Positions 1 to 64,000 of a DNA stretch of 64,000 bases are shown here, one piece after another (within the stretch, counting starts at the first letter, position 1; each line of letters begins with the position of its first letter). The notes under the pieces are model-generated. The model had not been told where the DNA came from. It saw nothing but the letters and a program-made list of their open reading frames with translations, and ran no database searches. The DNA comes from Thermodesulfobacteriota bacterium. Lineage in GTDB: Bacteria; Desulfobacterota; Binatia; Bin18. The DNA lies in contig OZ219926.1 of assembly GCA_964291405.2 (NCBI GenBank), positions 2,720,001 through 2,784,000 on the forward strand, given 5' to 3'. Position numbers and translations under genes: made by a program.

Positions 1-198
1 AAGATGGAGGGCCTGCATAAAAGCAAAAAGGATATCGCCTGGGGAAGTCAGATTCGCTCCTATGTCCTCCATCCCTACCGGATGGTCAAAGACCATCGCA
101 CCGGCGTGGAGGTCGGGAACACCGACGCGGTTCTGGATGGTGATATCGATCAGTTTATTGAAGCTTATCTGCTCCAACAATCGACGGTAGCCGAGTAA
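1..198 (+). CDS. prfB: Peptide chain release factor 2, C-terminal part (5' partial)
   Basis: [21 protein letters not shown]...[14 protein letters not shown] is the RF2 C-terminal signature. Confidence 0.95.
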
Positions 199-288
199 CG
201 GTTTCGGCCGTTCTCGACCCGTGAACCGGGTCACGAGAACAGCACAATCTCTTGGCAATCATCCGGGAAGCAGGTACACTCCTGCGAC

Positions 289-342
289 AAAGAGGAAACG
301 TGTCCACCAATCAGGCACAGAGGCTGGATACGTTTCCTCTTT
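289..342 (+). repeat. 54-bp palindromic element, copy 1 (prfB-PAC2 intergenic)
   Basis: AAAGAGGAAACGTGTCCA-N18-TGGATACGTTTCCTCTTT. Confidence 0.9.
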
Positions 343-388
343 CTGTCCTTGCCTGAGACCAAGGGGTAAGCGCCTCTGGGGGGAAACC

Positions 389-1306
389 ATGAACGCATTG
401 ACAATTGAACGAATTCCGGAACTGAACGACCCCGTCCTGATTGTCGCCTTTGCCGGCTGGAACGATGCCGGCAGTGCGGCGACGCATGCCACGCAATTTC
501 TTATCAAACGACTCCAGGCCCAGCGTTTCGCGACGATCGACCCTGAAGAATTTTATAATTTCAGTGAGGTCCGGCCCCACGTGCGCCTGCGAGATGGCCT
601 CTACCGCGAGATTCGCTGGCCGGCCAATGAATTCTTTGCGACTAGCGCAGAGCAGCTCAAGCGCAGCATGGTCCTGGGTCAGGGCATTGAACCGCATCTC
701 CGCTGGAAGGCGTATTCAGCGGCCTGTCTGGATGTTGCCAAGCAGTGTGGGGTGCGCCTCGTGATTACCCTGGGTGCGCTCTTGGCCGATGTGGCCTACT
801 CCAGGCCGGTACGCGTGGTCGGATTTAGCAGCGACCCCGATATTGCGACCCAACTCCAACTCACCCCGTCCCGCTACGAGGGGCCAACCGGCATCGTCGG
901 GGTGTTGAACGATGCCTGCCGACAGGCTGGATTGACGTCCATCAGTTTCTGGGCCAACGTGCCGCACTATATTTCCGCTTCTCCAAACCCAAAGGCCGCC
1001 CTGGCTCTCGTCAGCCGTCTTGAGTCCTTTCTCCACTTCGCCCTGGATACCACCGAGTTGGTGACGGGCGCGGCGGAGTTTGACGCACAGGTTGCAAAGG
1101 CGATTGCCGAGAATCCCAACTTGGCCGCCTATGTCAAACGCCTGGAAGAACAGGAGCAGGAAGAGGGGCTGGAAACGGAGACCGCTGCGCAGGACAAAGC
1201 CGGCAACGGACACGGCAACGGCAACGGGCATGCCAACGGCAAGGATATGGCTGAAGAACTCCAGCGTTTCTTGCAGCAGCGTAAGGATCGTAAAGATGAC
1301 GAGTGA
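389..1306 (+). CDS. PAC2 family (proteasome assembly chaperone-like) protein
   Basis: VLIVAFAGWNDAG, IDPEEFY, EPHLRW, YEGPTGIVGVL, WANVPHY motifs; start moved to ATG 389 because the upstream extension is the repeat. Confidence 0.85.
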   Translation: MNALTIERIPELNDPVLIVAFAGWNDAGSAATHATQFLIKRLQAQRFATIDPEEFYNFSEVRPHVRLRDGLYREIRWPANEFFATSAEQLKRSMVLGQGIEPHLRWKAYSAACLDVAKQCGVRLVITLGALLADVAYSRPVRVVGFSSDPDIATQLQLTPSRYEGPTGIVGVLNDACRQAGLTSISFWANVPHYISASPNPKAALALVSRLESFLHFALDTTELVTGAAEFDAQVAKAIAENPNLAAYVKRLEEQEQEEGLETETAAQDKAGNGHGNGNGHANGKDMAEELQRFLQQRKDRKDDE

Positions 1307-2810
1307 GGCCCGGCCCGACCCGGATAAGTCCGTGTATATGGTGAATCTGGGTTGCCCTAAAAATCTCGTGGATGGCGAGGTCATGCTCGGCCTGCTGGCG
1401 GATGCAGGCTATACGCTGAGCCTCGACCCGGAACAGGCCGGGGTCCTGATGGTCAATACGTGCAGCTTTATCGACGAGGCCAAGGAAGAGTCGATTGAGA
1501 CGATCTTGGACTTGGCGACCTATAAGACGACGAAGACAAAGAGGAAACGCGCCCTCCAATCAGACAAAAAAGCCGGACACGTTTCCTCTTTCGAGAAACA
1601 GCTCATTGTGACCGGCTGTTTAGCCCAGCGCTACGGTCAGGAGCTGCGCGAACTTCTCCCTGAAGTTGACGTTTTTGTGGGAACGGGAGAGTTTCTTCGG
1701 ATCACCGAGATATTGGAACAAAGGCGGCGCGCGCTTGAAAAGAGGGAACGTGTCCTCCAATCATCCAAAAAAGCTGGACACGTTCCCTCTTTTGGTCCTA
1801 CCATGTATCTGGGGGCCTCTCACGTCCTGCCGGATCATACCGTTCCGCGTATCCCGACTACCCATTTTTACTCCGCCTATCTCAAGGTCGCCGAAGGTTG
1901 CAACCACAAATGCGCCTTTTGTATTATTCCGAAAATTCGCGGCTTACAGGAAAGTCGGCCGATTGCTTCTCTCGTGGCCGAAGCTACCGGACTGGTCGCA
2001 CAAGGGGTGAGAGAAATTAATCTCATTGCGCAAGACCTGACCGCTTACGGGCGAGAGCGCCGTGATGGGACGACCCTGCTGGCCCTGCTCAAATCCCTCG
2101 TGCGCGTTAAGGGTCTGGACTGGATTCGGCTGCTGTACTGCTATCCGAATTATCTCGACGAAGCCCTGTTAGGTTTCATTGCCGCAGAAGAAAAAGTATG
2201 CCCGTATATTGATATGCCGCTCCAGCATATCAGCGACCGGATGTTGAGGCGGATGAAGCGGGAGAAAAGCGGGGACGGCATTCGCCGCGTGTTGGACCGG
2301 ATTCGGGCCGCTATTCCCAATGTGATTATACGCTCGTCTTTTATTGTTGGCTTTCCCGGTGAGCGAGAGGACGATTTTCAGCAGCTGTGCGATTTCGTAA
2401 CCGAGGCGGAGCTCGATCACGTAGGGGTGTTTCGCTATTCCCAGGAGGAAGGGACAGCTGCTGGTACAATGGCCGACCAGATCAGCGAAGAGATCAAAGA
2501 AGACCGCTGGCACAAATTGATGGCCTGCCAGGCCGAAGTCGTGCGTAAAAAAAATAGCGCGCTGGTGGGTGAGGAACGATCGATACTCGTCTGTGGTCAG
2601 GACGATCACGGCCGCTGGTGGGGGCGGACGCAGGGCCAGGCTCCGGATATCGATGGCATCGTCTTCCTGGAACAGTGTCCGGCTGACAGCGGCGACATGG
2701 TCCGTGCCCGGATTACCGGGGCGTCCGGTTATGACCTGCAAGCGCGCTGTCTTCCCGAGCAGCCGTTTCAAACATCCACAGCTCTTGACTTGGCAGCCGC
2801 TTCTCCCTAA
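1296..2810 (+). CDS. rimO: Ribosomal protein S12 methylthiotransferase RimO, carrying two 18-aa repeat-derived insertions
   Basis: LGCPKNLVD, VNTCSFI, VTGCLAQRY, radical SAM CNHKCAFC, C-terminal TRAM domain (APDIDG). Confidence 0.95.
   Translation: MTSEARPDPDKSVYMVNLGCPKNLVDGEVMLGLLADAGYTLSLDPEQAGVLMVNTCSFIDEAKEESIETILDLATYKTTKTKRKRALQSDKKAGHVSSFEKQLIVTGCLAQRYGQELRELLPEVDVFVGTGEFLRITEILEQRRRALEKRERVLQSSKKAGHVPSFGPTMYLGASHVLPDHTVPRIPTTHFYSAYLKVAEGCNHKCAFCIIPKIRGLQESRPIASLVAEATGLVAQGVREINLIAQDLTAYGRERRDGTTLLALLKSLVRVKGLDWIRLLYCYPNYLDEALLGFIAAEEKVCPYIDMPLQHISDRMLRRMKREKSGDGIRRVLDRIRAAIPNVIIRSSFIVGFPGEREDDFQQLCDFVTEAELDHVGVFRYSQEEGTAAGTMADQISEEIKEDRWHKLMACQAEVVRKKNSALVGEERSILVCGQDDHGRWWGRTQGQAPDIDGIVFLEQCPADSGDMVRARITGASGYDLQARCLPEQPFQTSTALDLAAASP
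1538..1591 (+). repeat. 54-bp palindromic element, copy 2, in-frame within rimO
   Basis: AAAGAGGAAACGCGCCCTCCAATCAGACAAAAAAGCCGGACACGTTTCCTCTTT; encodes KRKRALQSDKKAGHVSSF. Confidence 0.9.
1739..1792 (+). repeat. 54-bp palindromic element, copy 3, in-frame within rimO
   Basis: AAAGAGGGAACGTGTCCTCCAATCATCCAAAAAAGCTGGACACGTTCCCTCTTT; encodes KRERVLQSSKKAGHVPSF. Confidence 0.9.
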
Positions 2811-2813
2811 GGT
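2785..2813 (+). promoter_or_regulatory. Putative sigma70 promoter for dksA
   Basis: TTGACT-17bp-TAAGGT at the end of rimO. Confidence 0.5.
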
Positions 2814-2843
2814 GTCTCTCCTTTTTATCTCGACCGTGGTGAA

Positions 2844-2898
2844 AAAGAGTCAAGATGTCCTCCACGCATCCAAATAAAGCTGGACACGTTTACCCTTT
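2844..2898 (+). repeat. Palindromic element, copy 4 (degenerate, upstream of dksA)
   Basis: AAAGAGTCAAGATGTCCTCCA...AAAGCTGGACACGTTTACCCTTT. Confidence 0.85.
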
Positions 2899-2910
2899 GG
2901 AGAAGGCGTC

Positions 2911-3330
2911 ATGAGAAAAACGTTCCTCAAAAAAATGCGGACGACGCTCGCCGGCCAAAAACAGCAAATCCTGATGCAGCTTGACGAAGAGATCCGAGAG
3001 GGAAAAGAGAGTGAGCTGGACGCAGGAATGGATACCTACGATCTCGCCAGCGAGGAACGCGAACGGGAAATCCATCTGATCCTGAGTGACCGTGATCGAG
3101 ATAAACTGCAAGCCATAGAAAACGCGCTGGAGCGGATCGAAGAGGGCGAATACGGCATCTGCGAAGACTGCGAAGAAGAGATCGCCCAAGCTCGCCTCGA
3201 GGCGTTACCGTTCACCAGACTGTGTGTTGCGTGCCAAGAGGAACGCGAAAAGGAGGCGCGCTTTCAGCGCCGTATTGATGATGGGGGTGGATTCGGTCGG
3301 TCCAACTTGGTTGATCTGGACGACGGGTAA
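2911..3330 (+). CDS. dksA: DksA/TraR family C4 zinc-finger transcription factor
   Basis: DxxDxAS-like DTYDLAS; YGICEDC...RLEALPFTRLCVACQ. Confidence 0.85.
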   Translation: MRKTFLKKMRTTLAGQKQQILMQLDEEIREGKESELDAGMDTYDLASEEREREIHLILSDRDRDKLQAIENALERIEEGEYGICEDCEEEIAQARLEALPFTRLCVACQEEREKEARFQRRIDDGGGFGRSNLVDLDDG

Positions 3331-3407
3331 AATCAGCTTCGTCTTTTTCCTCGGTCCATTCTGGTTGCCTGCGCAAGGCGTCTCCTCTGTCGTCCCGCAG
3401 TGATGAG

Positions 3408-4787
3408 ATGCGACCCGACGACCGATACATTCTGCTCACTACGCTCTTTCGGACGGCCATTGAGGCGGTCCACCCGCGCCATCTGATCCCACAGACTGTT
3501 ACGATTGAAAAGGAGCAGCTGATCGTTCGGCCACGGGACGAGACCGTTGGCGCGTTGACGCTCGCTCTGACGGGTCGTCTCTTCCTGATTGGGGCAGGGA
3601 AGGGGGCAGGCAGTATGGCCCAGGCACTGATGTCCGTGCTTGGCCAGAGGGGCATTGGCGGATGTGTTATCATTCCGAGCGAGCAAGCGGTGTCCGACCT
3701 GTCTCTGCCTGGAGTACGGGTGGTGCAAGGGGAGCATCCCTTGCCTGGACCGGGCAGTGAGTACGCGGCCCAAGCGCTCATAGAGAGCCTCTCCCAGGTT
3801 CAACCTCACGACCTCGTCATGTTGTGTCTGACCGGTGGGGCCTCCAGCCTGCTCGTGCGTCCCGCAGTTGGGCTGACACTTTCGGACAAGACCATCACCA
3901 ATGCCGTCTTGTTGGAATGCGGAGCGGACATCCTGGCGCTGAACACCGTACGCAAACATATATCCGGGGTAAAAGGCGGCTGGCTCGCGCACCACGCTCA
4001 GCCGGCGACTGTGGTCAGTCTGATTCTGTCGGACGTGATTGGTGATGATATGAGTGTGATCGGCTCGGGTCCGACCGTAGCCGATCCAACGACGTTTATG
4101 GATGCCTGGCGGGTGGTGGAGCAGTACGGTATCGCCCCGCGGCTCCCCCAGTCTGTGTGCGCGCATCTGCGGCAAGGAGTCCGTGGGGCCAGACCGGAGA
4201 CGCCAAAACCCGGAGACCCGCTATTCTCTCGCGTCTATAATATACTGATTGGGTCAAATCACTTGGCCTTGCAGGCGGCCCGCGAGGCTGCCGCGCACCA
4301 AGGGCTGCGCTCTCACCTGATTTCTCAGCCCCTCGCTGGTGATACCCTCGTGGCCGGACGCGCCTTTGCCCAAGCCCTGAGAGCCGTTCGTCAACACTGC
4401 TCTGGCCCAACGTGTATTCTGGCCGGTGGCGAGACAACGGTACAGGTCAGAGGCCCTGGGAAGGGGGGGCGCAACCAGGAATTTGCGCTGGCTGTCGCCC
4501 AAGAGCTTGCCGGGGAAGCCGGGTGGAGCCTGCTGAGTGTGGGAACGGACGGCATAGATGGTCCGACCGATGCTGCCGGAGCCTTTGTGAACGGCCAGAC
4601 GCTGGACCGAGCGCGTCGAAAAAATCTCGACCCCGCTCAATTTCTGCGCAATAATGATACCTATACTTTCTTTTCTGCTCTGGGTGACTTGTTTCGCCCA
4701 GGCTCAACAGGAACAAACGTGATGGATATTAAAATTGCGCTTGTGGATCCTCCCCGCGCTGAAGAGCGCTACGGCAAAAAAGAATAG
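3408..4787 (+). CDS. Glycerate kinase type 2 (MOFRL/DUF4147 family)
   Basis: GAGKG, TGGASSL, RKHISGVKGG, LSDVIGDD, GGETTV, GGRNQE, GTDGIDG, TGTNVMD. Confidence 0.92.
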   Translation: MRPDDRYILLTTLFRTAIEAVHPRHLIPQTVTIEKEQLIVRPRDETVGALTLALTGRLFLIGAGKGAGSMAQALMSVLGQRGIGGCVIIPSEQAVSDLSLPGVRVVQGEHPLPGPGSEYAAQALIESLSQVQPHDLVMLCLTGGASSLLVRPAVGLTLSDKTITNAVLLECGADILALNTVRKHISGVKGGWLAHHAQPATVVSLILSDVIGDDMSVIGSGPTVADPTTFMDAWRVVEQYGIAPRLPQSVCAHLRQGVRGARPETPKPGDPLFSRVYNILIGSNHLALQAAREAAAHQGLRSHLISQPLAGDTLVAGRAFAQALRAVRQHCSGPTCILAGGETTVQVRGPGKGGRNQEFALAVAQELAGEAGWSLLSVGTDGIDGPTDAAGAFVNGQTLDRARRKNLDPAQFLRNNDTYTFFSALGDLFRPGSTGTNVMDIKIALVDPPRAEERYGKKE

Positions 4788-4790
4788 GAC

Positions 4791-5141
4791 ATGCCTCGTC
4801 GCCTGTTGTTACGCGGAGTGGCGGCTTTTAACGCGGGCCGTTTCCTTGACGCGCATGAAATCTGGGAGGCGCTCTGGAATGAGACGGTTGGCGAAGAGAA
4901 ACGTTTCGTCCAGGGGCTTGTGCAGTTGGCCGCCGGTTATCTCAAGCTCTCCAGTGCGCAGTATTCGGGCGCTCTCAAGCTTCTCACGCGGGCTTGCCAG
5001 ACCCTGCGGACTTATCCACCAATATATGCCGGACTCCAGATCAGCCTGCTGTCTGACGCCAGCCTCACCGTTATCCGTAAACTGGAAACGGGGAGGACAG
5101 ATACCGACATTCAGCCTCCGCAAATCCAAACCGAGCCATAA
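4791..5141 (+). CDS. DUF309 family protein
   Basis: FNAGRFLDAHEIWEALW...QGLVQLA. Confidence 0.85.
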   Translation: MPRRLLLRGVAAFNAGRFLDAHEIWEALWNETVGEEKRFVQGLVQLAAGYLKLSSAQYSGALKLLTRACQTLRTYPPIYAGLQISLLSDASLTVIRKLETGRTDTDIQPPQIQTEP

Positions 5142-5162
5142 GAAATCCCCGCTTTTCCTATT

Positions 5163-5209
5163 CTGAATGGACATTCAGTCAGTTTTTCTTGACAAAACCC
5201 AGGTGTCAA
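5163..5209. promoter_or_regulatory. Two palindromic operator-like sites upstream of thrB
   Basis: CTGAATG-GA-CATTCAG (5163-5178) and TTGACA-N9-TGTCAA (5189-5209), the latter containing a perfect -35 hexamer. Confidence 0.5.
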
Positions 5210-5282
5210 TAGTATGACTGTATATCCGGACAGTACGAGGATGGAGTGGAAAAGATTGAGGTCCATGTCCGAAGAAGTCTGC

Positions 5283-6320
5283 ATGGCTGTCTACACTGTC
5301 CTTGACCGCAAAGCCGTTAATCGTCTCGTCAAAGACTATGGATTAGGGCGTTTGTCAACCGCTCAGGGTATCTCTGCCGGATCGGTGAACACTCATTATT
5401 GCCTTGAGGCTGCGAAGGGAAAATTCGTTCTGCGAATTGATGAGGTCAAAGACACGAGCGACGCGCAGCGTGAAATCGACTTTCTGCTCTTCTTGCGTAA
5501 ACGTGGCTTTCCGTGCCCACGGCCGGTGGCCGACAAAAACGGTTCCTATCTCCAGGAATACGAAAAGAAGGCGGTCTCTATCTATCGTCATCTGGCCGGC
5601 AAAGACTTCTCGGCCGCAACGCTCACCAATGACCACATAGAAAAGATTGGACAGACCCTGGCCCGGCTCCATCTCATTGGCCAGGAATATGATACCCCGA
5701 TCAGAAACCGGTTTGCTTTTGACCGTGTACGCAGTATTTATCAAAACCTGCGCGGCCGTATTGCGGTCCATCTGAAGCATATCGGCCACGTCCTGGATGA
5801 TGAAATCGCCCATCAGGAAGAATATCGGGAAGAAAAGCTGCCAAAAGGCATGATCCACGGCGACCTCTTTCCTGATAACGTCCTGTTTCGTGGTGGGAGA
5901 GTCGTTGGTGTGCTCGACTTTGAAGCGGCCTGTTTTGGCAAATTCATTGCCGACCTGGCAACTGCCGTAAACGCCATGTGCTATTACGAGGAGCGCTACC
6001 ATATTGGTCGATTCAACGCCCTCCTTGACGGTTATCAGTCCGAGCGTACGCTTTCGCTAGCCGAGTGGGACGCCTTTCCGAATGAGCTCCGTTTTTCCGC
6101 CTTCCGCTTTACTCTGACTCGTCTGCGTGATTTTTTCTTTCGCCACATGGATGAAAAACGACGGGTGAATAAGGATTATCGGGAATTCTTTCACCGTCTC
6201 AGAATCCTCCGCCGGGAGCGGAGCGGTGGGATGGACCAAATGCTCCTCACGATGGCAACGGGCTATGATTACCGCAAGTATCAAAAGATCCACGCTGAGG
6301 AAAAAGGCGTGAACGCCTAA
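5283..6320 (+). CDS. thrB: Homoserine kinase type II (Pseudomonas-type, APH fold)
   Basis: MAVYT start, GISAGSVNTHY, IHGDLFPDNVLF, LDFE, FTLTRL. Confidence 0.85.
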   Translation: MAVYTVLDRKAVNRLVKDYGLGRLSTAQGISAGSVNTHYCLEAAKGKFVLRIDEVKDTSDAQREIDFLLFLRKRGFPCPRPVADKNGSYLQEYEKKAVSIYRHLAGKDFSAATLTNDHIEKIGQTLARLHLIGQEYDTPIRNRFAFDRVRSIYQNLRGRIAVHLKHIGHVLDDEIAHQEEYREEKLPKGMIHGDLFPDNVLFRGGRVVGVLDFEAACFGKFIADLATAVNAMCYYEERYHIGRFNALLDGYQSERTLSLAEWDAFPNELRFSAFRFTLTRLRDFFFRHMDEKRRVNKDYREFFHRLRILRRERSGGMDQMLLTMATGYDYRKYQKIHAEEKGVNA

Positions 6321-6370
6321 GTCCGGTACCCCCTGCGCCCTGACAACATTGCGGAGACATCCAGACCACT

Positions 6371-7867
6371 GTGTTTTCAAAGATACTCATTGCAAACCGA
6401 GGTGAGATCGCCACTCGTATCGCTCGGACCTGTCGTGAAATGGGTATCGCAACAGTGGCCGTGTACTCAGAGGCTGACCGTTCTTCACCCCATCTGTATG
6501 TGGCGGACGAGGCCGTGTGTGTGGGGCCGGCTCAGGCCAGCGAGAGTTATCTCAACGTGGAGTCCATGCTGGCCGCGGCCCGCCAGACCAGGGTGAACGC
6601 GATCCATCCTGGATATGGATTTTTATCGGAGAATGCGACATTTGCTCGGGCCGTAGCTGATGCCGGCCTGACCTTTATCGGCCCTGCTCCGGATGCCCTG
6701 TCTGCGGTTGGAAACAAGATTGTTGCGCGCCGGACAGTGGCTCAACTCGGTGTTCCGGTGATTCCTGCGCTTGAAGACCCGGCGACCGACCCCAAGACGG
6801 TGCGTGAGCAAGTCGCAGCACTCGGCTACCCCCTCTTGATTAAAGCGGCTGCGGGTGGTGGCGGTAAAGGAATGCGCATTGTGCGCGAGGAAGCCGAGTT
6901 GGTTGAGGCCTTGTCTGCGGCGCAGCGCGAAGCCGAAGCGGCCTTTGCCGAAGGGACGGTCTATGTTGAGCGTTTTCTCGAACGTCCCCACCATGTGGAA
7001 GTCCAGATTCTTGGTGACACTGCCGGGAATATCGTCCATCTTGGCGAACGGGAATGCTCCATTCAGCGCCGCTATCAGAAAATAGTCGAAGAGACTCCCT
7101 CACCCGCCGTATCCGAGTCCCTGCGGCAGGAGATGACCAAGGCCGCGCTTACCGTGGCCAGAGCCGCCGGCTATGACAATGCCGGAACCGTCGAATTCAT
7201 CCTCGACAACGACGGGAAATTCTATTTTCTTGAAGTCAACGCTCGCCTCCAGGTTGAGCATCCGATTACCGAGTGGATTACCGGTCTGGATCTGGTGCAA
7301 GAACAAATCCGGATTGCCGCCGGGGAAGCGCTGGGTTTCCAGCAAGATGACATCCGCCGGAACGGCCACGCCCTTGAGTGCCGTTTATATGCCGAAGATG
7401 CCGCCCACGGGTTCCTGCCGTCGCCCGGACATGTCTTGGCCTGGCATGCGCCCCAGGGACCGGGGGTACGGGTTGATTCCGGAGTCGAGTCGCAGACCGA
7501 AGTCCCGATATACTATGATCCCATGATTGCCAAGATTTCGACTTGGGGAGCGGACCGTGAACAAGCCCGCAGACGCATGGCCGGGGCGCTTCGTCAAACG
7601 GCGGTTCTGGGCCTCACGACCAACCTGCCTTTTTTAATTGAGCTCATGGACCATCCTGCCTTTGCCGCTGGCGATACCCACACCGGCTTTCTGTCCGAGT
7701 ATTTTCCGAACTGGCAACCCGGCGATCAGCCGCATACGCTTGCGGCTGCTCTGGCCGCCAGTCTGCACCGTGGTCCATATCGAAACGGTGATGGATCGAC
7801 CTCTTTACCCTCGCAGGACTCCTCGACTCCATGGCGACAGCTTGGCGGCTGGCGCCTCGGCTCCTGA
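6371..7867 (+). CDS. Biotin carboxylase subunit of an acyl-CoA carboxylase
   Basis: KILIANRGEIA, IHPGYGFLSEN, GGGGKGM, RECSIQRR, RLQVEHP, YYDPMIAK. Confidence 0.95.
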   Translation: MFSKILIANRGEIATRIARTCREMGIATVAVYSEADRSSPHLYVADEAVCVGPAQASESYLNVESMLAAARQTRVNAIHPGYGFLSENATFARAVADAGLTFIGPAPDALSAVGNKIVARRTVAQLGVPVIPALEDPATDPKTVREQVAALGYPLLIKAAAGGGGKGMRIVREEAELVEALSAAQREAEAAFAEGTVYVERFLERPHHVEVQILGDTAGNIVHLGERECSIQRRYQKIVEETPSPAVSESLRQEMTKAALTVARAAGYDNAGTVEFILDNDGKFYFLEVNARLQVEHPITEWITGLDLVQEQIRIAAGEALGFQQDDIRRNGHALECRLYAEDAAHGFLPSPGHVLAWHAPQGPGVRVDSGVESQTEVPIYYDPMIAKISTWGADREQARRRMAGALRQTAVLGLTTNLPFLIELMDHPAFAAGDTHTGFLSEYFPNWQPGDQPHTLAAALAASLHRGPYRNGDGSTSLPSQDSSTPWRQLGGWRLGS

Positions 7868-7885
7868 TACCCGAATTATTCCGAA

Positions 7886-8407
7886 ATGAAGACCTTACTC
7901 TATGTCGCGGGTGAAGAACTGGCGCTGGAATATAACCAACACGGCGAGAGCGACGACCTGTACGAGCTTGTCTGGAACGGCCAGACTCAGCAACCGGCAC
8001 ATGTGGTCACTATTCGGGATGGTACGATCACCTTCCTCGTTGACGGTCATCCTCTTCATGCCCATGTGGTCCGGGATGGTGACCGCAGCCTGATATCCAT
8101 CGAGGGGCGGACCTACGAATTCAATCACACTCCCCCTAAGGACGCCCGAGCCCGCCAGCGGGGGACGAGGGGGAGCTTTGAACCTGAGATCCGCTCCCCC
8201 ATGCCAGGGAAAATTCTCGCCGTCAAAGTCGTCGAAGGCGAGGTTGTCGAAGACGGCCAAACCCTCGTGCTTCTCGAAGCGATGAAAATGGAGAATGCGC
8301 TGACTGCCGAGGGGAATGCCCGTGTAGCTACCATCCATGTGGCCGACGGAGACCTCGTCGAACTTGGTCAGGTTCTGGTCGAGCTTGAGCCAATCGAAGC
8401 AGAGTAG
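7886..8407 (+). CDS. Biotin carboxyl carrier protein with N-terminal BT-like domain
   Basis: SPMPGKI...LEAMKMEN biotinylation motif. Confidence 0.9.
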   Translation: MKTLLYVAGEELALEYNQHGESDDLYELVWNGQTQQPAHVVTIRDGTITFLVDGHPLHAHVVRDGDRSLISIEGRTYEFNHTPPKDARARQRGTRGSFEPEIRSPMPGKILAVKVVEGEVVEDGQTLVLLEAMKMENALTAEGNARVATIHVADGDLVELGQVLVELEPIEAE

Positions 8408-8427
8408 ACAGCCCAGTGGAGGTGCCC

Positions 8428-9342
8428 TCAGCCGAGCTGGGAACCCACCTGAAGCCCAATATGCCCAGCGAGCTCGTCAGCGGCGATTTTGCCCCGCTCA
8501 CCGCGGAGCTTTTTGGCGACGACGGTGCCACCGTTCAGGGCAATGCTGACAGTCCCATCCCCAAGGGCGAGCACTTGTCCCGGTGTTGCTGATCCGCTAG
8601 ACGGCTCCAGGCGACAGTCATACAGGCGGATTTTCTGTCCGCGCCATAGTGTCGATGCGCCGGGCTGTGGGTCGCACCCGCGGATATGGTCAAAGACGGC
8701 TTGCGCTGGCTGAGACCAGTCAATGCCAGAATGTTCATCCCGACACAACGGATCGTAATTGGCCTGGGATTCGTCTTGGACAATGCGCGGCGGACTACCG
8801 GCTTGAATCAGATCGATCGCCTCACCAGCGGCCTCAATACCGAGCGGGAAGAGTTTGTTGAAGTACAGGGTTCCGGTTGTCTCTTCTGGGCCAATTTCGA
8901 CTTCTTTTTGCACCAGTATCGGACCGGTATCAATACCCTCGTCTACCCAGAACCAGGAGATACCGGTCTTTTTCTCACCATTGATCAGGGTCCAGTTAAT
9001 CGCACTCCCACCACGATACTTGGGTAAGAGTGACGGGTGAAAACAGATGCTACCGAGTTTGGGCGCGTTGAACACTGGAGGCGGAACGATTTGGGTCACG
9101 AAGGCCAATACGGCGAGATCCGCGTCGAGCTCTTGAAATTTCCCCAAGACCTCAGGACTCTTCATGGAGCGGTGTTGATAAACGGGAATATCGAGTTCCC
9201 CTGCCCGCTTCTTGACAGGATCAAACTTTCCTTCGACTCTGTCCGGGGGGCAAAACACCGCCAGGATATCCTGGCCCTTATCCCGGAGCTTATCGAGCGT
9301 TTTTTCCGCAAACGCGGCTTGACCAATGAGAATGATACGCAT
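8428..9342 (-). CDS. Formyltransferase/10-formyl-THF hydrolase-like protein (Fmt superfamily)
   Basis: IGQAAF, HPSLLPKYRGGSAINW, DEGIDTG, IRGCDPQPGA. Confidence 0.85.
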   Translation of the reverse strand: MRIILIGQAAFAEKTLDKLRDKGQDILAVFCPPDRVEGKFDPVKKRAGELDIPVYQHRSMKSPEVLGKFQELDADLAVLAFVTQIVPPPVFNAPKLGSICFHPSLLPKYRGGSAINWTLINGEKKTGISWFWVDEGIDTGPILVQKEVEIGPEETTGTLYFNKLFPLGIEAAGEAIDLIQAGSPPRIVQDESQANYDPLCRDEHSGIDWSQPAQAVFDHIRGCDPQPGASTLWRGQKIRLYDCRLEPSSGSATPGQVLALGDGTVSIALNGGTVVAKKLRGERGKIAADELAGHIGLQVGSQLG

Positions 9343-9384
9343 ATGGGTTCTCCTTTCCGTACGTCCGTTCGACAGTCTGTTGGC

Positions 9385-9440
9385 AAAGAGTAAACGTGTC
9401 CAGCTTTTTTTTGTCTGGCTGGAGGATACGTTTACTCTTT
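9385..9440 (-). repeat. Palindromic element, copy 5
   Basis: Reverse complement AAAGAGTAAACGTATCCTCCAGCCAGACAAAAAAAAGCTGGACACGTTTACTCTTT. Confidence 0.9.
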
Positions 9441-9449
9441 GGGGTGTTT

Positions 9450-10184
9450 TCAGCGGGGCAGCAATACGTCCTTCAGCACGTGGCTGAGCTTTTGACCCAC
9501 TGCAACGATACTCGTCCTGTCCAGCAATAAGCCATTATTGATTTCGATTTCGAGATAGACGAGATTATGACGCTCGCCATGACTCCGGGCGCTAAAGATA
9601 AGCCCATCATAACCGGAGTAGGGCTCGTTATAGCGCACCCGGTAGCCGGTATGGCTCAGCCGTTGCTCGAACTCCTGGGCAAGGTCTTCGTAGCGGTCGA
9701 ATAAGATGCCTAAATCAAACGATCTTTTCTTCTCACCGAGGATCGGGGTGAAGCTGTGAACGCTGAGCAGAAAAACAGGCGGTGGCATTTTTTGCGTCAG
9801 CACACGGTCAATAGCTGCATGATAGGGCTGGTAGAACTGCATAATGCGTTGCTGTTGCTCGGCCTCGGTCAGATGCATATTAGCCGGAACGCGCGTGCCG
9901 TCGCTCTCAGGAATAATGAGGTCATCGTCTGACAGGGCACGGTTGCAGTCAATCAAGAGGCGCGAGTATTGAGATAGAATAGCTGTGGAATCAACATGTT
10001 GGATGATCTCTTGAACAACCGCCCGAGCACCAATATCCCAGCCGATATGGCGCCGTAACTCGTCAGGAGGAATCCCGAGCGTCCCGTATTCAGGCGGGAG
10101 CGCGGATGACGCGTGTTCACAGGTGAGCACCATTGGAAAGGTGCCGTTCGGGTTGAGAATCGTAAAGGAAGACGCTGCGCTCAC
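9450..10184 (-). CDS. N-formylglutamate amidohydrolase family protein
   Basis: TCEHAS, HIGWDIGA, SRLLIDCNR, YQPYH, SVHSFTP, NEPYSG, EIEI. Confidence 0.9.
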   Translation of the reverse strand: MSAASSFTILNPNGTFPMVLTCEHASSALPPEYGTLGIPPDELRRHIGWDIGARAVVQEIIQHVDSTAILSQYSRLLIDCNRALSDDDLIIPESDGTRVPANMHLTEAEQQQRIMQFYQPYHAAIDRVLTQKMPPPVFLLSVHSFTPILGEKKRSFDLGILFDRYEDLAQEFEQRLSHTGYRVRYNEPYSGYDGLIFSARSHGERHNLVYLEIEINNGLLLDRTSIVAVGQKLSHVLKDVLLPR

Positions 10185-10244
10185 GTCGAAAATTCCTACA
10201 AAACAATTTTATAACTCTGTTGACAATTGAATGGGGTTTAAATT

Positions 10245-10274
10245 AGAACAGTTTTTCCATTAGAAGACTGTTCT
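10245..10274. promoter_or_regulatory. Inverted repeat, candidate IclR operator in the divergent promoter region
   Basis: AGAACAGT-N14-ACTGTTCT just downstream of TTGACA (10220-10225). Confidence 0.45.
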
Positions 10275-10296
10275 TGTTTCTGGCTAAGGAGATACC

Positions 10297-11076
10297 GTGG
10301 TGCGACGAGAAAAAAGCAATTATATTATCCAAGCGGTCGCCCATGCCCTCGACGTTCTTGAGCAATTCCATACTGATGCGGAACTCGGTGTGACCGAACT
10401 GAGTAAACGACTCACCCTTCACAAAAATAACGTCTTCCGAATCCTAGCAACATTGGAATCACGCGGCTATATCGAACAAAATCGTTCGACTGAGAACTAT
10501 CGTCTGGGCACAAAGTGTCTGCAACTCGGGCAGACCTATATCCAACACATGGGGCTGTTGCAACAAGCCAAGCCGGTCCTGGGTGAGGTCGTCCAAGCCT
10601 GTCGTGAGACGGCCTATGTGACCGTGATGCGGCAGGGAAAAGTTGTGCCTGTCGACATGGTTGAACCCGATCAGGCCGTTCGCATCGTCTCGCATATTGG
10701 GGAGAGCCTGCCGTTGCACTGCACGGCTGCGGGGAAAGTCCATTTAGCCTTTGAGACCAGAGAAGAGGTCCAACGTTCCCTGCTCGATTCGCTCCAGACG
10801 CATACCGAGCAAACCATTACCGACCGGACGCTGTTAGAAGCCCAACTCAAAGAGGTGTCCCAGAAAGGCTATGCGCTTGAAAACGGAGAGCACCTGACCG
10901 ATGTACGGACGGTGGCCGTGCCGATCCGAGATTACACCCGTACGGTCGTCGGGAGCTTGGCGGTCAGCGGCCCTGCCTATCGGATTGGACTCGAACGGCT
11001 TGAGCAAGAGTTAGCCCCTTTGACCATCCAGGCGGGGAAAGATCTCTCCAGCCGTCTTGGTCATCCGCTTTCTTGA
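10297..11076 (+). CDS. IclR family transcriptional regulator
   Basis: HTH GVTELSKRLTLHKNNVFRILATL; PLHCTAAGKV; VAVPIRD...AVSGP. Confidence 0.92.
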   Translation: MVRREKSNYIIQAVAHALDVLEQFHTDAELGVTELSKRLTLHKNNVFRILATLESRGYIEQNRSTENYRLGTKCLQLGQTYIQHMGLLQQAKPVLGEVVQACRETAYVTVMRQGKVVPVDMVEPDQAVRIVSHIGESLPLHCTAAGKVHLAFETREEVQRSLLDSLQTHTEQTITDRTLLEAQLKEVSQKGYALENGEHLTDVRTVAVPIRDYTRTVVGSLAVSGPAYRIGLERLEQELAPLTIQAGKDLSSRLGHPLS

Positions 11077-11216
11077 GTTGGACGGGTCGGAGGGTGCATA
11101 GCTCCTCCTGACGGTCTGATCGTGCACGCTTGACAGCCAGGGTGCGAAGCGTTGAACTAGGGGTCGCGCCTGAAGCGAGCCATATTTTCGTAATTCATGA
11201 CAGGAGGAAAACACTG

Positions 11217-11972
11217 GTGAAAGTACTTGTGACGGTCAAACGGGTCCCTGACCCGGAGACAACGATCCGTGTGAAATCTGATGGATCGGGCATTGAGACG
11301 GATAATATCAAATATGTCATCAACCCGTTTGATGAGATCGCTCTTGAGGAAGCCCTCCGCATCAAGGAAAAGCTGGGCTCCGGTGAGGTGGTGTTAGTCA
11401 GTATTGGCGCCAGCGTGGTGACCGAGCAACTCAGGACCGGGTTGGCGATGGGTGCTGATCGGGCCATCTTGGTTGGCTGTGATCAAGACTTGGACTCCTT
11501 GGCTATCGCCCGGATCCTGGCTAAAATTGTTGAAGAAGAAAGTCCTCAGCTCGTCCTCATGGGCAAGCAGGCGATTGACGACGATGCCAATCAGGCCGGC
11601 CAGATGCTGGCGGCGCTGTTGGGTTGGTCCCAAGCGACCTTTGCCTCTGAAGTCGTGCTGTCCGATGACCAGCAATCCGTCAAGGTCACACGCGAAGTGG
11701 ACGGTGGACTGGAAACAATCGGCTTTGCCCTGCCCGGTGTCATTACCTCTGATTTACGGCTCAACGAACCCCGCTACGCCTCCCTGCCCGGTATTATGAA
11801 GGCGCGCAAAAAAGAGATCAAAGAAATTGCCGCGGCAGACCTCGGCGTTGATATTACCCCTCGCTTGATGATCAATAGCCTTGAACCGCCAACCCAGAAA
11901 GAGGCGGGCAAAAAAGTCGAGACCGTGGAAGAGTTGATTGGTCTGCTGCACGACGAGGCGAAAGTGATCTAA
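11217..11972 (+). CDS. etfB: Electron transfer flavoprotein beta subunit
   Basis: VKRVPD, INPFDEIALEEA, GKQAIDDD, REVDGG, LNEPRYASLPGIMKA; AGGAGG before GTG. Confidence 0.95.
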   Translation: MKVLVTVKRVPDPETTIRVKSDGSGIETDNIKYVINPFDEIALEEALRIKEKLGSGEVVLVSIGASVVTEQLRTGLAMGADRAILVGCDQDLDSLAIARILAKIVEEESPQLVLMGKQAIDDDANQAGQMLAALLGWSQATFASEVVLSDDQQSVKVTREVDGGLETIGFALPGVITSDLRLNEPRYASLPGIMKARKKEIKEIAAADLGVDITPRLMINSLEPPTQKEAGKKVETVEELIGLLHDEAKVI

Positions 11973-12011
11973 CGCCGCTGCGCTATGCGATGATATCTGG
12001 AGACGAGAATA

Positions 12012-12980
12012 ATGGGAAATATACTTGTTTTTGCAGAAACTCAAAAAGGGCGTGTCCCCAAGAGTTCGCTGATTGCCATTCAAGCCGGTAAGGACGCGGC
12101 GAGTAAACTCGGTGGTGACGTGCTCGTGGCAGTCTTGGGCTCGGACACCGCTGCCGCCGCCCAGGAGGCAGCAGGATATGGGGCGGCAAAGGTCTTAGCC
12201 GTCGATGATGCGGCGCTCGAAGACTATCTCGCGGACGCTTATGCTGCCACGCTCGAACAGCTCGTGCAGGCAAACGATGTCACGTTGGTGGTGACGACGG
12301 CTACGGCGGTGGGCAAAGACCTGTTGCCGCGGGTGGCGGCCCGACTGGGGGTGGGCATGGCCAGCGATGTGGTCAGCTTCAATGACGATGGCACATTGCA
12401 GCGGCCCATGTATGCCGGCAACACCATGGCAACCGTGACGCTTGCGGACGCGATCAAGGTCGTGTCTGTCCGCAGCACTGCATTTGACGCCGCTCAGCCA
12501 GGAGAGCAGTCTGCGGTGGAACAGGTCCCTGTCAGCCTCGACGCAGACGCGACCAAAATGCAGTTTGTTGAATTTAATGAAACCAAGTCCGACCGGCCCA
12601 ACCTGACGGAGGCCAGCATTGTGGTGTCTGGCGGGCGCGGGTTGAAGTCGGGCGAGAATTTCACAACCTATCTGGAGCCTTTGGTGAACGAGTTGAATGC
12701 GGCCATGGGTGCCAGTCGGGCGGCAGTTGATGCTGGCTTTGTCCCCAACGATCTGCAAGTTGGGCAAACTGGGAAAGTCGTGGCGCCGGAGTTGTATATT
12801 GCGGTGGGGATTTCCGGTGCGATTCAGCACTTAGCCGGCATGAAGGACTCGAAAGTCATTGTGGCGGTGAATAAAGATCCTGACGCACCGATTTTCAATG
12901 TGGCTGACTACGGCCTGGTCGCTGACCTGTTCAAGGCCGTGCCCGAGTTGACCGATGCGGTAAAAAAAGCCAAGGAGTAG
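12012..12980 (+). CDS. etfA: Electron transfer flavoprotein alpha subunit
   Basis: [43 protein letters not shown]. Confidence 0.95.
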
Positions 12981-13145
12981 GAAACTACGTCCGGCGAGAT
13001 TCGCGTAACATAGGCCCACCATGTAGGCCGCGGAATTCTCCGCGGCTCCATCAATACATTACATTTTGGGTAAGTTCGTTCAGTGTTCCTCGTCGTATGA
13101 AAGAATCATAGTAACATCATATGATCGAATTATGGTCTTGTACCA

Positions 13146-16100
13146 ATTGCCATCCGTATCGCCCGTGCGGCTGCCGAACTCGGCATACGGACCGTTGCCA
13201 TTTTCTCCGAAGACGATGCGCAGTCGCTCCATACCCAAAAGACGGACGAAGCGCTACCGCTCCAAGGCCGGGGTGCCGCAGCCTATCTCGATATCGAGCA
13301 GATCATTGCGCTGGCCGCACAGGCGGGCTGCGACGCGATTCATCCCGGCTATGGATTTCTGAGCGAAAACGCGACGTTCGCCCAGCGCTGTGCCGAGGCC
13401 GCGCTGACTTTTGTTGGGCCCCAGGTCGAAACGCTGTCGCTGTTTGGCGACAAAGGACAGGCACGAGCGTTGGCTGAAAAATACGATGTGCCGGTTCTGC
13501 CTGGGACGTCCGGTCCGACGAGTGTAGACGAGGCCAAAGAATTCTTGACATCTCTGGGTACCGGCGGAGCCGTGATGATTAAAGCCCTGGCTGGTGGCGG
13601 CGGCCGTGGTATGCGGGCGGCACAGACGGTCGATGACCTTGAAGCGGCCTACGCGCGGTGCCGGTCCGAAGCAACTGCGGCGTTTGGCAACGGCGATGTG
13701 TATGTTGAGCAACTCATTCCCCGCGCGCGGCATATTGAGGTCCAGGTCGTTGGTGACGGGTCTGGTGCGGTCAGTCATCTTGGCGAGCGTGAGTGCAGCA
13801 TCCAGCGCCGCAACCAGAAGCTGGTAGAAATCGCTCCGTCGCCCGGGCTGTCGCCTGCGCTCAGAGAGCGCTTGAGTTCCGCTGCGGTTCGACTCGCCCA
13901 GGAGGTGCAGTACGCCAGCCTGGGTACGTTCGAGTTTCTGGTTGATGCAGAACATGGCAGCGACAACGCGACATTTGCCTTTATTGAAGCCAATGCACGG
14001 CTGCAAGTCGAGCATACCGTCACCGAAGAAGTGACGGGTGTGGACCTTGTTAAGACACAACTCCGTTTGGCTGCCGGCAGTTCACTTGCCGACCTGAGAC
14101 TCACTCAGGAATGTATTTCCGAGCCACGCGGCTTTGCCATGCAGGTCCGCATCAACATGGAGACCATAGCGTCCGACGGCATGCCGCGCCCGTCAGGTGG
14201 GACCTTATCTGCGTTTGAAGTGCCGTCGGGTCCCGGTCTGCGAACCGACACGTTCGGCTATGTTGGCTATACCACCAGTCCGAGCTTTGATTCCCTGCTG
14301 GCCAAATTGATCGGTTCTTCTCCCTCGTCGGATTTTTCCGATGTCGTGACCAGGACCTATCGGGCGCTGTGTGAATTCAAGATCGAAGGCGTGGCAACAA
14401 ACATCCCATTCCTACAGAGTCTCTTACAGCATCCGGCAGTTCTGAAGAACCAGATCTATACCCGCTTCGTCGAAGACCACAGTGCGGAGCTGGTTCAGGC
14501 GGATCATCATCAGCGTTTCTTTTTCCATGCCGACCGGGCTCAGTCAGAAACTCCAACGTTGGCTGGTGTGAAGGTGGATAGCGTTGATCCTTTGGCCGTG
14601 CTTGAGCACGGTAAGTCCGCGGGCTCGACAGCTGCTGTTGCCACGGCTCCGGTCGGACAGGCACCCGAGGTGAGCGGTCCTGATGGGACCGTCGCCGTCC
14701 CGGCTCCCCTCCAGGGCACTATTGTCAGTCTGGACGTCAGTGAAGGAGACGAGGTGCACGTCGGCCAGCAACTCCTCATCATGGAATCCATGAAGATGGA
14801 ACATGTGATTTCGGCGGAAACGAGCGGCATTATCCGCCAACTGACCGTCGGTCAGGGAGACGCCGTTTTTGAAGGCCACCCGCTTGCCTTTATCGAAGAG
14901 ACCGAGGTAGAGGTGACGGCAGTCGAACACGCGACCGATCTTGACCTCGACTATATCCGTCCGGACCTGGCTGAGATCGTTGAGCGGCACGAGCTGGGTA
15001 TGGACGCCGCCCGGCCCGAGGCGGTGGCGCGGCGGCGGAAGACCGGCCAACGCACGGCGCGTGAGAACATCTATGATATCTGCGACTCCGATACCTATGT
15101 CGAGTATGGGCCCATGGTTATTGCGGCCCAACGGCAGCGGCGTTCATTGGACGATTTAGTGCGCCGCACCCCGGCGGACGGCATGATCGCTGGGGTCGGC
15201 AGGGTCAATGGCGATCTGTTTGACGAAAAAGCCGCGCAGTGCATTGTCATTTCCTACGATTATACTGTGCTGGCCGGGACGCAGGGCTTTAAGAATCACT
15301 ACAAAAAAGATCGTATGTTTGAGTTGGCCGAGCGCTGGAAGCTGCCGGTTGTCTTCTTTGCCGAAGGTGGCGGTGGTCGTCCGGGCGACACCGACTGGTC
15401 GAGTCCATCCGGGTTGGATGTCCCGGCCTTTTATCTGTGGGGCAAGCTCAGCGGCATGGTGCCCCTGGTCGGCATTACCTCAGGCCGGTGTTTTGCCGGC
15501 AATGCGGTGATTCTGGGCTGCTGTGATGTGATTATTGCGACCGCAGGATCGAATATCGGCATGGGTGGCCCGGCCATGATTGAGGGGGGTGGACTGGGTG
15601 TCTTCCGGCCGGAAGAGGTGGGACCGATGGAAGAGCAGGTGCCGAACGGCGTGGTGGATATTCCGGTCAAAGACGAAGCCGAAGCGATCCAGGTGGCGAA
15701 GCAATATCTCTCCTATTTTCAAGGACCAATCGCCGAGTGGGAATGTGCCGACCAACGCCTGTTGCGTTATATCGTGCCGGAGAACCGCCTGCGCGTCTAT
15801 GAAATCCGCGATGTGATCGAGACCCTGGCCGACACCGGTTCTGTGCTGGAAATCCGCAAGCATTTTGGTATCGGCATGGTAACGTCCTTTGTGCGGATTG
15901 AGGGACGCCCGGTTGGTGTGATTGCCAACAACCCCAAACATCTGGGTGGAGCCATTGATTCTGACGCGGCGGACAAAGCCACACGGTTCATGCAGTTGTG
16001 TGATGCGTTTGACATTCCCATTCTTATGCTGTGCGATACACCGGGCAATATGGTTGGCCCCGAGTACGAAAAGGCCGCTCTGGTACGTCACTGTTGTCGC

Positions 16101-16511
16101 ATGTTTGTGACCGGCGCAAGCCTGACTGTGCCGTTCTTCACCATCGTGTTGCGAAAGTCGTACGGACTCGGCGCGCAAGGGATGGCCGGGGGGAGCTTCA
16201 AAGCTCCGGCTTTTGCGGTGTCCTGGCCAACGGGCGAGTTTGGTGGCATGGGGCTGGAGGGCGCGGTAAAGCTGGGCTACCGCAAAGAGTTGGAGGCGGA
16301 GACGGACCCGCATAAGCGCAAAGAACTCTACGAACAGCTCGTCGCCAAGATGTACGAAAGCGGCAAAGCGCTCAGCACCGCAACCTACTTCGAGATTGAT
16401 GACGTGATTGATCCCGCCGAGTCCCGGCGCTGGATTATGGCCGCCCTGCGCTCCTCGCCTCTGCCTGTTCCACGGACAGAAAAAAAACGACCGTGTATCG
16501 ATACGTGGTGA
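13146..16511 (+). pseudogene. Single-chain acyl-CoA carboxylase (BC-BCCP-CT fusion), 5'-truncated
   Basis: Frame reads IAIRIARAAAELG..IHPGYGFLSEN from 13146 into the 13470 ORF; ESMKM biotin site; CT domain; the M...ANRGE N-terminus is absent and an in-frame TGA lies at 13122. Confidence 0.7.
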
Positions 16512-16641
16512 CGAGAACGGGTTACGACCCGCTCTGTTTAGATCGGCCGCTTATACGTCGCTCCCCGTGACCTATCCCGAAGGCGCGCTCCGCATCGCAG
16601 CTTGAAGCCGGCCACTACGCCCATTCTGCTCCGATCTGAGG

Positions 16642-17424
16642 CTACCGTCCCACAAAATTTCCGGGTCGCCGCTCAGCCACGGCTTTAATGCCCTCTTTGT
16701 GGTCTTCCGTTTGCTGGAGGCGGTGCTGCTCTCGAAATTCGTGATCCGTCGCCGCTTTGACCGCAGCCGCAATACCGTCTCGCATGGTTGCCCGCACGGA
16801 CTGCACGGCCAGGGGTGCACTCTCGGCGATTTCCTGGGCGAGGGCGAGCGCGGCCGAGCGGACGTTGTCCTTTGTGGTCAGGACCTCGCCCAGGCCCCAG
16901 CTATAGGCCTCCTCGCCACCTATCCTCCTGCCGGTTTGAAAAATCAGGTTTGCGCGTGGCTCACCGATCAGACGGGGGAGGGTATAGGTCAGGCCGAAGC
17001 CCGGATGAAAGCCGAGTTTGACAAAGTTTGCCGCAAATCGTGTTTCCGGGCAGAGCACGCGGAAATCGGGTACCAATGCGAGTCCAAAGCCGCCCCCAAT
17101 CGCTGCCCCCTGGACCGCGCCAACAACCGGCTTCCTGCAAGAAAACAGTCGCACGGCCTGGGCGTAGAGCGGATTGCCGGTTTCGACATCGCGCAGGTCA
17201 CGCTCCGCCTGGCCACTGTGAAAATTTGCCCCGGCACAAAAATGTTTGCCGTCTGCCGCAAGGACGATAGCTCGACAATCCGTTTCTTTATCCAGGTTTT
17301 CAAATGCATCAGCCAGGGACTGGATGAGGGCCGTATCAAAGAAATTGTTTGGCGGTCGTTGAATCTCAGCGGTTGCTACATAATCGGCCAAGCTTACTTC
17401 AACATCTCCGTAGCGTGTCTCCAT
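16642..17424 (-). CDS. Enoyl-CoA hydratase/isomerase family protein
   Basis: HFCAGAN, VQGAAIGGGFGLAL, FVKLGFHPGFG, EDHKEGI. Confidence 0.9.
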   Translation of the reverse strand: METRYGDVEVSLADYVATAEIQRPPNNFFDTALIQSLADAFENLDKETDCRAIVLAADGKHFCAGANFHSGQAERDLRDVETGNPLYAQAVRLFSCRKPVVGAVQGAAIGGGFGLALVPDFRVLCPETRFAANFVKLGFHPGFGLTYTLPRLIGEPRANLIFQTGRRIGGEEAYSWGLGEVLTTKDNVRSAALALAQEIAESAPLAVQSVRATMRDGIAAAVKAATDHEFREQHRLQQTEDHKEGIKAVAERRPGNFVGR

Positions 17425-17725
17425 CGGTGTGCTCCTTTTACTGTATCAGCTTTCCTCTCTCTGCAGGGCTGTCGTTGCCCATCGGATATAGCACTATCCT
17501 AAGGCTCCCGGTAGCGTTCCTAAATTTTGTTCTTCTCCAGACTCTCACGGTTGGGCGGGGTATGGAATTTGATGAGGTCCTGTCGACAGACTGGGCTGAC
17601 GCAACCCCTGTTGCTCGGGGCGAAAAGATGCAAACAAACCACATCTGCACTGTGGATTAGCGCGGTTTGACGCTATACTGTCACCCGGACACCGTCTCAA
17701 GTCTTCCCCTCAGAAAAGGAAGTTC

Positions 17726-18625
17726 ATGGCAGGACAACACATTCTCGGGCCGACCTCGCATTATTTCTACTCACAGCGTCTCAAGCTACACTATGTTGAC
17801 TGGGGCAACCCTGACAAACCCTTGCTCGTTCTGATCCATGGCGGGCGGGATCATTGTCGGAATTGGGACTGGGTCGCTCAGACGTTGCGCGGAGATTATC
17901 ATATCGTTGCCCCGGATTTACGCGGACATGGCGATTCGGAGTGGGCTCGCGGCAGTGAGTACTCGATGATTGACCATGTCGTCGATATTGCGCAGCTTTT
18001 GGCTCAGCTCGACTTGTTTCCAGTCACGTTAATTGGGCATTCTCTCGGCGGTGGTATCGTGCTCCAGTATGCCGGTGTATATCCTGAAAAAGTGGTCAAG
18101 GTCATGTCCATTGAGGGCTGGGGACCCCCTCCGCAGATGCTCAAAGAGCAGCCGAAAAGTGCGTTTGAGCGGATGCAACACTGGGTCGATGAAATGCGTG
18201 GGTTCGCCGGTCGCCTGCCAAAGCGCTACAAGACGCTGGAAGAGGCGGTCGAACGTATGCGTGAAGCCAACCCCCATCTCAGCCCGGAGCAGGCCCACCA
18301 TCTGACCGTGTATGGAACCCACCGCAACGAGGACGGAACCTATACCTGGAAGTTTGACAACTATGTTCGTGCCCGCTCACCGTATCGCTTCAATATGGCG
18401 GATGCCCAAGAAATCTGGGGACGTATTACCTGCCCGCTTCTCCTGTTGCGGGGCGGTGAATCCTGGGCGGTTGATCTGGAGAAAGATCATGAGCGCGCAA
18501 AGGCATTCCACAATCCCCGTCTGGTGACGATCCCCAAGGCTGGCCACTGGGTTCATCACGACCAGCTTGAGCATTTCTTGCAGGTAACTACGGAGTTCTT
18601 ACTCCCATCCAGATCAGCGGGGTAG
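17726..18625 (+). CDS. Alpha/beta hydrolase
   Basis: HGG, DLRGHGDS, GHSLGG nucleophile elbow, GHWVHHD. Confidence 0.9.
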   Translation: MAGQHILGPTSHYFYSQRLKLHYVDWGNPDKPLLVLIHGGRDHCRNWDWVAQTLRGDYHIVAPDLRGHGDSEWARGSEYSMIDHVVDIAQLLAQLDLFPVTLIGHSLGGGIVLQYAGVYPEKVVKVMSIEGWGPPPQMLKEQPKSAFERMQHWVDEMRGFAGRLPKRYKTLEEAVERMREANPHLSPEQAHHLTVYGTHRNEDGTYTWKFDNYVRARSPYRFNMADAQEIWGRITCPLLLLRGGESWAVDLEKDHERAKAFHNPRLVTIPKAGHWVHHDQLEHFLQVTTEFLLPSRSAG

Positions 18626-18644
18626 CTGCGCCGGTGGAGCGGAT

Positions 18645-19313
18645 TCAGGACGCCAAGGTAATCGGCGACACCACCTTTTCCTGGAGCCAGTTGGACAGGT
18701 CGGTCAGGCTGCGAGCATTGATTTCGTGACCCATATCATACTCCCGGTAGGTCACGGGCGCTTTGACATCACGCAGGATTTCGACGGACTGGCGGGCTCG
18801 GCCCACATCGACCAACTCGTCCTTACTGCCGTGTTGGACCAGCACGGGAAGTTGCTCGGTTGCCGGCACGTCCGGTAATGCGGTCAGCATATCTTTCGGC
18901 AGCCACGAACTCAGCGCCGTGAGTCCGGCAAAGCGCTCGGGCTCGCCCAGGGCCAGGCTATAACCCATGACCCCACCTTGGCTAAAACCCAGCACGCACA
19001 GTTTTTTGGAATCAACAGGATAGCGCTGGATTGCTTCGTCGAGGAAGGTGCGAATGGTCTCGCGCGCAGAGAGAACCGACTGGACATCGATCGGTCCGCC
19101 ACTCGTCAGCGGAAACCAGCCGTGACCAATCATGTTCGGACCGATGGGGACCTGAATCGGACCCTGTGGACAGAGTACAAGAAACTGGCCTCGACATAGA
19201 TGCGGAGATAAGCCCAGGAGGTCGAGCGCATTGGCTCCCCAGCCGTGCAGGGCAAGAATGGTTGGATGTGGGCCTGCACCTTCGGGCTCAAAAACCGTGT
19301 GGATAAGATTCAT
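18645..19313 (-). CDS. Phospholipase/carboxylesterase
   Basis: LHGWG, GFSQGG, HGSKD, MGHEI. Confidence 0.88.
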   Translation of the reverse strand: MNLIHTVFEPEGAGPHPTILALHGWGANALDLLGLSPHLCRGQFLVLCPQGPIQVPIGPNMIGHGWFPLTSGGPIDVQSVLSARETIRTFLDEAIQRYPVDSKKLCVLGFSQGGVMGYSLALGEPERFAGLTALSSWLPKDMLTALPDVPATEQLPVLVQHGSKDELVDVGRARQSVEILRDVKAPVTYREYDMGHEINARSLTDLSNWLQEKVVSPITLAS

Positions 19314-19426
19314 CGTCCTCGATTCCTTTCAGCTCCCACCGCCTGAGCGTGTGGTTCTTACTGTTTCTCCATCTTACCATGCCTCTTGTTCCTGTGTGAG
19401 GGACAGAAAAAATGGACGGACCTCTC

Positions 19427-20446
19427 CTATTTTTTCGGAACCTGTTCCAGCAGTAGTTCGATGATCTGGTCGGCACTAATACCTTCCGCCTCAGCCTGAA
19501 AGTTCAGCAGACAGCGATGCCGCAGGGCCGACAGCGCAACGTCGGTGATATCCTCAAAACTGACGTGCACCCGCCCGTCGAGCAGGGCGTTGACCTTGGC
19601 CCCCAAGGTGAGTGCCTGAGCCCCACGCGGGCTGGGACCATAGCGGAGATAGTGCGTGACCTCAGGTACCGGAGAATTCGGATTGCTGGGCGTGGCTGCC
19701 TCAATAAGCCGGGCAATATACAAACTCAGCGGAGGAGCCAGCAAGACCTCACGCACCAGATTCTGCATCTCGGCGATGAGGGCCGGAGCCGTATCCGCCG
19801 AGAGGACCGGATTGATGCGGTACTGCGTCTCTTTTGTGGTGCGCTCAAGAATTTCAGCCACCTCATCCGCGCTGGGCGCTTCGATAACCAGCTTGAGCAG
19901 AAAACGGTCCAGTTGCGCTTCGGGGAGCGGGTAAGTCCCCTCGATCTCAACTGGGTTCTGGGTCGCCACAACAAGAAAAGGTGGCGTGAGGGTATGCGTC
20001 TCTCCAAAAACAGTGACCTGCTGCTCCTCCATCGCTTCGAGGACAGCTGACTGGGTCTTGGGCGTGGCCCGGTTAATCTCGTCTGCCAGAACGATATTGG
20101 CAAAGACCGGCCCGGGCTTGAATTCAAAATAGCGCTTGCCGTCAGCGCCTTCAGACAGGACTTGGGTCCCAACAATATCAGACGGCATGAGGTCCGGCGT
20201 AAACTGAATACGCTTGGCGCTCAACGCGAGGGCCTGGCTGAGTGACTTGGCCATCAGCGTCTTGCCCAGACCCGGCACGCTTTCAATAAGGACATGCCCA
20301 CCGGCAAAAAAGGCGGTTAAGATCTTCCGCAAGATATTCCGCTGGCCAACGATGAGCTGGCCGACTTCTTCTTCGATGGTCGCAAAGATGTGTCGAAAGT
20401 GTTCAACCCGTTGTTCTGAGGATAGGGGGGATGACGAAGCTGGCAT
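19427..20446 (-). CDS. MoxR family AAA+ ATPase
   Basis: PGLGKT, RIQFTPDLMPSD, LADEINRATPKTQSA, ATQNP.E.EGTYPLPEAQLDRF. Confidence 0.95.
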   Translation of the reverse strand: MPASSSPLSSEQRVEHFRHIFATIEEEVGQLIVGQRNILRKILTAFFAGGHVLIESVPGLGKTLMAKSLSQALALSAKRIQFTPDLMPSDIVGTQVLSEGADGKRYFEFKPGPVFANIVLADEINRATPKTQSAVLEAMEEQQVTVFGETHTLTPPFLVVATQNPVEIEGTYPLPEAQLDRFLLKLVIEAPSADEVAEILERTTKETQYRINPVLSADTAPALIAEMQNLVREVLLAPPLSLYIARLIEAATPSNPNSPVPEVTHYLRYGPSPRGAQALTLGAKVNALLDGRVHVSFEDITDVALSALRHRCLLNFQAEAEGISADQIIELLLEQVPKK

Positions 20447-20453
20447 GCTGCTC

Positions 20454-21914
20454 CTACTGTAAGATCGCTCGGTATTCGAGTGGAATGCGCTGCTGGGGAG
20501 CATTTTTCTCTGGCGGACGCTCGGCGAGTGGGGCGTTGCTATAGGGCGTGGTTGGGACCGCCGGGCTGGTATTTTCGGTCAGTTCCTGGCTGTCTTGTTT
20601 CGCCTCGATACCGGTCGGAATACGAACTTTGACATAGCGGGCAGCCTGAGTCAGGAATCCGCCGGGCTGCTCGCCTGGCTTGTAAAAACGCTCGCCTTTT
20701 CCTCGCCCGCCAGATTGTCCGGGCTGATTGCCCGACTGCTCTGGGGACTGCTGAGGCTGTTTTCTCTCGTTGCTCTGCTGTGTGGCGTGACGGTGCTGTT
20801 CACGTCCTGCTTTGTGTGGGTCTACCCCGGAAGGTGGCTGCTGGGCGTCCGGTTGTTGGCCGGGTTGCGGTGCTTGTTGCTGTTGACCGGATGTATTCTG
20901 TTGGGCCTGTTGCTTACCTTTTTGTTCTTGAGGCTGGGGCCGGTCAAATTTGATGCCACCGCCGGATTCCTGGGGGGTATTTTGCTGCTGTGACTGTTGA
21001 TTGTCTGACTGATCCGTCTGATTTGTATTCTGCCCGCCCGGTTGCGTCTCGTTCCTCTGAGCAGACAGCGACTTCTTGAGTTGCTCCAGATTTTCATTCG
21101 TTTTCGCCAGTGGTGTGTGCTCCGGCTGTGGGCTATCGCCCTGGTTGCCTGGACTATCGTCTTGTTTGCTGTCGCTCCCAAAGATTTTGAGGTCAAGCGG
21201 AAGAATCTGCGGTATCGGCAGTGGCAGATTCATGCGTTTTTGCGCCTCGTCAATCAGGCGCATCTTCTCCTGAGGGGTCAGAGTTGGATTCTTGAGATCC
21301 TGAGAGAGGACGAGGAGTTGTGCTCCGACTTGCTGTTCTTCAGGGGAAGACTGTGAACGGACCAACTGCCGGGCCATATCTTCAATATTCTGGAGCAGGG
21401 TCTCAGTCGTCGGCGCAACAGGTGAGGGGCCACTTGGAGCCAGGGCAGCGCTGCCGGATGGTAAAAACAAGAAGAGCAGGCCACTCAGGACTGCGCCGAC
21501 ACACGCAAACGGAACCCGCCTGTCGAGATGGAAGGGCAGGTCGCGCTCGGGAACGAAGAAGGCGGCCTTCCGGGCGGCTTGGCTCCGAACCTGGGCCAAG
21601 AAGTCTGAGGAAGATGGCAGGGTTGCCAGAGTGAGGAAGCGCTCCTGGCCAGCCGTCTTCTCATCCAGCAGGCGGGCAATGCTCTCGTCCGGGTAGCTCT
21701 TTTTCCCCTGTCTGAGGGATTGTAGTAGAAAACCGAAGACGACGACGGGTGGAAGAAAAGCAAATTCGATGGGTAGCGCACATGCCAGGATCAGACTGTA
21801 TCCCAGGAAAAAAATCGCAGTCCCTAGGGGGAGAAAAAAACCGAGGGTATTGACGCTCCGCTGCCACAGCACACGACGAGCCGTCGTGGTGAAGAGTTGG
21901 GATAAGCTATCCAT
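20454..21914 (-). CDS. Hypothetical membrane protein with long Gln/Pro-rich C-terminal region
   Basis: Long ORF with ~3 hydrophobic segments, Q-rich tail, ends IPLEYRAIL; start overlaps mltG stop. Confidence 0.7.
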   Translation of the reverse strand: MDSLSQLFTTTARRVLWQRSVNTLGFFLPLGTAIFFLGYSLILACALPIEFAFLPPVVVFGFLLQSLRQGKKSYPDESIARLLDEKTAGQERFLTLATLPSSSDFLAQVRSQAARKAAFFVPERDLPFHLDRRVPFACVGAVLSGLLFLFLPSGSAALAPSGPSPVAPTTETLLQNIEDMARQLVRSQSSPEEQQVGAQLLVLSQDLKNPTLTPQEKMRLIDEAQKRMNLPLPIPQILPLDLKIFGSDSKQDDSPGNQGDSPQPEHTPLAKTNENLEQLKKSLSAQRNETQPGGQNTNQTDQSDNQQSQQQNTPQESGGGIKFDRPQPQEQKGKQQAQQNTSGQQQQAPQPGQQPDAQQPPSGVDPHKAGREQHRHATQQSNERKQPQQSPEQSGNQPGQSGGRGKGERFYKPGEQPGGFLTQAARYVKVRIPTGIEAKQDSQELTENTSPAVPTTPYSNAPLAERPPEKNAPQQRIPLEYRAILQ

Positions 21915-22914
21915 TACGCGAGCCACGTTTCTGAAACCGGCGAACCGCGCGATTATGATCCGCGAGCCGGGAAGAGAACACGTGGGTGCCATCTCCCCTG
22001 GCAACAAAATAGAGGTAGTTCGTTTCGGCTGGGGAGAGGACGGCCTGAATAGCCGCGAGCCCCGGGTTGGCAATTGGGCCAGGCGGAAGACCGGTAAACA
22101 GATAGGTATTATACGGCGTGGGCGTACGTAGATGGCGGCGTGTCAGATTCCCGTCAAAGTTTGGAATGCCGTAGATGACGGTTGGATCACACTGGAGTGG
22201 AATATTTTGACGGAGCCGATTGTGAAAGACTCCGGCAATCAGCGGACGTTCCTCTGCGGCCCCGGTCTCTTTCTCAATGAGCGAGGCCAGGGTCAGAACC
22301 TCATGCTGGGAGAACCCCAACTCCTGGGCCTGCTGTTGCATGGCCGGGGTGAAGACTTCATACAGACGTGTGACCATACGTCCCAGGATATCCACAGCAG
22401 AGCTTTGCTTTGAAAAAAAATAGGTGTCCGGGTACAGGTAGCCTTCAAGTCCGTATTCCTGGAGGTCCCATTTGGCTAAGAACTGAGGAGAGATGCTCAG
22501 AGACAGGAATTGCTCTTGAGGACCAAACCCTTGGTCTTCCAGTCTTTTGGCAATGTGTTTGAGTGTCAGTCCTTCCGGAATGGTAACCATGTGATGGATG
22601 ACCTGTCCTTGGGTCAACGTTTCGAGCAACCTCCGCGGGGTCAGCGGGGTTTCTAGGATATACTCCCCACTTTGTATGGAGCGATCTTTACCTATGAATT
22701 GCGCCCAGAAACGAAATGGCTGAACGCTTACCAGTATGCCTTCGGCAACAAGCATCTGCGCTGTTTGTTGGAGGGTACTGCCCGGAGAGATAAAGATTCG
22801 AGCAGGGGCCGCTAAAGGCGGACCTGGGGTGTTGAGCCGGGCATAGACGTAACAGGCAGTGAGTCCGCTGACGCCAATAATAAAACACGCAATAAGAGGC
22901 AGGACTTTTTTCAC
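21907..22914 (-). CDS. mltG: Endolytic transglycosylase MltG
   Basis: TIPEG, LEGYLYPDTY, LASLIEKET, LQCDPTV, YNTY..GLPPGPIANPG, YLYFVA. Confidence 0.95.
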   Translation of the reverse strand: MKKVLPLIACFIIGVSGLTACYVYARLNTPGPPLAAPARIFISPGSTLQQTAQMLVAEGILVSVQPFRFWAQFIGKDRSIQSGEYILETPLTPRRLLETLTQGQVIHHMVTIPEGLTLKHIAKRLEDQGFGPQEQFLSLSISPQFLAKWDLQEYGLEGYLYPDTYFFSKQSSAVDILGRMVTRLYEVFTPAMQQQAQELGFSQHEVLTLASLIEKETGAAEERPLIAGVFHNRLRQNIPLQCDPTVIYGIPNFDGNLTRRHLRTPTPYNTYLFTGLPPGPIANPGLAAIQAVLSPAETNYLYFVARGDGTHVFSSRLADHNRAVRRFQKRGSRNG

Positions 22915-23005
22915 CGCCGCCCAACCTACCACCGGTATGGCGGCGAAACAATGTCGGGCGATATCTCCTTGACTTTTCTGCGCTCTGCTGGCAACTTTTG
23001 TGACC

Positions 23006-24517
23006 ATGCAAAGCCGATGGCTGGAGTATTGCAAGGAAATACTCTCTATCTTCCCCGGACGCCAGAACGGCCACGTTCAGGCGCTGCTTATCGCCCCTAT
23101 CCTGGCAGTCGGCTTCCTTGGGTTTATTGTTCGGGCGGCAAACCCGGCCGTTGACCCTTCTTTTGCCAAAAACGAGGTGACCGCTCAGGTCCAACAACGT
23201 TTGAACGAGATTCAGCAAAGAAGCGATGTTCCGGGTCATGTAGAGCCGGCTTCGACCGGAGCGCAACCGACTCCGGAAGAGAAAGAAGACACGGCCCCGT
23301 CCGTTCTCGTTACCCTTCCCCCGTTGCCTGAGCTAGTAACGCCGATAGGCATGCCGCACCACATCGTGCATGCCATTAAGCCGCACGAGACGTTTGGGGG
23401 GATTCTGAAAGAAGAAGGGCTCTCGCCTCAACAGACCGCCGCATGGATCAGTGCGGCGCAACAAAGGGCTGAGGTGCGGAGGTTGCAAGTTGGACGCACC
23501 ATAACGTTTTCCTATGAGCCCGATCACAATGGGACGCCAACGCTGCGAACCGTTTCCTGTAGTATTAATCAGGACACTTCACTCGTGTTTGAGCAGGATG
23601 AGAGCGGGCACATTCAGTCACGAATCGAGACCACTCCCACGACCCTTGTCTGGCGTGCCGTTGGTGGCCGCATTACCCATAGTTTGGGTTGGGCAGCCAG
23701 AAAAATAGGTGTCCCGGCCGGTATCATCGATGCGGTGGCAGATATGGGCTGGGATCTGAACCTTTCATACGACCTTCAGCCGGGTGACCCATTCAAAATC
23801 ATTTTTGAGGAAATTCAGCATAACGGGCAAGCAGTGAAGCATGGTAAAGTGCTTGCCGCAGAAATCGTGAACAAGGGGAAAAGACACCTCGTCTTTCCTT
23901 TCGACGTGGAAGAAGGGATTGGGGTTGGGCGGCAGTTTCTGCGCTACCCTGTCCGATTCACCCGTATCTCGTCGGTTTTTAGCGATGCCCGGATGCATCC
24001 CATTTACAAACGGAAACGTCCCCACCGTGGCGTGGATTTCGCCGCCCCAACGGGAACACCGGTACGCGCGGTGGCAGATGGCAAGGTTACTTACGCCGGC
24101 TGGAAAGGCAACTATGGCCGTTTTCTCAAGATTGACCATGCTGGACCCTATAGTTCGGCATACGCCCACCTGCGACGCATCAAAAAAGGAGTGAGAGCCG
24201 GAACCTTTGTAAAAAGGGGACAGGTCATCGGCTATGTCGGGTCTTCAGGGGCCGCAACCGGCCCGCACCTGCACTTTGAGATGCATAAAAACGGTCGGTA
24301 TATCAATCCATTGAAAAAAGTGCCGACACAGAATATCTTTGCCGGGCAAAAAAGACCGCCTGCAGCGCGGCCTGACCCACAGCTCGCGGCAATACGAAAG
24401 AAGCTGGAAGAGTATCTCGCTAGGCTGAGTGTACAGAACGGACCTGAGAGCCGGATCTATACGGCCATCCCACGGATTCAAACCGCTGCCAGCGCGGCCG
24501 TTGAGCCACAGGCGTAA
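23006..24517 (+). CDS. M23 family peptidoglycan DD-endopeptidase (MepM-like)
   Basis: HRGVDFAAPTGTPV, YAHL, TGPHLHFE; N-terminal hydrophobic segment; start uncertain. Confidence 0.88.
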   Translation: MQSRWLEYCKEILSIFPGRQNGHVQALLIAPILAVGFLGFIVRAANPAVDPSFAKNEVTAQVQQRLNEIQQRSDVPGHVEPASTGAQPTPEEKEDTAPSVLVTLPPLPELVTPIGMPHHIVHAIKPHETFGGILKEEGLSPQQTAAWISAAQQRAEVRRLQVGRTITFSYEPDHNGTPTLRTVSCSINQDTSLVFEQDESGHIQSRIETTPTTLVWRAVGGRITHSLGWAARKIGVPAGIIDAVADMGWDLNLSYDLQPGDPFKIIFEEIQHNGQAVKHGKVLAAEIVNKGKRHLVFPFDVEEGIGVGRQFLRYPVRFTRISSVFSDARMHPIYKRKRPHRGVDFAAPTGTPVRAVADGKVTYAGWKGNYGRFLKIDHAGPYSSAYAHLRRIKKGVRAGTFVKRGQVIGYVGSSGAATGPHLHFEMHKNGRYINPLKKVPTQNIFAGQKRPPAARPDPQLAAIRKKLEEYLARLSVQNGPESRIYTAIPRIQTAASAAVEPQA

Positions 24518-24596
24518 TTGCCTGTCTTGGGCCTCCCTATTTTGTTCCTATCCTTTGGGAATACGCGACTTCCCGTTCAAAAGCCCCTATAAAACC

Positions 24597-24989
24597 ATGC
24601 TCTCCCATACGGAAAAACTTCGAGTGCGGTGGGTCGATACCGATGCGTCGGGCCGTATTCATTACACGGCAGCGTTTCGGTATTTTGAGATAGCCGAGTG
24701 GGAATTGATGCGACAAGCCGGATTCCCGCTGTCCGACCATCGCAAGATATCAGGGCTACCGCGGGTAAATGTTTCGGCAACATTTTATGCTCCCCTCTTT
24801 GTTGATGAGCCAATTGAGGTAAAAGTCTGGGTTGAGCGGATTGGAACTACCTCCATTACCTTTGCCGGGGAGATCCACCGAGCTGGAGAGCGCTGCGTCA
24901 GTGGGTTGATCACCGCAGTTTTTGTGAATCCACAGGACCAGCCTCAGCCCATTCCCGAGGCCATTCGCCACGCTCTGAGCGCTGCGTGA
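24597..24989 (+). CDS. Acyl-CoA thioesterase (4HBT/YbgC family)
   Basis: VRWVDTDASGRIHY..FRYFE hotdog-fold motif. Confidence 0.85.
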   Translation: MLSHTEKLRVRWVDTDASGRIHYTAAFRYFEIAEWELMRQAGFPLSDHRKISGLPRVNVSATFYAPLFVDEPIEVKVWVERIGTTSITFAGEIHRAGERCVSGLITAVFVNPQDQPQPIPEAIRHALSAA

Positions 24990-25039
24990 CGAAGGCCTGG
25001 GAGTTGACAGAAAAAACACGCTCGCATAGGTAACGGGAG

Positions 25040-25360
25040 ATGTCATACGCAGTAATTCGTACGGGTGGAAAACAATATCGAGTGACGCAGGGCGAGCTCC
25101 TGCGGGTGGAGTCTCTCCCGGGAGAAGTCGGGAGTGATATTACGTTCCCTGATGTGTTGCTCACCTCGGCTGAGGGCGCGGTCCAAATTGGTACCCCGCT
25201 TGTGTCTGGCGCTTCCGTGACGGCTCGCGTTGTTGAGCATGGAAAAGAGAAAAAGATTATTGTTTTTAAGAAGAAGCGGCGCAAGGGGTATCGTCGCAAA
25301 CATGGCCACCGGCAGCACTTTACGGCCGTGCAGGTCAAATCGATCAACCTGGGAGGATAA
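25040..25360 (+). CDS. rplU: 50S ribosomal protein L21
   Basis: [13 protein letters not shown]; [14 protein letters not shown]. Confidence 0.97.
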
Positions 25361-25362
25361 AC

Positions 25363-25617
25363 GTGGCACATAAAAAAGGACAAGGCTCCAGTCGGAATGG
25401 CCGAGACAGCCCAGGACAGCGCCGCGGCGTCAAGCTTTATGCCGGACAATTTGCAAAGGCAGGGAATATTATTGTTCGTCAGCTCGGAACGCGTATCTAC
25501 CCAGGAACTAATGTTGGCATGGGACGAGATTATACGCTGTTTGCCAAGACTGACGGAGTGATCCAGTTTGAACGTATGGGCAAAGCGCGCAAGCGGGTCT
25601 GCGTCTACCCGCAGTAA
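25363..25617 (+). CDS. rpmA: 50S ribosomal protein L27
   Basis: [15 protein letters not shown]; IVRQLGT. Confidence 0.97.
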
Positions 25618-25653
25618 TCCGTTCGGCCGCACGCGCGAACACAAGGTTACAGG

Positions 25654-25679
25654 AAAAGCCCCACTTCGGGGCTTTTTTT
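25654..25679 (+). terminator. Rho-independent terminator after rpmA
   Basis: AAAAGCCCC-ACTTC-GGGGCTTTTTTT. Confidence 0.8.
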
Positions 25680-25720
25680 ATTGGCCTGCTTCGGTCCCCT
25701 ATTCCTGATATACATGGGCT

Positions 25721-26764
25721 ATGAACTTCGTTGACGAAGTGACCATGACAGTAAAGGCCGGTGATGGCGGGCGCGGCTGTGTCAGCTTTCTGCGCGAGAA
25801 GTTTCGGCCCTGGGGGGGACCAAACGGCGGCAATGGCGGCAATGGCGGAGACGTCATCCTGTGCGTCGATCCGCAACGCAACACCCTGCTTGAGCTCGCC
25901 CATCGGCATCACGTCAAAGCGGCACGGGGCGATCATGGACGGGGTAAGGATCAACACGGGAAAAACGCAAAGGCCCTCATTCTTCCCGTCCCGGCCGGAA
26001 CTATTGCGCGCGATATGGAGAGTGGAGAAATACTCGCCGACCTGCGAACTGCCGGGCAACAGGTCGTGGTCGCTCACGGCGGAAAAGGCGGAAGAGGGAA
26101 CGCCTCTTTCGCCACCTCCACCAATCGGGCCCCCCGGTTCGCCCAGCCGGGGCTGCCCGGAGAGACGCGGCAGATCCAGCTGGAACTCCGCTTATTGGCG
26201 GATGTTGGCCTGGTAGGGTTTCCCAACGTCGGGAAGTCGACGCTGATCTCCGCTGTGTCTGCCGCACGTCCGCGGGTTGCCGATTTTCCCTTTACAACCC
26301 TCGTTCCGCACCTTGGCGTTGTCCGCTATGGCGATGAGGGCTCATTTGTCATGGCTGACGTGCCGGGGCTCATTGAGGGGGCGCATGCCGGACATGGGTT
26401 GGGCGTGCGCTTTCTGCGCCATCTCTCGCGGACTTCTATTCTGGTTCATCTTCTTGATATATCTGATCCAGCACGTGATCCGTATGCCGACCACCGCGTC
26501 ATCAATAGTGAACTCGCCGCTTTTGATACTGTCCTGGCTCGACGTCCGCAGATCGTGGCCGTCACAAAAGCTGACCTGCCGACCACCCGCGACCGGTTTC
26601 CTGAGGTGCAGGAGGTTTTTGCTCGGCATGAGAAAACATTACATCTCATCTCTGCGGCAACGGGGGAGGGGAAACAGGAATTGGTGAGAGCAATTACCCA
26701 TCTGCTCGAACAGAGACAACACCGGACGGGCGACGAAGGGGAGACTGAGGATTCCCCACCATGA
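25721..26764 (+). CDS. obgE: GTPase ObgE/CgtA
   Basis: FVDEV, Gly-rich Obg fold, GFPNVGKST, FTTLVP, DVPGLIEGA. Confidence 0.97.
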   Translation: MNFVDEVTMTVKAGDGGRGCVSFLREKFRPWGGPNGGNGGNGGDVILCVDPQRNTLLELAHRHHVKAARGDHGRGKDQHGKNAKALILPVPAGTIARDMESGEILADLRTAGQQVVVAHGGKGGRGNASFATSTNRAPRFAQPGLPGETRQIQLELRLLADVGLVGFPNVGKSTLISAVSAARPRVADFPFTTLVPHLGVVRYGDEGSFVMADVPGLIEGAHAGHGLGVRFLRHLSRTSILVHLLDISDPARDPYADHRVINSELAAFDTVLARRPQIVAVTKADLPTTRDRFPEVQEVFARHEKTLHLISAATGEGKQELVRAITHLLEQRQHRTGDEGETEDSPP

Positions 26765-27906
26765 GTGATTGTAATATCCAGCTCACACATAAAGCGCGTA
26801 TTCTTACGAAGACGAGGCGTATTGTGGTGAAAGTCGGGAGCAGTGTGCTGTCCGATGGAGACGGTGTCTACGCTCCACGGGTTCGCCAACTCGCGACGAT
26901 CCTTTCCACCCTGCAACAGGTGGAGGTGGTCTTAGTCACTTCGGGAGCCGTTGCTGCGGGAATGGGTGCACTCAATATGAAACAGCGCCCGAGGACGATA
27001 CCGGCGAAACAAGCGGCCGCAGCCATTGGACAGATTACGCTCATGGCGTTGTACGAAGAATGCTTTTCGCAGCATGCCATCCGGGTGGCGCAGATTCTTC
27101 TCACCCATGACGATCTGGCCAACCGACGACGCTATCTGAACGCCAAGCATACCCTTTTGACTCTGATCGAATCCGGGGTCGTGCCCATTGTCAATGAGAA
27201 TGACACGGTGGCGGTTGAAGAAATCCAGTTTGGCGATAACGATAATCTCTCCGCCCAAGTCGCCGTTCTTGTCGAGGCGGATCTGCTGATCATCTTGAGC
27301 GATGTTGCGGGTTTATACGAAACAGACCCCCGTCTGGACCAGCACGCAAAACGTATTGCTCTGGTCGAGCGGTTCGACGAACAATTGATGCAGCGGTGCG
27401 GGCAAGCTGGCCCGCTGGGCCGCGGCGGGATGACTTCTAAAATCGAAGCCGCGCAAAAGGCGGCCCTGTCAGGTATTCCCTCTCTTCTTATAGATGGTAG
27501 GAACAATGAAGAGCTCTATGCGGTTTTTGACCCGCAACGGGAAGCCGGCACGCTGTTTCTGCCAGTTTCGGATAGGATTGCGAGTCGGAAACACTGGATC
27601 GCCTACACGTTAAAGCCGGCTGGCTCACTCCGTCTTGATGCCGGGGCAGCGGCAGCGATTCGGCAGGATGGGAGGAGTCTGCTACCTGCCGGGGTGCGTG
27701 GAGTATCTGGAAGCTTTGAGGAAGGGGACTGTGTGACCTGTCTCGACGACCACGGAGATGAATTTGCTCGTGGCCTAGTGAACTATAGCGCTGTGGCTCT
27801 GAGGCAGATTCAAGGCGTGCACACGAGTCAAATTGAACAGGCCCTCGGCTATAAGGTGGGCGATGAAGTGATTCATCGTGACGACTTGGCCTTGCTACAA
27901 GACTAG
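26761..27906 (+). CDS. proB: Glutamate 5-kinase with PUA domain
   Basis: VVKVGSS, VTSGAV, NENDTV, GDNDNLSA, GGMTSK, SLLPAG. Confidence 0.97.
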   Translation: MSDCNIQLTHKARILTKTRRIVVKVGSSVLSDGDGVYAPRVRQLATILSTLQQVEVVLVTSGAVAAGMGALNMKQRPRTIPAKQAAAAIGQITLMALYEECFSQHAIRVAQILLTHDDLANRRRYLNAKHTLLTLIESGVVPIVNENDTVAVEEIQFGDNDNLSAQVAVLVEADLLIILSDVAGLYETDPRLDQHAKRIALVERFDEQLMQRCGQAGPLGRGGMTSKIEAAQKAALSGIPSLLIDGRNNEELYAVFDPQREAGTLFLPVSDRIASRKHWIAYTLKPAGSLRLDAGAAAAIRQDGRSLLPAGVRGVSGSFEEGDCVTCLDDHGDEFARGLVNYSAVALRQIQGVHTSQIEQALGYKVGDEVIHRDDLALLQD

Positions 27907-27930
27907 AGAAAAGACACAAAGGAAGAGGCG

Positions 27931-29187
27931 ATGAGTCTTGAAAATATGGTGGTCACATTAGCCCAAACCGCAAAAAAAGCCGCCCGAATATTGGCTACCG
28001 TATCAACACACACGAAGAATCAGGCGCTTCTCGCCGCTGCTCAGCAACTCCGGGAGCAGACGGAAGTCTTGCTGACTGCCAATGCCCAGGACGTTGCCCG
28101 AGGAAAAGACAAGGGCTTATCTGCCGCGTTGCTCGATCGGCTGACGCTGAACCAAACGCGCATACACGCCATGGCCACAGGGCTCGAAATTATGGTCGAT
28201 CTGCCGGACCCGGTCGAGGAAACAGTCGCCACCTGGAAGCGACCAAATGGCCTGGAAATCAGCCAAATCCGCGTCCCGCTCGGCGTTGTCGGGATTATTT
28301 ACGAGTCGCGGCCGAATGTCACGGCCGATGCCGCCGGCCTGTGCCTCAAGGCTGGCAATGCGGTTGTGCTGAAAGGGGGATCGGAGGCGTTTGCGACCAA
28401 CAGTGCCATTGTTGATGTGCTGACCCAGGCCTTTGCCGAAGCGGGCTTGCCGGACGGGGCGGTTCAACTGGTTCGCTCGACCGATCGACAGGCCGTCTCC
28501 TTTCTCCTCCAGCAAGATCGCTATATTGATGTCATTATTCCGCGCGGCGGAGAGGAGTTGATCCGCGCCGTCACGCGCGCCTCCGCCATCCCGGTGATTC
28601 AGCATTTCTCCGGCATATGTCACACCTATGTCGATGCCGCGGCTGATATTGAAAAGGCACACCAAGTTTGCCTGAATGCCAAGGCACAAAGGCCGTGGGT
28701 GTGCAATGCTATGGAGAACCTGCTGGTACATGAAGCCGTTGCCCACCGTTTCCTCCCAGACTTCGTTGCGCGACTCGAACAAGAGAGTGTCGAGGTTCGC
28801 GGCTGTGACCAGACGCGCCAGATCGTCCCTCAGGTGGGCGTCGCGACTGAGACGGATTGGCAAACCGAATATCTTGATAAAATTCTCTCAGTCAAAGTGG
28901 TGCGCTCGCTTGATGAGGCGCTGGATTTTATTCATACCAACGGGTCAGGACTAGCCGATTGCATCGTGAGCGAAGATTACTCACACGTCCGGCGGTTTCT
29001 GCGTGAGGTCGACTCTGCGACGGTCTATGCAAACGCTTCAACGCGCTTCACCGATGGCTTTGAGTTCGGATTCGGGGCTGAGGTCGGCATTTCGACGAAC
29101 CGACTCCACGCCAGGGGGCCCATGGGCCTGCGTGAGCTGACAACCTATAAATATGTGGTCTACGGAGATGGCCAGATACGAGCATAA
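27931..29187 (+). CDS. proA: Gamma-glutamyl phosphate reductase
   Basis: YESRPNVT, LKGGSEA, IPRGG, CNAME, NASTRFTDG, HARGPMG. Confidence 0.97.
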   Translation: MSLENMVVTLAQTAKKAARILATVSTHTKNQALLAAAQQLREQTEVLLTANAQDVARGKDKGLSAALLDRLTLNQTRIHAMATGLEIMVDLPDPVEETVATWKRPNGLEISQIRVPLGVVGIIYESRPNVTADAAGLCLKAGNAVVLKGGSEAFATNSAIVDVLTQAFAEAGLPDGAVQLVRSTDRQAVSFLLQQDRYIDVIIPRGGEELIRAVTRASAIPVIQHFSGICHTYVDAAADIEKAHQVCLNAKAQRPWVCNAMENLLVHEAVAHRFLPDFVARLEQESVEVRGCDQTRQIVPQVGVATETDWQTEYLDKILSVKVVRSLDEALDFIHTNGSGLADCIVSEDYSHVRRFLREVDSATVYANASTRFTDGFEFGFGAEVGISTNRLHARGPMGLRELTTYKYVVYGDGQIRA

Positions 29188-29196
29188 CAGACGAAA

Positions 29197-29248
29197 AAGA
29201 GTCACCGAGCCAACCGCTTTATATAAGTTAGAGGGCCCGTTGACTCTT
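29197..29248 (-). repeat. Palindromic element, highly degenerate copy (proA-nadD intergenic)
   Basis: Reverse complement AAGAGTCAACGGGCCCTCTAACTTATATAAAGCGGTTGGCTCGGTGACTCTT keeps terminal stem and CCTCyAA/AAAGC loop motifs. Confidence 0.6.
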
Positions 29249-29262
29249 CCAGATTCTCACGT

Positions 29263-29931
29263 ATGAAAGTCGGGCTGTTCGGCGGAACGTTTAACCCCAT
29301 CCATTTGGGTCATTTACGCAGTGCGGAAGAAGTCTGCGCAGCGTTTACGCTTGACCGCATATACTTCATTCCTTCTGCTTCTCCTCCGCACAAGCGCCCA
29401 ACGGATATCGCCCCTGCCCACCATCGCTACAATATGGTGGAGCGGGCAGTTGCTGCCAACCCGGCCTTCTTTGCCTCTCGTATCGAACTCGACCGCGCCG
29501 GCCCCTCGTTTTCGATTGATACGATACGCGCCTTTCGGACAAGGGAAACATCGGCCTCTCTCGCCTTTCTTATCGGGATGGATGCGTTCTGTGAGATAGA
29601 GACCTGGAAGGACTATCTGGAGATTCCCAGCTTATGCGATCTGATTGTCACCTCGCGTCCCGGGGTTCCCACTCCACCACTTGATCAACTCCTTCCCGTT
29701 GCTCTTCGGCCCGCCTTTTGGTATGATTCGATCCAGCAGAGATACCAGCACGAATCAGGGCATACATTGACGCTCTATACACTGAACGGTCTCCATATTT
29801 CGGCCTCCAGCATCCGTGACAACCTTCGCGTTGGTCGGCCCACACTCTGCCAGCTCCCGCCCGCCGTGGCGGACTATATCGCGACGCACGCCCTCTATGG
29901 CACCCAAGAGGCTCTTTCCTTTGAAAGCTGA
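29263..29931 (+). CDS. nadD: Nicotinate-nucleotide adenylyltransferase
   Basis: GGTFNPIHLGH, PPHK, IGMDAF, ISASSIR. Confidence 0.95.
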   Translation: MKVGLFGGTFNPIHLGHLRSAEEVCAAFTLDRIYFIPSASPPHKRPTDIAPAHHRYNMVERAVAANPAFFASRIELDRAGPSFSIDTIRAFRTRETSASLAFLIGMDAFCEIETWKDYLEIPSLCDLIVTSRPGVPTPPLDQLLPVALRPAFWYDSIQQRYQHESGHTLTLYTLNGLHISASSIRDNLRVGRPTLCQLPPAVADYIATHALYGTQEALSFES

Positions 29932-30316
29932 CGACAGCTGGCAAAAAGCCCTGTGGTGCGCGCAATCTGCGCTGGACAAAAAGGCCTACGACCTCGTTGT
30001 CCTTGACGTCGAAGCCTTGACGTCTGTTGCCTCTTATTTTGTGATTTGCACCGGACGGTCGGATATTCAAGTGCAGACGATCAGCCAAGCCATTGAGGGG
30101 GCTCTCCGGCGGGAAGGCCATCGCCCCTTAGCCCTTGAAGGCGTTTCGCACGGACAATGGGTCCTCATGGATTTTGGGGATGTTATTGTCCATATTTTCT
30201 ACGAAACAGTCCGAGAATTTTACAATCTTGAAGGACTCTGGGCCAAGGCTCCACGCTGCCCGCTGCCCGAACCCTACTCGACGCAAGCCATGGACCTCCG
30301 ACTCGAAACCGGCTAG
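29921..30316 (+). CDS. rsfS: Ribosome silencing factor RsfS (Iojap)
   Basis: DKKA.D, YFVICTG, WVLMDFGDVIVHIF...REFYNLEGLW; TTG start overlapping nadD. Confidence 0.92.
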   Translation: MKADDSWQKALWCAQSALDKKAYDLVVLDVEALTSVASYFVICTGRSDIQVQTISQAIEGALRREGHRPLALEGVSHGQWVLMDFGDVIVHIFYETVREFYNLEGLWAKAPRCPLPEPYSTQAMDLRLETG

Positions 30317-30421
30317 CGGCCTTCTTCTGGCACCGAGAAAATTCCCCTTCTCTTTCTTTCCACACGCCTTTCCCCTTATACTAGTAGCCGGAACCAGCGA
30401 GAGAACCTCGTGGGGGATGCT

Positions 30422-30823
30422 ATGGGGCGAACGGCTTCTGCGCAAGAGATTCTATATTACGGCAGTACCCCTAAACACCAGTATTGGGAGAACGAAAAAC
30501 AGACGCTGCGTCTCGTCCGCGACCGGTCTGCATCGGTCTGGCGAGCGTATCACAAGCAAAGCGGCCGGTATCGCCCTTTACTCGTGAAGTCTCGCTCCTC
30601 GGCAGGACTCCGAAGAGGAAAACGGAAATCGACACCGCTGACGGGCAGAAGCGCTGAAGAAGTCGTGGCTAATATCAAGCGTGACTATCAGCTGCGGCTG
30701 GTGCTTGAGCAACGACTGCGCCGCTGGATGGACAAGTCGTCAGGAAAGCGTGTGCTGGCCTTTCTCGACCCCAACCAGGGAGGTGCGCCGGCGATGACGG
30801 ATCCAGGCACGTATAATGCCTGA
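30422..30823 (+). CDS. Hypothetical basic protein
   Basis: ORF filling the gap between rsfS and convergent fabH; GGGGA upstream; no recognised motif. Confidence 0.5.
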   Translation: MGRTASAQEILYYGSTPKHQYWENEKQTLRLVRDRSASVWRAYHKQSGRYRPLLVKSRSSAGLRRGKRKSTPLTGRSAEEVVANIKRDYQLRLVLEQRLRRWMDKSSGKRVLAFLDPNQGGAPAMTDPGTYNA

Positions 30824-30900
30824 TAAGATCAGTTCCCCTTCTCTCGCAACAGGAAAGTCTTGAAAAGTCGATTGCTTAATCAACCCGCGGCGGCGCGATC

Positions 30901-31875
30901 CTACCAGCGTGCAACCGACGCCCCCCAGGTGAGTCCGCCCCCACAGCCGTTGAGCACGACAATATCGTCCGCGTGGACTTTGCCTGCTCGAACAGCCTCA
31001 TCCAGAGCTATCGGAATGGAAGCCGCAGAGGTGTTTCCGAAACGATCCACATTGCAGTGCACCTTGTCCATGCTTGCTCCCAGGCGGTCGGCCACCGCTT
31101 GGATGATACGCAGATTCGCCTGATGGGGAACCATCAGCGTGATATCTTCTGGAGCCAGGCCAGCTTTTTCGAGGGCCTTTTTTGTCACGTCGGACAGGGC
31201 GCGAACGGCGACCTTGAACAGTTCGGGGCCTTTCATCTGAATCCCCCAGTCCGGCTCCTGTTCCCCGGCCTGATCAAACGTTTGCCGTAGACCGGACCGA
31301 ACGTGGAGCAGCTGCCACAGGGCTCCGCTGGACTCGACGACAGTGCTGAGCAGGCCTTGATCGTTTGACTGATTTTCCAACACGACCGCCCCGGCACCAT
31401 CCCCGAACAGCACGCAGGTCGTCCGGTCTCCCCAGTTAACCATGGAGCTCAGAGCATCTGCGCCAACCAGCAGGATACGATTATACTCGCCGCTTTTGAG
31501 GTAGCTATGGGCAACCGACATGCCGTACACAAACCCCGCACAGGCTGCCGCAACATCAAAGGCGGGGATATTATCCACGCCAAGGCGCGTTTGGAGTAAG
31601 CAGGCTGTGGAGGGAAAGGCATACTCCCCAGAGACCGTGGCGATCAGAACCACATCCAAGTCCTGCGCAGTCAGACCAGCCGCCTTGAGTGCTGTTTCGC
31701 TTGCCGCGTGAATGAGGTCGAGCAAAGCCTCATCCTTTCGGATGACACGTCTTTCCTGTATCCCGGTTCGGGTGACGATCCATTTATGATTGGTGTCAAC
31801 CCGCCCGGCCAGATCATCATTGGTGAGACAGGTTGAAGGGACGGCGGAACCCGTGCCGATAATACGTGCGCCCAT
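30901..31875 (-). CDS. fabH: 3-oxoacyl-ACP synthase III
   Basis: RTGIQERR, AACAGF, LFGDGAGA, PHQANLRI, GNTSAAS. Confidence 0.95.
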   Translation of the reverse strand: MGARIIGTGSAVPSTCLTNDDLAGRVDTNHKWIVTRTGIQERRVIRKDEALLDLIHAASETALKAAGLTAQDLDVVLIATVSGEYAFPSTACLLQTRLGVDNIPAFDVAAACAGFVYGMSVAHSYLKSGEYNRILLVGADALSSMVNWGDRTTCVLFGDGAGAVVLENQSNDQGLLSTVVESSGALWQLLHVRSGLRQTFDQAGEQEPDWGIQMKGPELFKVAVRALSDVTKKALEKAGLAPEDITLMVPHQANLRIIQAVADRLGASMDKVHCNVDRFGNTSAASIPIALDEAVRAGKVHADDIVVLNGCGGGLTWGASVARW

Positions 31876-31998
31876 GCGCTACCTCTTTAATCCTTCTTGC
31901 CCAGCGAGATCAGGCCAATCAATACGTCTCATACTGTTTCGCTCAAGGCAGGTTCTGATTGCTTCGGTCCCAGTGTTCTCGTTATACCGGCCGCCGTT

Positions 31999-33276
31999 CT
32001 ACTGATTCGTGCTCTGCCCGTTCTGATCGTTATCCCATTTGCGAAAGACGAGACAGGCGTTGGTCCCTCCAAAGCCGAAGGAATTGGATAAGACGGCCCG
32101 GACAGGTGTCGAGCGGGACTTATTGGGCACATAGTCTAAGTCGCACTCTGGATCAGGTTCCTCATAGTTAATGGTTGGCGGTATGATCTGATGATGGAGC
32201 GCCAAAGCGGAATAGACGGCTTCGACGCCACCGGCAGCCCCAAGTAAATGGCCGGTCATGGACTTGGTCGAACTGATCGCGAGCTTTGTGGCGTGTTCTC
32301 CAAAGACTCTCTTCAGGGCCAAGGTTTCGGTCGCGTCGTTATACGGTGTTGAGGTCCCGTGTGCATTGACGTAATCGATCTCGGTTGGATCAAGTCCGCT
32401 GCTCCGGAGGGCCATCCGCATGCACCGGACTGCGCCCTCACCTTCGGGCGAGGGCGCGGTGATATGATGCGCGTCCCCATTGGCACCGTAGCCGATCACT
32501 TCAGCGTAGATGGTTGCCCCATGACTCTTTGCGAATTCGAGCTCCTCCAACACAACGATACCGGCGCCTTCGGCCATGACAAAGCCGTCACGATTCTTGT
32601 CAAACGGACGGCTGGCTCCCTCAGGTGCGTCGTTCCGCGTCGAGACTGCCCGCATGGCAATAAAGCCGCCGAGCCCTAACGGGGTCAGCGCCGCCTCTGC
32701 TCCCCCGGCAATAACGGCGTCTTGGTCGCCCAGTCGAATGGCCCGGTACGCTTCACCAATGGCATGCGCACCAGAAGAGCAGGCACTCGTTGGCGTATAA
32801 TTAATACCTTTGGCGCCATAGCGAATAGAGATTTGGCCGGGTGCCAGGTTGCTCAACAGCTTGGGGATAAAGAAGGGAGAAACGCGCTTGAGCCGGGTAT
32901 CGAGAAAGAGCAGATGATTCTCTTCAATACTGGTGAGCCCACCAATCCCCACCCCGATAATACACCCCACCAGATCCTCATTGTCCGGCGTGATTGGGAC
33001 CTTAGCCTCATCCATTGCCATCTGGGCCGCGGCCACACTGTACTGGATGAAGAGGTCCATCTTTTTGACCTCTTTTTTCTCGATAAAATCGGTGGGTGTG
33101 AAGTCGGTGACCTCGCCAGCGATCCGCGTGGGAAAGTCTGAAACATCAAAGCGGGTTAACGGTCCTACCCCAGAGCGTCCCTCAAGCAGTGCTTGCCAGT
33201 TTTTCTCCACTCCAGTGCCCAGTGGAGTGACCGCCCCTAGCCCAGTAATGACGACACGACGTTGCCCGTCTTGCAT
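31999..33276 (-). CDS. fabF: 3-oxoacyl-ACP synthase II
   Basis: [43 protein letters not shown]. Confidence 0.96.
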
Positions 33277-33301
33277 AATATCCTGCCTTACAAACTACTG
33301 A

Positions 33302-33355
33302 AAAGAGTAAGCGTGTCCTCCACTAGACATGAGAGGCTGGACACGTTTACTCTTT
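33302..33355 (+). repeat. 54-bp palindromic element, copy upstream of fabF
   Basis: AAAGAGTAAGCGTGTCCTCCACTAGACATGAGAGGCTGGACACGTTTACTCTTT. Confidence 0.9.
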
Positions 33356-33604
33356 TGCCAACATCCCACCGTCCCAAAGGTGGGCTCAATAGTTTTTTAC
33401 CCGCGCCTCTCCGTTCCCCCAGAAACTTTATTCAGGCTGTGTATCTTAAAGCCTCCGAGAATCCCCTGCAACCAGTTAGCTATGCTCCTCGCGAACCCGA
33501 ATCGAGTGGACGAGCACCAAAGGGAGTCCCTTTTCTGACAGTGGGCTGCTATACGGAATACTCCAAAAGGCAGTACCGTAATCATGAGGAGTTGACAGAG
33601 GCGT

Positions 33605-34855
33605 ATGCCAGAACAGGAGCAGGGTCGACACATTCAAACAGTGTACCTGGACCAACGTGCCTACGCCTTCCCGCATCGGCCTGTGGTCGTGATCTGTATA
33701 GACGGGTGTGATCCAGCCTATATCAAGACTGGCCTGGCCCGGAACATTCTGCCCAACATCCAGCGTTTTCTCACCAAAGGGTTTGGCACCTGGGCGGACG
33801 CGGTCGTCCCAACGTTTACGAATCCGAACAATCTATCCATTGTCACGGGCAGTCCGCCCGCTGTGCACGGGATTTCAGGGAATTATTTTCTCGATCCGAC
33901 AACCGGACAGACAGTCATGATGACCGATCCCCACCAGCTCCGTTCAGAAACCCTGCTGGCGCGCTTCTCCCACAGCGGGGTCAAAGTCATCGTCATTACC
34001 GCCAAAGAGAAACTGCGCCGTTTGCTTGGCTACGGAATCGCCGACGGTATATGTTTCTCTGCCGAAAAGGCGGAAGACTGTACCATCCCCGTGCACGGTA
34101 TTGAGAACGTTTGCCAGCGGATTGGCCGTCCACAGCCCGATGTCTACTCTGCCGAGCTGTCACTCTTTGTCCTAGAAGCTGGCCTCGCCCTGCTCGAACA
34201 GTACCGACCGGGGTTGATGTATCTCTCGCTGAGCGACTATGTCCAGCATAAACATGCACCGGGGAGCGCGGAAGCGAACGCGTTCTATGCCGCGCTTGAC
34301 CTTGTGTGTGGTCGGCTGGCTGAAGCGGGAGCCATGGTCGCTCTCACCGCCGACCATGGCATGAATGCCAAACCACGAGTCGTGTTTCTCCAGGATATTC
34401 TGAATACGAGCTGTGGTCAGGGCAAGACACGCGTAATCTGTCCGATTACTGATCCCTATGTGGTCCATCATGGGGCGTTGGGGTCTTGTGTCCGCGTCTA
34501 CTGTCTTGATACGGACCGGGCTGCCGTGCAGGCTATCATCGCAGACATTCCTGGGGTTGAAGCGGTTTATGATAGGTTCGCCGCGTGCGAGCGGTTTCTC
34601 CTGCCGCCCGACCGCGAGGCCGACCTCCTTGTGCTTGGCGACCAACACACGGCCATTGGGGCGGCCGAACGAGATCATGACTTGTCCGAGTTAGGCGATG
34701 CACCGCTCCGCTCTCATGGAGGGCGCGCGGAGCAGGTGGTCCCATTTATCCTTTCCGAGCCAGTTTCCGAGGCGTACCATACCCGCGCGGCAACCATCCG
34801 GCTTAGCACCTTCGACCTGTTCGACTACGCTTTGAATGGGACATGTGAGTTGTAG
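33605..34855 (+). CDS. phnA: Phosphonoacetate hydrolase
   Basis: VVICIDG, PTFTNPNNLSIVTG, HGISGN, DYVQHK, TADHGM, HHGALG, LRSHGG. Confidence 0.9.
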   Translation: MPEQEQGRHIQTVYLDQRAYAFPHRPVVVICIDGCDPAYIKTGLARNILPNIQRFLTKGFGTWADAVVPTFTNPNNLSIVTGSPPAVHGISGNYFLDPTTGQTVMMTDPHQLRSETLLARFSHSGVKVIVITAKEKLRRLLGYGIADGICFSAEKAEDCTIPVHGIENVCQRIGRPQPDVYSAELSLFVLEAGLALLEQYRPGLMYLSLSDYVQHKHAPGSAEANAFYAALDLVCGRLAEAGAMVALTADHGMNAKPRVVFLQDILNTSCGQGKTRVICPITDPYVVHHGALGSCVRVYCLDTDRAAVQAIIADIPGVEAVYDRFAACERFLLPPDREADLLVLGDQHTAIGAAERDHDLSELGDAPLRSHGGRAEQVVPFILSEPVSEAYHTRAATIRLSTFDLFDYALNGTCEL

Positions 34856-34921
34856 CCTTCTGCGCTTTTCTCGTTTCCTCACGCCTTGTGTCGGGAAAAT
34901 GGAGTCTATAGACTGAAAATA

Positions 34922-35554
34922 ATGGATGTCTCAGGCGTGGTGCAGCAACTGTCCATTTGGGTACTGCCGGTCCTTGTGGCGGTCATCTTGCACGAGCTCG
35001 CGCATGGCTATAGCGCCTATCTGCTGGGTGATCCGACCGCTGCCCGAATGGGTCGCCTGACCCTGAATCCAATTGCCCATATCGATCTGCTTGGAACCCT
35101 CTTATTACCCTTCCTGCTGATCATGACTGGCGCGCCGTTTCTGTTTGGCTACGCCAAGCCCGTTCCCGTAGACTTTACGAATCTGCGCAACCCCCGACGA
35201 GATATGGTCCGTGTGGCCGCGGCTGGTCCGATCATGAACCTGATATTAGCCGGACTGTCCGCCTTTGCGCTGAAGTTCCTGCTGTCCCTCCAACTCATCA
35301 CCGATGGACTGGTCGCCCGCAACCTGTTGAATAGCGTCCTGATCAATGTTGTACTCGCCGTCTTTAATTTGTTTCCGCTCCCGCCGCTCGACGGCGGGCG
35401 GGTCGCCACCGGACTGCTGCCTCGGCAGCCGGCTCTGGTGCTCGCCAGGCTTGAGCCCTATGGCATGTTGATCGTGATATTCCTGTTGATGACCGGGATT
35501 CTTGGCGACATACTTCAACCGCCGGTGCTCTTTGTCCTCAACACTCTCTTGTGA
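34922..35554 (+). CDS. Site-2 protease family (M50) membrane metalloprotease
   Basis: HELAH, GDPTA..GRLTLNP, AGPIMN, FNLFPLPPLDGG. Confidence 0.92.
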   Translation: MDVSGVVQQLSIWVLPVLVAVILHELAHGYSAYLLGDPTAARMGRLTLNPIAHIDLLGTLLLPFLLIMTGAPFLFGYAKPVPVDFTNLRNPRRDMVRVAAAGPIMNLILAGLSAFALKFLLSLQLITDGLVARNLLNSVLINVVLAVFNLFPLPPLDGGRVATGLLPRQPALVLARLEPYGMLIVIFLLMTGILGDILQPPVLFVLNTLL

Positions 35555-35564
35555 GATTTTCTGC

Positions 35565-36590
35565 ATGACCGACACCACACCGATGCGGCAAACGATTGTG
35601 AGTGGATTTCGTCCAACCGGTAAGCTTCATCTTGGACATTTACACGGTACGCTGACCAACTGGGTCCGGCTCCAGAGCGAGTACCGGTGTTTTTTCTTTG
35701 TGGCCGACTGGCACGCCCTGACCACCGGGAAGACGGACGCCGAGAGCATTCGGAGCAATACCGAAGAGATGGTAATTGACTGGCTAAGCGTTGGGCTCGA
35801 CCCCAACCAGTCTGTGATTTTCCGTCAGTCTGATGTGAAGGAGCATGCCGAGCTGCACCTCTTGTTTTCGATGATTACGCCGACGCCGTGGCTGATTCGG
35901 AACCCTACCGTCAAAGAGCAAGCGCGTGAACTGGGCTTTATTGACTCTGATGATGAGGCTGCGGTGACCACGATTCACTACGGGTTGCTCGGCTATCCTG
36001 TCCTCCAGGCCGCCGACATCCTGATGTATAAGGCGCAGCGGGTTCCGGTCGGGGTCGATCAAGTGCCGCATATCGAGTTGACCCGCGAGATTGCCCGGCG
36101 CTTTAATGCCGTCTACGAGACCAGGGTCTTTCCCGAGCCCCAGGCTCTGCTTACGGAGATTCCAAAGATTCTTGGCGTTGACGGCCGCAAAATGAGCAAG
36201 AGCTATGGCAACGCGGTCGTCCTCTCAGACCCGCCGCAGGAGGTCGATACGAAACTGTCGCGGATGATGACCGACCCACGCCGAGCGCGCCGACGTGACC
36301 CTGGCGACCCGGCCGACTGCCCGGCTTTTCACCTGCACCGCCTCTACTGTACGCCGGAAGAAATCGAATTTGTCACAAGCGGGTGTAAAACCGCGGATAT
36401 CGGCTGTCTTGAATGCAAGAAGATTATGATCAAGCATGTGCTTGACGATTTGGCACAATTCAGGGAAAAACGAACGTACTGGGAAAACCACCGCGACGAT
36501 GTGCGCGACGTCCTCCGGGAAGGGGAGCGTCAGGCTCACGAAATCGCCCGTCAAACCATGGCGGAGGTGCGGGAGGTTGTTGGTGTGTAA
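35565..36590 (+). CDS. trpS: Tryptophanyl-tRNA synthetase
   Basis: RPTGKLHLGH, YPVLQAADI, VPVGVDQ, KMSKS. Confidence 0.96.
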   Translation: MTDTTPMRQTIVSGFRPTGKLHLGHLHGTLTNWVRLQSEYRCFFFVADWHALTTGKTDAESIRSNTEEMVIDWLSVGLDPNQSVIFRQSDVKEHAELHLLFSMITPTPWLIRNPTVKEQARELGFIDSDDEAAVTTIHYGLLGYPVLQAADILMYKAQRVPVGVDQVPHIELTREIARRFNAVYETRVFPEPQALLTEIPKILGVDGRKMSKSYGNAVVLSDPPQEVDTKLSRMMTDPRRARRRDPGDPADCPAFHLHRLYCTPEEIEFVTSGCKTADIGCLECKKIMIKHVLDDLAQFREKRTYWENHRDDVRDVLREGERQAHEIARQTMAEVREVVGV

Positions 36591-36700
36591 GGTGACGGAA
36601 GGGTCAGGCCACCAGAGTTGGTGAGACGGTGTCGGCCCTCCCTTTTGCCACATGGGAAATGACGAACGGCGAAGAGTGTCCAGCCGACAAAGCCCTTTCC

Positions 36701-37438
36701 ATGTTTTATCGCGTTAAGCTCAACGTCTTTGAGGGACCGCTCGACTTATTGCTCCATCTCGTCAAGAAGAACGAGGTGGAGTTGCCCGATATCCCTGTTG
36801 CTGAAATTACCGATCAGTATTTAGCCTACCTCGACCTTCTCAAACAGCTCGATCTTGACATCGCAGGAGAATACCTGGTGATGGCGGCGAGCCTGCTCTA
36901 CCTCAAATCGCGTCTCCTGCTGCCTCTTGAGGAAACCCCCGAAGAAGAGGAGGGTGAAGACCCGCGCGCGGAGTTGGCTCGACAACTGCTCGAATACCAA
37001 CGCTTCAAAGAAGCAGCCGAGACGCTGATAGGTCGGGAGATGCTCAACCGCGACGTGTTTATTCGCCCACCCATGCCCGTCGAGCCGGATGGTAAAGACG
37101 ATGTCGTGTATGACTTGTCGCTGGGCGATCTGCTCGATGCTCTGCAGGATGTGATGACACGCGCAGACTCTCAAGAGGCGCATCAGATCATGCTTGAGCA
37201 TGTGTCTTTGCGGGATCGACTGCGTGCGGTGCTTGATACCTTACGGGAAAAAGGAGAGGTGTTCTTCGAGCAGCTTTTTCCCCAGAATTCAACCCGCCTG
37301 CAGGTCCTGGTGACCTTCCTGGCCGTTCTCGAACTGGCCCGCAATAGGATGATCCAGGTGCGCCAAGAGAATCCCTTTGGCCCGATCGTTGCCTCCCTGG
37401 CGGTAAGAGGAAACGTGTCCTCCAATGATGTCGTATAA
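36701..37438 (+). CDS. scpA: Segregation and condensation protein A
   Basis: FEGPLDLLL, LKSRLLLP, LLEYQRFK, VTFLAVLEL; start could be 36659. Confidence 0.93.
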   Translation: MFYRVKLNVFEGPLDLLLHLVKKNEVELPDIPVAEITDQYLAYLDLLKQLDLDIAGEYLVMAASLLYLKSRLLLPLEETPEEEEGEDPRAELARQLLEYQRFKEAAETLIGREMLNRDVFIRPPMPVEPDGKDDVVYDLSLGDLLDALQDVMTRADSQEAHQIMLEHVSLRDRLRAVLDTLREKGEVFFEQLFPQNSTRLQVLVTFLAVLELARNRMIQVRQENPFGPIVASLAVRGNVSSNDVV

Positions 37439-37458
37439 AGCTGGACACGTTTCCTCTT
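37405..37458 (+). repeat. Palindromic element copy overlapping the scpA 3' end and stop codon
   Basis: AAGAGGAAACGTGTCCTCCAATGATGTCGTATAAAGCTGGACACGTTTCCTCTT. Confidence 0.9.
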
Positions 37459-37498
37459 CGAGCCCAGAGGAGCCCTTACCCGAGGCGCTCGGACACCT

Positions 37499-38194
37499 AT
37501 GAAAACAGATCACATCAAGGCGATCGTCGAAAGTCTGCTATTTGCATCCGGCGTGCCCCTGCCGCTTCGCCGTCTGGTTGAGGTCACTGGCGCAACCAAG
37601 ACAGAGGTGAAGGAAGCCCTTGCCGCCCTGCGCGCCGAATATACCGGCCCCTACCGAGGGGTGCGGCTCCGAGAAGTCGCGGGCGGCTATCAGTTTCGGA
37701 CGGTTGCCGACTATGCCGACTATGTGAAAGCCCTAGGTCGGGATAAACCGGTCAAGTTGAGCCGCGCGGCCCTCGAAACGCTCGCCATTATTGCCTATCG
37801 TCAACCCTTGACCAAGATTGAGATTGAAGCCATTCGTGGCGTCGATGTGGACGGCGTGTTAAACTCGCTCCTCACCCGCAAGCTCATTACCGTCCTGGGG
37901 CGTAAAGATGTACCCGGCCGGCCGTGGATATACGGGACGAGCCAGCAGTTTCTTGAAGTTTTCAACCTGGAGAGTATTAGAGACCTCCCCCCGTTGCCCG
38001 ACATTCATGAGCCAACGGCAAATGCGCACGCAGAAGACAGCCCAGACTCAACGGCTCCAGAAGATCCTGAGTCAGGCGGGGATTTCTTCGCGACGGGCAG
38101 CGGAGCGGTTGATCCAGGCCGGTCGAGTCCGGGTGAATGGACAAACGGTCACGCGTCTGGGAACAACGGCGGACCCGCGACAGGATCGCATTGA
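37499..38194 (+). CDS. scpB: Segregation and condensation protein B
   Basis: VESLLFA, VAGGYQFRT, LETLAIIAYRQP, IRGVD, PGRP..YGT. Confidence 0.93.
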   Translation: MKTDHIKAIVESLLFASGVPLPLRRLVEVTGATKTEVKEALAALRAEYTGPYRGVRLREVAGGYQFRTVADYADYVKALGRDKPVKLSRAALETLAIIAYRQPLTKIEIEAIRGVDVDGVLNSLLTRKLITVLGRKDVPGRPWIYGTSQQFLEVFNLESIRDLPPLPDIHEPTANAHAEDSPDSTAPEDPESGGDFFATGSGAVDPGRSSPGEWTNGHASGNNGGPATGSH

Positions 38195-38783
38195 AGTTGA
38201 TGGGCACCTGATCGATTTGCCTACCGGTTGGCTGTATTTCCTGCTGCATAAACCACCGCGTGTGGTCAGCACCCTCAAAGATCCAGAGGGGCGTCCAACG
38301 GTCCGCGATTTGCTCTCCGGTGTTCGCGAACGTCTCTTTCCGGTCGGTCGTCTTGACTATGACTCATCCGGGCTGCTGCTGCTGACCAATGACGGCGCGC
38401 TGACGGAACGCCTTCTCCATCCCCGTTTTCAGGTGCCTCGCACCTATCAGGCAAAGGTCGGTGGTGTCGTCACCAGCAGAGCGCTGGCCGAGCTTCGCCG
38501 CGGCGTACAATTGGACGATGGCGCTCTCGCGGCCCCTGCCGAGGCGCATATTCTCCGGGCAACGGCTCGGAAGACCTGGCTCGAACTGGTGCTGCGCGAA
38601 GGACGCAACCGCGAGGTGCGCCGGATGTGTGAGGCGCTCGGCTATCGGGTGGAAAAATTGATCCGCGTGCAGTACGGCCCGCTCAGTTTAGACGTTCCGG
38701 TGGGTGCTTACCGGATGCTGATCCCACAAGAGGTCAAACGCCTGAAGCATCTGGTTGAAAGGCCTGCGCAATCACGACCTTAA
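38022..38783 (+). CDS. rluB: rRNA pseudouridine synthase (RluB/RsuA family)
   Basis: RLQKILSQAGISSRR S4 domain, VGRLDYDSSGLLLLTNDG, EGRNREVRRM. Confidence 0.88.
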   Translation: MRTQKTAQTQRLQKILSQAGISSRRAAERLIQAGRVRVNGQTVTRLGTTADPRQDRIEVDGHLIDLPTGWLYFLLHKPPRVVSTLKDPEGRPTVRDLLSGVRERLFPVGRLDYDSSGLLLLTNDGALTERLLHPRFQVPRTYQAKVGGVVTSRALAELRRGVQLDDGALAAPAEAHILRATARKTWLELVLREGRNREVRRMCEALGYRVEKLIRVQYGPLSLDVPVGAYRMLIPQEVKRLKHLVERPAQSRP

Positions 38784-38854
38784 CTTTGGTCTTGACGCCA
38801 TCTTTTCGGGGCGCTACATCTATCCGACGCGGCACCAGCCGCATTGCTGTCCTG

Positions 38855-38931
<77 letters not shown>

Positions 38932-38933
38932 AT

Positions 38934-38968
38934 GAGAGTCCCGTCAGTTCAAGAACTGCGGGACTCTC
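38934..38968 (+). terminator. Strong hairpin immediately 3' of the tRNA
   Basis: GAGAGTCCCG(T)CAGTT-CAAG-AACTGCGGGACTCTC; no U-tract. Confidence 0.5.
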
Positions 38969-39009
38969 GCCATGTATACGGCCCGCTAAACAAGCGAGAT
39001 TGTGTACCT

Positions 39010-40749
39010 ATGGAATCAGACACAACGCGCGGCAAAGACTCCATTCGCTACGAACCCAACGAAAACCCACCGCCCCTGCTCTCCTTCGGTATCGGCTTTC
39101 AGGCGGCCATGCTGGTAGTGGCCGGGATAGTATTGACCCCCGCGATTGTGATCCGGGCGGCCGACCAGAGCGAGGTCTATCTGTCCTGGGCGATCTTTGC
39201 GGCGCTTATTATCAGCGGGTCAACCACCGTCCTGCAAGCCGTCCGGGTCGGGCGCTTCGGAGCCGGCCACATCCTGATCATGGGGACCTCCGGCGCCTTT
39301 ATCGCGGTGTGCATCACCGCCCTGGTGAAGGGCGGGCCGGCCTTGCTGGCGACGCTCATCTTTATCTCTTCCTTGTTCCAGTTCACCCTGGCGACTCGGC
39401 TATCGCTCTTACGACGGATCATTACGCCGGTTGTTTCGGGCACAGTGGTCGCGCTGATTGCCGTGACCATTATGCCCATCGCGTTTCAGATGGTGTCGGT
39501 CGTGCCCGAGGGCACGTCGCCGGCAGCCGCGCCGGTGTCCGCCACCGCCACCCTGGTCGCCATTGCGGTGCTGGCATTGCGTGCGTCGGGTGTATGGCGG
39601 CTCTGGGCACCGGTCATCGGCATTGCGGTGGGCTGTCTGGTTGCCTCTTTCTTCGGGCTCTATGATGTTGCGCGCGTGGTCGAGGCGGATTGGATTGGCA
39701 TGCCGACATCCGGCTGGCCCGGCTTTGACCTGTCGTTTGGGAGCGAGTTCTGGGTGCTGCTGCCGGCCTTCGTGTTTGTGACCCTGGTCGGTGCCATTGA
39801 AACAATAGGCGATTCAGTGGCCATTCAGCGCGTCTCATGGCGCACCCCCCGGGCGGTCGATTTCCGCACGGTCCAGGGTGCGGTGAACGCCGATGGCCTG
39901 GGCAATCTGTTGTCCGGTCTGGCCAGTACTGTGCCGAATACGACCTATTCGAGCAGCATCCCGCTCACCGAATTAACCGGCGTGGCGGCGCGCAACGTCG
40001 GGGTCAGCCTGGGTCTCATCTTCATCGCTCTCGCCTTTCTGCCCAAGGTGTCCGCCCTGATCCTCGCCATTCCCAGCCCGGTGGTTGCCGCCTATGTCAT
40101 GGTGCTGATGGGTATGCTCTTCGTCCAGGGTATGAAGATCGTCATGCAGGACGGACTCGACTATCGGAAAGGCGTAGTGGTCGGGATTTCTTTCTGGCTC
40201 GGCGCGGGCTTTCAGAACCAGGACATCTTTGCCGCCCAACTCGGCGAGCAGTGGGGGGCGCTGCTCGGCAATGGCATGACAGCCGGCGGCCTGGCCGTTC
40301 TCGTCCTGACCCTGTTTACGGAACTGACGGGTCCGCGCCGCCACCGCCTGGAAATGGACCTGGACATAACGGCCCTGCCCAAGATCGACGGGTTTCTACG
40401 GGACCTGGCCTCGCGCTTCGGCTGGCATACCGCCTCGACGGAGCGCTTGTGCGCGGCCGGTGAGGAAACGCTGCTGAGTCTGGTGCAGCCGGAGGATGAA
40501 ACCACCCCCGACAAGCGGCGGCTCTTTATTGTTGGGCGTGGCGACGGCGCGGAAATCGAGTTGGAATTTGTGGCCGCGGTCGGGGATGAAAATCTCGAAG
40601 ACCGCATGGTCCTGCTCGGTGAGGGGAGCACCACACCCGAAGAGCACGAGATTTCTCTCCGCCTATTGAAACATTTTGCGGCCTCGGTCCGCCACCAGCA
40701 ATACCACGATATCGACATCGTAACCGTGCGGGTCGAAGCGGCACGCTAG
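39010..40749 (+). CDS. NCS2 (xanthine/uracil) permease with extra C-terminal soluble domain
   Basis: GTSGAFI, ITPVVSG, ETIGD, ADGLGN, PNTTYS, IPSPV; ~135-aa hydrophilic tail. Confidence 0.85.
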   Translation: MESDTTRGKDSIRYEPNENPPPLLSFGIGFQAAMLVVAGIVLTPAIVIRAADQSEVYLSWAIFAALIISGSTTVLQAVRVGRFGAGHILIMGTSGAFIAVCITALVKGGPALLATLIFISSLFQFTLATRLSLLRRIITPVVSGTVVALIAVTIMPIAFQMVSVVPEGTSPAAAPVSATATLVAIAVLALRASGVWRLWAPVIGIAVGCLVASFFGLYDVARVVEADWIGMPTSGWPGFDLSFGSEFWVLLPAFVFVTLVGAIETIGDSVAIQRVSWRTPRAVDFRTVQGAVNADGLGNLLSGLASTVPNTTYSSSIPLTELTGVAARNVGVSLGLIFIALAFLPKVSALILAIPSPVVAAYVMVLMGMLFVQGMKIVMQDGLDYRKGVVVGISFWLGAGFQNQDIFAAQLGEQWGALLGNGMTAGGLAVLVLTLFTELTGPRRHRLEMDLDITALPKIDGFLRDLASRFGWHTASTERLCAAGEETLLSLVQPEDETTPDKRRLFIVGRGDGAEIELEFVAAVGDENLEDRMVLLGEGSTTPEEHEISLRLLKHFAASVRHQQYHDIDIVTVRVEAAR

Positions 40750-40776
40750 GCGGGGATCATCTTCGGCCTGCAATCC

Positions 40777-42192
40777 CTACTCAACGGCCGGTTTGGTCGC
40801 TTGCCAGGGGCACATCTTCTCGAACGCCGCGGAGGCACGTAGCACCCCGGCATCGTCAAACCGCCGTCCCACAATTTGGAGTCCGACTGGCAAGCCTGCT
40901 TTTGTAAATCCACACGGAATGGACGCCGCCGGATTCCCGGTCAGATTGAAGGGAAACGTAAAGGTGAGCCACTCGTACGGGGAGAGCCGGGTGCCGTTTA
41001 CTGATTTGGCATTGTCGAGCCCGACCGCAAACGGCGGGCAGGGCAGGGTCGGGGTAAGCAGCAGGGTGTATTTCTCAAAAAATTTCTGGACCCCGGTATT
41101 CCAGTCCAGGCGCGCGAACCACGCGTCAATATAGTGGTTGGCTTTCCATTTATGCGTTTTCTCAATCAACTTCACCAGATTGGGATCAATATCCGACCGG
41201 CGCGTTTTGAGCGCTGGCCCCAGCCGGGCAGCAATCCCGCCACAAAACAGACCCTCCCAGGCCGGTTGCGGGTTTGGCCATTTGGGTTTGACGCTTTCGA
41301 CCCGACACCCCAGGTCCCTGAACCGCCGGGCCGCCTTGGCGCACAGGGCTTTGACCTCCGGGTCAAGCGCCTTGGTAGAGCCCAGATCATCGCACCATGC
41401 CACCCGCCAGCCTTCCATTGAGCCCTTGAGAGCTTTGACATAGTCGGTCGTGTCCGCCGGTAGAGAGTACTGGTCGTGCCCGTCCGGTCCTGCCGTGACG
41501 TTCAGCATGAGCGCGGCATCGGCCACCGTCCGCGTCATCGGCCCGACATGCGACAAACTCCAGGCTCCGCTCGGCGGATACACCGGAATCCGGCCAAAGG
41601 ACGGCTTGATCCCATATACCCCGCTGAACGACGAAGGGATACGGATTGAGCCGCCCCCATCCGTTCCTATGGCCAGAGGTCCCAGGCCGGCCGCGATCGC
41701 CGCTCCGGCTCCGCCACTTGAGCCGCCCGGTGTCAAGGCGAGATTCCACGGATTCCGGGTTGGCCCGAACAAGAGATTGTGCGTGACTCCCAGCCAGCCA
41801 AACGTTGGCGTATTTGTCTTGCCGAGCTGAATGCCCCCCGCCGCTTTCATGCGTGCCACCATGGGGGCATCTTCAGTCGGGACGTTGTCGGCGAACAGCG
41901 GTGTCCCAAACGTCGTGCGCACCCCTTTGGTTATCACCAGGTCCTTGGTTGAGAACGGAACGCCGTGGAGCGGACCAAGTGAAGCCGAGCGCTGCATCAG
42001 CATTTTCTCGGCTTTACGCGCGTCGCGCAGCGCGGCTTTGTCCGTCAGGGTGACAAAGGCGTTGAGCCGTGGGTTGAGTTGGTCAATGCGATCGAGTATC
42101 GCTCGCGTGACTTCGACCGGGGAGAGCTGTTTGCGCCGAATCGCTTTCGCCAGTTCGGTTGCGGACAGCCAGCAGATATCGTCCTTTGCCAT
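40777..42192 (-). CDS. Amidase signature family enzyme
   Basis: LHGVPFSTKD, GKTNTP, PGGSSGG, GTDGGGSIRIP, GLPVGLQIVG. Confidence 0.93.
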   Translation of the reverse strand: MAKDDICWLSATELAKAIRRKQLSPVEVTRAILDRIDQLNPRLNAFVTLTDKAALRDARKAEKMLMQRSASLGPLHGVPFSTKDLVITKGVRTTFGTPLFADNVPTEDAPMVARMKAAGGIQLGKTNTPTFGWLGVTHNLLFGPTRNPWNLALTPGGSSGGAGAAIAAGLGPLAIGTDGGGSIRIPSSFSGVYGIKPSFGRIPVYPPSGAWSLSHVGPMTRTVADAALMLNVTAGPDGHDQYSLPADTTDYVKALKGSMEGWRVAWCDDLGSTKALDPEVKALCAKAARRFRDLGCRVESVKPKWPNPQPAWEGLFCGGIAARLGPALKTRRSDIDPNLVKLIEKTHKWKANHYIDAWFARLDWNTGVQKFFEKYTLLLTPTLPCPPFAVGLDNAKSVNGTRLSPYEWLTFTFPFNLTGNPAASIPCGFTKAGLPVGLQIVGRRFDDAGVLRASAAFEKMCPWQATKPAVE

Positions 42193-42651
42193 GTTGTTCT
42201 TTCTGCTCACTTTTGTTAGCACTTCACCCTTTTCTAAAAGTGAGGGATTTCAGGGGCTTGGCGAGTTTATTGTGGTTTTTCTTCTTACCTCTCTCAGGCT
42301 TCTGACATATCCTTAATACTACCATTTCATTGTGACACAGGTTTTCTCCGTATTCAAAGGGAAACTCCCTCATAACTCCCCGCTCCCAGGTCCCCCCGCT
42401 GCCCGGAGGCGGCCGCCCCGACGGGCAAGCCACAGCCCGTTCAGAACGCTTGACCGACACGGTGTCTGGCGTTATCTATTGTACTTTTTCTGCGTAACTT
42501 ATTTATATTACACCACTTTTTACTCCTCATATTAGTAGCAAACCCCTCAAGACTAGGGGAACTAGCGGTGCATGACGGTAGCGGACCGTAGACGAGAGGA
42601 AGCCAGTATACCACCAGCAGTCGGTGCCGATACCGAGAGAGGACATACCAC

Positions 42652-43635
42652 GTGCCCCGCAACGACCAAGTCACTCGCCAGTGGTTCTTGATGCAGAAAT
42701 TGGAGCAGTCCCAAGGGGCGACCGTGCAGGAATTGGCCGCCTCCCTGCCCGAAGATTTTTCCTGTCACCCGCGCACCATTCGACGCGACCTCGAAGCCCT
42801 GGAGGCCGCGCATATTCCTCTCGTCACCGAACGCAGCAACGGGCAGACCCGCTGGCGGCTGATGGACGGCTATCGCAAAGTCCTTCCCCTGGCACTCTCG
42901 CCGACCGAACTCATGGCCCTGGTCTTCAGCCGGGATTTACTGCAACCCCTGGAAGGAACGGAACTCAAGGCGTCGCTCGATTCTGCGCTCAACAAGGCCG
43001 CAGCCGCGCTACCAGCAGAGGGCACACGCTATCTTGAGCAACTCCGAAGCCATTTTTCCGTCGGGCTGGGTGCCCACAAGACCTACCGTCAGCATAGACA
43101 GACCATAGACCACCTCCAGCGGGCCATTGCCCAGACGCGCACCGTACAAATGCGCTATTACACGGCCTCGCGCGACCGGACCGGCCGCCGCGAGGTGGAC
43201 CCCTATCACCTGTGGTACGCCGACGGCGGGCTGTATCTGATCGGCCACTGTCACCTGCGCCAGGAGGTGCGCATGTTTGCAGTGGACCGGATTCGTTCCC
43301 TGACCTTGACCAATCGTCCCTGCCAGATGCCGTTCGATTTCGACCTGGACGCTTATGTGAAGGACGCCTTGGTGGTCATGCGCGGAACACCGATTGAGGT
43401 CGAACTGTTGTTCGACAAACCCACCAGCGCCTGGGTGAAAGGCCGGCAGTGGCACCCGAGCCAGCAGACCACGGAACGGAAAGACGGACGCCTGGCCATG
43501 TCGATTCGCGCGGCAGATACGCGCGAGTTGGTTGGCTGGGTGTTGCACTTTGGTAGTGGGGTGCAGGTCATCAGCCCGGAATCCTTCCGAGACAAGGTCC
43601 GCGCAGAAGCCCAAAAAATTTGTGAACAGGAGTGA
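42652..43635 (+). CDS. HTH-WYL-WCX transcriptional regulator (PafB/PafC-like)
   Basis: RTIRRDLEAL HTH; REVDPYHL, LYLIGHC, RMFAVDRI; WVLHFG..VQVISPESFR. Confidence 0.92.
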   Translation: MPRNDQVTRQWFLMQKLEQSQGATVQELAASLPEDFSCHPRTIRRDLEALEAAHIPLVTERSNGQTRWRLMDGYRKVLPLALSPTELMALVFSRDLLQPLEGTELKASLDSALNKAAAALPAEGTRYLEQLRSHFSVGLGAHKTYRQHRQTIDHLQRAIAQTRTVQMRYYTASRDRTGRREVDPYHLWYADGGLYLIGHCHLRQEVRMFAVDRIRSLTLTNRPCQMPFDFDLDAYVKDALVVMRGTPIEVELLFDKPTSAWVKGRQWHPSQQTTERKDGRLAMSIRAADTRELVGWVLHFGSGVQVISPESFRDKVRAEAQKICEQE

Positions 43636-43664
43636 CCCCGGATGTCACACCGGTGTGCTACAGG
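43632..43664 (+). promoter_or_regulatory. Candidate WYL operator/promoter
   Basis: GTGAC-N7-GTCAC overlapping the WYL stop codon; TGTCAC-N10-TACAGG. Confidence 0.5.
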
Positions 43665-43701
43665 CAATGCAAATGAACTGACCCAGCGACGGCCCCTGCT
43701 T

Positions 43702-43738
43702 CCCTCTCCCCTGGAGGGAGAGGGCTAGGGTGAGGGGG
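43702..43738. repeat. REP-type palindrome (CCCTCTCCC-N5-GGGAGAGGG family)
   Basis: CCCTCTCCCCTGGAGGGAGAGGGCTAGGGTGAGGGGG. Confidence 0.7.
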
Positions 43739-43764
43739 AAGAGATGGAGAAAGGAACATATCGC

Positions 43765-43890
43765 ATGCCCTCGATTGATTTAGCGTTTCGCCTGACCGGA
43801 TCAGCCCTTCCGGTTGACCACGGCTATGCCTTGTATGCCGCGCTGAGCCGGATTCTGCTCTCAACCTTCAACAAAATATCTGCCTCTTAA
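43765..43890 (+). pseudogene. Truncated cas6 of MYXAN/Cmx6 type (N-terminal ~31 aa only)
   Basis: MPSIDLAFRLTGSALPVDHGYALYAALSRIL then unrelated tail and TAA; AGGA upstream; too short for the ORF track. Confidence 0.8.
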
Positions 43891-43908
43891 TATAGAAGAA
43901 CCGTTTTT

Positions 43909-44889
43909 ATGGATGATTTCTCTCCGTCTGATCTCAAGACCATTCTCCACTCAAAACGCGCCAATATGTACTACCTTCAACACTGTCGGGTATTGGTCAA
44001 TGGTGGGCGAGTGGAATATGTGACCGATCAGGGTAAACAGTCTCTCTACTGGAATATCCCTATCGCTAATACAACCTCTTTGCTTTTGGGCACGGGCACC
44101 TCAATAACACAAGCAGCAATGCGCGAATTAGCCAAGGCTGGTGTCTTGGTCGGGTTTTGCGGCGGCGGCGGCTCGCCTCTATTTGCGGCAAATGAAGTTG
44201 AAGTGGATGTGTCTTGGCTGAGTCCACAGAGCGAATATCGGCCTACGGAGTATTTACAGCACTGGGTCAGTTTCTGGTTTGACGAAGACAGCCGCGTTGC
44301 CGCTGCAAAAGCGTTCCAACACGTGCGTTTTGAACAGATTAGAAAACATTGGCTGGATTCGACAATGCAACGGGAAAGCGCGTTTGATCTCAGCGCCGCT
44401 GCTCTCACCACTATTCTTGATACGACACAAGAATCATTGGAATTGTGTCAAACAACCAATGCCATTCTTTCGCTAGAAGCCCAGATTACCAAGCATCTAT
44501 ACAGACTTGCAGTCAACGCTGTTGGCTATGGAGAGTTTGTCCGTGCGAAACGGGGCTCAGGCTCCGACTTGGCGAACCGATATCTTGACCACGGGAATTA
44601 TCTCGCTTACGGACTGGCGGCCACTGCGGCCTGGGTGCTTGGCCTGCCTCATGGTCTCGCGGTACTGCACGGAAAGACCAGGCGGGGAGGGCTGGTCTTT
44701 GATATCGCCGACCTAGTGAAAGACGCTCTGATCCTCCCGCAAGCCTTCATTTCGGCAATGGCCGGTCAGGATGAACAAGAATTTCGTCAAGCCTGCCTCC
44801 ACCGATTCAATCAAGCCGAAGCCCTGGACACCATGATAGACACCATCAAGTCTGTTGCGATTGAGTTCAGCAAAGTCCCACGACCATGA
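43909..44889 (+). CDS. cas1: Type I-F Cas1
   Basis: ILHSKRANMYYL, YWNIPIANT, YLDHGNYLAYG, HGKTRRGGLVFD. Confidence 0.97.
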   Translation: MDDFSPSDLKTILHSKRANMYYLQHCRVLVNGGRVEYVTDQGKQSLYWNIPIANTTSLLLGTGTSITQAAMRELAKAGVLVGFCGGGGSPLFAANEVEVDVSWLSPQSEYRPTEYLQHWVSFWFDEDSRVAAAKAFQHVRFEQIRKHWLDSTMQRESAFDLSAAALTTILDTTQESLELCQTTNAILSLEAQITKHLYRLAVNAVGYGEFVRAKRGSGSDLANRYLDHGNYLAYGLAATAAWVLGLPHGLAVLHGKTRRGGLVFDIADLVKDALILPQAFISAMAGQDEQEFRQACLHRFNQAEALDTMIDTIKSVAIEFSKVPRP

Positions 44890-47800
44890 ATATCTTGCTT
44901 ATCTCTCAGTGCAATAAAAGAGCCCTGGTTGAAACTAGGCGCGTTCTGGATCAATTTGCAGAACGCAAAGGTGAGCGTACCTGGCAAACAGCAATCACAC
45001 TTCAAGGTTTGCAGACACTCCGCAAGATGCTGAAAAAATCAGCGCGGAGAAATACCGCCGTGGCCTGTCACAGAATCGGCGGCAAGAATTACAGCGAATT
45101 GCTGTGGGTGGTCGGCAACGCCAACAAGTTCAATATCGAAGGCACGATCCCGACCAATTTCACCCGGCGCGACGTGTTGAAGGCCGACGACGAGAACCAA
45201 TGGTACACGGCAACGATTATTGCCCTTCTCTCGGCACTAGCAGCCTTGTTTCACGACTTTGGGAAAGCCAATGTCCTGTTCCAGGACAAGCTGAAAAAAG
45301 GAAAGCGTGCCACGGAGCCATATCGCCACGAATGGGTCAGTCTCCGCATGTTTGAGGCGTTTGTTCGCGGCGAGCCAGACGAACAATGGCTGCAACGGTT
45401 AGCCAACGTTTCGAGCAGTGATGAACAGAGCCTCTTAGACCGCCTCAAAGCAATACAGGACCACCCCGATACAGTAATAGATTCGCCGTTCAAGTCTCTG
45501 AAACCCCTCGCGCAAGCGGTCGGCTGGCTTATCCTGACGCACCACAAACTTCCACAGACTCCGAAAGAGGAAAAAGGACGACTCAAGCACATTGCCTATT
45601 TCCTCAGCCGCCACCTTCAACCCGATTGGAACTCGTCTCGGGAAAGATGGGTGAAGGGCGAACGGAAAGAGTGGGCCGGCGCAGACGAAGAAGTCGGTCA
45701 GGTTTGGACTTTCCCAGACGGAACACCGTTAAGAAGTAGTACTTGGTGCAAGAAAGCCCGGAACATCGCCCAACGATTGGCGCAACCCGGCATTTTTGAT
45801 TCGTCTGATTCGTCCTGGGACAACGATTTTGTTATGCACGTTGCCCGCATGACCCTCATGCTGGCGGACCACTATTACTCGTCGCAGGACCGCGATCCAA
45901 GGTACGGGGATGATGGTTACAAGGTCTACGCCAACACTGACAAGGACGGCAATCGGAAACAACAGCTTGATGAGCACCTTGTCGGTGTCTACAAGCACAG
46001 CTTACGGATTATGAGAATCCTCCCTGGGCTGAGAAACACCTTACCGGCACTCGGACGACATGCGGCCTTCAAGAAACGGACACGAGACAGCCGGTTTCTC
46101 TGGCAGAATAAAGCCTACGAATTGGCATGTTCTCTGAAGGACAAGGCACAAGAGGGTGGTTTTTTCGGGGTAAACATGGCGTCAACCGGGTGTGGCAAAA
46201 CGTTTGCCAACGCACGCATCATGTATGCCTTGGCTGACGAGAAACGTGGCTGCCGGTTCAGTGTTGCCTTGGGTTTACGAACCCTGACACTACAGACCGG
46301 CGATGCTTTCCGGCAAAGAATGCTGCTAGACGAAGATGATATGGCAGTGATGATTGGCTCTGCCGCGGTCCGCAAGCTCCATGAAGATCAAGTGGCGGAA
46401 AAGGAAAAAGAGGAACAGGAAAAACCGGACAGGTTCACCGGATCGGAATCCGCCGAGGCGTTAGATGACGACTATTACATCATCTATGACGAGGCGCTTG
46501 CAGATACCGCGCTCAAGCGTTGGCTCAAAGCCTCGCCAAAGGCAGACCGTATGGTCGGTGCGCCTATCTTGGTCAGCACGATTGACCATCTTATGCCAGC
46601 AACGGAAGGCACGCGCGGCGGCCGGCAGATTGCTCCCATGCTCCGCCTGCTGACCTCAGACTTGGTGATAGACGAGCCGGACGATTTCAGTCTTGATGAC
46701 CTCAAGGCACTGACCCGTTTGGTCCATTGGGCCGGAATGCTGGGCAGCAAGGTCGTGCTCTCTTCCGCAACGCTTTCTCCTGCTCTCCTGACCGGACTCT
46801 TCCAGGCATATCATATTGGACGGACCGTCTATAACAAAAATTGTGGAAACCCGAACCAGGAAACTATCTACTGCGCGTGGTTTGACGAGAAAAAGGCAGA
46901 GCCCGCAGCCATTGCCAATGTCGAAGAGTTTCGTGCCAATGTGGAGAAGTTTCGTCAACAGCACAGTACTTTTACGAAGGATCGAGCGGCAGAGCTCGCA
47001 ACTGGACATCCGAAACGAAAAGCAGAAATCGTGTCGTTGACCGGCTCTGTACTGACGCCGCAGGACGCTGTGAATGTAATGAGTGAAAAGATTCTCGAAG
47101 GCATACACCGACTGCACAGCGACCACAGCCAAGAAGACCCAAAGACCAAGAAAAGAATCAGTGTTGGTCTGGTCCGCATGGCGAACATCAACCCGCTTGT
47201 ATCCGTCGCACAGCGTTTGCTGGAAAAGGAGCCCCCGGCTGATACAACTGTCCACTATTGCGTGTACCATAGTCGGTTTCCCTTGATCGTGCGATCCGAA
47301 ATCGAGCGCATTCTTGATACGGTCCTGACTCGAAAGGACGGCAAAGAACTCTGGCAGTCCTCCGTTATCCAAGAAGCAATCGCACGCGCCGCTACCACAA
47401 ATCATATCTTTGTCGTGATAGCCTCTCCCGTAGCCGAGATCGGACGCGATCATGACTATGATTGGGCAGTTGTCGAACCGAGTTCTATGCGGTCTCTCGT
47501 CCAAATAGGCGGACGGGTCTTACGTCACAGGGACCGGCTACCAGAAACGGTGAACATGCTCTTGTTGAGTAAAAACTATAGGGGTTTGACAGGCAAACGG
47601 CCCGCGTTCTGTCGCCCCGGTTTCGAGTCCGACGACAGGCGACTTACCCGCTATGACTTGGCCGACCTTCTCTGCGAGGACCAATACACCGTGATTGATT
47701 CCCGACCCTGCATCGTCCCGAGAGAGAATTTCGACCCAACACAAAACCTGGCGGACATGGAACATCGGGAAACCGATCTTGCCTTCTCCAGCCCTGACCA

Positions 47801-48206
47801 AAGCGACCCATATGCCTCGCAGTGGATCAAATCACGCGCCACGCTGACCGGGGAGCTTCAGAAGCGGACGCCGTTTCGGAAGTCTGCCAAAGAAGACGAC
47901 TATTTCCTGCACCTAGGAGAAGGCGATGAGGAACCCACAGTCAGAAAATGGCACGGAGACGGACCGTACAAAGAAGCCAAAGACTGTGATGAGATTAACC
48001 TGACCGAACTGTCTATAGATTCTGGCAACAGAATATGGGGGCACGTTGCTTACTCGGACGCACTGAACCGGCTGGCACAGAAGGAAGGCAAGGACGTAGA
48101 AGAACTTGGCAAGACCTACGGGACGTTTTCCTTGCGGCCTGCACGGATTGGCTGGCCTTGGCAATATACCCCAAAAATCGGTTTTTATGAGCCGATGAAA
48201 AAATGA
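44886..48206 (+). CDS. cas3: Type I-F Cas2-Cas3 fusion helicase/nuclease
   Basis: N-terminal Cas2 (ETRRVLDQFAER), FHDFGKA HD motif, MASTGCGKT, IDEPDD, GRDHDYDW. Confidence 0.96.
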   Translation: MNILLISQCNKRALVETRRVLDQFAERKGERTWQTAITLQGLQTLRKMLKKSARRNTAVACHRIGGKNYSELLWVVGNANKFNIEGTIPTNFTRRDVLKADDENQWYTATIIALLSALAALFHDFGKANVLFQDKLKKGKRATEPYRHEWVSLRMFEAFVRGEPDEQWLQRLANVSSSDEQSLLDRLKAIQDHPDTVIDSPFKSLKPLAQAVGWLILTHHKLPQTPKEEKGRLKHIAYFLSRHLQPDWNSSRERWVKGERKEWAGADEEVGQVWTFPDGTPLRSSTWCKKARNIAQRLAQPGIFDSSDSSWDNDFVMHVARMTLMLADHYYSSQDRDPRYGDDGYKVYANTDKDGNRKQQLDEHLVGVYKHSLRIMRILPGLRNTLPALGRHAAFKKRTRDSRFLWQNKAYELACSLKDKAQEGGFFGVNMASTGCGKTFANARIMYALADEKRGCRFSVALGLRTLTLQTGDAFRQRMLLDEDDMAVMIGSAAVRKLHEDQVAEKEKEEQEKPDRFTGSESAEALDDDYYIIYDEALADTALKRWLKASPKADRMVGAPILVSTIDHLMPATEGTRGGRQIAPMLRLLTSDLVIDEPDDFSLDDLKALTRLVHWAGMLGSKVVLSSATLSPALLTGLFQAYHIGRTVYNKNCGNPNQETIYCAWFDEKKAEPAAIANVEEFRANVEKFRQQHSTFTKDRAAELATGHPKRKAEIVSLTGSVLTPQDAVNVMSEKILEGIHRLHSDHSQEDPKTKKRISVGLVRMANINPLVSVAQRLLEKEPPADTTVHYCVYHSRFPLIVRSEIERILDTVLTRKDGKELWQSSVIQEAIARAATTNHIFVVIASPVAEIGRDHDYDWAVVEPSSMRSLVQIGGRVLRHRDRLPETVNMLLLSKNYRGLTGKRPAFCRPGFESDDRRLTRYDLADLLCEDQYTVIDSRPCIVPRENFDPTQNLADMEHRETDLAFSSPDQSDPYASQWIKSRATLTGELQKRTPFRKSAKEDDYFLHLGEGDEEPTVRKWHGDGPYKEAKDCDEINLTELSIDSGNRIWGHVAYSDALNRLAQKEGKDVEELGKTYGTFSLRPARIGWPWQYTPKIGFYEPMKK

Positions 48207-48258
48207 CGGTTTGCTTCGTATCGGCCAGTAAGATGGCAGGAACGAAGCTAACGGACCA

Positions 48259-48286
48259 ATTCACTACCGCACGGGTAGCTAAGAAA
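48259..48286 (+). CRISPR. Solitary degenerate I-F repeat between cas2-3 and cas8f
   Basis: ATTCACTACCGCACGGGTAGCTAAGAAA, 23/28 identical to the array repeat with stem pairing preserved. Confidence 0.88.
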
Positions 48287-48324
48287 TATCTATCGATATT
48301 TATACTTTTAGAGGAGATTTCGTG

Positions 48325-49602
48325 ATGCCAAACACACAACAGAACGGGCTTACTGCTCGAATCCTGGAATACGTCCAGCAACGAGAAGCCGAGGAACTGA
48401 AGAACGTCAAGGACGATGCCAAACGACTGAAAATCGCGGCCAAGTACGAACCTCAAACCTGGCTGAGCGAGAAAGCCCGTACAGCAAAAAGCGTCGCTGC
48501 CTCCTCTTGGCAGTCATTCTCCGATGTCACGCATGTGGCGAAGTTTGTCCACGGCGGCGCAGAGGCGAGTAGCGTTTCCACAACGGGAGCGAAAGAAACT
48601 GACGGCTATATTTCCACGCCCAGTGTTGCAATGCTCACCTACGATACCGCCTGCAATGCTGCTGCCCTCCCTATTAAGCCTTTCTTGCTTCTCGAACATG
48701 ACGGTCGGACACTGATTGATGCCTTGCGACAAGGGGACGTGTCTCCGCTCTTGGAGATTGCTCCAGATGAAACAACGGCGCAGGAGTGGGCAAGCGCGTT
48801 TATCTCGGCTTTTGAGGCAAAGGAACCCGACGCACACATGATCAAACAGTGCTATTGGCCGGTCCCCAGCGATGGGTATCATCTCCAGATTCCGCTTTAC
48901 CCTACGTCATTCGCGCAGGCGATTTATGCGTCTATTCAACGCGCAAAATTCTCCGGCGAGGCCAAAGCAACCCGGAAAGCCCGCAGCGATGAACAGGAAT
49001 CCGACCGAGAAGATGTCCGCTATCCAAACCTTGCCATTCAGAGCTTTGGCGGCTCTAACAAACAGAACATCAGCCAACTGAACAGCCCGCGTGGTGGCAA
49101 AGCCTACTTGTTCTCATGCGCGCCACCAACCTGGAAACGACGGAACGCTCCGCCTCTGCACATCTCCTCCGTTTTTCCCTCTTGCTTTGAACGCCAAGTC
49201 CGGTCCCGACATATCAAGCCGCTACAGGAGTTCCTGTACAGCGTTCGAGACAAGGACACTAACGCCAGAATCAGAAAACACCGCGAGGGACGGGTGGATG
49301 CCCTGATAGATGTCATTCTGAGTCAGGCGGCTGACATTCAACAGATGCAACCGGGATGGAGCGCTGACCCTGACTGCCGGTTGCCGCTTGCGGAGCAGTA
49401 TTGGTTAGACCCTGAAAGAGCGGAGACGGATGAGGGTTTTCGGTCCGAACGAGACGCGGCTGACTGGCAAACCGAGGTCGCCAACACCTTTGCTATCTGG
49501 CTCAGTCGCAAACTGGAGCGTAACGGGCTTGCTTTCGGTGCCGATGAACAACATGCACTACGCAGCGATTGGCGTAATCGCATGAGGGAGGGGATTGTAT
49601 GA
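48325..49602 (+). CDS. csy1: Type I-F Cas8f (Csy1)
   Basis: THVAKFVH, NAAAL, KQCYWP, FGGSNKQNISQLNSPRGG, PPTW; alternative GTG at 48322. Confidence 0.92.
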   Translation: MPNTQQNGLTARILEYVQQREAEELKNVKDDAKRLKIAAKYEPQTWLSEKARTAKSVAASSWQSFSDVTHVAKFVHGGAEASSVSTTGAKETDGYISTPSVAMLTYDTACNAAALPIKPFLLLEHDGRTLIDALRQGDVSPLLEIAPDETTAQEWASAFISAFEAKEPDAHMIKQCYWPVPSDGYHLQIPLYPTSFAQAIYASIQRAKFSGEAKATRKARSDEQESDREDVRYPNLAIQSFGGSNKQNISQLNSPRGGKAYLFSCAPPTWKRRNAPPLHISSVFPSCFERQVRSRHIKPLQEFLYSVRDKDTNARIRKHREGRVDALIDVILSQAADIQQMQPGWSADPDCRLPLAEQYWLDPERAETDEGFRSERDAADWQTEVANTFAIWLSRKLERNGLAFGADEQHALRSDWRNRMREGIV

Positions 49603-50531
49603 TGGACCATGATTTTGTTGTTGTTTTGAGGCATCTGGAAGTCCACGGGGCCAACGCCATTACTGGCGCGACCTATGGGTTTCCCGCAATAACGCATTTC
49701 CTGGGCCACGCGCACGCCTTGCAACGCAAGCTGTCGGAAGAGTTTGCTCTGACCTTTGACGGCTGCGGGGTTGTTTGTCACCGGCATCATGTCCACGCGC
49801 ACAGACCTCCTGGCGGCCTTGGCTTCACCGATTTCGGTTTCGCTCTGAGCCGCAATCCTCTTGATAAAAAGGGCCAGTCACCGTCGTTTGTCGAAGAGGG
49901 CAAGATGAATATGGAGGTGACGCTGCTCATAGCCGTAACGGAAGGAAACCAACCAATCGGTCCGGTAGAGCAGGAGAAACTAAAAAAAGATTTGTTGAAC
50001 CAGTCAACCCGACAACGCTTGGCCGGTGGAGTTATTACCAACACGCCGGAAATTGAAATCATCCAGAGCGAGGCTTTTGAAGAGGGCCGGAAGAAAATCC
50101 TACGAGACCTCCTGCCGGGATTTGCGTTAGTGAGTCGGCACGATTTGCTGCTGGCCGAGCAGGACCGACAACGCAAGGCTGGCGTTCAAGACCCGGAACT
50201 CGCCGCCTGGATGTCGTTTTCGACGATACGGTACGCCGCCGATACAAACCAAACACAGAACGGCAAAACTCCGTGGCTGTTGGTGGAAAAACCGGCGACC
50301 GGGTGGATCACGCCTCTTGCCGTAGGCTATCGGCGCATCTCCCCACTGTACGGCCCTGGAAAGGTCAAGAATGTCCGCGACCCGACTGTACCGGCCTGTT
50401 TTGTGGAAAACCTGTATTCCCTCGGGCAGTGGATCAGTCCGCACAGAATCACAGACACGGACCATTTGTTCTGGCAGCAGGAATACGACGGTACAGGGCG
50501 GTATCTCTGCCGCAATTCGTATGAACCATAA
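49599..50531 (+). CDS. csy2: Type I-F Cas5f (Csy2)
   Basis: [40 protein letters not shown]. Confidence 0.93.
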
Positions 50532-50619
50532 AGAGGGAGATGGTGATGTAGACATAGAAGGTTCGTGCGGAAAGAGGGCCGATTTCACAAACCGAAAGTA
50601 CAAAGAAAGGACCATCACT

Positions 50620-51642
50620 ATGACAACGCAGGTAAAAACAGCATCAGTCCTGGCGTTCGAGCGGAAACTGGCGAACTCCGACGGCCTGATGTACTCAGGC
50701 AAATGGGAGAATCGAGACAATGCGGAATCCTGGTCGCCACTGACGGTCCACGAGAAAGCAGTACGGGGTACTATCTCAAACCGCCCGAAGACCAAAGGCG
50801 ATTCAGACCCTTTGAAACTGAACGAGAAAATCGAGAACCCGAATCCCCAGACGGTCGATGTGGCCATGCTGCCGCACGATCACGACACGGTGATACTCGC
50901 GTTTACGCTTCGAGTGCTCTCAGACCTGGATGTCCCATCTGCGTGTAATGACGCGGACTACCAAGAGGCGTTGGGGACAACGATCAATACCTATATCGCC
51001 AAGCACGGTTTTGCCGAATTGTCTCAGCGCTATGCCACGAATATAGCCAATGGGCGCTTCCTGTGGCGGAATCGTGTCGGCGCTGAAACCGTTACGGTAC
51101 GTGTGACCCGGTATCAGGGGCAGGAAGTCGTAGCCAGATGGGACTTTGAGAGCGGCCGTATATCCTTGCGGGATTTCGGTACTACGGACGTGGACGTGTC
51201 TGCACTCGCAGCCGCTATTGAAGCCGGTCTGAAAGGGGAGGCGTTTACGTTTCTCAAGATAGAAGGCTTTGCCCGTCTCGGCGAGGGACAGGAGGTGTTT
51301 CCCTCTCAGGAACTCATTTTAGACCGAGACAATGCCGGGAAGAGCAAAACGCTCTATGAAATTGGGGGTGTGGCGGGATTGCATTCTCAAAAAATCGGCA
51401 ACGCGCTGAGAACAATAGACACCTGGTATCCCGAAGCAGACCAATTTGGCCCCATATCGGTTGAACCGTTTGGCTCCGTCACCAATCGTGGCAAGGCATA
51501 CCGCCAGCCCAAAGACAAGCTGGATTTCTATACCCTCCTCGATAATTGGGTCTTAAAAGGAAAGACCCCCGAAGTGGAACAGCAACATTACGTTATGGCC
51601 GTGTTGGTTCGGGGCGGTGTTTTTGGAGAAAAGTCAGAGTGA
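50620..51642 (+). CDS. csy3: Type I-F Cas7f (Csy3)
   Basis: [57 protein letters not shown]. Confidence 0.96.
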
Positions 51643-51651
51643 GGTAGGAGC

Positions 51652-52203
51652 ATGGACCATTACGTTGATATCCAGGTGCTTCCCGACCCGGAGTTTCTGG
51701 AGACCACGCTCATGAATGAACTGTTCTCCAAATTGCACCGGGCGCTGGGGAAACACGGGCAGGGCAAAATAGGAGTGAGTTTTCCCAAGCACGGCAAAAC
51801 CCTTGGACCGCGAATTCGTCTACATGGCAGCAAAGGGGCGCTTGAGGAATTCATGCAAACGCAGTGGATAGCGGGCATGACGGATTATTGTCGTGTCAGC
51901 GCTGTTTGCCCTGTCCCCCCTCAGACTTCATTCTGTACGGTCAGGCGAGTCCAAGCGAAGAGTGCATACAACAAACGGAACCGCTCGGTGGCGAAGGGCT
52001 GGTTGGATGAATCTGAAGCGCAGAAGCGTATTCCCGATTCTCAACAGAGAATGCTTGATCTGCCATACGCTCAACTCCGCAGTTTATCGAATGGAAATAT
52101 GATGCGCGTTTATATTGAGCATAGTAAGCCGATCCAACAATCCGTCGCAGGGTCATTTTCCGCCTATGGTCTCAGCAGCACTGCTACCGTCCCCTGGTTT
52201 TGA
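51652..52203 (+). CDS. cas6f: Type I-F Cas6f (Csy4) endoribonuclease
   Basis: MDHYVDI..PDPEF, KLHRAL, GVSFP, FSAYGLS..ATVPWF. Confidence 0.96.
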   Translation: MDHYVDIQVLPDPEFLETTLMNELFSKLHRALGKHGQGKIGVSFPKHGKTLGPRIRLHGSKGALEEFMQTQWIAGMTDYCRVSAVCPVPPQTSFCTVRRVQAKSAYNKRNRSVAKGWLDESEAQKRIPDSQQRMLDLPYAQLRSLSNGNMMRVYIEHSKPIQQSVAGSFSAYGLSSTATVPWF

Positions 52204-52332
52204 CCCTTTTTTCCTGGTTATCCATAACCCTTTGATTTACTTGTATATTTTTTAGGGGTTCGTATTAAGGTAAAGTCGTCACGTTTTACCCGAACTCCTT
52301 GAGAATCAAAGGCTTACACATCTGTGTCTTCA
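52204..52332 (+). promoter_or_regulatory. AT-rich CRISPR leader with two IHF-consensus sites
   Basis: WATCAANNNNTTR matches at 52304-52316 (+) and 52225-52237 (-). Confidence 0.8.
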
Positions 52333-53861
52333 GTTCACTGCCGTACAGGCAGCTAAGAAATACACGCTTGATCTCTTTGCCGGTGATTCTGCGTTCACTG
52401 CCGTACAGGCAGCTAAGAAAAGCTAGAGCTAGACGTACAACTGTTGAACCCCGTTCACTGCCGTACAGGCAGCTAAGAAAACCCAGATATGCCGGGCTGT
52501 GGGGTGTGCTGGGTTCACTGCCGTACAGGCAGCTAAGAAAACCCTGGATTCCGTAGCGGCGGGAGACATGGTGTTCACTGCCGTACAGGCAGCTAAGAAA
52601 AGTTGCCTGGCATTTTTGCCGGGGCAGACTATGTTCACTGCCGTACAGGCAGCTAAGAAAACCGTGGAGTGCCGCGCCGTGACCCTGACCGTGTTCACTG
52701 CCGTACAGGCAGCTAAGAAAGCCATATGGTAACCCAGAAGCTGGCCGATGCCGTTCACTGCCGTACAGGCAGCTAAGAAAAGCTTGATCCTCACCGTTCC
52801 CCCTGTCTTAACGTTCACTGCCGTACAGGCAGCTAAGAAAAAATCGTCGGGGACGTAGCGCCTGGACCAAGTGTTCACTGCCGTACAGGCAGCTAAGAAA
52901 TGAAAGCTGCTCAACTCCTGAACCTCCCGACCGTTCACTGCCGTACAGGCAGCTAAGAAATATCGTTGATTGGTGATTCAATGGTCGATTTTGTTCACTG
53001 CCGTACAGGCAGCTAAGAAAAAGCGGAATTCCCAGATGGCCGAGGCGATACGGGTTCACTGCCGTACAGGCAGCTAAGAAAGCTCAGCCTAGAGGAGGAA
53101 GAGCCGATGAAAGGTTCACTGCCGTACAGGCAGCTAAGAAAACCAGCGGCTGACGAAACCCGAACTGCTGGATGTTCACTGCCGTACAGGCAGCTAAGAA
53201 ATTCGCGAAGTCATGTCGAACGACCTGGAGGGCGTTCACTGCCGTACAGGCAGCTAAGAAATATTGGGGGTCGCCATACTTCTATTTATGTTCGTTCACT
53301 GCCGTACAGGCAGCTAAGAAAACCGGGCTTGTCGTGCAGAACGAGGCCGGGACGTTCACTGCCGTACAGGCAGCTAAGAAATCCTCTGCTGTTGGGCATC
53401 CACTATGGATATTGTTCACTGCCGTACAGGCAGCTAAGAAAGTCTGCCTCTGATTACCCGCATTCGGCACTCAGTTCACTGCCGTACAGGCAGCTAAGAA
53501 AAACAAAAGCGAGCAAGACGACACGATGCACACGTTCACTGCCGTACAGGCAGCTAAGAAATATCGACTGGCGCGGCGGGTCAACCAGCTCGTGTTCACT
53601 GCCGTACAGGCAGCTAAGAAAAAGAGCATCAAGTCGGTCCGCTATCCAGTCGCGTTCACTGCCGTACAGGCAGCTAAGAAATTGATGTCGCCGAAGACCG
53701 TAGAGTACTGTCCGTTCACTGCCGTACAGGCAGCTAAGAAAAACGCGACTACGCCCGCAGCGAGCACGGCAAGGTTCACTGCCGTACAGGCAGCTAAGAA
53801 AAGCGAAAGCAGGTGGTTGAGCGCTGTATTGAAGTTCACTGCCGTACAGGCAGCTAAGAAA
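52333..53861 (+). CRISPR. Type I-F CRISPR array: 26 identical 28-bp repeats, 25 spacers (24 x 32 bp, 1 x 33 bp)
   Basis: GTTCACTGCCGTACAGGCAGCTAAGAAA at 60-bp period. Confidence 0.99.
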
Positions 53862-53905
53862 CTGGAAAATCAAGGACTTATCCAAGAAACCCTGGTGCCC
53901 GGTTT

Positions 53906-53984
53906 GTCACCCCTGTGAAAACAGGGACAGGAATCCAGGCTATCCGCCTACGTCCTCTGGATGCCGGATCACGTCCGACATGAC
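53906..53984 (+). repeat. REP/BIME-like composite palindrome (GTCA...GAATCCAG/CTGGAT...TGAC family)
   Basis: Inverted homolog of 55491-55586. Confidence 0.7.
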
Positions 53985-54038
53985 GAGAGCGGAGCGGCAG
54001 GGCGACAGCTTGGCGTGAAATGCTCTTATTGAGCGAAA

Positions 54039-54075
54039 GAAGCACCGGCCTTAACGAGCCGGTGAGGACTGAAAC
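54039..54075 (+). CRISPR. Orphan 37-bp CRISPR-like repeat of a non-I-F family
   Basis: GAAGCACCGGCCTTAACGAGCCGGTGAGGACTGAAAC: CACCGGC/GCCGGTG hairpin and ...TGAAAC end; single copy. Confidence 0.65.
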
Positions 54076-54139
54076 GCCAAATCAAAAGCCCGTTGCTCTT
54101 CGCCTTGACGAAGGTTCAGGAATGAGAAAAAACTAGACC

Positions 54140-54433
54140 ATGACCGAGTTTGAGACAGCGACGATTGCTTTCCAGAACGCTTCCCTGTGGGCAGCCTCTA
54201 TTCAGGCCGGGATAGCGGGCCTGGTAGGACTGGTGCAATGCGCCTTGATTTTTTACGGCTTAAAGCTGATGCAGCGGAGCAATACCGACCGACAACGCCA
54301 AATGGACCTCGCCGAGAAGCGGCATGAGGAAAGCCTGTCGGCCTTACAGACCCAGACGGGCCTTGCCGAGAAGCGGCATGAGGAAAGCCTGCTCACATTA
54401 CGGACACTGATTGAACGGACCGCACCTCGGTGA
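54140..54433 (+). CDS. Small hypothetical membrane protein with internal 18-aa-period duplication
   Basis: One hydrophobic segment; LAEKRHEESL twice (27 identical bp at 54311 and 54365). Confidence 0.6.
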   Translation: MTEFETATIAFQNASLWAASIQAGIAGLVGLVQCALIFYGLKLMQRSNTDRQRQMDLAEKRHEESLSALQTQTGLAEKRHEESLLTLRTLIERTAPR

Positions 54434-54571
54434 CGCGCCCCTCCAAAAAAAGGAACGTCACGAAATGTGCCTAGGCCCCCATCCGACCTTGTCACTATCT
54501 GGGCTGAATGGTAGGGTTCCCCTCGATTTTACGGCTCATCCCTCGACTGGAACATATTCAGGAGTACATAC

Positions 54572-55450
54572 ATGCCCGAACAGCAAACAGACATTTCAGC
54601 CCAACGCGTGACCTATCGCGTCGAAGAAGAACTCACCATTATCGGCGACGCCTGGGGAGACACCGGCAATCCGCCCGTCCTGCTCCTGCACGGCGGCGGC
54701 CAAACGCGCTTTGCCTGGGGAAATACGGCCCGGACCCTGGCCGAGCACGGCTGGTATGCAGTGTCCCTGGACCTGCGTGGGCATGGAGAGAGCGGCTGGG
54801 CTCCGGACGGCAATTACAATATCGAGAAGTTTTCTGCGGACCTCCACGTCGTGCTGGGTCATTTTGACCAACGGCCGGTTCTGGTCGGGGCCTCCCTGGG
54901 CGGCATTACCTCAATGCTGACCGAAGGGGAAGCGCCGCAGCCGGTGAGTGCCGGTGTGGTCCTGGTTGATGTCACGCCGCGGGTGGAGCAGAAGGGCGTG
55001 GACCGCATTCGAGCCTTTATGACCGCCCGACCCGACGGCTTTGAGAGTCTGGAAGAAGTCGCCGATACCATCGCCGCCTATATTCCCCACCGTCCCCGTC
55101 CAAAGGATGTGAGCGGGCTGGCCAAAAACCTGCGTAAGGGAGAGGACGGCCGCTACCGCTGGCACTGGGACCCGGACCTCATGAACCCGGCCCGCTTTCG
55201 GCGCGACCCCGAACGGCTCATGGCCGCGGCCCGCGGGCTGCGGCGAGTGCCGACCCTGCTGGTCCGAGGGAAACTCAGCGATGTGATCAGCGACGAAACG
55301 ACCCAGGAATTTCTCGATGCCGTGCCGCATGCCAAATATATCGATGTGTCTGATGCCGGCCATATGGTCGCCGGGGATAAGAACGACATCTTCAGCCAGG
55401 CGGTCATCGAATTCCTGGCCGATATCAAGACAACCGCGCCGGCCGCTTAG
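54572..55450 (+). CDS. Alpha/beta hydrolase
   Basis: LHGGGQT, DLRGHGES, GASLGG, WHWDP, AGHMVAGD. Confidence 0.9.
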   Translation: MPEQQTDISAQRVTYRVEEELTIIGDAWGDTGNPPVLLLHGGGQTRFAWGNTARTLAEHGWYAVSLDLRGHGESGWAPDGNYNIEKFSADLHVVLGHFDQRPVLVGASLGGITSMLTEGEAPQPVSAGVVLVDVTPRVEQKGVDRIRAFMTARPDGFESLEEVADTIAAYIPHRPRPKDVSGLAKNLRKGEDGRYRWHWDPDLMNPARFRRDPERLMAAARGLRRVPTLLVRGKLSDVISDETTQEFLDAVPHAKYIDVSDAGHMVAGDKNDIFSQAVIEFLADIKTTAPAA

Positions 55451-55490
55451 GGCGTTTTCGGGTGGTCTCTCGCCGTTCTCTTGCGTTTTC

Positions 55491-55586
55491 GTCATGCCGG
55501 ACGTGATCCGGCATCCAGTCCTCCGACTTCGCCTTGCTACGCTCAGGACGAACAGGGGGCTGGATTCCTGCCTTCGCAGGAATGAC
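55491..55586 (-). repeat. REP/BIME-like composite palindrome
   Basis: GTCATGCCGGACGTGATCCGGCATCCAG...CTGGATTCCTGCCTTCGCAGGAATGAC. Confidence 0.75.
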
Positions 55587-55808
55587 GGGTGGCCACACAG
55601 AAGCGTCGTTTGCTCTGGTCAGGAGCGTTGAGACAGCCGGCCCTACTGCTCCCGGCCCGTGGTGTAAAACTCGTCGTTGGGTCGTATCGTCAGATGAGCC
55701 ATGCGAGGGGACATCCCAGGGCTCGCCAAAAAATCTTGGCTTTCGCAATGGAGCCAGCTAGGCTAGGGGCCTGCTTGCGATCTGTTGTGGGACAAAAGGA
55801 GGGCCATT

Positions 55809-56231
55809 ATGGAAAACAAGCCGGAAAAAACAGCCCTGCAAGACGATTACTCCTACCGGGCGGTCGATGCCTATAACACCCGGATGTACCTCCTGCCATC
55901 GCTTGCTGACCCCGAGCGCCGCGCCGCGCTGATTGCCGAGCACCGCGCCCGTCCGCTGTATGAGGCCGCTCAGCCCGGCAAACCCGCTCCCATGGACAGC
56001 CCGGAGCTGGCCCGTTTGCTGGACCGCCTGCGCGTTGTCCCCCAGCAGGACAAACATGTCATTGTCGAAACGCGCCCCTGGGAGGAATATCGTATTGGTG
56101 TTTTGCCTGGTGTCCGAGGCAAGGCGATTCATATAACGGACGAAGCCTATCCCACTCGTGAAGACGCCGAGCATGCGATTTTCCTCAAACGCCTCAACGC
56201 CTTACTCGACGCCTACGGGATTACAGACTAA
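55809..56231 (+). CDS. N,N-dimethylformamidase small subunit-like protein
   Basis: LIAEHR, SPELARLL, RPWEEYRI, RG, DAEHAIFLKR; directly upstream of the large subunit. Confidence 0.75.
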   Translation: MENKPEKTALQDDYSYRAVDAYNTRMYLLPSLADPERRAALIAEHRARPLYEAAQPGKPAPMDSPELARLLDRLRVVPQQDKHVIVETRPWEEYRIGVLPGVRGKAIHITDEAYPTREDAEHAIFLKRLNALLDAYGITD

Positions 56232-56255
56232 GCCGCGGTTTGTAAGGAGAGACGT

Positions 56256-58631
56256 ATGACGACACTGGGGATTACCGGCTATAGCGACCGTATTTCCGTG
56301 CAGCCCGGGCAGACTATTCAATTCCATGTGCACTCCGAACGCAACGAAGCCTATCGGGCCGATATTGTCCGGCTCATCCATGGCGACACCGATCCTGACG
56401 GTCCCGGCTATAAGGAAGAAGAAATTGTAACCTCAGTAAGCGGTGAGTATCCGGGGCGTCATCAAGCCGTCCACGCCGGCTCGTATATTTGCGTCCCATA
56501 CGATGCACGGTTCGATATCGGCAGTTTCACCCTGATGGCCCTTGTTTTTCCCACGACGCCCACCAAGGGGGTGCAGGGTATTATCACGAAATGGTCCGGA
56601 CCGGAGGAGACGGGCTACGGTCTGTTTATTGATGAGCAGGGTGAGTTGGCCGTGCGGATAGGTCGGGGAAAGGGTGTGGTCGAACAGTTGTCCTCGGGTA
56701 AACCGCTGTTCCGTAAGGTGTGGTATCTGGTGGCGGCAAGCTTTGACGCGGCCAGCGGTCATATGACCCTGGTGCAAGAACCGATTGTGACCAGTACCAA
56801 CACGGGGCACGGGATGCGTTTTATCCATCCCATTGAAGAAACCCGTGCCGCAGTCGAGCGGCTCGGCTCTCCCCAGGTCCCCGCCCCGAATGACTGTCCG
56901 GTGCTGATTGCCGCGGCAACCACCCAGGCACATTCAGGCCGATATATTTGTGGCGGGCATTTCAGCCATGTGCACTCGCCCATCGAGATTCCGGAGCACG
57001 AAGCCAAGTTCAACGGACGGATAGAACGCCCGGCTATCGCCAATCGCGTGCTCAACCGGGCGGAAATCGAACGCGTCCTGCAAGGTCCCCGGCCCCTCCC
57101 GACCGAGCTGCGTCCGGTACTGGTTGCGGCCTGGGATTTTGCGGCCAATATCGTTCCAAACGCGGCCTCCACCCAGGTGCTGGATGATTCCTTGCATCGC
57201 CTGCACGGTCACTGCATCAACATGCCGTCACGCGGCATGCCCGGTCACAACTGGACTGCGGATCATATGAGTTTTTCTGCCGCGCCCCAGGAGTACGGTG
57301 CGATTCATTTTCATGACGACGCCGTAGACGACGCGCGCTGGGAGGTTGATTTTTCCCTGACCGTTCCCGAAGACCTGAAAAGCGGAGTGTACGCCGCCCG
57401 ACTGCGTTTGGGCGGGCGGGACGCGCCCGGTAGTGAAGACTACATCCCGTTCATTGTTCGTCCCCCGACAGGCAGACCCACCGCCAAAATCGCGGTTATT
57501 ATTCCCACGGCCAGCTATATGGCCTATGCCAACGAAAATCTCAGTGCGGACTCACAGGTCGCCCAACTCCTGACCGGTCGCGTGCCGCTGATGCAGCCCG
57601 GAGATCTCTTGCTCCAGGAAAAGGATGGCTACGGCTACGGCACCTACACCGTTCATAGTGACGGCTGGGGGGTGCATATCTCCTCGCGTCTGCGGCCCAT
57701 TCTCAATATGCGGCCTAAATACACGCATGTGCTGTCGCCGTCGGTCTGGCAACTGAACGCCGACCTGCATCTGACCGACTGGCTTGAAGCCATGGCGTTC
57801 GACTTTGATGTGCACACGGATGAAGACCTGCAACGCGAAGGGGTCGAACTGCTCAAGCAGTACCGCGTCGTACTGACCTGTCATCATCCCGAATACTGCT
57901 CGGAAGAAATGCTGGACGCCTACGAAGCCTACCAACAGCAAGGCGGTCGCTGGCTGTATCTGGCGGCCAACGGTTTTTACTGGTGTACGGTGTTTCACCC
58001 CGACAATCCCGCTCTCATCGAGGTGCGCAAAGGCGACAACGGTACGCGGGCCTGGACCATCAGCCCAGGGGAGTATTGCAACGCCTTTGACGGAAAACAC
58101 GGTGGCCTGTGGCGGGTGCGAGGCCGGAATATGAGTAAGCTGACCGGCGTAAGTTTTACCTCGTTCGGTCTGACGGCCTCAAGCTATTACCGCCGAGCCC
58201 CGGACAGCTTCCGGCAGGAATGTGCCTGGATGTTTGCAGGCATCGGCGAAGACGAGCCGATTGGAAATTTCGGTCTGGTCGGAGGTGGAGCCGCCGGGCT
58301 GGAGCTCGACCGCTACGACCTGGAACTCGGGACGCCCCACAATGCCTTTCTGCTCGCCCACTCCGAGGGCCATAACGATATTTTCGTGACAGTCTCAGAG
58401 GAATCGACGTTCAACGCGCGCGGCTATTTTGCGGCCGGTGGCACCGGCGACCAGAATCCCTATATCCGGGCGGACATTGTCTACTTCAAGACGCCGAATA
58501 ACGGGGCGGTGTTCTCGGCCAGCTCCATGGCCTGGTGTGGCAGCCTCTCACACAACAACTACGACAATAATGTGTCGCGTCTGACTGCCAATGTCATTCG
58601 CGGCTTTCTCCAGGATGGGCCGTTGCCGTGA
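56256..58631 (+). CDS. N,N-dimethylformamidase large subunit family
   Basis: GYSDRISVQPG, RLIHGD, LamG-like domain, AIHFHDD, YMAYANE, SRLRPILNMRP, HPEY, ANGFYW, ELDR. Confidence 0.88.
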   Translation: MTTLGITGYSDRISVQPGQTIQFHVHSERNEAYRADIVRLIHGDTDPDGPGYKEEEIVTSVSGEYPGRHQAVHAGSYICVPYDARFDIGSFTLMALVFPTTPTKGVQGIITKWSGPEETGYGLFIDEQGELAVRIGRGKGVVEQLSSGKPLFRKVWYLVAASFDAASGHMTLVQEPIVTSTNTGHGMRFIHPIEETRAAVERLGSPQVPAPNDCPVLIAAATTQAHSGRYICGGHFSHVHSPIEIPEHEAKFNGRIERPAIANRVLNRAEIERVLQGPRPLPTELRPVLVAAWDFAANIVPNAASTQVLDDSLHRLHGHCINMPSRGMPGHNWTADHMSFSAAPQEYGAIHFHDDAVDDARWEVDFSLTVPEDLKSGVYAARLRLGGRDAPGSEDYIPFIVRPPTGRPTAKIAVIIPTASYMAYANENLSADSQVAQLLTGRVPLMQPGDLLLQEKDGYGYGTYTVHSDGWGVHISSRLRPILNMRPKYTHVLSPSVWQLNADLHLTDWLEAMAFDFDVHTDEDLQREGVELLKQYRVVLTCHHPEYCSEEMLDAYEAYQQQGGRWLYLAANGFYWCTVFHPDNPALIEVRKGDNGTRAWTISPGEYCNAFDGKHGGLWRVRGRNMSKLTGVSFTSFGLTASSYYRRAPDSFRQECAWMFAGIGEDEPIGNFGLVGGGAAGLELDRYDLELGTPHNAFLLAHSEGHNDIFVTVSEESTFNARGYFAAGGTGDQNPYIRADIVYFKTPNNGAVFSASSMAWCGSLSHNNYDNNVSRLTANVIRGFLQDGPLP

Positions 58632-58677
58632 GGAAAATATTGCAGAGGGGTACTGGCAAGCCTGTGTCGGTCTTGTA

Positions 58678-58971
58678 TTAAGCGGCATGCTCAACGGCTT
58701 CCTCAAGAAGTTCATGCAGCAAGGTTTGGTACGGTTTTTGTCTCTTTGCCGCCAGTTTCCGTAGTTTGGTCAGCAGTCCGGGATCGAGCCGGATCGCGAT
58801 TAATTGCTTGGAGCGATCTTTCCTGGGCCGACCAACGCGCCGGCCCCGTAACAGCTCGTCATCACTCATCTCCGGAATATCGCTGAAGTCAATTTTGGAG
58901 TCTGGCATATGCCGCACGTTCTTTACGCGACGCTTGGCGTGCGCTGATGATTCGGGTTGTTTCTGTGCCAT
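58678..58971 (-). CDS. BrnA-like/CopG antitoxin, orphan
   Basis: IDFSDIPE, GRP, IAIRLD, PYQTL. Confidence 0.75.
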   Translation of the reverse strand: MAQKQPESSAHAKRRVKNVRHMPDSKIDFSDIPEMSDDELLRGRRVGRPRKDRSKQLIAIRLDPGLLTKLRKLAAKRQKPYQTLLHELLEEAVEHAA

Positions 58972-59095
58972 TTATATATCCCAGGGGAACATATTTCCGT
59001 ATATACAAAAATATAGAGAAAGAAGGACGATTATTCCACCTTCCTCCCAACGAGCACTCTTATTTGCTTGGGAGAAAGACCGATAGAGGCGTGAG

Positions 59096-59674
59096 ATGAA
59101 ACCGCTCACCCGCTGCGCGTGGGCCAAAAACGCACTGGCGATTCAGTACCACGACGAGGAATGGGGCGTACCGGTGCACGACGACCGGACCTTGTTCGAG
59201 TTTCTCATCCTCGAAGGAGCCCAGGCCGGCCTGAGTTGGGACACCATTCTTAGGAAGCGCGTCCACTATCGGACCGTCTTTAACCACTTCGACCCCGTTC
59301 GTGTCGCCCGCTACACCCCGCGCAAAGTTGAGCGGCTGCTGGCCGACCCCGGTATCGTACGAAACCGGCTGAAGGTCGAGTCCGCCATAAAGAACGCGAA
59401 CGCCCTTCTCGCTGTCCAGAAAGAGGCGGGCAGTTTCGATGCCTACATCTGGCAGTTTGTCGGTGGGCGGCCGCATCAGAACACGTGGCGCACCCTGCAA
59501 GAGATCCCGGCGCGCACCGCGCAGTCGGACGCGATGAGCAAGGACCTCAAAAAGCGTGGTTTCTCTTTTGTGGGGTCAACAATCTGTTACGCCTTCATGC
59601 AGGCCACCGGCATGGTCAACGACCACACCACAGACTGTTTTCGGTATGCTGAAGTGGAATCCCTTAGCCCGTAA
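59096..59674 (+). CDS. tag: DNA-3-methyladenine glycosylase I
   Basis: RCAW, YHDEEWG, LEGAQAGLSW, IVRNRLK, FVGSTICYAFMQATGMVNDH. Confidence 0.95.
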   Translation: MKPLTRCAWAKNALAIQYHDEEWGVPVHDDRTLFEFLILEGAQAGLSWDTILRKRVHYRTVFNHFDPVRVARYTPRKVERLLADPGIVRNRLKVESAIKNANALLAVQKEAGSFDAYIWQFVGGRPHQNTWRTLQEIPARTAQSDAMSKDLKKRGFSFVGSTICYAFMQATGMVNDHTTDCFRYAEVESLSP

Positions 59675-60674
59675 TGACGATCTTGCCGAAATGCGTGGCG
59701 CTTTCCATGAGTTTCAGGGCCTCTTGGGCTTCCTCAAACGGATACACCCGATCAATCACCGGTTTGATCTGATTCACGGCCATGGCCGTGTTCATCTCTT
59801 CAAACATCTCGCGTGAGCCAACATAGACACCTTGGAGTCGAAGGCTCTTCATCAGCACCGGAATGGGATTCACCTCACCATCCGTGCCGGCCAGAATCCC
59901 GATCAGTCCAATAAAGCCACCGACCCGCGTGGCCTCCATCGACTGCACCAGCGTCCCGGCCCCGGCCACTTCGACCACCTGATCAACCCCCACCCCATCG
60001 GTGAGTTCCAACACCTTTTTGCCCCACTCTGGTGTGGTCCTGTAATTAATGACTTCGGACGCGCCGAGCTGTGTGGCGCGTTCGAGTTTTTCGTCACTGC
60101 TCGATGTAATAATCGTGCGCATCCCGGCGGCTTTGGCAAATTGAAGGGCAAAGATCGAGACGCCCCCGGTTCCCAGAATCAAGATCGTGTCACCGGCTTT
60201 CATATTGCCCAGCGTGACCATACTCTGCCAGGCGGTGACCGCGGCGCAGGGCAGGGTGGCCGCGTCTTCATACGTCATATAATCGGGGATCGTCACAACC
60301 CCGTCTTCGTGCAAGATGACCAGTTCGGCCCACATGCCGTCCACGGCACCGCCGAGCGCCGAGGCCGCATGGGACGCGTCCGGCCCACCGGCCAGCCAGT
60401 TCTGAAAGAAAATACCTGCGACCCGGTCGCCCGGTTTGACCCGCGTCACGCCCGCGCCCGTGGCAACCACCTCGCCCGCGCCGTCGGACAGGGGAATCAA
60501 CGGCATCTTGAGGCCCCGCATCCCGCCGTATTTGACGGTCATGAGGTCCCGATAATTGAGTGACGTGGCTTTGACCCGGATAGCAATCTGACCGTAACCG
60601 GGCTGCGGGTCTGGCCGGTCCGTGAGGGTTAAATTTTCAATGCCAAATTCCTGATTGATCTGCCACGCACGCAT
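59664..60674 (-). CDS. MDR-family NAD(P)-dependent alcohol dehydrogenase/quinone reductase
   Basis: SLNYRDL, PLSDGAG, TLPCAAVTAW, GTGGVS, HFGKIV. Confidence 0.9.
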   Translation of the reverse strand: MRAWQINQEFGIENLTLTDRPDPQPGYGQIAIRVKATSLNYRDLMTVKYGGMRGLKMPLIPLSDGAGEVVATGAGVTRVKPGDRVAGIFFQNWLAGGPDASHAASALGGAVDGMWAELVILHEDGVVTIPDYMTYEDAATLPCAAVTAWQSMVTLGNMKAGDTILILGTGGVSIFALQFAKAAGMRTIITSSSDEKLERATQLGASEVINYRTTPEWGKKVLELTDGVGVDQVVEVAGAGTLVQSMEATRVGGFIGLIGILAGTDGEVNPIPVLMKSLRLQGVYVGSREMFEEMNTAMAVNQIKPVIDRVYPFEEAQEALKLMESATHFGKIVITG

Positions 60675-60701
60675 GTCAGTAACTCCTTGTGGATTCGTTT
60701 T

Positions 60702-61718
60702 TTATGCGGAAAACGCTTTGACTATCGAGCGCCAGCGGGCATCATTTACGCCCGGACGGTCGGGATGATAGAAGGCTACCCGGTCGAGCAAGCCGTCGTA
60801 TTTTTCTTTGAGCATGGCCGGGATTTCATCCGGGGAGCCGGTCACCGCATACTCGTCCAGCATTTCGTCGGTCACGTCGTTGGCCATGGCCTGCCACTCG
60901 CCCTTGGCTGCTTTGGCGTTCAGGCGGAGACACACGTCACCCCAACCGTGGACGTCCAGCACCGGTTGATACGTTCGGGTAGAGGCATAGAACGCAATCT
61001 GCATGCGCACCTTTTCGCGCATAGCGTCCGTCTCTTTTTGCGTGTCGCCCATAATGACGAAGGACGAGCTTGAGACCACAATGTCTTTTCGGCTGCGACC
61101 GGATTTCCGCGCCCCCTCTTCGATCTGGGGGATCACCCGTTCACGCAGAAATTTCGCAGAGTGAAACGGGTGGGCGTGAAAGCCGTCGCACAGCTCGCCC
61201 GCCAAACGGCAGATATACGGGTTCACCCCGGCAATATAGATAGGAATCTGCGGATGGTCGATTTTCCCTGGTGAAAAGGCCGGGGTCATCAGCGTATGCT
61301 GATAAAACTCGCCCTGAAAGTCCAACGGCGTGCCGTTTTGCCAGCAGTCCCAAATCGCCCGCAGCGCCAGAACAATCTCGCGCAACTTCGGACCCGGTGA
61401 TTCCCATTTCACGCTATACCGCCGTTGATTGTGGCCCTTCACCTGGGTGCCGAGTCCCAGAACAAAGCGCCCGTTTGAGGCGCGTTGCAGGTCCCAGGCC
61501 GTGTAGGCCAACGACATCGGGCTGCGCGGAAACGACAAGGCAATCGCCGTGCCGAGAGTCAGCTTGGTGGTGGCGGTCGCCGAGACGGCAAGCGAAAGAA
61601 AGGGGTCGTGCTGGTTCTCCATGCTCCACACCCCATCAAAACCCATGTCCTCGGCATTACGCGCAATCGCAATCGCCTCGTCGAGTGAGCGGGCAGTCAG
61701 TAAGCTGTCAAGTTTCAT
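60702..61718 (-). CDS. LLM-class (probably F420-dependent) oxidoreductase
   Basis: HDPF, FPRSPM, GRFVLGLGTQVKGH, LMTPAF, QIAFYASTRTY. Confidence 0.88.
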   Translation of the reverse strand: MKLDSLLTARSLDEAIAIARNAEDMGFDGVWSMENQHDPFLSLAVSATATTKLTLGTAIALSFPRSPMSLAYTAWDLQRASNGRFVLGLGTQVKGHNQRRYSVKWESPGPKLREIVLALRAIWDCWQNGTPLDFQGEFYQHTLMTPAFSPGKIDHPQIPIYIAGVNPYICRLAGELCDGFHAHPFHSAKFLRERVIPQIEEGARKSGRSRKDIVVSSSSFVIMGDTQKETDAMREKVRMQIAFYASTRTYQPVLDVHGWGDVCLRLNAKAAKGEWQAMANDVTDEMLDEYAVTGSPDEIPAMLKEKYDGLLDRVAFYHPDRPGVNDARWRSIVKAFSA

Positions 61719-61823
61719 ATGTATCCTTCCCCGTTACGTGGCGGATCGGCGTGACTGGATCGTAGTAGGCCGCGCGTTGCAGCCGCTCTCTTATCAGTTC
61801 CCCGCCAGATGTCCTAGAGTGGG

Positions 61824-62696
61824 TCACCCGCGGTCGCGAGTTTCAACGGGGACTGGGAGACTGAAAGGAAGGCGTGCAAAACGACGGTCGAGTTCCTGCT
61901 TGGCCTGCTTTCGGAGCTGGATACAATTTCTATAGCGCCAGCCGGTCCTGAGCCAACTCCATACGCCCCCTTGCTGAAGAGGGTTCATGGCTTGGGCAAA
62001 GCCCAGCACGCCGGACTGCGGCTTTTTAATTTTCAGTAAAGAAGGGAGATTTTCCAGAACAGGCCCTTCGAGCGTCACACGGGCGCGTGTTCTCGTGTTT
62101 TCCAACACCAGATTGAGCGCATAGTCCCCGTCCATCCCTGGGATATCCTTGCCGTACAGACGCAGTTCGGGAGGGTGACGGTGTTCTTTGGTCAACGGCG
62201 TATCGCGCTCCTCCCGTTCCACGAACCGTACCCAGTCCAGTTCTCCGGTGGCAGACAGCCGATATTCCAGCTCTCCGCCCTGACCGGACGCGACCTGGAC
62301 ATAGCGCGTCAAAACCGGCCCGGTGATGGCCTGCTGCGTCTTCACGGCGACCAACTGCAAAGCCAGTCCGAACGTGGCGTCGTACCACTCGGACGGAAGC
62401 GCAAGCCGCTTTTTCTCAATGGTAAGAGAAACGCCGTTCGGCCCGGGCGGCCCGGCGATCCATCCGACATTCACTTTGGCCAGCACGAGCGCCTCGTACC
62501 GGCCCTCGGGCGAGCGTTTCTCGAAAAAGGCGTATGCCTGCCGGTACGCCCCATAGCCGTGACCGAGTTCGGAGCAGAGATGATCAAACCTCAGGGGATG
62601 GCCCCGGTCGAAAACCGCTATGCCTGCTTGGTGCTGACCTAGAGCGATGCTTGCAGACAAGAAAAACAAGACGGTGATGGTAATAACTTTAGGCAT
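61824..62696 (-). CDS. Hypothetical exported protein
   Basis: Signal-peptide-like MPKVITITVLFFLSASIALG; no recognised domain. Confidence 0.55.
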   Translation of the reverse strand: MPKVITITVLFFLSASIALGQHQAGIAVFDRGHPLRFDHLCSELGHGYGAYRQAYAFFEKRSPEGRYEALVLAKVNVGWIAGPPGPNGVSLTIEKKRLALPSEWYDATFGLALQLVAVKTQQAITGPVLTRYVQVASGQGGELEYRLSATGELDWVRFVEREERDTPLTKEHRHPPELRLYGKDIPGMDGDYALNLVLENTRTRARVTLEGPVLENLPSLLKIKKPQSGVLGFAQAMNPLQQGGVWSWLRTGWRYRNCIQLRKQAKQELDRRFARLPFSLPVPVETRDRG

Positions 62697-62807
62697 AATG
62701 CACGACAGATAAGGTGCGAACCCTACGCTTGAATTTTCCGGGCTTGTGTCTATTTGTACAGGCGTTCGGACCGGGACTGAACCCACCTTACTGCGGGAAA
62801 TCGACGT

Positions 62808-64000
62808 CTAGTGCTTTTCCAGTCGCTCTCCCTCTAAGGAATCGACTTGGCGCAACTGCGGAAAGATACGTGCCCACAGACCAACAACGGCCAGGGTGCC
62901 GAGTCCGCCTAGCACCACTGCGGGTACAACCCCGAACCAGGCCGCGGTGACGCCGGACTCAAATTCCCCGAGTTCGTTTGACGCGCCAATAAAGACCGAT
63001 TCGACCGCGCTGACCCGACCGCGCATATCGTCCGGTGTTTTCACTAAAACCAGGACCCGACGAATGACCACACTGATCATGTCTGACGCGCCCAGGATGG
63101 TGAGGGCCAGCAGCGACAGCCAGAGATTGTGAGACAGCCCAAAGACGACGATGGACAGTCCGAAGACTCCGACTGCCCCCAGAAGAATTGCACCCGCATG
63201 ACGCTGAATAGGCCAGCGAGCGACGATCAGCGCCGTGACCAGCGCGCCAACTGCCGGAGCGCTTCTCAGCAGCCCGAGTCCCCAGGGACCAACGTACAAA
63301 ATATCCCGCGCATAGATCGGTAGCAGGGCGGTTGCTCCGCCCAACAGCACCGCAAACAGGTCGAGCGATGCGGCACCCAGGACAACCGGCTGGCCCCGAA
63401 TAAAGGAAATCCCCGCCACAACAGACTCCCAGGTGGCGGCCATCTGCTCTCTCTCGCGGTGTTCAATGCGGATGGTGTTCACTAAAAAAGCGGAAAGAAG
63501 AAACATCAGAACACAGCAACCATACACTGCCTCCGGTCCAATGGCGTAGAGCAGCCCACCGATGGCCGGGCCGACAATGGTCGCGACCTGCCACGAAGAC
63601 GAACTCCAGGCCGCGGCGTTGGTAAAAAGGCGCTGGGGCACCAGATTGGGCATCAGGGCGACCGAAGCCGGAAACTCAAAGGCGCGGGCCGTCCCGAACA
63701 GGATGAGTACGCCAAAGAGGAAGAGCGTATTTGTGCCGCCTTGCAGCGTAAACGTCAAAAAGAGCACAGCGCATATCGCCTCAACGATGATGCATAGCGC
63801 CATCACGGTCCGCCGGTCATAGCGGTCGGCGACGTGACCGGTCACTAGCGCCAAGCCGAGCGACGGGAGAAATTGAGCCAGGCCGACCAGGCCGAGGTCG
63901 AGCGGCCGGCGCGTCAGATCATAGACCTGCCAGCCAATGGCCACTGCCTGCATTTGAATGGCCAGGGTGACACACAGCCGGGCGGCCCAATAGCGTTGGA
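62808..64000 (-). CDS. MFS transporter (EntS/MFS_3-like), 5' partial
   Basis: GHVADRYDRR, DLFAVLLGGATALLP, MRGRVSAV, GASNELG; frame open to the window edge. Confidence 0.9.
   Translation of the reverse strand, partial: QRYWAARLCVTLAIQMQAVAIGWQVYDLTRRPLDLGLVGLAQFLPSLGLALVTGHVADRYDRRTVMALCIIVEAICAVLFLTFTLQGGTNTLFLFGVLILFGTARAFEFPASVALMPNLVPQRLFTNAAAWSSSSWQVATIVGPAIGGLLYAIGPEAVYGCCVLMFLLSAFLVNTIRIEHREREQMAATWESVVAGISFIRGQPVVLGAASLDLFAVLLGGATALLPIYARDILYVGPWGLGLLRSAPAVGALVTALIVARWPIQRHAGAILLGAVGVFGLSIVVFGLSHNLWLSLLALTILGASDMISVVIRRVLVLVKTPDDMRGRVSAVESVFIGASNELGEFESGVTAAWFGVVPAVVLGGLGTLAVVGLWARIFPQLRQVDSLEGERLEKH

Follow-up and report, generated by a model that had tools for sequence, protein, structure and literature searches.

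A probable mobile DNA hairpin of 54 bp, found between and within genes of a Binatia-labelled bacterial lineage

A stretch of 64,000 nucleotides (the window) from the genome of an uncultured, Binatia-labelled bacterium carries a dispersed palindromic repeat, which raises the question of what kind of element this is and how it spreads and persists. An earlier note had listed eight copies, with their strands, and had proposed an unrecognised, lineage-specific mobile hairpin. A covariance model built from 69 genomic copies was used to search the entire window without filters. Exactly eight loci were detected (E values of 3e-16 to 6e-6), demonstrating that all of the listed copies were real, and the strand calls agreed with the model. 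Seven copies scored between 78.2 and 51.1 bits. The next-best match had an E value of 2.1 and the model found nothing further beyond 38 kb, where the note had also seen no copies. The inner 10-mer, with at most one mismatch, occurred 13 times in the window, as compared to 3.98 ± 1.91 times in 100 shuffles, none of which reached 13. The copies and the gene hosting two of them are as follows (model matches include 3 nt of flank per side).

289..342, plus strand: copy 1, 54 bp; model match 286-345, 66.2 bits
1305..2810, plus strand: RimO-type methylthiotransferase gene with UPF0004, Radical_SAM and TRAM_2 domains; start codon approximate
1538..1591, plus strand: copy 2, 54 bp, in frame in RimO; model match 1535-1594, 62.4 bits
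1739..1792, plus strand: copy 3, 54 bp, in frame in RimO; model match 1736-1795, 78.2 bits
2844..2898, plus strand: copy 4, 55 bp, intercistronic; model match 2841-2901, 51.1 bits
9385..9440, minus strand: copy 5, 56 bp; model match 9382-9443, 64.5 bits
29196..29249, minus strand: copy 6, degenerate; model match 29193-29252, 34.9 bits, E value of 6.4e-6
33302..33355, plus strand: copy 7, 54 bp; model match 33299-33358, 71.6 bits
37404..37459, plus strand: copy 8, 56 bp; model match 37401-37462, 67.1 bits

Copy 1 separated co-directional genes, with 47 nt between it and the downstream ATG at 390, and copy 4 was located between the RimO stop codon, 33 nt before it, and the next ATG, 12 nt after it. 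Copy 5 was situated between two minus-strand ORFs (9450-10184 and 8428-9342) and copy 6 between plus-strand ORFs 27931-29187 and 29263-29931; the arms of the latter copy, though degenerate, were still paired through matching changes (GAGTCA with TGACTC). Copy 7 occupied a divergent intergenic region (ORF 31999-33276, minus strand, and ORF 33605-34855, plus strand), while copy 8 overlapped the 3′ end of ORF 36629-37438, which runs 35 nt into the element.

The main contig of this genome contained 144 clean paired copies, to which nhmmer added approximately 15 degenerate loci. The unit of about 54 bp described earlier held as the modal length (79/144 copies) and not as a constant, lengths ranging from 51 to 57 bp in the genome and from 54 to 56 bp in the window. 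A length of 54 bp corresponds to 18 codons and comprises a 17-bp stem, whose arm AAAGAGKAAACGTGTCC pairs with its complement, and a free-running variable loop of ~20 nt. Logos of the 144 copies had AAAGAG and CTCTTT at the two ends, both paired, and neither a GTAG nor a CGTC tag, in agreement with the reported lack of GTAG. Folding of five window copies as single-stranded DNA gave energies between −9.8 and −19.6 kcal/mol (z-scores from −2.8 to −8.4). There was no extension of the stem, as the flanks paired with each other no more than shuffled flanks did. Copies were present as single units rather than as inverted doublets, with only three pairs lying within ~110 bp of each other; one copy (C3:2812970) had collapsed. 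No two dispersed copies in this genome were identical and the median nearest-neighbour distance was ~5 to 6 of 54 nt; hence, this genome gave no indication of recent movement, and the element appears now to be largely inactive.

Among 69 copies, 95.1% of the stem cells were paired and 10 of the 17 pairs changed on both sides. The covariation of the arms, one of the original observations, had a score of 0.175 versus 0.109 in shuffles, a level reached by 0 of 500. Compensated double changes numbered 39 against 3.0 expected, 13 times the prediction for independent arms, and such changes were also detected within orthologous copies, supporting the proposal that pairing is maintained. Nine stem pairs in orthologous copies exhibited two different Watson-Crick pair types, while most of the varying pairs had changed on one side only (55 versus 9 pairs, totals to which the site 289 set of three rows, one of them wrong, adds noise). 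Part of the compensation signal is due to subfamilies copied from already compensated sources, such as C3:831004 and C3:3280091. Loops were also found inverted in place: at locus C3:3348268, the loop of G000 and G004 (two of the same-genus genomes) was the reverse complement, with one mismatch, of that of G005 and G011, and at the site of copy 4, which was filled in 12/12 genomes, the loop was inverted in two (G005 and G006). A mild excess was observed when stem mismatches were divided by loop orientation (109 versus 74; p = 0.012).

The location of copies 2 and 3 in frame inside the RimO gene had been missed in the earlier note. In the translation, copy 2 accounts for residues 79-96, which fall in the UPF0004 domain, and copy 3 for residues 146-163, in the linker preceding the radical-SAM domain. 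Both 18-residue inserts were missing from the RimO proteins of 11/11 more distant genomes. In a predicted structure with a mean pLDDT of 85.6, the inserts were the only internal stretches of low confidence (below 50 at residues 79-94 and averaging 59 over residues 151-160). Across the genome, 15/144 copies (~10%) were deep inside called genes, in two different reading frames; genes were called with a custom, crude codon-bias caller, and ~31 copies near called gene starts were not confidently classifiable. Hosts confirmed with Pfam were AlaRS, in which the catalytic domain houses the element at residues 272-290, MnmG, MnmE, Cu-oxidase_4, APH, a histidine kinase, RimO (two copies), an OEP protein (two copies), a UvrA-like protein, a HEAT-repeat protein and an FAD monooxygenase. 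Hosts whose Pfam domains were intact included AlaRS, MnmG, MnmE and RimO; insertion in frame into genes that remain intact is also a feature of Rickettsia palindromic elements (RPEs). Most reading frames through the 18 codons of the element are open, so that intragenic copies add a hydrophilic loop of 18 residues.

Comparisons of same-genus genomes provided evidence of mobility. Filled and empty alleles of eight insertion sites differed by exactly 54 bp, with no duplication of the target, bearing out the description of a mobile element that makes no such duplication. Empty sites, whose absence would have argued against mobility according to the note, were present. At the site of copy 1, six of 12 genomes were filled, two (G004 and G010) were exactly empty and four had a different sequence. 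RimO site 1 (1538) was filled in five of the 12, exactly empty in four and occupied by three unrelated nucleotides in one; the other two (G001 and G010) had a 6-nt remnant, AAATTT, consisting of the outer 3+3 nt of the element. RimO site 2 (1739) was filled in nine genomes, including the most divergent, half deleted in one and exactly empty in two. The MnmG, MnmE and Cu-oxidase_4 sites were filled only in G000 and G004 and were empty in G002, G005 and G011, except that the MnmE site of G011 had the same type of 3+3-nt remnant rather than a clean junction; G013 was empty at Cu-oxidase_4 and had unrelated sequence at MnmG and MnmE. Of the 19 genomes aligned at locus C3:3348268, four were filled and 14 were empty; the element here directly follows the last sense codon and directly precedes the stop codon. 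A second repeat family carried the element at one fixed junction in ~10 copies, as counted by reading the flanks (a strict pattern found only two), and lacked it in 54 copies.

Direct repeats of at least 2 nt flanking the 144 copies were at chance levels, with 2-nt repeats in seven copies versus 9.15 expected. No flank word or target tetra- or pentanucleotide was conserved. There was a weak symmetric bias at positions −6 to −4 and +4 to +6, position −6 being A in three copies and +6 being T in two, and −5 being G in 84 and +5 being C in 75. Losses were detected in addition to gains. In a flank tree covering one 4-kb locus, G011, which is empty at RimO site 2, was the sister of the filled G005 with a support of 1.0. 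As G011 and G002 were empty at this site and the most divergent genome, G013, was filled, at least two exact losses are implied. Recombination between genomes could, however, mimic repeated loss or loop inversion, and the exact intragenic losses could be survivors of selection among a wider range of deletions rather than products of a dedicated excision.

These results indicate that the repeat is probably a non-autonomous mobile DNA hairpin of 54 bp that is defined by its structure. Such an element would be inserted bluntly, with a length of exactly 54 bp, without target-site duplication and with only a weak two-fold symmetric preference 4 to 6 bp on either side of the insertion point, and would persist through causing little harm to the host. 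Loss would occur by deletion of the hairpin, either exactly or leaving the outer 3+3 nt. In resident copies, the arms would stay complementary and the loop could invert, with template switching or arm-to-arm conversion during replication being the putative cause of both. We infer a single-strand or replication-linked mechanism.

The TAA of the element served as the stop codon of the upstream gene in 24/144 copies (genes ending at element positions 7-9), and the stop codon shared 1 to 2 nt with the element in 10 further copies. In the commoner T variant of the element, frame 1 of either strand contains a TAA; a copy at a gene end thus terminates the protein after two extra residues. The orientation bias and the excess between tandem genes fit some host-level function or selection better than purely selfish spread: 86/121 non-genic copies were between co-directional genes, as compared to a 57% share of intergenic length for such regions, and copies were co-oriented with an overlapping gene in 37 cases and opposed in 16 (p = 0.005). 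A REP-like hairpin serving the host between cistrons, in RNA or DNA, by stabilising the 3′ end of mRNA, directing processing or binding a protein, and spreading only secondarily to selection, would also be consistent with the 38/144 copies that abutted or overlapped the 3′ end of a gene, the compensated changes within some orthologous copies and the retention of copy 4 in all 12 genomes. This explanation is nevertheless unlikely, as copies are also found inside coding sequences in two frames, sites are freely gained and lost by close relatives, 7/28 genomes of the genus are without the element and varying stem pairs in orthologues mostly change one-sidedly. Stem mismatches were without the sense-strand bias of selection at the RNA level (27 G.T versus 32 A.C). 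A role as an intrinsic terminator was rejected for the five copies in positions 1-12000 of the window, none of which was flagged as a whole, because the loop is 20 nt long and no T tail follows; flanks of copies were not T-rich.

Mobilization in single-stranded form by a Y1 transposase of the IS200/IS605 type (RAYT) would suit an element that is delimited by a hairpin and conserved in structure rather than sequence; its lack of target duplication and its seamless losses are as seen with IS200/IS605-type elements, though 6-nt remnants also occur. The genome does have a Y1_Tnp gene, but this sole gene is split into two ORFs and is flanked by a different repeat. Furthermore, Y1_Tnp was present in 9/21 genomes with the element and 4/7 genomes of the genus without it. 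The element has neither a GTAG/CGTC tag nor a conserved adjacent tetranucleotide and is not arranged in inverted doublets. A RAYT was, therefore, rejected as the mobiliser, and we regard a palindrome-associated element of this type as very unlikely. A classical MITE, derived from a DDE-type IS with shared terminal inverted repeats, is highly improbable. The 17-bp terminal inverted arms, the 144 copies and the absence of coding capacity are MITE-like, but no duplication was apparent in flanks or at the eight filled/empty sites and arm changes are compensated, so that the arm sequence is not fixed. In this genome, no arm pair 80 to 8000 bp apart enclosed a gene; the sole candidate, of 1.1 kb, consisted of a degenerate arm and part of a short copy, and the genes between close copies were housekeeping genes (e.g., dnaX-ybaB-recR, trmD-rplS and ureA). 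The lack of RAYT linkage, and of any long parent element within this genome, accorded with the note's proposal of an unknown mobilising factor.

The distribution of the mobile hairpin was restricted, as had been predicted. It was present in 21/28 genomes of the genus and weakly in a sister genus but in 0/124 genomes sampled across 18 further families belonging to the class. Three viral stretches sharing the inner motif scored at most 16.5 bits, and of the 11 non-Binatia loci listed with this motif, the eight that were scored reached at most 29.9 bits, compared with 51 to 83 bits for real copies; these matches are palindromes that fit the search pattern but are unrelated to the element. With respect to Rfam, the claim of an unrecognised family was sustained: only a tRNA and a CRISPR array were found in the window at gathering thresholds, and with E relaxed to 10, the copies matched nothing but hairpin look-alikes below threshold, of which Plastid-psbJ-5 scored highest (26.1 bits versus a cut-off of 53.1).

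The element is probably a small palindromic mobile element and is functionally closest to RPEs. As described in a review (Ogata et al. 2000, 2002, via PMC10969869), RPEs are also dispersed palindromes, often in frame in unrelated housekeeping genes where the added peptide is tolerated, are restricted to one lineage and are without a known dedicated transposase. They differ in being ~100 to 150 bp rather than ~54 bp in length, in being intragenic in nearly half of cases in some families versus ~10% here, and in having obligate intracellular hosts rather than a free-living, uncultured lineage with 5-Mb genomes; for the present element, moreover, clean orthologous empty sites fix the exact ends and show no duplication. 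REPs of the GTAG and CGTC super-families, and REPINs (PMC3733652; see also PMC3116915 and PMC3337134), are likewise short palindromes found mostly 3′ of coding regions or between co-directional genes and occasionally within genes, and the CGTC type is also without a dedicated transposase; however, they have stems of 5 to 13 bp and an unpaired GTAG or CGTC tag and are predominantly head-to-head dimers, unlike the untagged single units here, which pair over 17 bp around a loop of 20 nt and are not associated with a RAYT. Coxiella QMITE1 and QMITE2 (PMC5896051) are small non-coding elements of 150 to 400 bp that overlap gene ends, supply stops or C-terminal residues and are sometimes in frame. 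The present element differs from these in its length of 54 bp and its lack of terminal direct repeats. Template-switch correction of quasi-palindromes during replication is a mutational process rather than a family of mobile elements; it would account for homogenisation of arms and inversion of loops in resident copies but leaves dispersal unexplained.

To our knowledge, in-frame palindromic DNA in essential genes is known mainly from Rickettsia, with no established mechanism. Such behaviour is now detected in a free-living uncultured lineage in which several same-genus assemblies are single contigs and where the element ends can be placed to the base from filled, empty and remnant alleles at orthologous sites. 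Entry of a hairpin without duplication, its exit and the upkeep of its pairing are, therefore, now testable, as is whether the self-terminating design of 18 codons is an adaptation for harmlessness. For annotation of metagenome-assembled genomes, RimO, AlaRS, MnmG and MnmE bear lineage-specific 18-residue inserts and, for about one in six copies, the gene upstream takes its stop codon from the element.

A more specific, and doubtful, version of the replication-linked mechanism is that this blunt-inserting element moves at the replication fork in the form of a folded single strand, with seamless insertion and excision, by means of a structure-specific, non-RAYT enzyme or of host replication and repair proteins. 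Re-templating of the arms from each other in each round would maintain pairing of the stem and turn the loop around. If true, this would explain why no duplication is made, why losses are exact and stems compensated and why copies pile up around the origin, and would be the first tractable mechanism for 'protein-coding palindromes' of the Rickettsia type. The orientations of copies (44 plus and 19 minus on the right replichore; 41 plus and 39 minus on the left) exhibited no mirror-image bias, a weak test as loops flip in place. Half of the copies were located within 500 kb of dnaA, which is at 2.46 Mb.

The eight loci and strands that the earlier note had assigned to the 54-bp palindromic hairpin repeat (the element) were exactly those returned by a covariance model trained on 69 genomic copies, with which all 64 kb of the window was scanned with filters off. 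Seven of these copies scored 51 to 78 bits, and the eighth, a degenerate copy at 29193-29252 on the minus strand, scored 34.9 bits (E 6.4e-6). No ninth copy was detected in this unfiltered scan, the next match having an E value of 2.1, and the model likewise gave no matches past 38 kb. The inner arm word was matched 13 times in the window as against 3.98 ± 1.91 times per shuffle, with 0 of 100 shuffles reaching 13. Five window copies folded as single-stranded DNA each gave a single long hairpin (−9.8 to −19.6 kcal/mol; z-scores of −2.8 to −8.4).

The genome consists of three contigs, and the window lies on the 4.9-Mb contig (C3; positions on it are given as C3:number). A search for a 17-nt arm with up to 4 substitutions and its reverse complement within 40 to 80 bp detected 144 copies, every one on this contig, with lengths of 51 to 57 bp (54 bp in 79 and 55 bp in 35 copies). 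All 144 were recovered by nhmmer, together with 15 degenerate or partial loci. The element comprises a 17-bp stem, AAAGAGKAAACGTGTCC paired with its complement, and a loop of ∼20 nt whose sequence is almost specific to each copy; no conserved sequence beyond the stem was found in the flanks of the 144 copies. There were no identical dispersed copies, and the median nearest-neighbour distance was ∼5 to 6 of 54 nt, indicating that the family is not young in this genome. The sole identical pair (C3:2091886-2092040) consists of two copies 101 bp apart, upstream of a Mur ligase gene or within its N-terminal extension, and reflects a tandem duplication of the local sequence that took in the element.

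Nine places were compared across genomes of the same genus (G000 and similar handles below), and both filled and empty states were found at eight of them. At each of these eight polymorphic sites, an empty allele corresponded to the filled allele minus 54 bp and nothing else; the element is inserted DNA with precise ends. The copies starting at 1538 and 1739 lie in frame in the RimO-type methylthiotransferase gene (RimO sites 1 and 2). Among 12 genomes, site 1 was filled in five, exactly empty in four, and occupied by AAATTT in two and by three other nucleotides in one; site 2 was filled in nine, half-deleted in one and exactly empty in two. The copy at 2844 was found in 12 of 12 genomes. Copies in MnmG, MnmE and Cu-oxidase_4 genes were present only in G000 and G004 and were missing from G002, G005 and G011; G013 had a clean empty allele only at Cu-oxidase_4 among these three, and at MnmE 6 nt stood in place of the element in G005, G011 and G013. 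The site at C3:3348268, where the element is fitted precisely between a final sense codon and its stop codon, was filled in 4 and empty in 14 of 19 aligned genomes. At an intergenic site (C3:2492856), a 65-nt deletion in G004 and G002 had removed the element along with flanking sequence. No target-site duplication was detected, flanking direct repeats of ≥2 nt being at chance level.

The copy 289 site was filled in six of 12 genomes, exactly empty in two and occupied by a different sequence in four (G005, G011, G013 and G018; loci L003, L010, L011 and L008). This ∼60-nt sequence contains an inverted repeat of its own and is unrelated to the element that the six other genomes carry at the same position; it may be another palindromic element sharing the site.

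In a flank tree of the RimO locus (4037 columns), G011, with an empty RimO site 2, was the sister of the filled G005 (support 1.0); G002 was empty as well and the most divergent genome, G013, was filled, a pattern indicating at least two exact losses at this site. Some 6-nt alleles consisted of the outer 3 + 3 nt of the element (AAATTT at RimO site 1 in G001 and G010; GAATTT in G011 and GAATGT in G005 at MnmE), and a collapsed copy at C3:2812970 had kept the outer stem alone. These deletions are symmetric and hairpin-shaped, from which we infer structure-directed deletion, with selection presumably letting through only in-frame outcomes within genes.

Flanking bases of the 144 copies exhibited a weak, two-fold symmetric bias. 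A was nearly excluded at position −6 (3/144) and T at position +6 (2/144), while G was preferred at −5 (84/144) and C at +5 (75/144). As no pairing between the two flanks was found and empty alleles carried the same flank bases as filled ones, this bias represents a target preference located outside the element. About 10 copies of a second repeat family, of ∼45 bp and made up of a pair of short GC-rich hairpins that end in GGGGTGGGTT, held the element at the same junction each time, inserted in either orientation and with loops of several types, reflecting either an insertion hot spot or the spread of composite copies. The second family had 54 clean copies without an insert in this genome, often as REPIN-like inverted doublets, and no copy in the window. 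Examples outside the window are as follows.

C3:44727, second repeat family
C3:1149033, second repeat family
C3:3304399, second repeat family

Gene calls were made with a crude codon-bias caller (4472 genes, 88% of the contig). Relative to these calls, 66 of the 144 copies were intergenic, 38 lay across the 3′ end of a gene and 15 were deep within a gene; about 31 were near a called start codon, where the calls are unreliable. Of the 15 deep copies, 13 lay in hosts that Pfam showed to be intact; one host open reading frame gave no Pfam match and two were left out of the Pfam scan. A PDDEXK-domain protein is probably also a host. The Pfam-confirmed hosts were the following.

AlaRS, copy within the catalytic domain
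MnmG
MnmE
Cu-oxidase_4
APH
histidine kinase
OEP protein, two copies
UvrA-like protein
HEAT-repeat protein
FAD monooxygenase
RimO, two copies

Intragenic copies used two reading frames, encoding K-[RS]-K-R-V-L-Q...A-G-H-V-[SY]-S-F or R-G-N-V-S-S-N...L-D-T-F-P-L. In RimO, the inserts were two clean 18-residue additions, missing from the protein in 11 of 11 more distant genomes aligned, and were the sole internal low-confidence stretches in an AlphaFold model with a mean pLDDT of 85.6. At gene ends, the element's own TAA (positions 7 to 9) terminated the upstream gene in 24 of the 144 copies and so lengthened its product by two residues; a further 10 copies overlapped the stop codon by 1 to 2 nt, and only 4 genes read deeper into the element. 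The stopping frame is thus favoured, since random frames would give it one time in three. The stem variant with G rather than T after AAAGAG lacks the TAA and was enriched within genes (9/15 versus 46/139 overall on our tally; Fisher p 0.04).

Inversion of resident loops was observed. In G000 and G004, the loop at C3:3348268 was the reverse complement of that of G005 and G011 with one mismatch, a telling match as loops are otherwise nearly copy-specific, and the loop of copy 2844 was inverted in 2 of 12 genomes. Pairing of the stem is maintained. With two subfamily-defining positions excluded, 39 compensated double changes were observed compared with 3.0 expected for independent arms. In the 69 copies, both-sided changes occurred at 10 of 17 pairs, and covariation exceeded 500 of 500 shuffles and all slid controls. 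Part of this signal is due to copying from sources already compensated. At 9 stem pairs, orthologous copies differed between two types of Watson-Crick pair, one of these cases being a double change unique to its lineage in a RimO copy of G006; counter to compensation, 55 pairs exhibited one-sided variation. These counts include one mis-extracted site.

Of 28 genomes of the genus searched with the model, 21 contained the element; most of these had at least 150 copies and four had fewer (2, 24, 27 and 75). It was not found in the other seven, two of which are single- or two-contig assemblies scored 100% complete. Among 141 sampled genomes of the class, the element was confined to its own family, with weak matches in 2 of 3 genomes of a sister genus and none in 124 genomes of 18 other families. 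A pattern scan covered 185,579 species genomes; among the matches listed (80 loci), 69 were from MAGs labelled 'Candidatus Binatia bacterium', while 8 of the 11 other loci, and three viral stretches, were rejected because the model scored them at ≤30 bits. A Danxiaibacter flavus contig (locus L013, 3427-4016) carried another short palindrome in three copies; it has the inner 10-nt stem word in common with the element, scored 24 to 30 bits and is probably an unrelated repeat family.

Copies were concentrated around dnaA, located at 2.46 Mb on C3. Within 100 kb of this gene there were 26 of 144 copies on 4% of the contig, and within 500 kb there were 75 on 20% (p 4e-17); the 250-kb bin containing dnaA (2.25 to 2.50 Mb) held 36. 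Matches in the low-copy relatives G013 and G038 likewise clustered in ∼1 Mb, which in G013 takes in the MnmE/MnmG region.

The earlier note had ascribed mobilisation to an unknown factor, and no RAYT linkage was detected here. The single RAYT-like (Y1_Tnp) gene of this genome (locus L129, C3:980603-983833) was broken into two open reading frames by an inserted inverted-repeat segment and was flanked by a third, different repeat built on GCGGGCTTCCAGCCCGC; it looks like a decayed REPtron of another repeat family. Y1_Tnp genes were present in 9 of 21 element-bearing versus 4 of 7 element-free genomes. No gene in this genome was enclosed by an arm pair as a unit, and genes between close copies were housekeeping genes. 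The blunt insertion, the definition of the element by its hairpin, the symmetric target bias and the origin-proximal accumulation would favour a model in which the element inserts as a folded single strand, at replication forks or close to them.

Known classes of small element were weighed against these properties. An assignment to REP/REPIN sequences was rejected because the element has a long stem, occurs as single units and is without a tag or RAYT linkage; a classical MITE was rejected on the lack of a duplication and of a parent IS in this genome, and an IS200/IS605-type element on the lack of a fixed target word. No Rfam family matched the element, and literature searches on Binatota or Binatia and palindromes found unrelated papers only. 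The element comes closest in function to the Rickettsia palindromic elements (RPEs), followed by CGTC-type REPs, which lack a transposase, and then Coxiella QMITEs. The element was filed as a new variant among small palindromic mobile elements, RPE-like in its working rather than by demonstrated membership of the RPE family. The findings support the earlier interpretation of a lineage-specific mobile hairpin and add to it the in-frame copies, exact boundaries, stop-codon use, remnants, loop inversion, absent RAYT linkage and clustering around the origin.

A tRNA gene (38855-38928) lies shortly past the last hairpin copy of the window (37404-37459), with no copies further on. The copy-free region past this gene is possibly an island acquired later, as would suit an old burst of the element. 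This hairpin-free part also contains a CRISPR array (52333-53861) that matches Rfam CRISPR-DR4 and in which 26 identical repeats of 28 nt recur with a period of 60 nt.

Follow-up and report, generated by a model that had tools for sequence, protein, structure and literature searches.

We found that two 54-bp segments lying in frame inside rimO of an uncultured Binatia bacterium are very probably copies of a non-autonomous, genus-restricted hairpin repeat, that is, selfish DNA tolerated as near-neutral passengers in a loop and a linker of the enzyme. The window (the whole stretch of DNA that was analysed) comprises 64,000 nt of contig OZ219926.1 (GCA_964291405.2; positions 2,720,001-2,784,000, forward strand). 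A first-pass annotation had reported two in-frame copies of a palindromic element in this gene; both were found where it placed them, at 54 bp and 18 residues each (Table 1).

By its sequence, the host gene is recognized as an intact RimO of the S12 methylthiotransferase family. The product scored 464.3 bits against the NCBIfam RimO equivalog TIGR01125 (cut-off 356.95), and the MtaB and MiaB models scored 258.8 and 253.5 bits, each under its own cut-off and below the RimO score. Pfam matches comprised UPF0004 (residues 13-129), Radical_SAM (198-368) and TRAM_2 (424-485), and the best Foldseek match of the AlphaFold model (AF2; mean pLDDT 85.6) was the T. maritima RimO structure 4jc0 (TM 0.91 on the target). 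The first-pass annotation had described the Cys motifs as intact and this was borne out: the cluster cysteines C20, C56 and C108 together with C202, C206 and C209 are all present, and all six are invariant in an alignment of 77 sequences (L059 and L073, which have a stop within their ranges, were omitted from alignment A1). No second rimO was found in the genome, where the sole further match was a paralogue, 34% identical. In insert-bearing lineages the host gene has a dN/dS of 0.12-0.13, which corresponds to purifying selection, and RimO activity is probably retained despite the inserts.

Insert boundaries were set by nucleotide alignment with empty orthologous sites, and alignment with RimO orthologs, the check proposed in the first-pass annotation, gave two clean 18-residue indels at the predicted sites. 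The two inserts share one common element phase, and each interrupts a host codon between its second and third bases; at the insert 1 junction the Thr codon was kept (a synonymous change), and at the insert 2 junction an Asp codon became a Glu codon. Insert 1 folds at -18.0 kcal/mol (z -2.9; 4 of 200 shuffles equal or better) and insert 2 at -31.8 kcal/mol (z -7.25; 0 of 200). Because nhmmer recovers copies genome-wide and because of these fold energies relative to shuffles, the rimO copies are not chance occurrences. In the AF2 model, residues 82-97 of insert 1 form a loop with pLDDT <50 between a preceding helix (60-78) and a following strand (102-107), and the alignment to 4jc0 is gapped over most of the segment, which is placed 9 residues ahead of the third N-terminal cluster cysteine. 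For insert 2, a helix (133-156) extends into the segment and is followed by a loop, with 10-residue block means of 65-66 (moderate confidence). The model thus agrees with the places first proposed, an N-terminal-domain loop for insert 1 and the interdomain linker for insert 2, the latter being in part a helix extension. AF2 confidence and the gap against 4jc0 suggest that the inserts are exposed on the RimO surface.

Table 1. Position of rimO, of its two inserts and of the other copies of the hairpin element within the window.
Feature	Position	Strand	Evidence or remarks
rimO, host of both inserts	1296..2810	+	504 codons plus stop
Insert 1, 54-bp hairpin element, RimO residues 82-99, within UPF0004 domain	1538..1591	+	exact indel vs empty orthologous sites
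Insert 2, 54-bp hairpin element, RimO residues 149-166, UPF0004-radical SAM linker	1739..1792	+	exact indel
Intergenic copy, 54 bp, upstream of PAC2-family gene	289..342	+	nhmmer E 7e-15; fold -32.4 kcal/mol, z -5.27
Intergenic copy, 55 bp, decayed stem, between rimO and dksA/traR-type gene	2844..2898	+	nhmmer E 1.4e-10
Intergenic copy, 56 bp	9385..9440	-	nhmmer E 3e-14; inverted-repeat partner I2
Intergenic copy, 54 bp, between divergent ORFs	33302..33355	+	nhmmer E 5.5e-17; repeat family D3 member
Copy, 56 bp, overlapping 3' end of ORF 36629-37438	37404..37459	+	nhmmer

The 54-bp element forms a 17-bp stem with a loop of ~20 nt, and its ends are sharp, the information content dropping from 1.4-1.9 bits to ~0 at the borders. 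An nhmmer search of the whole genome gave 163 non-overlapping copies at E<=0.01 and 150 at E<1e-5, all on contig C3. Duplications of 2-5 nt flanking the copies were at chance level (7, 3, 1 and 0 of 144 copies), no duplication was seen on comparing empty with filled states at the two rimO sites, which are the only sites this comparison covers, and no conserved target site was found around the copies. No Rfam family matched any element copy, and a blastn search of plasmid and phage collections with the element returned nothing at E<=0.001. Rfam matches within the window amounted to one tRNA and 26 CRISPR repeats, and nothing else. Copies are depleted in genes: 85% of the genome is predicted to be coding, and 22 of 150 copies fall within predicted genes, a count from a crude gene map in which start codons may be misplaced and in which 8 of the 22 lie at most 22 codons from a predicted gene end. 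An earlier, conservative coding-potential classifier had placed 10 of 150 inside genes and was replaced by Pfam checks and the gene map. The statement that coding copies are 18 codons long and intergenic copies variable was correct as a description but uninformative, since 54 bp is the length of 10 of the 13 full-length intragenic copies and also the modal length outside genes (73 of 131, range 51-57); length was accordingly rejected as a signature of selection. Within the window, shuffled sequences fold as well as the copy between rimO and the dksA/traR-type gene (z -1.0), and the copy overlapping an ORF end provides the last 11 codons and the stop of that ORF, being read there in the second of the two in-gene phases.

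Of the 28 genomes of the genus, 18 show an expansion of the element, with 18-110 pattern matches each versus 1-8 for controls; the remaining genus genomes as well as 57 Binatia genomes of other genera had pattern matches at control level. The element family is thus restricted to one Binatia genus. Among 25 congeneric rimO genes, five have both inserts, nine only insert 2, two only insert 1 and nine neither, and the inserts recur across independently assembled genomes. Eroded inserts of 16, 14, 11 and 2 codons were found among congeners, all in frame; in three genomes a six-base scar consists of the first three and last three bases of the element, and the rimO copies of one genome (G013) are strongly diverged. 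The rimO gene tree rejected one gain without loss (p-AU 7e-74 and 4e-54), and the history therefore calls for 3-4 or more exact losses at each site, for allele exchange, or for repeated insertion at one and the same nucleotide. We infer a single gain followed by loss at each rimO site, though allele exchange or repeated insertion may also account for the pattern.

We also found the element in frame in at least 10 further genes of the genome. Of the 30 host ORFs scanned, 10 have Pfam domain matches that flank or contain the copy, and 8 had no Pfam match. Hosts besides rimO include alaS, mnmG, mnmE, mfd, a uvrA-like gene, lnt, and genes for CobW, a HEAT-repeat protein and an FAD monooxygenase. 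Two further groups were not counted as verified: nine ORFs in which all Pfam matches follow the copy (uvrC, a murC-like ligase, an acyl-CoA dehydrogenase, an ADH, a His phosphatase, a T2SS-K protein, a histidine kinase, an AddB-like nuclease and an Abhydrolase_2-family esterase) and two in which they all precede it. In alaS and mnmG the insert is likewise an indel of 18 residues, polymorphic within the genus (the alaS comparison leaves aside the G012 row, a wrong-frame ORF), and both genes have a second, independent insertion site, each in one other genome. A different phase of the element is read in mnmG, mnmE and two other genes, which yields an unrelated peptide.

The peptide encoded in the rimO phase is Lys/Arg-rich and mostly basic and hydrophilic, many hosts work on RNA or DNA, and the inserts still have a dN/dS under 1. 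These observations favor the idea that the basic peptides have been co-opted as an extra nucleic-acid-binding patch in RimO, AlaRS, MnmG, MnmE, Mfd and UvrA, an idea to which we nevertheless give very little credence. Insert 1 has a dN/dS of 0.43 and insert 2 one of 0.75, values that exceed the host gene's 0.12-0.13 by a factor of 3.5 to 6, and the rimO inserts are under relaxed constraint. Moreover, the sites are eroded or lost in many lineages, the change of phase gives some hosts an unrelated peptide, Lnt, CobW, the HEAT-repeat protein and the FAD monooxygenase are also among the hosts, and insert 1 is without ordered structure in AF2. No sign was found that the new basic peptide segments have any function.

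Another possibility, improbable but better placed than co-option of the peptide, is that the hairpin is a selected nucleic-acid signal and that in-gene copies are retained for that role, either as an mRNA structure pacing translation or decay or as a DNA site bound by a nucleoid or topology protein, a role that has been suggested for REPs. In its favor, the stem covaries across 144 copies (91 compensatory cells vs a shuffled mean of 24 and maximum of 36), and two orthologous rimO copies show a matched change on both stem arms. Synonymous divergence of insert 2 is also lower than that of the host gene (0.157 vs 0.265), 10 of 12 domain-verified intragenic copies are oriented the same way as the gene, and intergenic copies are commoner in divergent than in convergent spacers (28 vs 10, with 655 spacers of each kind). 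However, the covariation may reflect transposition needs and shared sub-family ancestry, and orthologous copies mostly decay, as seen in the weak stem of insert 1, the far-diverged copies of G013 and arm deletions that keep the frame. Repeated loss of the inserts, the shuffle-like folding of the copy that follows rimO and the fact that the family is missing from most relatives of the genus likewise argue against a conserved signal. Although we favor tolerated passengers, the covariation, the low synonymous divergence of insert 2 and the orientation bias hint at some nucleic-acid constraint, which a pure passenger model leaves unexplained.

Wherever the inserts have eroded, the reading frame is preserved, and since frame matters only if the segment is translated, this points to translation; the inserts are probably translated as part of RimO. 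A metatranscriptome contig of a relative spans and keeps insert 1, although this is a single assembled contig that could represent contaminating DNA. Site 2 is empty in RNA contigs from two runs, and a stable hairpin within an ORF could in principle serve as a processing site; both points could be taken to mean that the inserts are absent from the protein owing to removal at the RNA or protein level. We consider this extremely unlikely, together with the related proposals that rimO is a decaying pseudogene or an assembly artefact. The empty-site RNA contigs belong to a relative in which site 2 is empty in the DNA as well and insert 1 is 16 codons long, and they match its locus L039, including the same two missing codons; the same RNA-library contig keeps insert 1. 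Coverage in RNA runs X17 and X18 included neither insert, and window positions 1653-1754 were covered by no run. The in-frame erosion, the reappearance of the inserts in independently assembled genomes, the intact ORF with its low dN/dS and full set of motifs, and the fact that the only other rimO-like gene is the distant paralogue all speak against removal, decay or artefact.

Rickettsia palindromic elements (RPEs) were reportedly described by Ogata et al. in Science in 2000, and we know of no enzyme that mobilises them. As portrayed in sections of three papers (PMC10969869, PMC3733652, PMC3184786), RPEs are repeated palindromic sequences that are mostly intergenic, with many lying in frame in unrelated housekeeping genes that are left intact; they encode a conserved peptide, and their insertions look compatible with the protein fold. 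The Binatia element is similarly palindromic, mostly intergenic and in frame in many unrelated intact genes. Unlike the alphaproteobacterial RPEs, it resides in the Binatia phylum and is 54 bp long rather than about 105-150 bp (the lengths given in sections of PMC3184786 and PMC10969869), and its in-gene share is 22/150 on a crude gene map vs nearly half for three RPE families. Binatia congeners, in addition, show alleles in every state from filled through eroded to empty. Judged by its length and its confinement to one Binatia genus, and set apart on these grounds rather than by sequence comparison, the element is not a member of the RPE family.

Intragenic REPs tagged with GTAG or CGTC are described by Di Nocera et al. 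(2013; PMC3733652, in the sections bearing on them) in several species, often in replication or repair genes, including uvrA and uvrB, with the verdict that they are tolerated and not functional. Because these cases had already been published, the present one is not the first outside Rickettsia. The Binatia element resembles intragenic REPs as a short, mostly intergenic hairpin with hosts that include the uvrA-like gene and mfd and, less surely, the addB-like gene and uvrC. REPs as defined in that source, however, are 20-40 bp long with 5-13 bp stems and a GTAG/CGTC tag at one end, whereas the Binatia element has 54 bp, a 17-bp stem and neither tag at its consensus ends; GTAG REPs accompany RAYT transposases, and the Binatia element shows no such co-occurrence with Y1, its nearest copy being 15 kb away. 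Miniature elements (MITEs) with reading frames (ERIC, BOX, RUP and Correia among others; Delihas 2007, 2011) are, according to parts of PMC3184786, sometimes fused in frame to ORFs, and the Binatia element is likewise a small non-autonomous repeat that can extend ORF ends, as at ORF 36629-37438, which ends inside a copy. In contrast to MITEs, to which the same parts ascribe terminal inverted repeats, target-site duplications and lengths of 70-300 bp, it is one whole hairpin without duplication and without a longer same-ended element in the genome. Taken together, the element behaves like Rickettsia RPEs and intragenic REPs and is a new family of an already-known type of repeat.

Elements of the IS200/IS605 type move by hairpin-dependent 'peel and paste' without target-site duplication and excise seamlessly, which would be consistent with the exact losses seen at the two rimO sites. 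These elements and their miniature derivatives require a Y1 HUH transposase and insert beside a fixed short target; the Binatia element, unlike them, has no conserved target. A Y1/RAYT transposase was rejected as mobiliser, as the one match in the genome is broken into two ORFs, with the closest copy 15 kb away; Y1_Tnp matches were present in 8 of the 18 high-copy genomes and in 5 of the 10 with low copy number, and did not correlate with copy number across the 28. A small GIY-YIG nuclease was also rejected, the only such ORF being 28 kb from the nearest copy. We found no longer parent element with the same ends in this genome, where 16 of 309 arm hits were solo arms, and no gene enclosed by a solo-arm pair. 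Seamless losses that restore the original codon, the scars, and the lack of a Y1/RAYT or GIY-YIG candidate or of a parent element would point to an undescribed, hairpin-specific route by which the element is excised as exactly as it was inserted. We regard such a route as speculative and rather doubtful; it would be a new trans-acting enzyme or host hairpin processing. If it exists, loop insertions in essential enzymes would be reversible, and stems could stay paired through templated repair.

In the explanation that we favor, the repeat would spread through the genome to ~150 copies, mostly between genes, and copies landing in genes would survive only if they keep the frame (the normal length being 18 codons), have no stop in phase and fall in a permissive loop or linker. 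rimO would have been hit twice, each insertion occurring once in the ancestor of a sub-clade of the genus; each insert would be translated as 18 extra residues that leave the enzyme working, and would then drift and shrink through in-frame deletions, with several clean losses. This leaves unchanged the picture known from RPEs and intragenic REPs, and adds a well-resolved case from uncultured bacteria of a different phylum to the short list of selfish hairpin repeats in essential genes. For annotation, it identifies 18-residue segments that would otherwise be mistaken for lineage-specific protein features. Furthermore, the filled, eroded, scarred and empty alleles of rimO, alaS and mnmG constitute a natural experiment on how far a radical SAM enzyme or a tRNA synthetase tolerates insertion, how fast such insertions decay, and whether they can be cleanly excised.

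The first-pass annotation had read two copies of a palindromic element, 201 bp apart, as inserted in frame within rimO, and this reading holds: the insertion is real. A repeat search found four 58-nt stretches of one repeat family in the window, two of them within rimO at exactly that spacing. Genome search recovered rimO from relatives, and the closest public records were MAGs of Candidatus Binatia. In protein and codon alignments, each insert adds exactly 54 bp (18 codons) where other rows have an empty site, giving the two clean 18-residue indels predicted for the orthologues. Nucleotide-level junctions, read at the two rimO sites, place both entries between the second and third bases of a host codon; the Thr codon at insert 1 was kept synonymous and at insert 2 Asp became Glu. 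Of the 25 genus genomes compared (22 rows of one alignment plus three more), five carry both inserts, nine insert 2 only and two insert 1 only; nine have neither, and the same is true of all six rows from other families. Eroded inserts are invariably in frame, with insert 1 shortened to 16 codons in one related locus (L039) and insert 2 to 14 (locus L043) and 11 (genome G010). Furthermore, a six-base remnant at site 1 in three genomes (G001, G010 and G022) consists of the element's first three and last three bases.

In a maximum-likelihood tree built with the insert columns removed, all insert-bearing rimO genes fall in one 18-row clade (support 100/100), within which the insert states are scattered (at least four changes for insert 1 and at least five for insert 2). 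AU tests reject trees uniting the bearers of either insert (p 4e-54 and 7e-74). Since the element lacks a target motif, and copies occupying the same site have an identical junction and sub-family traits in common, we infer that each site was gained once and then underwent repeated exact loss or recombinational replacement by empty alleles, two routes that the single-gene tree underlying this history does not separate.

The host gene scores 464.3 bits against the RimO equivalog TIGR01125 (cut-off 356.95), with MiaB and MtaB scores below their own cut-offs; the sole other rimO-like match in the source genome is a 34%-identical paralogue. The Cys motifs had been described as intact, and the six cluster cysteines are indeed invariant across a 77-sequence alignment. 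Pooled pairwise dN/dS among insert-bearing genomes is 0.12-0.13 for rimO minus the inserts, and 0.43 at site 1 (6 genomes) and 0.75 at site 2 (12 genomes) for the inserts themselves, the pairs in each case being non-independent. Judged from these sequences, rimO is a living gene and its inserts are drifting. In genome G014, which is without the element, a single TAA interrupts the rimO match (locus L029) and splits it in two; the gene may be broken there, or the assembly may be at fault.

An AlphaFold2 model of RimO from the 77-sequence alignment (mean pLDDT 85.6, pTM 0.85) leaves residues 82-97 of insert 1 unstructured, with pLDDT <50, between helix 60-78 and strand 102-107, while helix 133-156 extends into insert 2 and is followed by a loop (block means 65-66). 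The best Foldseek match is T. maritima RimO (4jc0; TM 0.91 on target). As the sequence alignment to 4jc0 has a gap spanning most of insert 1 and stops short of including the linker holding insert 2, the model suggests, rather than demonstrates, that both inserts are surface-exposed. To examine transcripts, contigs of four metatranscriptome runs were aligned to rimO. One contig of run X15 covers insert 1 minus two codons, and contigs of X15 and X16 join the site 2 flanks directly. Removal of insert 2 from RNA would give such a junction; both features, however, match the DNA of L039, a related species, and the empty site is thus that organism's genotype and no sign of processing. Since DNA may contaminate such libraries, the X15 contig gives weak evidence for retention of insert 1 in the transcript.

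An nhmmer profile built from the window's repeat copies found 163 non-overlapping copies at E<=0.01 (150 at E<1e-5) in the whole 4.95-Mb assembly, all on the large contig and seven in the window. The element is sharply bounded: at its first and last base the information content drops from 1.4-1.9 bits per position to about zero, with a faint base preference 4-6 bases outside. Direct repeats of 2-5 nt flank the copies as often as chance would predict (7, 3, 1 and 0 of 144). Of the 144 full-length copies, which span 51-57 bp between these ends, 83 have the modal length of 54 bp. The outer 17 positions are paired in 2314 of 2448 cells, and 91 stem cells changed on both sides against a shuffled mean of 24 and maximum of 36 (500 shuffles), a covariation inflated by shared ancestry, as much of it stems from two sub-families differing at stem position 7. 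As RNA, insert 2 folds into an 18-bp hairpin (-31.8 kcal/mol, z -7.25, 0/200 shuffles as good) and insert 1 into a weaker one (-18.0 kcal/mol, z -2.9). No Rfam family matches any copy, and plasmid and phage collections held no match.

Copies are clustered along the contig, for which local hopping and regional bias are candidate readings; the cumulative GC-skew minimum lies near 1.9 Mb and the window at 2.72-2.78 Mb. The two rimO copies tend towards one loop variant across genomes and, in genome G006, also share one stem variant. Such common variants of neighbouring copies suggest local duplication and gene conversion between copies.

Coordinates of rimO, element copies and neighbouring features (C3, large contig of the source genome G000 that holds the window)
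Feature	Position	Strand	Description
Copies around rimO	window 289-2898		four in 2.6 kb (one ahead of the PAC2 gene, two within rimO, one beyond it), all of one loop sub-type
rimO	window 1296-2810	+	504 residues; UPF0004, Radical_SAM, TRAM_2 (Pfam)
Insert 1	window 1538-1591		RimO residues 82-99
Insert 2	window 1739-1792		RimO residues 149-166
269-codon ORF and its terminal copy	window 36629-37459		ORF ends in the copy, providing last 11 codons and stop; taken for a putative scpA from sequence and position, upstream of ORF at 37499
Lone CRISPR repeat	window 48257-48288		diverged; 4 kb upstream of array
CRISPR array	window 52331-53864		26 repeats of 28 nt (Rfam CRISPR-DR4), 60-nt spacing
Repeat-protein ORF (L141)	G000:C3:980603-983833, at 126-1085	-	long run of near-identical 11-residue repeats; adjoins split Y1 gene
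Copy cluster	G000 C3 2.0-3.0 Mb		75/150 copies in one fifth of chromosome; 36 in 2.25-2.5 Mb
Copy pair (L118)	G000:C3:2091886-2092040		two identical copies 101 bp apart, sharing an open frame with a murC-like ligase gene and preceding its first domain match; a local tandem duplication including the element
OEP gene (L135)	G000:C3:2837079-2838158		outer-membrane efflux gene; two copies in last 44 codons, past Pfam match end

Genome-wide, 55 of the 163 copies have an open frame extending at least 40 codons to either side. Thirty of these stop-to-stop ORFs were scanned against Pfam and 22 had a match. The copy sits inside or between matched domain segments in ten: alanyl-tRNA synthetase, MnmG, MnmE, Mfd, a UvrA-like protein of 1938 residues, Lnt, a CobW-family protein, a Cu-oxidase_4 (YfiH-type) protein, a HEAT-repeat protein and an FAD monooxygenase. 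A borderline case is an APH-family kinase, whose match ends within the copy; in the other 11 the copy lies upstream or downstream of every match and may be intergenic. Together with the two in rimO, these ten make 12 verified intragenic copies, of which seven are read in the rimO phase, four in the next phase, and one, 53 nt long, shifts phase within itself; ten are oriented as their gene. Among genus orthologues, 6 of 26 usable alaS rows carry the insert, as an 18-residue indel, and the mnmG insert likewise occurs in 6 of 26 rows, a seventh keeping a 4-residue remnant. Both genes also show, in one other genome each, an independent 18-residue insert at a second site. Filled and empty combinations vary by gene; genome G002, for example, has the alaS insert and neither rimO insert. 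On a crude gene map (4201 ORFs, 85% of the genome) just 22 of 150 copies fall in genes, which argues that most intragenic insertions are avoided or purged.

Distribution was assessed with a two-hexamer pattern that catches 85 copies in the source genome. Across 28 genus genomes, match counts ran from 18 to 110 in 18 genomes, compared with 1-8 when the pattern was reversed as a control, and were at control level in the other ten; among 61 sampled Binatia genomes only the source genome and one congener stand out. No mobiliser was found among Y1 transposase, small GIY-YIG and solo-arm candidates. The single Y1 gene of the source genome is divided between two ORFs, with no copy nearer than 15 kb, and Y1 matches were seen in 8 of the 18 high-copy genomes and 5 of the 10 low-copy ones. 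The copy nearest to the source genome's only small GIY-YIG ORF lies 28 kb away, and none of the solo-arm pairs encloses a gene.

Among the papers listed by literature searches on Binatia/Binatota and on in-frame intragenic hairpin repeats, none dealt with this element. A review covering the Rickettsia palindromic elements (PMC10969869) allows that other organisms may undergo a comparable process. Di Nocera et al. 2013 (PMC3733652) report short hairpin repeats (REPs) within genes of several species, many in replication and repair genes, with the highest numbers in Opitutus terrae and R. conorii. Delihas 2011 (PMC3184786) catalogues additional repeats that are fused with ORFs. The element is a new family and the principle is already known. 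The value of the finding lies not in the principle, but in the allelic series among congeners and the unexplained exact losses.

Follow-up and report, generated by a model that had tools for sequence, protein, structure and literature searches.

Exchange of CRISPR-Cas cassettes at chromosomal hotspots has long been proposed from patterns of presence and absence. For Escherichia and Salmonella, replacement of the whole cas locus through recombination in its flanks was suggested, together with the idea that arrays outlive cas genes and may act as integration hotspots; by that paper's own account, its data could not distinguish such replacement from a loss with later regain (Touchon and Rocha 2010, PMC2886076). 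Compared with that account, the locus described here involves different subtypes (I-C, I-MYXAN, and I-F) exchanged at four or more syntenic sites within one uncultured genus, and one exchange interrupted a cas gene with a scar that is exact to the base and left a repeat from a third subtype behind as a relic. At the scar, the new cassette is fused to 31 cas6 codons of its predecessor, an arrangement common to two species, and this one locus holds a layered record of three subtypes. The scar bears on the choice between replacement and loss followed by regain, which it narrows and does not settle.

WYL-domain regulators of defence systems include BrxR and CapW. Among CRISPR-Cas systems, sll7009 represses a type I-D system, WYL being a predicted ligand sensor (PMC4012209), and HTH or WYL genes adjoin cas1 of I-F1 systems (PMC12887000). 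The regulator in the present locus resembles the known WYL regulators of CRISPR-Cas in that it has an HTH-WYL-WCX architecture, is co-oriented with the cas operon, and lies immediately 5' of it; unlike them, it can be traced to genes that precede another subtype, I-MYXAN.

The window (the entire 64,000-nt stretch analyzed) comes from the genome designated G000; the other G-numbers denote congeners. Positions 42194 to ~54099 form a single composite CRISPR block of 11.9 kb between amidase and hydrolase genes. In order, the block comprises an intact WYL regulator, the WYL-cas6 spacer with the cas6 ribosome-binding site and 31 codons, a type I-F1 cassette, a REP-like element, and an orphan 37-mer. 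GC content is about 0.60-0.65 in the flanks versus about 0.49-0.58 over roughly 43800-54400. The features are as follows.

42194..42651, no strand: left-end DNA of the inserted composite, low GC, 458 nt (congener homology ends at 42193/42194 in 5/5)
42652..43635, + strand: intact HTH-WYL-WCX regulator, 327 aa (PF13280 WYL, 80.7 bits; PF25583 WCX, 65.1; HTH_11, 24.8)
43632..43657, no strand: pair of overlapping palindromes at the stop codon of WYL (GTGAC-N7-GTCAC and CACACCGGTGTG, read from the sequence)
43702..43739, no strand: REP-like short palindromic dispersed repeat in the WYL-cas6 spacer (many 96-100% copies in congeners)
43765..43890, + strand: cas6/cmx6 stump ORF, 41 codons plus stop; codons 1-31 (to 43857/43858) from I-MYXAN Cas6, codons 32-41 and the stop from I-F-derived DNA
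43859..43908, + strand: about 50 nt of AT-rich DNA left from upstream of the I-F cas1 (junction identical in G017; compared with the cas1 upstream DNA of G006 and G022)
43909..44889, + strand: cas1f (TIGR03637, 512.5 bits, cut-off 150)
44886..48206, + strand: cas2-3f fusion (TIGR02562, 1219 bits, profile 1-1110 of 1110; Cas2 domain PF21384)
48259..48286, + strand: I-F repeat in the cas2-3/csy1 intergenic stretch, degenerate (5 mismatches relative to the array copies)
48322..49602, + strand: csy1 (cas8f) (TIGR02564, 334.9 bits)
49599..50531, + strand: csy2 (cas5f) (TIGR02565, 269.9 bits)
50620..51642, + strand: csy3 (cas7f) (TIGR02566, 429 bits)
51652..52203, + strand: csy4 (cas6f) (TIGR02563, 182.6 bits)
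52204-52332: leader of the I-F array
52333..53861, + strand: I-F CRISPR array with 25 spacers (32-33 nt) between 26 identical 28-nt repeats (repeat scan)
53906..54026, no strand: REP/MITE-like dispersed element separating the array from the 37-mer (each congener carries dozens; loose end at 53906)
54039..54075, + strand: single type I-C-family repeat of 37 nt that closes the composite on the right (congener array comparison, Rfam, and fold)
54100..54480, + strand: resident insertion-site DNA outside the CRISPR block, including a 97-aa ORF at 54140-54433 (congener alignment)

All six I-F proteins are encoded in one operon and score far over the NCBIfam curated cut-offs, giving the full I-F gene set; the Cas2 domain forms the N-terminus of Cas3 in the cas2-3f product. 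The longer csy3 ORF matches TIGR02566 from residue 89 onward, and the start of csy3 was placed at the ATG at 50620. The array repeat forms a hairpin, ends in CUAAGAAA, and matches Rfam CRISPR-DR4 at 47.5 bits (gathering score 35). The type I-F1 cassette is complete and apparently functional. It had been regarded in the first-pass annotation as an import, which holds insofar as the cassette did not originally belong to this locus and occurs sporadically across the genus (5/28 genomes). A fresh gammaproteobacterial origin is not supported by the grouping of Csy1, which falls within a lineage-specific group at 54-80% identity, with the next match at just 44%.

The scar lies immediately upstream of cas1. 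The stump ORF encodes MPSIDLAFRLTGSALPVDHGYALYAALSRIL followed by LSTFNKISAS, and its first 31 residues correspond to positions 1-31 of the 197 in the TIGR02807 cas6_cmx6 profile (E 2.9e-8, 33.9 bits) and match Pfam PF09559 at 32.0 bits (gathering score 26.7), bearing out the earlier reading of this peptide as the N-terminus of a MYXAN-type Cas6. The whole-protein cut-off of TIGR02807 is 98.85 bits and a fragment necessarily scores lower; intact congener Cmx6 proteins reach 202-227 bits, so that the stump, which neither spans the 197 positions nor exceeds the cut-off, is a fragment of a member rather than a member. Its identity to Cas6 N-termini is 74-97% across all 8 cmx6 loci fetched from congeners, and the native cas6 ribosome-binding region is retained ahead of it. 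The abrupt break into cas1 upstream DNA that had been noted earlier is exact at 43858/43859. In a nine-locus alignment, G000 and G017 both turn to identical cas1f upstream sequence after ...CGGATTCTGC, whereas the seven loci with a full-length cas6 frame remain cas6 beyond this point. G000 contains neither a second cmx6 nor other I-MYXAN or I-C cas genes.

Given that G000 was derived from a metagenome, the junction or the placement of the block could be an assembly chimera, or the 31-codon Cmx6 match could have arisen by chance; furthermore, the sample also contains an allele that joins 42193 to 54481 (one contig, 30 nt on the shorter side). Such an artefact is highly improbable given the profile match and the congener identities above, the identical junction in a second genome, G017, and public-run contigs that cover 42164-42663, 43829-52359 (8531 nt), and 53832-54174 (343 nt) with zero differences. 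The two contigs at the left junctions have 30 nt each on the left, 1 nt under the bridging criterion. Depth peaks sharply at the 43702..43739 repeat, and loose ends lie at 43700-43702 and 43736-43741.

Congeners preserve the progenitor of the stump. A cmx6 search of 61 genomes yielded 11 matches, 9 over the cut-off; within the genus, 8/27 genomes were positive. The WYL ortholog lies immediately 5' of cmx6 at five of the eight loci, intact in G018, G007, and G019 and truncated in G017 and G022. For example, in G018 (locus L014) the orthologous WYL gene is followed by cmx6, cas3, cas8a1/cmx1, cas7/devR, cas5/cmx5, MYXAN-type cas4-cas1, cas2, and an array with 36-nt repeats, that is, by the I-MYXAN gene set in the progenitor arrangement. 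The G000 WYL protein shares 92% aa identity with those preceding cmx6 in G018 and G007, supporting the proposed ancestral WYL-cas6 order. Because congeners retain WYL with intact cmx6 and I-MYXAN operons and G017 has the base-identical stump/I-F junction, the swap is real and took place once.

The account that we favor, at a probability of roughly 0.8, is that I-F replaced all but the start of cas6 once, in a WYL-I-MYXAN locus, and that the product later relocated and is expressed through the old promoter region. The recipient would already have carried a terminal I-C repeat, the relic of a still older array, and the I-F cassette would have replaced everything from cas6 codon 32 through the end of the 36-nt I-MYXAN array, either by a single recombination or by deletion followed by insertion, the sequence fitting both. 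Several observations count against this account. No relic of the 36-nt I-MYXAN repeat is left within the block, and the WYL protein of G000 is just 72% identical to the truncated G017 copy over 168 aa, despite the common junction. Cas identities between the two genomes are also uneven (Cas1, 94%; Csy4, 82%; Csy3, 79%; Cas2-3, 67%; Csy2, 64%; Csy1, 54%), and the account therefore has to assume that the composite recombined internally at a later stage or that decay set in within G017.

The right end of the block preserves the third subtype. A single 37-bp hairpin repeat had been described about 180 bp past the I-F array, and it indeed begins 177 nt past the final repeat of that array. Its fold is a 7-bp hairpin (-13.5 kcal/mol, z -3.83), and it aligns over its full length to Rfam CRISPR-DR9 at 29.3 bits (E 0.0036), under the gathering score of 45. 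The 37-mer occurs in 19/27 congeners versus 0/27 genomes of nine other genera. Arrays of it stand directly 3' of I-C operons in G002 (11 copies) and G013 (6 copies), the G002 operon being typed by HMM as Cas3, Cas5c, Cas8c, Cas7c, Cas4, Cas1c, and Cas2; nearly all of the 147 genome-wide matches in G006 also lie in the array after an I-C operon. The copy in the window differs from the common form at 2/37 positions. At I-MYXAN loci, the 37-mer is never present in more than a single copy (2/8 loci), 10 nt past the array in G022 and 39 nt past it in G016. I-MYXAN arrays themselves use a 36-nt repeat (GTGCTCAACGCCTTACGGCATC...) in 6/7 loci scanned, the seventh leaving its contig, and at two metagenome loci, L145 and L195, which excludes the 37-mer as their repeat. 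By sequence comparison, the 37-mer belongs to the type I-C systems of this genus as their repeat and is here a solo relic of the far end of the older locus. The view that the old locus left both of its ends behind is thus retained, with the 37-mer as the far-end leftover, although not as the I-MYXAN system's own repeat; likewise, relatives do carry a MYXAN operon after the WYL gene, but with the 36-nt repeat. For annotation, this is a warning that a solo repeat beside an array may belong to neither the neighboring nor the preceding cas genes.

In G017, the REP/MITE-like element occupies the equivalent position (82% identity across 53951-54052), and the two right ends have in common the REP and the first ~14 nt of the 37-mer. 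The G017 composite is located in the leuS-rpsT hotspot, where G013 with its I-C system, G022 with I-MYXAN and a solo 37-mer, and G017 with the stump and I-F have the leuS/ORF201 and rpsT flanks in common; the corresponding hotspot of G000 contains no CRISPR. The hotspot between leuS/ORF201 and rpsT is probably where the swap would have taken place. At the present site, homology to congeners ends at 42193 (the amidase ATG) and resumes at 54450-54486 in all five aligned, and no CRISPR locus is present there in any of the 21 congeners whose two flanks lie on a single contig, the amidase-hydrolase gap being 94-3733 nt. The swap is therefore not demonstrably one that occurred at the present chromosomal site, and the in-place replacement first proposed is not upheld by this synteny. 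G018 holds a 78-nt remnant of 54100-54176 at the same site. The finished composite would have arrived there either from an unsampled relative through transfer or by intragenomic movement; the 458-nt left end, with zero matches in the 27 other genomes of the genus, gives no pointer to the route.

A stricter version, in which WYL-cas6-...-array was ancestral at this site, the 37-mer was its own last I-MYXAN repeat, and I-F was inserted here, agrees with the reality of the stump and of the orthologous WYL. Two contigs of an unrelated public run, X3, lend it some weight: the first runs from the end of the 37-mer (54075) straight into the start of the hydrolase (54570), and the second follows the stump as far as 43858 and diverges beyond it, hinting that cas6 continues there in some unsampled organism. 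Hence, this very site may be occupied by a CRISPR locus in an unsampled relative, an arrangement that would favor the in-place version. Nevertheless, the 36-nt repeat of the I-MYXAN arrays, the 37-mer arrays behind I-C operons, the CRISPR-free site in congeners, and the identical junction in the G017 hotspot make this version quite improbable.

How the relocated I-F operon is expressed is suggested by its upstream DNA. The I-F cassette was accompanied by only the DNA at 43859..43908, and no terminator-like site was found between WYL and cas1; transcription therefore most likely starts in the promoter region inherited from WYL/cas6, the stump being a putative short leader ORF, a conclusion reached by inference because the promoter scan gave no sigma-70-like site across 42150-44000. 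The regulator has the N-terminal HTH, WYL domain, and C-terminal WCX by Pfam profiles, the HTH_11 match being borderline (gathering score 25), and its dN/dS is 0.06-0.07; in G017, the half comprising WYL and WCX is deleted. The first palindrome (43632-43648) is kept in 5/9 aligned loci and in metagenome locus L206, and the overlapping pair is a candidate operator or RNA hairpin. Judged from sequence, control of the I-F operon by the old WYL regulator is plausible; if it occurs, the regulation is second-hand.

The alternation of I-C, I-MYXAN, and I-F between common flanks at four sites of the genus makes this lineage a natural case for studying cassette swaps and the inheritance of a regulator by an incoming system. 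A broader and more tentative idea, which we consider possible yet doubtful, is that of a reusable "socket", with WYL, the operator/promoter region, and the start of cas6 as one arm and the relic terminal repeat as the other. I-C, I-MYXAN, and I-F cassettes would be exchanged between these arms by recombination among related genomes, I-F would thus be turned on and off by a regulator that senses a ligand and had evolved alongside a different subtype, and the socket would be mobile along with its cargo.

Type I-C repeats are cleaved by Cas5c, yielding an 11-nt 5' handle. The 37-mer might have been retained for a function, as a crRNA-like regulatory RNA or as a recombination or docking site in cassette exchange: it is conserved as a solo repeat in many congeners (1-5 copies per genome), shows compensatory stem changes in G016, lies at the extreme right of the relocated block, 24 nt short of the boundary, and forms two-copy mini-arrays directly 5' of a conserved gene in seven congeners; standalone repeats with regulatory roles are described in PMC10120712. 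Yet such retention is unlikely, as G000 has no I-C cas gene able to process or bind the 37-mer, neither a second repeat nor a target was detected next to it, the G017 copy has lost its 3' two-thirds, and the empty target sites have no 37-mer usable as a homology arm. The 37-mer does not fit an autoregulatory model either, being of another subtype whose cas genes are absent in G000.

The degenerate I-F repeat at 48259-48286 sits where regulatory repeats of I-F1 systems typically do, between cas3 and cas8f, according to PMC10120712 and bioRxiv 10.64898/2026.06.02.729485, the latter providing the CreTA of Pseudomonas aeruginosa I-F as a comparison element. In such crRNA-like mini-arrays, two repeat-like sequences surround a spacer that is partly complementary to a nearby PAM-flanked target. 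A single repeat-like copy was found here, and inspection of 48207-48346 by eye revealed no second one. The degenerate repeat scores 32.2 bits against CRISPR-DR4, under the gathering score of 35, but folds with the same 5-bp stem as the array repeat, with a compensatory pair change, and has a counterpart in G017.

Judged from its sequence, the short ORF directly upstream of cas1f is a true remnant of a type I-MYXAN cas6 (cmx6) gene, as the first-pass annotation had supposed. Residues 1 to 31 match positions 1 to 31 of 197 in the TIGR02807 profile (type I-MYXAN Cas6/Cmx6; E = 2.9e-8, profile search), and the ORF exceeds the gathering score of Pfam PF09559 (32.0 versus 26.7 bits). Directly 3' of this stump lies a complete type I-F1 operon, all six proteins of which score far over the curated cutoffs, followed by a CRISPR array and a solitary 37-nt repeat (37-mer):

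43765-43890, cas6/cmx6 stump ORF, 41 codons plus stop
43909-44889, cas1f
44886-48206, cas2-3f
48322-49602, csy1
49599-50531, csy2
50620-51642, csy3
51652-52203, csy4
52333-53861, I-F array, 26 identical 28-nt repeats and 25 spacers
54039-54075, 37-mer, 177 nt past the last I-F repeat

Elsewhere in the source genome (G000) no further cmx6 match was found, and a tblastn search there detected no additional cas gene of I-MYXAN or I-C type. Among genomes of the family and class, cmx6 matches occur in 11 of 61 (G000 included; 9 above the cutoff), and within the genus in 8 of 27. In an alignment of nine loci, the seven with a full-length cas6 frame (including that of G022, which has a TGA further downstream) remain cas6 past ...CGGATTCTGC. 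After the same ...CGGATTCTGC, G000 and its congener G017 both change, at the identical base, to common AT-rich DNA preceding cas1f. The abrupt break of the peptide described earlier is therefore an exact breakpoint common to the two genomes, and such a base-exact junction implies one single event.

The right ends of the two loci, consisting of a REP (a short dispersed palindromic repeat) and the 37-mer, also correspond (82% identity over 53951-54052), which, together with the common junction, indicates one origin of the whole composite. In G017 it occupies a hotspot bounded by leuS and a 201-aa ORF on one flank and by rpsT on the other, flanks that are common to G013, G022, and G017. This interval holds a type I-C system with six 37-mers in G013; a decaying WYL-I-MYXAN locus with three 36-nt repeats and one 37-mer in G022; and, in G017, a truncated WYL gene fused to the stump, followed by the I-F operon, its array, a REP, and the first ~14 nt of the 37-mer. 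It is empty and pristine in G001, G006, and G021. In the source genome, the leuS-rpsT interval (C3:1040226-1041459, outside the window) contains only REPs, a gene for a Phd-like antitoxin, a truncated PIN gene, and a second copy (~57 nt) of the 201-aa ORF's 3' end; G004 has the same structure, and in G017 the same PIN fragment and duplication follow the truncated 37-mer. The direct-repeat pattern in these three genomes is typical of integrated islands. Subtypes alternate between common flanks at three further sites as well: I-MYXAN in G018 and G019 versus I-F, lacking both stump and WYL gene, in G022 and G006; I-MYXAN in G027 and G007 versus I-C in G006 and G019; and I-MYXAN in G013 versus I-C, then a solo 36-nt repeat, in G002.

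In the window, the composite lies between an amidase and a hydrolase gene, where the first-pass annotation had the I-F module replacing an older system in place. In comparison with congeners it is instead an insertion. All five aligned congeners lose homology to the window at 42193, the start codon of the amidase gene, and regain it at 54450-54486; G018 also retains a 78-nt remnant of 54100-54176. The block thus extends from 42194 to ~54099, and its right edge is 24 nt past the 37-mer. For each of the 21 congeners in which a single contig carries both flanks, the amidase-hydrolase gap, by our own arithmetic, spans 94 to 3,733 nt. The left-end 458 nt, used as a tracer of the donor, had no match in 27 congeners, and the proposed amidase-WYL synteny found no counterpart in a closer relative: the amidase or hydrolase gene is present at none of the 80 metagenome loci encoding relatives of the WYL protein (46 to 92% identity). 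The closest two of these loci (L190 and L206; 92% over residues 131 to 326) contain a decayed WYL gene and then REP elements only.

Contigs of a public sequencing run cover 42164-42663, 43829-52359, and 53832-54174 without differences; the first two reach 30 nt left of the respective junction, one short of what was counted as bridging. The empty-site form is also present in that run, on a contig that joins 42193 to 54481. In X3, an unrelated public run, one contig (54040-54570) joins the end of the 37-mer to the start of the hydrolase gene with ~117 other letters between them, and a second matches the stump as far as 43858, beyond which it diverges. Given these X3 contigs, an unsampled relative may carry a CRISPR locus in exactly this place, and the first contig hints at a relative that has the 37-mer here and lacks the 97-aa ORF. 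This ORF (54140-54433), hydrophobic toward its N terminus and containing a tandem duplication of 54 nt (54298-54405), belongs to a small multicopy family in the genus. At the left edge (42176-42215), the insertion falls exactly at the amidase start codon, with loss of a strong ribosome-binding sequence and upstream region that are kept in all five aligned congeners; amidase expression may be impaired or rewired by it.

The 37-mer forms a 7-bp hairpin (z -3.83) and matches Rfam CRISPR-DR9 end to end, under the gathering score; a role as a terminator was rejected because no T run follows it. Members of this repeat family occur in 19 of the 27 congeners, and not in any of 27 genomes from nine other genera of the taxonomic family. 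Arrays of it comprise 11 copies in G002, 6 in G013, and 3 each in G019 and G007, and nearly all of the 147 genome-wide matches in G006 fall within one array. Directly upstream of the arrays in G002, G006, and G013 is a type I-C operon, identified in G002 by HMM (Cas3, Cas5c, Cas8c, Cas7c, Cas4, Cas1c, and Cas2) and 81 to 83% identical to it in DNA in the other two. In six of seven I-MYXAN loci scanned, in contrast, cas2 is directly followed by an array built of 3 to 70 copies of a 36-nt repeat and oriented opposite to the operon; the seventh locus ends with its contig. The 36-nt family also occurs at two metagenome loci with WYL, cmx6, and cas4-cas1 genes. The earlier identification of the 37-mer as the ancestral I-MYXAN array repeat is thus abandoned. 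Its interpretation as what remains of the far end of the old locus holds: among the many solo 37-mers, two, on the operon strand, lie just past an I-MYXAN array, at 10 nt in G022 and, with a degenerate second copy next to it, at 39 nt in G016. Judging by its position and by the GGAAC-ending terminal copies that G013 and G022 have in common at one site, the window 37-mer would itself be the remnant of an even older I-C array. In seven congeners (loci L022, L023, L024, L026, L030, L034, and L037), two-copy 37-mer mini-arrays stand directly upstream of a conserved gene beginning MGKYMFHA..., and the "spacer" of at least two contains TTGA...TAyAAT promoter-like hexamers, so that a CRISPR-type hairpin would sit in the 5' leader of that gene.

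The GC content is ~0.49 to 0.58 within roughly 43800-54400 versus ~0.60 to 0.65 outside, and Csy3 is present in 5 of 28 genus genomes. The view of the cassette as a gammaproteobacterial newcomer is contradicted, as far as a fresh import is meant, by its relationships. The nearest Cas1f loci (94% and 91% identity) are in records titled "Candidatus Binatia bacterium," and the next, in Pseudomonadota and Geobacter-like records, reach 75 to 77%. In a Cas1f tree of 81 rows, picked by similarity to the query and without the G022 row (best alignment <250 aa), the window and the two Candidatus Binatia rows form one group (SH-aLRT 99) amid Pseudomonadota and Geobacter-like rows. Csy1 relatives are graded (80, 65, and 61%, then ~25 at 54 to 59%, then a fall to 44%) and constitute a lineage-specific group. 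Together, these relationships indicate a cassette foreign in origin, long resident in the lineage, and exchanged inside it. The I-F proteins of G000 and G017 diverge unevenly (Cas1, 94% identity; Csy1, 54%), a pattern that suggests either subsequent recombination or rapid evolution of the effector genes. Spacers against cas genes, a conceivable driver of the swap, were not found: the 25 I-F spacers had no match in the own genome or in any locus retrieved by that stage. Between cas2-3 and csy1, 35 nt upstream of the csy1 start, is a degenerate I-F repeat (48259-48286) with five mismatches, including a compensatory pair, and a 5-bp hairpin identical to that of the array repeat. It has a counterpart in G017, 9 nt upstream of csy1, is absent in G006 and G022, and may either be processed by Csy4 or act as a crRNA-like csy regulator.

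The WYL gene upstream of the stump encodes HTH, WYL, and WCX domains and is 92% identical to genes directly upstream of cmx6 in G018, where the locus continues with cas3, cas8a1/cmx1, cas7/devR, cas5/cmx5, cas4-cas1 (MYXAN), and cas2, and in G007, and 75% identical in G019. Copies in G017 and G022 are truncated, and at three of eight cmx6 loci no ortholog was found within the 20 kb retrieved. The window copy is intact, and purifying selection acts on it (dN/dS of 0.06 to 0.07, a pairwise value in which the recent branch cannot be isolated). Its decay after loss of I-MYXAN was rejected, as this equals the value between two I-MYXAN-linked orthologs. This intactness would fit an old regulator that now runs the I-F genes, as would the conserved palindrome at the WYL stop codon, the retained cas6 ribosome-binding region and start, and the mere ~50 nt of upstream DNA carried with the I-F cassette. 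A scan of 42150-44000, which cannot place a promoter, recognized no terminator-like site between WYL and cas1, but no promoter-like site either. Moreover, the G017 regulator lacks its WYL and WCX half, I-F cassettes at another site do without WYL altogether, and WYL or HTH genes adjoining I-F cas1 are common elsewhere (PMC12887000). On balance, transcription of I-F from the old promoter region is slightly favored, and actual control by the WYL protein is less likely than not.

WYL regulators of CRISPR-Cas are established (PMC4012209). Replacement of cas loci at CRISPR-associated hotspots, with arrays outliving cas genes, has been proposed for Escherichia and Salmonella (PMC2886076). Standalone repeat-like elements, some of them located between the cas3 and cas8f genes of I-F1 systems, have also been described (PMC10120712 and bioRxiv 10.64898/2026.06.02.729485). 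Term searches of the open-access literature, not in themselves proof of absence, returned only incidental mentions of Binatia CRISPR loci and no account of an I-F cassette joined to a cas6 stump. The novelty of this instance lies in a base-exact intragenic scar common to two species; a three-layer record made up of an I-C repeat, an I-MYXAN stump with its regulator, and an I-F cassette; probable secondary relocation of the composite as a whole; and recurrent alternation of subtypes at several sites, all within a little-studied lineage. How the events were ordered, which donor was involved, how the illegitimate joins came about, and everything said about regulation are what we infer from these comparisons.

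Other parts of the genome also hold CRISPR repeats. An orphan locus with no cas genes nearby (C3:2935024-2935420; L047 10025-10421) contains four 36-nt I-MYXAN-type repeats, one 37-mer, and one solo I-F repeat; at the homologous G004 site (L046), I-E-type repeats are also present, and a WYL gene cut after ~53 codons is joined within ~10 nt to a 37-mer. The site is a multisubtype repeat "graveyard." Sixteen I-E-type 28-nt repeats at C3:4804865-4805807, with a Cas3-like match ~8 kb away, indicate that G000 probably has a second CRISPR-Cas system, of type I-E. Finally, REP/MITE-like families occur at 43702-43739 (the WYL-cas6 spacer), at 53906-54026 (between the I-F array and the 37-mer), and at ~55451-55620, with dozens of copies per genus genome and very high public-run depth.

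Follow-up and report, generated by a model that had tools for sequence, protein, structure and literature searches.

[quoted passage not shown] A gap of 115 nt separates the cas2-3 stop from the cas8f start, and within it, on the sense strand, lies a solitary degenerate repeat, hereafter psiR. The start of cas8f is either GTG 48322 or ATG 48325, the latter being preferred because it is aligned with the N-termini of relatives. psiR lies 38 nt upstream of this ATG and 24 nt upstream of the Shine-Dalgarno sequence (SD) of cas8f.

Table 1. Features of the I-F locus and of the cas2-3/cas8f gap, in window coordinates
Feature	Position	Strand	Basis or remark
WYL/WCX/HTH protein gene	42652-43635		Encoded upstream of cas1
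cas2-3 (Cas3f)	44886-48206	+	NCBIfam; same-strand gene upstream of psiR
Predicted stem-loop GCUUCGU...ACGAAGC	48213-48247	+	Fold; just 3' of the cas2-3 stop, without U-tract, no terminator call
psiR, solitary degenerate type I-F repeat	48259-48286	+	ATTCACTACCGCACGGGTAGCTAAGAAA; 23/28 to array repeat
Predicted Cas6f hairpin CUACC-GCACG-GGUAG	48264-48278	+	Folds; repeat positions 6-20
8-nt 5' handle	48279-48286	+	CTAAGAAA; same as array repeat (8/8)
Perfect inverted repeat AATATC-N4-GATATT	48285-48300	+	Overlaps handle end and pseudo-spacer
Pseudo-spacer region, AT-rich	48287-48318	+	32 nt as defined in the initial annotation
SD of cas8f, GAGGAG	48311-48316	+	Pseudo-spacer positions 25-30
cas8f (csy1)	48325-49602	+	From the preferred ATG
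cas6f (csy4), intact	51652-52203	+	NCBIfam; 183-aa full-length alignment to a solved Cas6f
CRISPR array, 26 identical I-F repeats	52333-53861	+	GTTCACTGCCGTACAGGCAGCTAAGAAA; exact matches, same orientation as psiR

psiR differs from the array repeat only at repeat positions 1, 8, 12, 15 and 18. The changes at 8 and 18 together replace a G-C by an A-U pair (A8-U18), a compensatory substitution that keeps the Cas6f hairpin, and the last 10 nt (positions 19-28) are identical to the array repeat. The C6-G20 closing pair, the 5-bp stem and the full 8-nt handle, which PMC10651486 gives as requirements of Cas6f cutting, are all retained. Folding with ViennaRNA gave -6.7 kcal/mol for the psiR hairpin against -8.6 for that of the array repeat, and the same hairpin is present in the minimum free energy structure of the 146-nt context. 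The Rfam model CRISPR-DR4 matched psiR over its full length (1-28) with 32.2 bits (E=1.8e-4), which is under the gathering score of 35. Across 100 shuffles, no sequence matched with 3 mismatches or fewer. A scan of the 4.95-Mb genome at up to 8 mismatches recovered the 26 array copies, psiR (5 mismatches) and one solitary repeat 167 kb off. psiR is more than a chance match and is the sole degenerate copy of the array repeat in the 4.9 Mb. The same whole-genome scan detected no second repeat 3' of psiR at up to 8/28 mismatches, and no Cas6f-type hairpin was predicted in 48287-48345. As a single near-array repeat without a recognisable partner, psiR falls into the descriptive class of solitary repeat units. 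The initial annotation had described the strand and degree of identity of psiR, its compensatory stem change and unchanged end, the SD within the following 32 nt and the lack of a second repeat, and each of these observations was borne out.

Within the 115-nt gap, no promoter-like or terminator-like site was called. The inverted repeat that straddles the handle end occurs as a single exact copy in the window and is predicted to form a weak RNA hairpin. Weak pairing between the handle and the pseudo-spacer is predicted as well, at -4.1 kcal/mol, a value that 4.7% of shuffles reached. Because the cutting features are kept on the sense strand, the gap is free of promoter and terminator calls and Cas6f is intact, it is reasonable to infer that Cas6f would cut the operon mRNA between 48278 and 48279 (after G20), 46 nt upstream of the cas8f ATG. 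The position of the predicted cut is taken from the I-F literature (PMC10651486, accessible text).

Two families of natural elements, as described in the accessible portions of the papers concerned, invite comparison. Type I-F1 regulatory mini-arrays between cas2-3 and cas8f were reported by Shmakov et al. 2023 (PMC10120712) and are equivalent to the CreR of Liu et al. (bioRxiv 10.1101/2023.03.10.532045); according to the former, repeat units that stand alone may in many cases be mini-arrays with a deteriorated distal repeat. psiR shares with these elements its site in the cas3-cas8 intergenic region and an intact proximal repeat, with Cas6f hairpin and 8-nt handle, followed by an AT-rich promoter-like stretch. 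Unlike them, it sits in the cas8f leader and lacks both the second repeat or hairpin, in many cases degenerate, that follows 20-60 nt further on and a seed match of at least 10 nt to a CC-flanked site in a cas or toxin promoter; no PAM-flanked target lies in the locus, and the 115-nt gap contrasts with the long gaps (>200 bp) tied to repeat-like sequences in the available text of PMC10120712. In the related CreTA systems of I-F loci, a CreA guide represses a small toxin gene beside the csy operon (bioRxiv 10.1101/2024.10.29.618823, as far as its accessible text goes). Like CreTA, psiR is a mini-CRISPR of degenerate sequence within the cas genes of an I-F system, but the window lacks a target and leaves no space for a toxin gene. 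The second family is that of the RNA anti-CRISPRs (Racrs). RacrIF1 (Camara-Wilpert et al. 2023, PMC10651486) consists, like psiR, of one I-F repeat in which the C6-G20 stem is conserved, and its accessible description has it processed by Cas6f at the canonical site. Racrs are there described as phage- or plasmid-borne with strong promoters, with the RNA 5' of the cut as their active part (Cas6f plus a Cas7f filament), whereas psiR is chromosomal, lies inside the cas operon and has no detected promoter of its own. No phage or plasmid match was obtained for psiR; its leader, used as a protospacer query, had a best E of 0.3 against phages and no match against plasmids.

We then compared the window with related loci. 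Relatives of its Cas8f at 54-59% identity were found in four other genomes among 61 searched (G006, G017, G021 and G022) and on one metagenome contig (L012). A phylum-level Csy1 search gave 4 other loci and a metagenome scan the one locus L012; a class-level search of 401 genomes gave nothing beyond the four congeners. A contig search of genomes yielded only a 36%-identical Cas8f, upstream of whose gene repeat-like sequence was absent. The clade comparison thus comprises the window and five related loci, two pairs among the five being close kin. Repeat-derived sequence lies directly upstream of cas8f in all five relatives, and hence in 6/6 clade loci, but the cas8f-proximal hairpin is intact only in the window and L012 (2/6), and the 32-nt repeat-to-SD spacing occurs only in the window (1/6), the handle abutting the SD in the others. 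The four genomic relatives hold decayed single relics with broken stems. The initial annotation had made conservation of the repeat and spacing in related I-F loci a test of its model, and the outcome is mixed to negative: the presence of the repeat is conserved, its hairpin and spacing largely are not. In a wider sample of I-F loci, which left out two split Csy1 hits of one genome (L042 and L043 of G810), 0/18 had an intact repeat on the sense strand no more than 40 nt from cas8f. Hairpin matches in two loci (L028 and L038) lacked repeat-like arms and were put down to chance in AT-rich sequence.

L012 carries a complete mini-array, composed of a repeat R1 that is identical to the relatives' array repeat, a 21-nt pseudo-spacer and a second repeat R2 with a perfect hairpin and a degenerate handle (6/8), directly followed by the SD and ATG. 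Its spacer has a CC-PAM target on the opposite strand, overlapping the cas2-3 stop at promoter-like sequence, with 12/12 non-flipped positions matching among the first 14 and mismatches at 6 and 12; by our own arithmetic, such a match is expected about 5e-5 times by chance in 6.2 kb. L012 thereby follows the pattern reported for I-F1 mini-arrays, among which that of P. aeruginosa YL84 has a CC-PAM target mismatched at the same two positions (PMC10120712, available text). L012 also recalls CreTA, as accessibly described, in that a strong SD and ATG come directly after the promoter-like sequence that is targeted. Two unrelated I-F mini-arrays served as positive controls of the target search (L019 by search, L031 by eye). 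In this clade the mini-array lies inside what is predicted to be the csy mRNA leader, with its second repeat abutting the cas8f SD, and therefore guide release and mRNA processing would be the same event; we did not find this placement stated in the accessible text of the papers.

psiR aligns with R1 of L012 in MAFFT but may correspond to either R1 or R2, and the first 21 nt of the window's pseudo-spacer are identical to the L012 pseudo-spacer at 11/21 positions when compared by eye. A shared A8/T18 in the window and the G006 relic was considered as a derived link and dropped, since L012, with which the Cas8f tree groups G006, has G8/C18 in its repeats and since the G006 relic aligns only with indels. 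In the tree L012 lies within a tight group of G006, G017 and G021; the stems of the relics in these three are broken, which implies at least two independent losses. Decay of a mini-array to a lone relic is common; in another genus, one genome (G585) has a full mini-array and another (G643) a lone degenerate hairpin only. By eye, the window's SD region also resembles the SD that precedes the small frame in L012, as does the pseudo-spacer of the window the L012 target region, likenesses that we do not count as evidence.

The best explanation, to which we give about an even chance, is that psiR is the orphaned first repeat, with a pseudo-spacer remnant, of a CreR/CreA-type regulatory mini-array. 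It is most likely an element of a kind already known for type I-F1 between cas2-3 and cas8f, and not a new RNA feedback device. In the ancestral design, Cas6f would excise a crRNA-like RNA from the csy mRNA leader, and this RNA would direct Csy to a CC-flanked site of partial match within its own promoter, resulting in repression; judging from its sequence, L012 appears to have this design still. In the order of events that we infer, the lineage of the window would have lost the second repeat and the promoter target, and with them the guide function. What would remain is a Cas6f-competent hairpin with a canonical handle, presumably co-transcribed with cas1-cas2-3-csy1-4, and the operon mRNA is most likely still cut there by Cas6f. 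Slippage deletion between the pseudo-spacer and its direct-repeat target could, speculatively, have left the present order of repeat, hybrid and SD.

psiR nevertheless seems better preserved than an old relic should be, which counts against its being one. In simulation, five random substitutions left both stem and handle intact in only 1.25%. The 23/28 identity is far above the identity of 41-46% at four-fold sites between the cas8f of the window and those of relatives (P ~6e-5 at p=0.45), and the window's branch in the Cas8f tree is about four times longer than the branches on which the relatives' relics lost their stems. Therefore either the loss happened recently or some other job still keeps hairpin and handle under selection.

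Engineered Csy4/Cas6f sites cut and insulate cistrons in synthetic operons. psiR resembles them in placing a Cas6f hairpin between two cistrons of one mRNA, just 5' of a ribosome-binding site (RBS), although those sites are engineered devices and the natural role of psiR is putative. The hairpin may be a selected processing site, kept since cutting splits the cas1-cas2-3 part of the mRNA from the csy part, which we regard as unlikely. The upstream piece would end in a Cas6f-capped hairpin and the csy piece would start with a 5'-OH, altering the stability or translation of one or both, and Csy loading would be unneeded. The compensatory pair keeps a stem that is predicted to be stable, with C6-G20, crucial for Cas6f, unchanged, and the substitution pattern and the long branch point to constraint. 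The 5'-OH product of Cas6f is more stable than a 5'-PPP transcript, and Cas6f stays on the cleaved product (PMC10651486, in its accessible text). The L012 mini-array is also placed in the csy leader, so that Cas6f cutting just upstream of the cas8f SD would be ancestral in the clade. Against such a site, the hairpin has been lost in 4/5 relatives, three of them with an intact cas8f, which argues that processing is dispensable in the clade, and the 8/8 handle is left unexplained, its retention having by our own arithmetic a chance of about 0.15 given three non-stem changes. The initial annotation went further and proposed a feedback loop. Of its interpretation, the retention of Cas6f-cutting features stands, as far as sequence can tell, but none of our results supports the loop. 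In this loop, Cas5f-Cas8f would bind the handle at the 5' end of the cut cas8f mRNA, Cas7f would polymerise over about 32 nt or more, the SD would be hidden and surplus Csy proteins would repress their own translation when crRNA is limiting; the whole seems to us improbable. It is the sole reading that uses all conserved parts (hairpin, full handle, sense strand and the SD at its place in the pseudo-spacer), and it does not require a second repeat or a DNA target. Cas7 filaments can moreover extend along RNA without a 3' hairpin (PMC4937334), and 8-9 Cas7f subunits were found on Racr RNA (PMC10651486), both according to available text. The 32-nt footprint, however, is of little weight as evidence, because any repeat in so short a gap tends to have the SD within 32 nt and because without a Cas6f-capped 3' hairpin the length of the Cas7 filament is not fixed (PMC4937334 and PMC10651486, accessible text). 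The spacing is particular to one clade locus and the hairpin is broken in 4/6; in L012, the sole relative whose cas8f-proximal hairpin is intact, the handle before the SD is degenerate, and its pseudo-spacer aims at a DNA promoter target. The I-F loci of the wider sample do not repeat the arrangement, and the predicted weak pairing of the handle with the pseudo-spacer also speaks against loading. A search of literature largely outside subscription journals found no paper on natural Cas6f or Csy control of a cas mRNA. It is similarly doubtful that a post-transcriptional Csy loop was exapted from the decayed CreR mini-array, the Cas6f cut exposing the handle and free Csy blocking the cas8f RBS; this would account for the survival of hairpin and handle despite the long branch and the lack of a partner repeat or DNA target.

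The initial annotation had offered a trans-acting short guide as its alternative, for which we obtained no support. Here a crRNA-like RNA from psiR, its 3' end set by trimming, would lead Csy to a partially matching DNA site and repress it, a proposal that we consider very improbable. The handle and hairpin are intact, and CreR/CreA guides need a match of only about 10-14 nt (PMC10120712, accessible text). The best genome-wide site for the pseudo-spacer, C3:1497041, is CC-flanked and matches at positions 1-5, 7-11 and 13 (11 positions plus PAM); it was rejected, as chance alone predicts about 0.15 such sites and as its surroundings are not a promoter but the central part of a flavin monooxygenase ORF of 490 aa. 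Within 40000-56000, which holds the CRISPR-cas locus, no CC-PAM site reached 9/12. A minus-strand match of the pseudo-spacer to its own palindrome (10/12) was also rejected, having AA for the CC PAM and seed mismatches at 5 and 8. Among viral contigs, the handle plus window seed gave 0 matches; the handle plus L012 seed gave 5, none with a repeat hairpin upstream, and these were judged to be chance. Without a second repeat, a psiR guide would also lack the Cas6f-bound 3' hairpin of the normal I-F complex. It is just as improbable that the element acts at the DNA level, the AT-rich stretch (AATATC-N4-GATATT, TATACT) being an internal promoter or operator, the repeat incidental and the WYL-HTH regulator encoded upstream of cas1 a candidate binding protein. 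The uniqueness of the palindrome in the window and the presence of the regulator gene would fit, and pseudo-spacers of the mini-array class resemble promoters because they match them. No sigma-70-like site was called in the stretch after psiR, however, no second copy of the palindrome was found upstream of cas1 or of the regulator gene, a -10 at 48301-48306 would put the transcription start within the SD, and the conserved hairpin and handle would go unexplained.

If the orphaned mini-array is the right reading, the window and its five relatives would show step by step how a circuit of CRISPR self-regulation is lost, from a complete mini-array with a promoter target (L012) through an orphan, cleavable-looking repeat (the window) to broken relics (G006, G017, G021 and G022). 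Such a series would be of use in annotating the many solitary repeats in cas loci, and cautions against assigning a function to every intact-looking repeat copy. Should selection instead be maintaining psiR, natural control of a cas mRNA by Cas6f or Csy would have its first example.

In the window, a complete type I-F1 locus lies on the + strand, with every gene matching its NCBIfam model far above the cut-off. The 115-nt gap between cas2-3 and cas8f holds a solitary repeat, ATTCACTACCGCACGGGTAGCTAAGAAA (48259-48286), oriented like both the genes and the array. It is 23/28 identical to the array repeat, with mismatches at positions 1, 8, 12, 15 and 18; the substitutions at positions 8 and 18 convert a stem G-C pair to A-U, and the last ten bases equal those of the array repeat. 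Its hairpin is predicted at -6.7 kcal/mol versus -8.6 for the array repeat, and it also forms when the 146-nt context is folded to its minimum free energy. The cas8f SD GAGGAG is at 48311-48316, with the likely start at ATG 48325. These observations bear out all that the initial annotation had described of the element: its sequence, position, orientation, compensatory stem change, unchanged last 10 nt and SD site.

Features of the type I-F1 locus in the window
Feature	Position	Strand	Basis or placement
cas1	43909-44889	+	NCBIfam
cas2-3	44886-48206	+	NCBIfam
cas8f/csy1	48322 or 48325 to 49602	+	NCBIfam
csy2	49599-50531	+	NCBIfam
csy3	end at 51642	+	NCBIfam
cas6f/csy4	51652-52203	+	NCBIfam
CRISPR array, 26 identical repeats GTTCACTGCCGTACAGGCAGCTAAGAAA, 60-nt period	52333-53861		3' of cas genes

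Directly 5' of the cas locus is an HTH-WYL-WCX transcription regulator gene (42652-43635, +), a candidate cas regulator or a remnant of an earlier system. Just 5' of cas1, a 41-codon frame (43765-43887, +) aligns with positions 1-31 of type I-MYXAN Cas6/Cmx6 (TIGR02807, E=2.9e-8), well under the cut-off for a full-length match; it resembles the stump of another CRISPR-Cas system that gave way to the I-F cassette. Two tandem 54-nt copies, 81% identical (54298-54405, +), lie 3' of the array within a 97-codon frame without family match.

A scan of the 4.95-Mb genome allowing up to 8 mismatches returned the 26 array copies, the solitary repeat at 48259 and one further solitary repeat 167 kb away, confirming that no second repeat follows 48259-48286. 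The Rfam CRISPR-DR4 model matches the solitary repeat end to end (32.2 bits, E=1.8e-4, slightly below the gathering score of 35; array repeats score 47.5). Given the scan and this end-to-end match, the solitary repeat is not a chance match. The other solitary repeat is outside the window (contig C3:2935024-2935051, minus strand; L027 about 5024-5051) and has one mismatch, the handle CTAGGAAA and an intact hairpin. It stands at the end of an orphan array whose 36-nt repeats are of another kind (GTAACGACCTATCAGATGCCGTAAGGCGTTGAGCAC). Within 5 kb there are no cas genes, the neighbours being ccm genes and a decarboxylase. An 11-mer in the 32 nt after it, CTCGAATCCTG, recurs in the 5' part of the cas8f coding sequence (window 48356-48366); this match lacks a CC PAM, is mismatched at seed positions 1-2 and is probably due to chance.

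The window's Cas8f was found in five of 61 related genomes searched, its own included; the other four (G006, G017, G021 and G022) are of the same genus, at 54-58% identity. The 401 genomes of the class yielded no additional Cas8f relatives at E<=1e-40, and a scan of metagenome contigs yielded one locus, L012 (Cas8f 59% identical). In a maximum-likelihood tree of Cas8f (eight rows, midpoint root, one long outgroup) clade support was 98/99, the window branch was long (0.55), and G006, L012 and (G017, G021) clustered tightly, on end branches of 0.09-0.13. The arrays of all four congeners are built of the repeat GTTCACTGCCG[G/T]ACAGGCAGCTAAGAAA. The G017 array (L009, 10846-12416) is irregularly spaced (26-62 nt) and several of its repeats are truncated, which suggests internal deletions or assembly problems; in G022 (L006/L007) cas8f is interrupted by a TAG stop, and an array of at least five repeats is still present.

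Repeat-derived sequence lies directly upstream of cas8f in all six clade loci. L012 has a complete mini-array there: a first repeat that equals the array repeat of the relatives, the spacer TTTGTCAAGTCCTTAATTCTT (21 nt) and a second repeat with a perfect hairpin and the handle CTCAGTAA (6/8), followed directly 3' by AGGAG and the cas8f ATG. The spacer has a CC-flanked target on the opposite strand, overlapping the cas2-3 stop. Of its first 14 positions, all 12 non-flipped ones match this target and positions 6 and 12 are mismatched; by our estimate, about 5e-5 such matches are expected by chance in 6.2 kb. G017 and G021 each have one repeat-like sequence, matching the respective array repeat at 24/28 and 22/28 positions, with a handle that runs directly into the SD and ATG; GGCAG has become GACCG in both, and no hairpin is predicted. 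The relics of G006 and G022 are more decayed and align only with indels. The cas8f-proximal hairpin is accordingly intact in two of six loci (the window and L012), and the two-repeat module with its target occurs in one. The initial annotation had looked to conservation of both repeat and spacing: repeat-derived sequence is present throughout, while the 32-nt distance from handle to SD region is found in the window only (1/6). Since L012 is nested among relatives with broken relics, the complete module was most simply ancestral to the L012 group and lost at least twice. Separately, in the L012 stretch 2185-2474 a 69-codon frame opens at an ATG with a strong SD (GAGGAG), located after the targeted promoter-like sequence and before the mini-array; the frame runs through both repeats and stops in the second handle, and it may be spurious or CreT-like cargo. 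A partial repeat tail, GCAGCTAAGAAGGATGCGATG, is present at about 2354-2374.

Elements of exactly this kind have been described among I-F1 loci. According to Shmakov et al. (PMC10120712), repeat-like sequences cluster beside cas3, with at least one in 40% of 1145 I-F1 loci and a mini-array in 15%; the upstream repeat is well preserved and the downstream one degraded, and the short spacer, apart from mismatches at positions 6 and 12, matches the cas8 promoter beside a CC PAM. In their P. aeruginosa example, the promoter was repressed with Cascade, without cleavage. The Li laboratory names the same devices CreR, or CreA if a toxin is controlled, and shows them to sense crRNA demand (bioRxiv 10.1101/2023.03.10.532045); according to a later preprint (10.1101/2024.10.29.618823), pseudo-spacers of bacterial I-F CreA/CreR usually measure 23-27 nt. 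In our clade the mini-array or relic lies inside the csy mRNA leader, its cas8f-proximal handle adjoining the SD (L012 2399-2488; L004 and L005 about 1460-1503), so that guide release and csy message processing would be one event, a coupling not met in the portions of the literature covered.

Outside the clade, in another genus, G585 has a full mini-array and G643 a lone hairpin with a degenerate handle in the same place after cas2-3. In a sample of 401 genomes of another class, 19 had Csy1 matches and 18 loci were examined, leaving out two split matches of G810. Five of the 18 carry an intact repeat-like hairpin with canonical handle in the 700 nt preceding the Csy1 match (two sense, three antisense). 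The sense copies stop short of the cas8f start by about 139 and about 220 nt, and in none of the 18 loci does a sense-strand copy come within 40 nt of it.

The window copy is better kept than would be expected of a long-dead relic. Five random substitutions left stem and handle both intact in 1.25% of 400,000 trials (0.75% if C6-G20 and U7-A19 must also be unchanged). Its 23/28 identity compares with 41-46% at four-fold degenerate cas8f sites between the window and relatives (binomial P about 6e-5 at p=0.45), and the window branch has about four times the length of the branches along which stems decayed in the relatives. Hairpin and handle were therefore constrained over most of that period, which leaves two options: a recent loss of the partner repeat and target, or another present purpose for the solitary repeat. 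As to recent loss, some orphans among the thousands of I-F loci should still look intact, and this repeat was singled out for looking so.

An identical target search was applied to the window pseudo-spacer and to positive controls. L012 and the unrelated G585 mini-array each gave a CC-flanked 12/12 match within their own locus, and a third mini-array, in G792, has the same target pattern (read by eye). The G792 mini-array (L031, reverse-complemented, about 1205-1320) is textbook I-F, with the second-repeat handle replaced by a T-run resembling a terminator and a CC-flanked target 17 nt beyond it. The window pseudo-spacer, beginning TATCTATCGATA, had no site at 9/12 or better with a CC PAM within 40000-56000. 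Genome-wide, its 37 seed-plus-PAM matches equal the arithmetic expectation of about 37, and the best, which agrees at 11 positions plus PAM and would arise by chance about 0.15 times, is inside a flavin monooxygenase gene. The trans guide that the initial annotation had offered as an alternative thus found no target beyond chance, and we regard it as highly improbable. Because two defining mini-array features, a second repeat and a PAM-flanked target, were tested and are absent, the solitary repeat, which descends from the CreR family, should not be classed as a working member.

The reading we put at about even confidence is that the solitary repeat is the orphaned first repeat of a CreR-type mini-array. 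It would be co-transcribed with the operon, given that no promoter-like or terminator-like site was called in the 115-nt gap, and its guide function would be gone. Cas6f would still cut between 48278 and 48279, as suggested by the intact cas6f, the preserved stem and closing pair, and published processing of a solitary I-F repeat, which Cas6f binds and processes at the canonical site with C6/G20 crucial (PMC10651486). That the cut itself is the selected function, separating the cas2-3 and csy messages and giving the csy part a more stable 5'-OH end, is a less probable account, consistent with the greater stability of 5'-OH ends stated in the same paper. Doubtful, and more so than a selected cut, is the loop proposed by the initial annotation, whereby Csy would load onto the handle of its own message and cover the SD. 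It explains every conserved part and fits reports of Cas7 filaments extending without a Cas6f-capped hairpin as a stop, but it is conserved in no relative, the sole relative whose module seems functional has a degraded handle before the SD, and handle-only RNA was not inhibitory in the study of Racr, the RNA anti-CRISPR (PMC10651486). We give very little credence to a reading at the DNA level, with the perfect palindrome AATATC-N4-GATATT (48285-48300) as the basis of a promoter or operator.

A limited literature search found no post-transcriptional version of a Csy:crRNA sensor; the concept of a repeat-built sensor of this balance is already known at the transcriptional level as CreR. For the window repeat the likeliest explanation is an ordinary one, and it is the decay series across these loci that is instructive.
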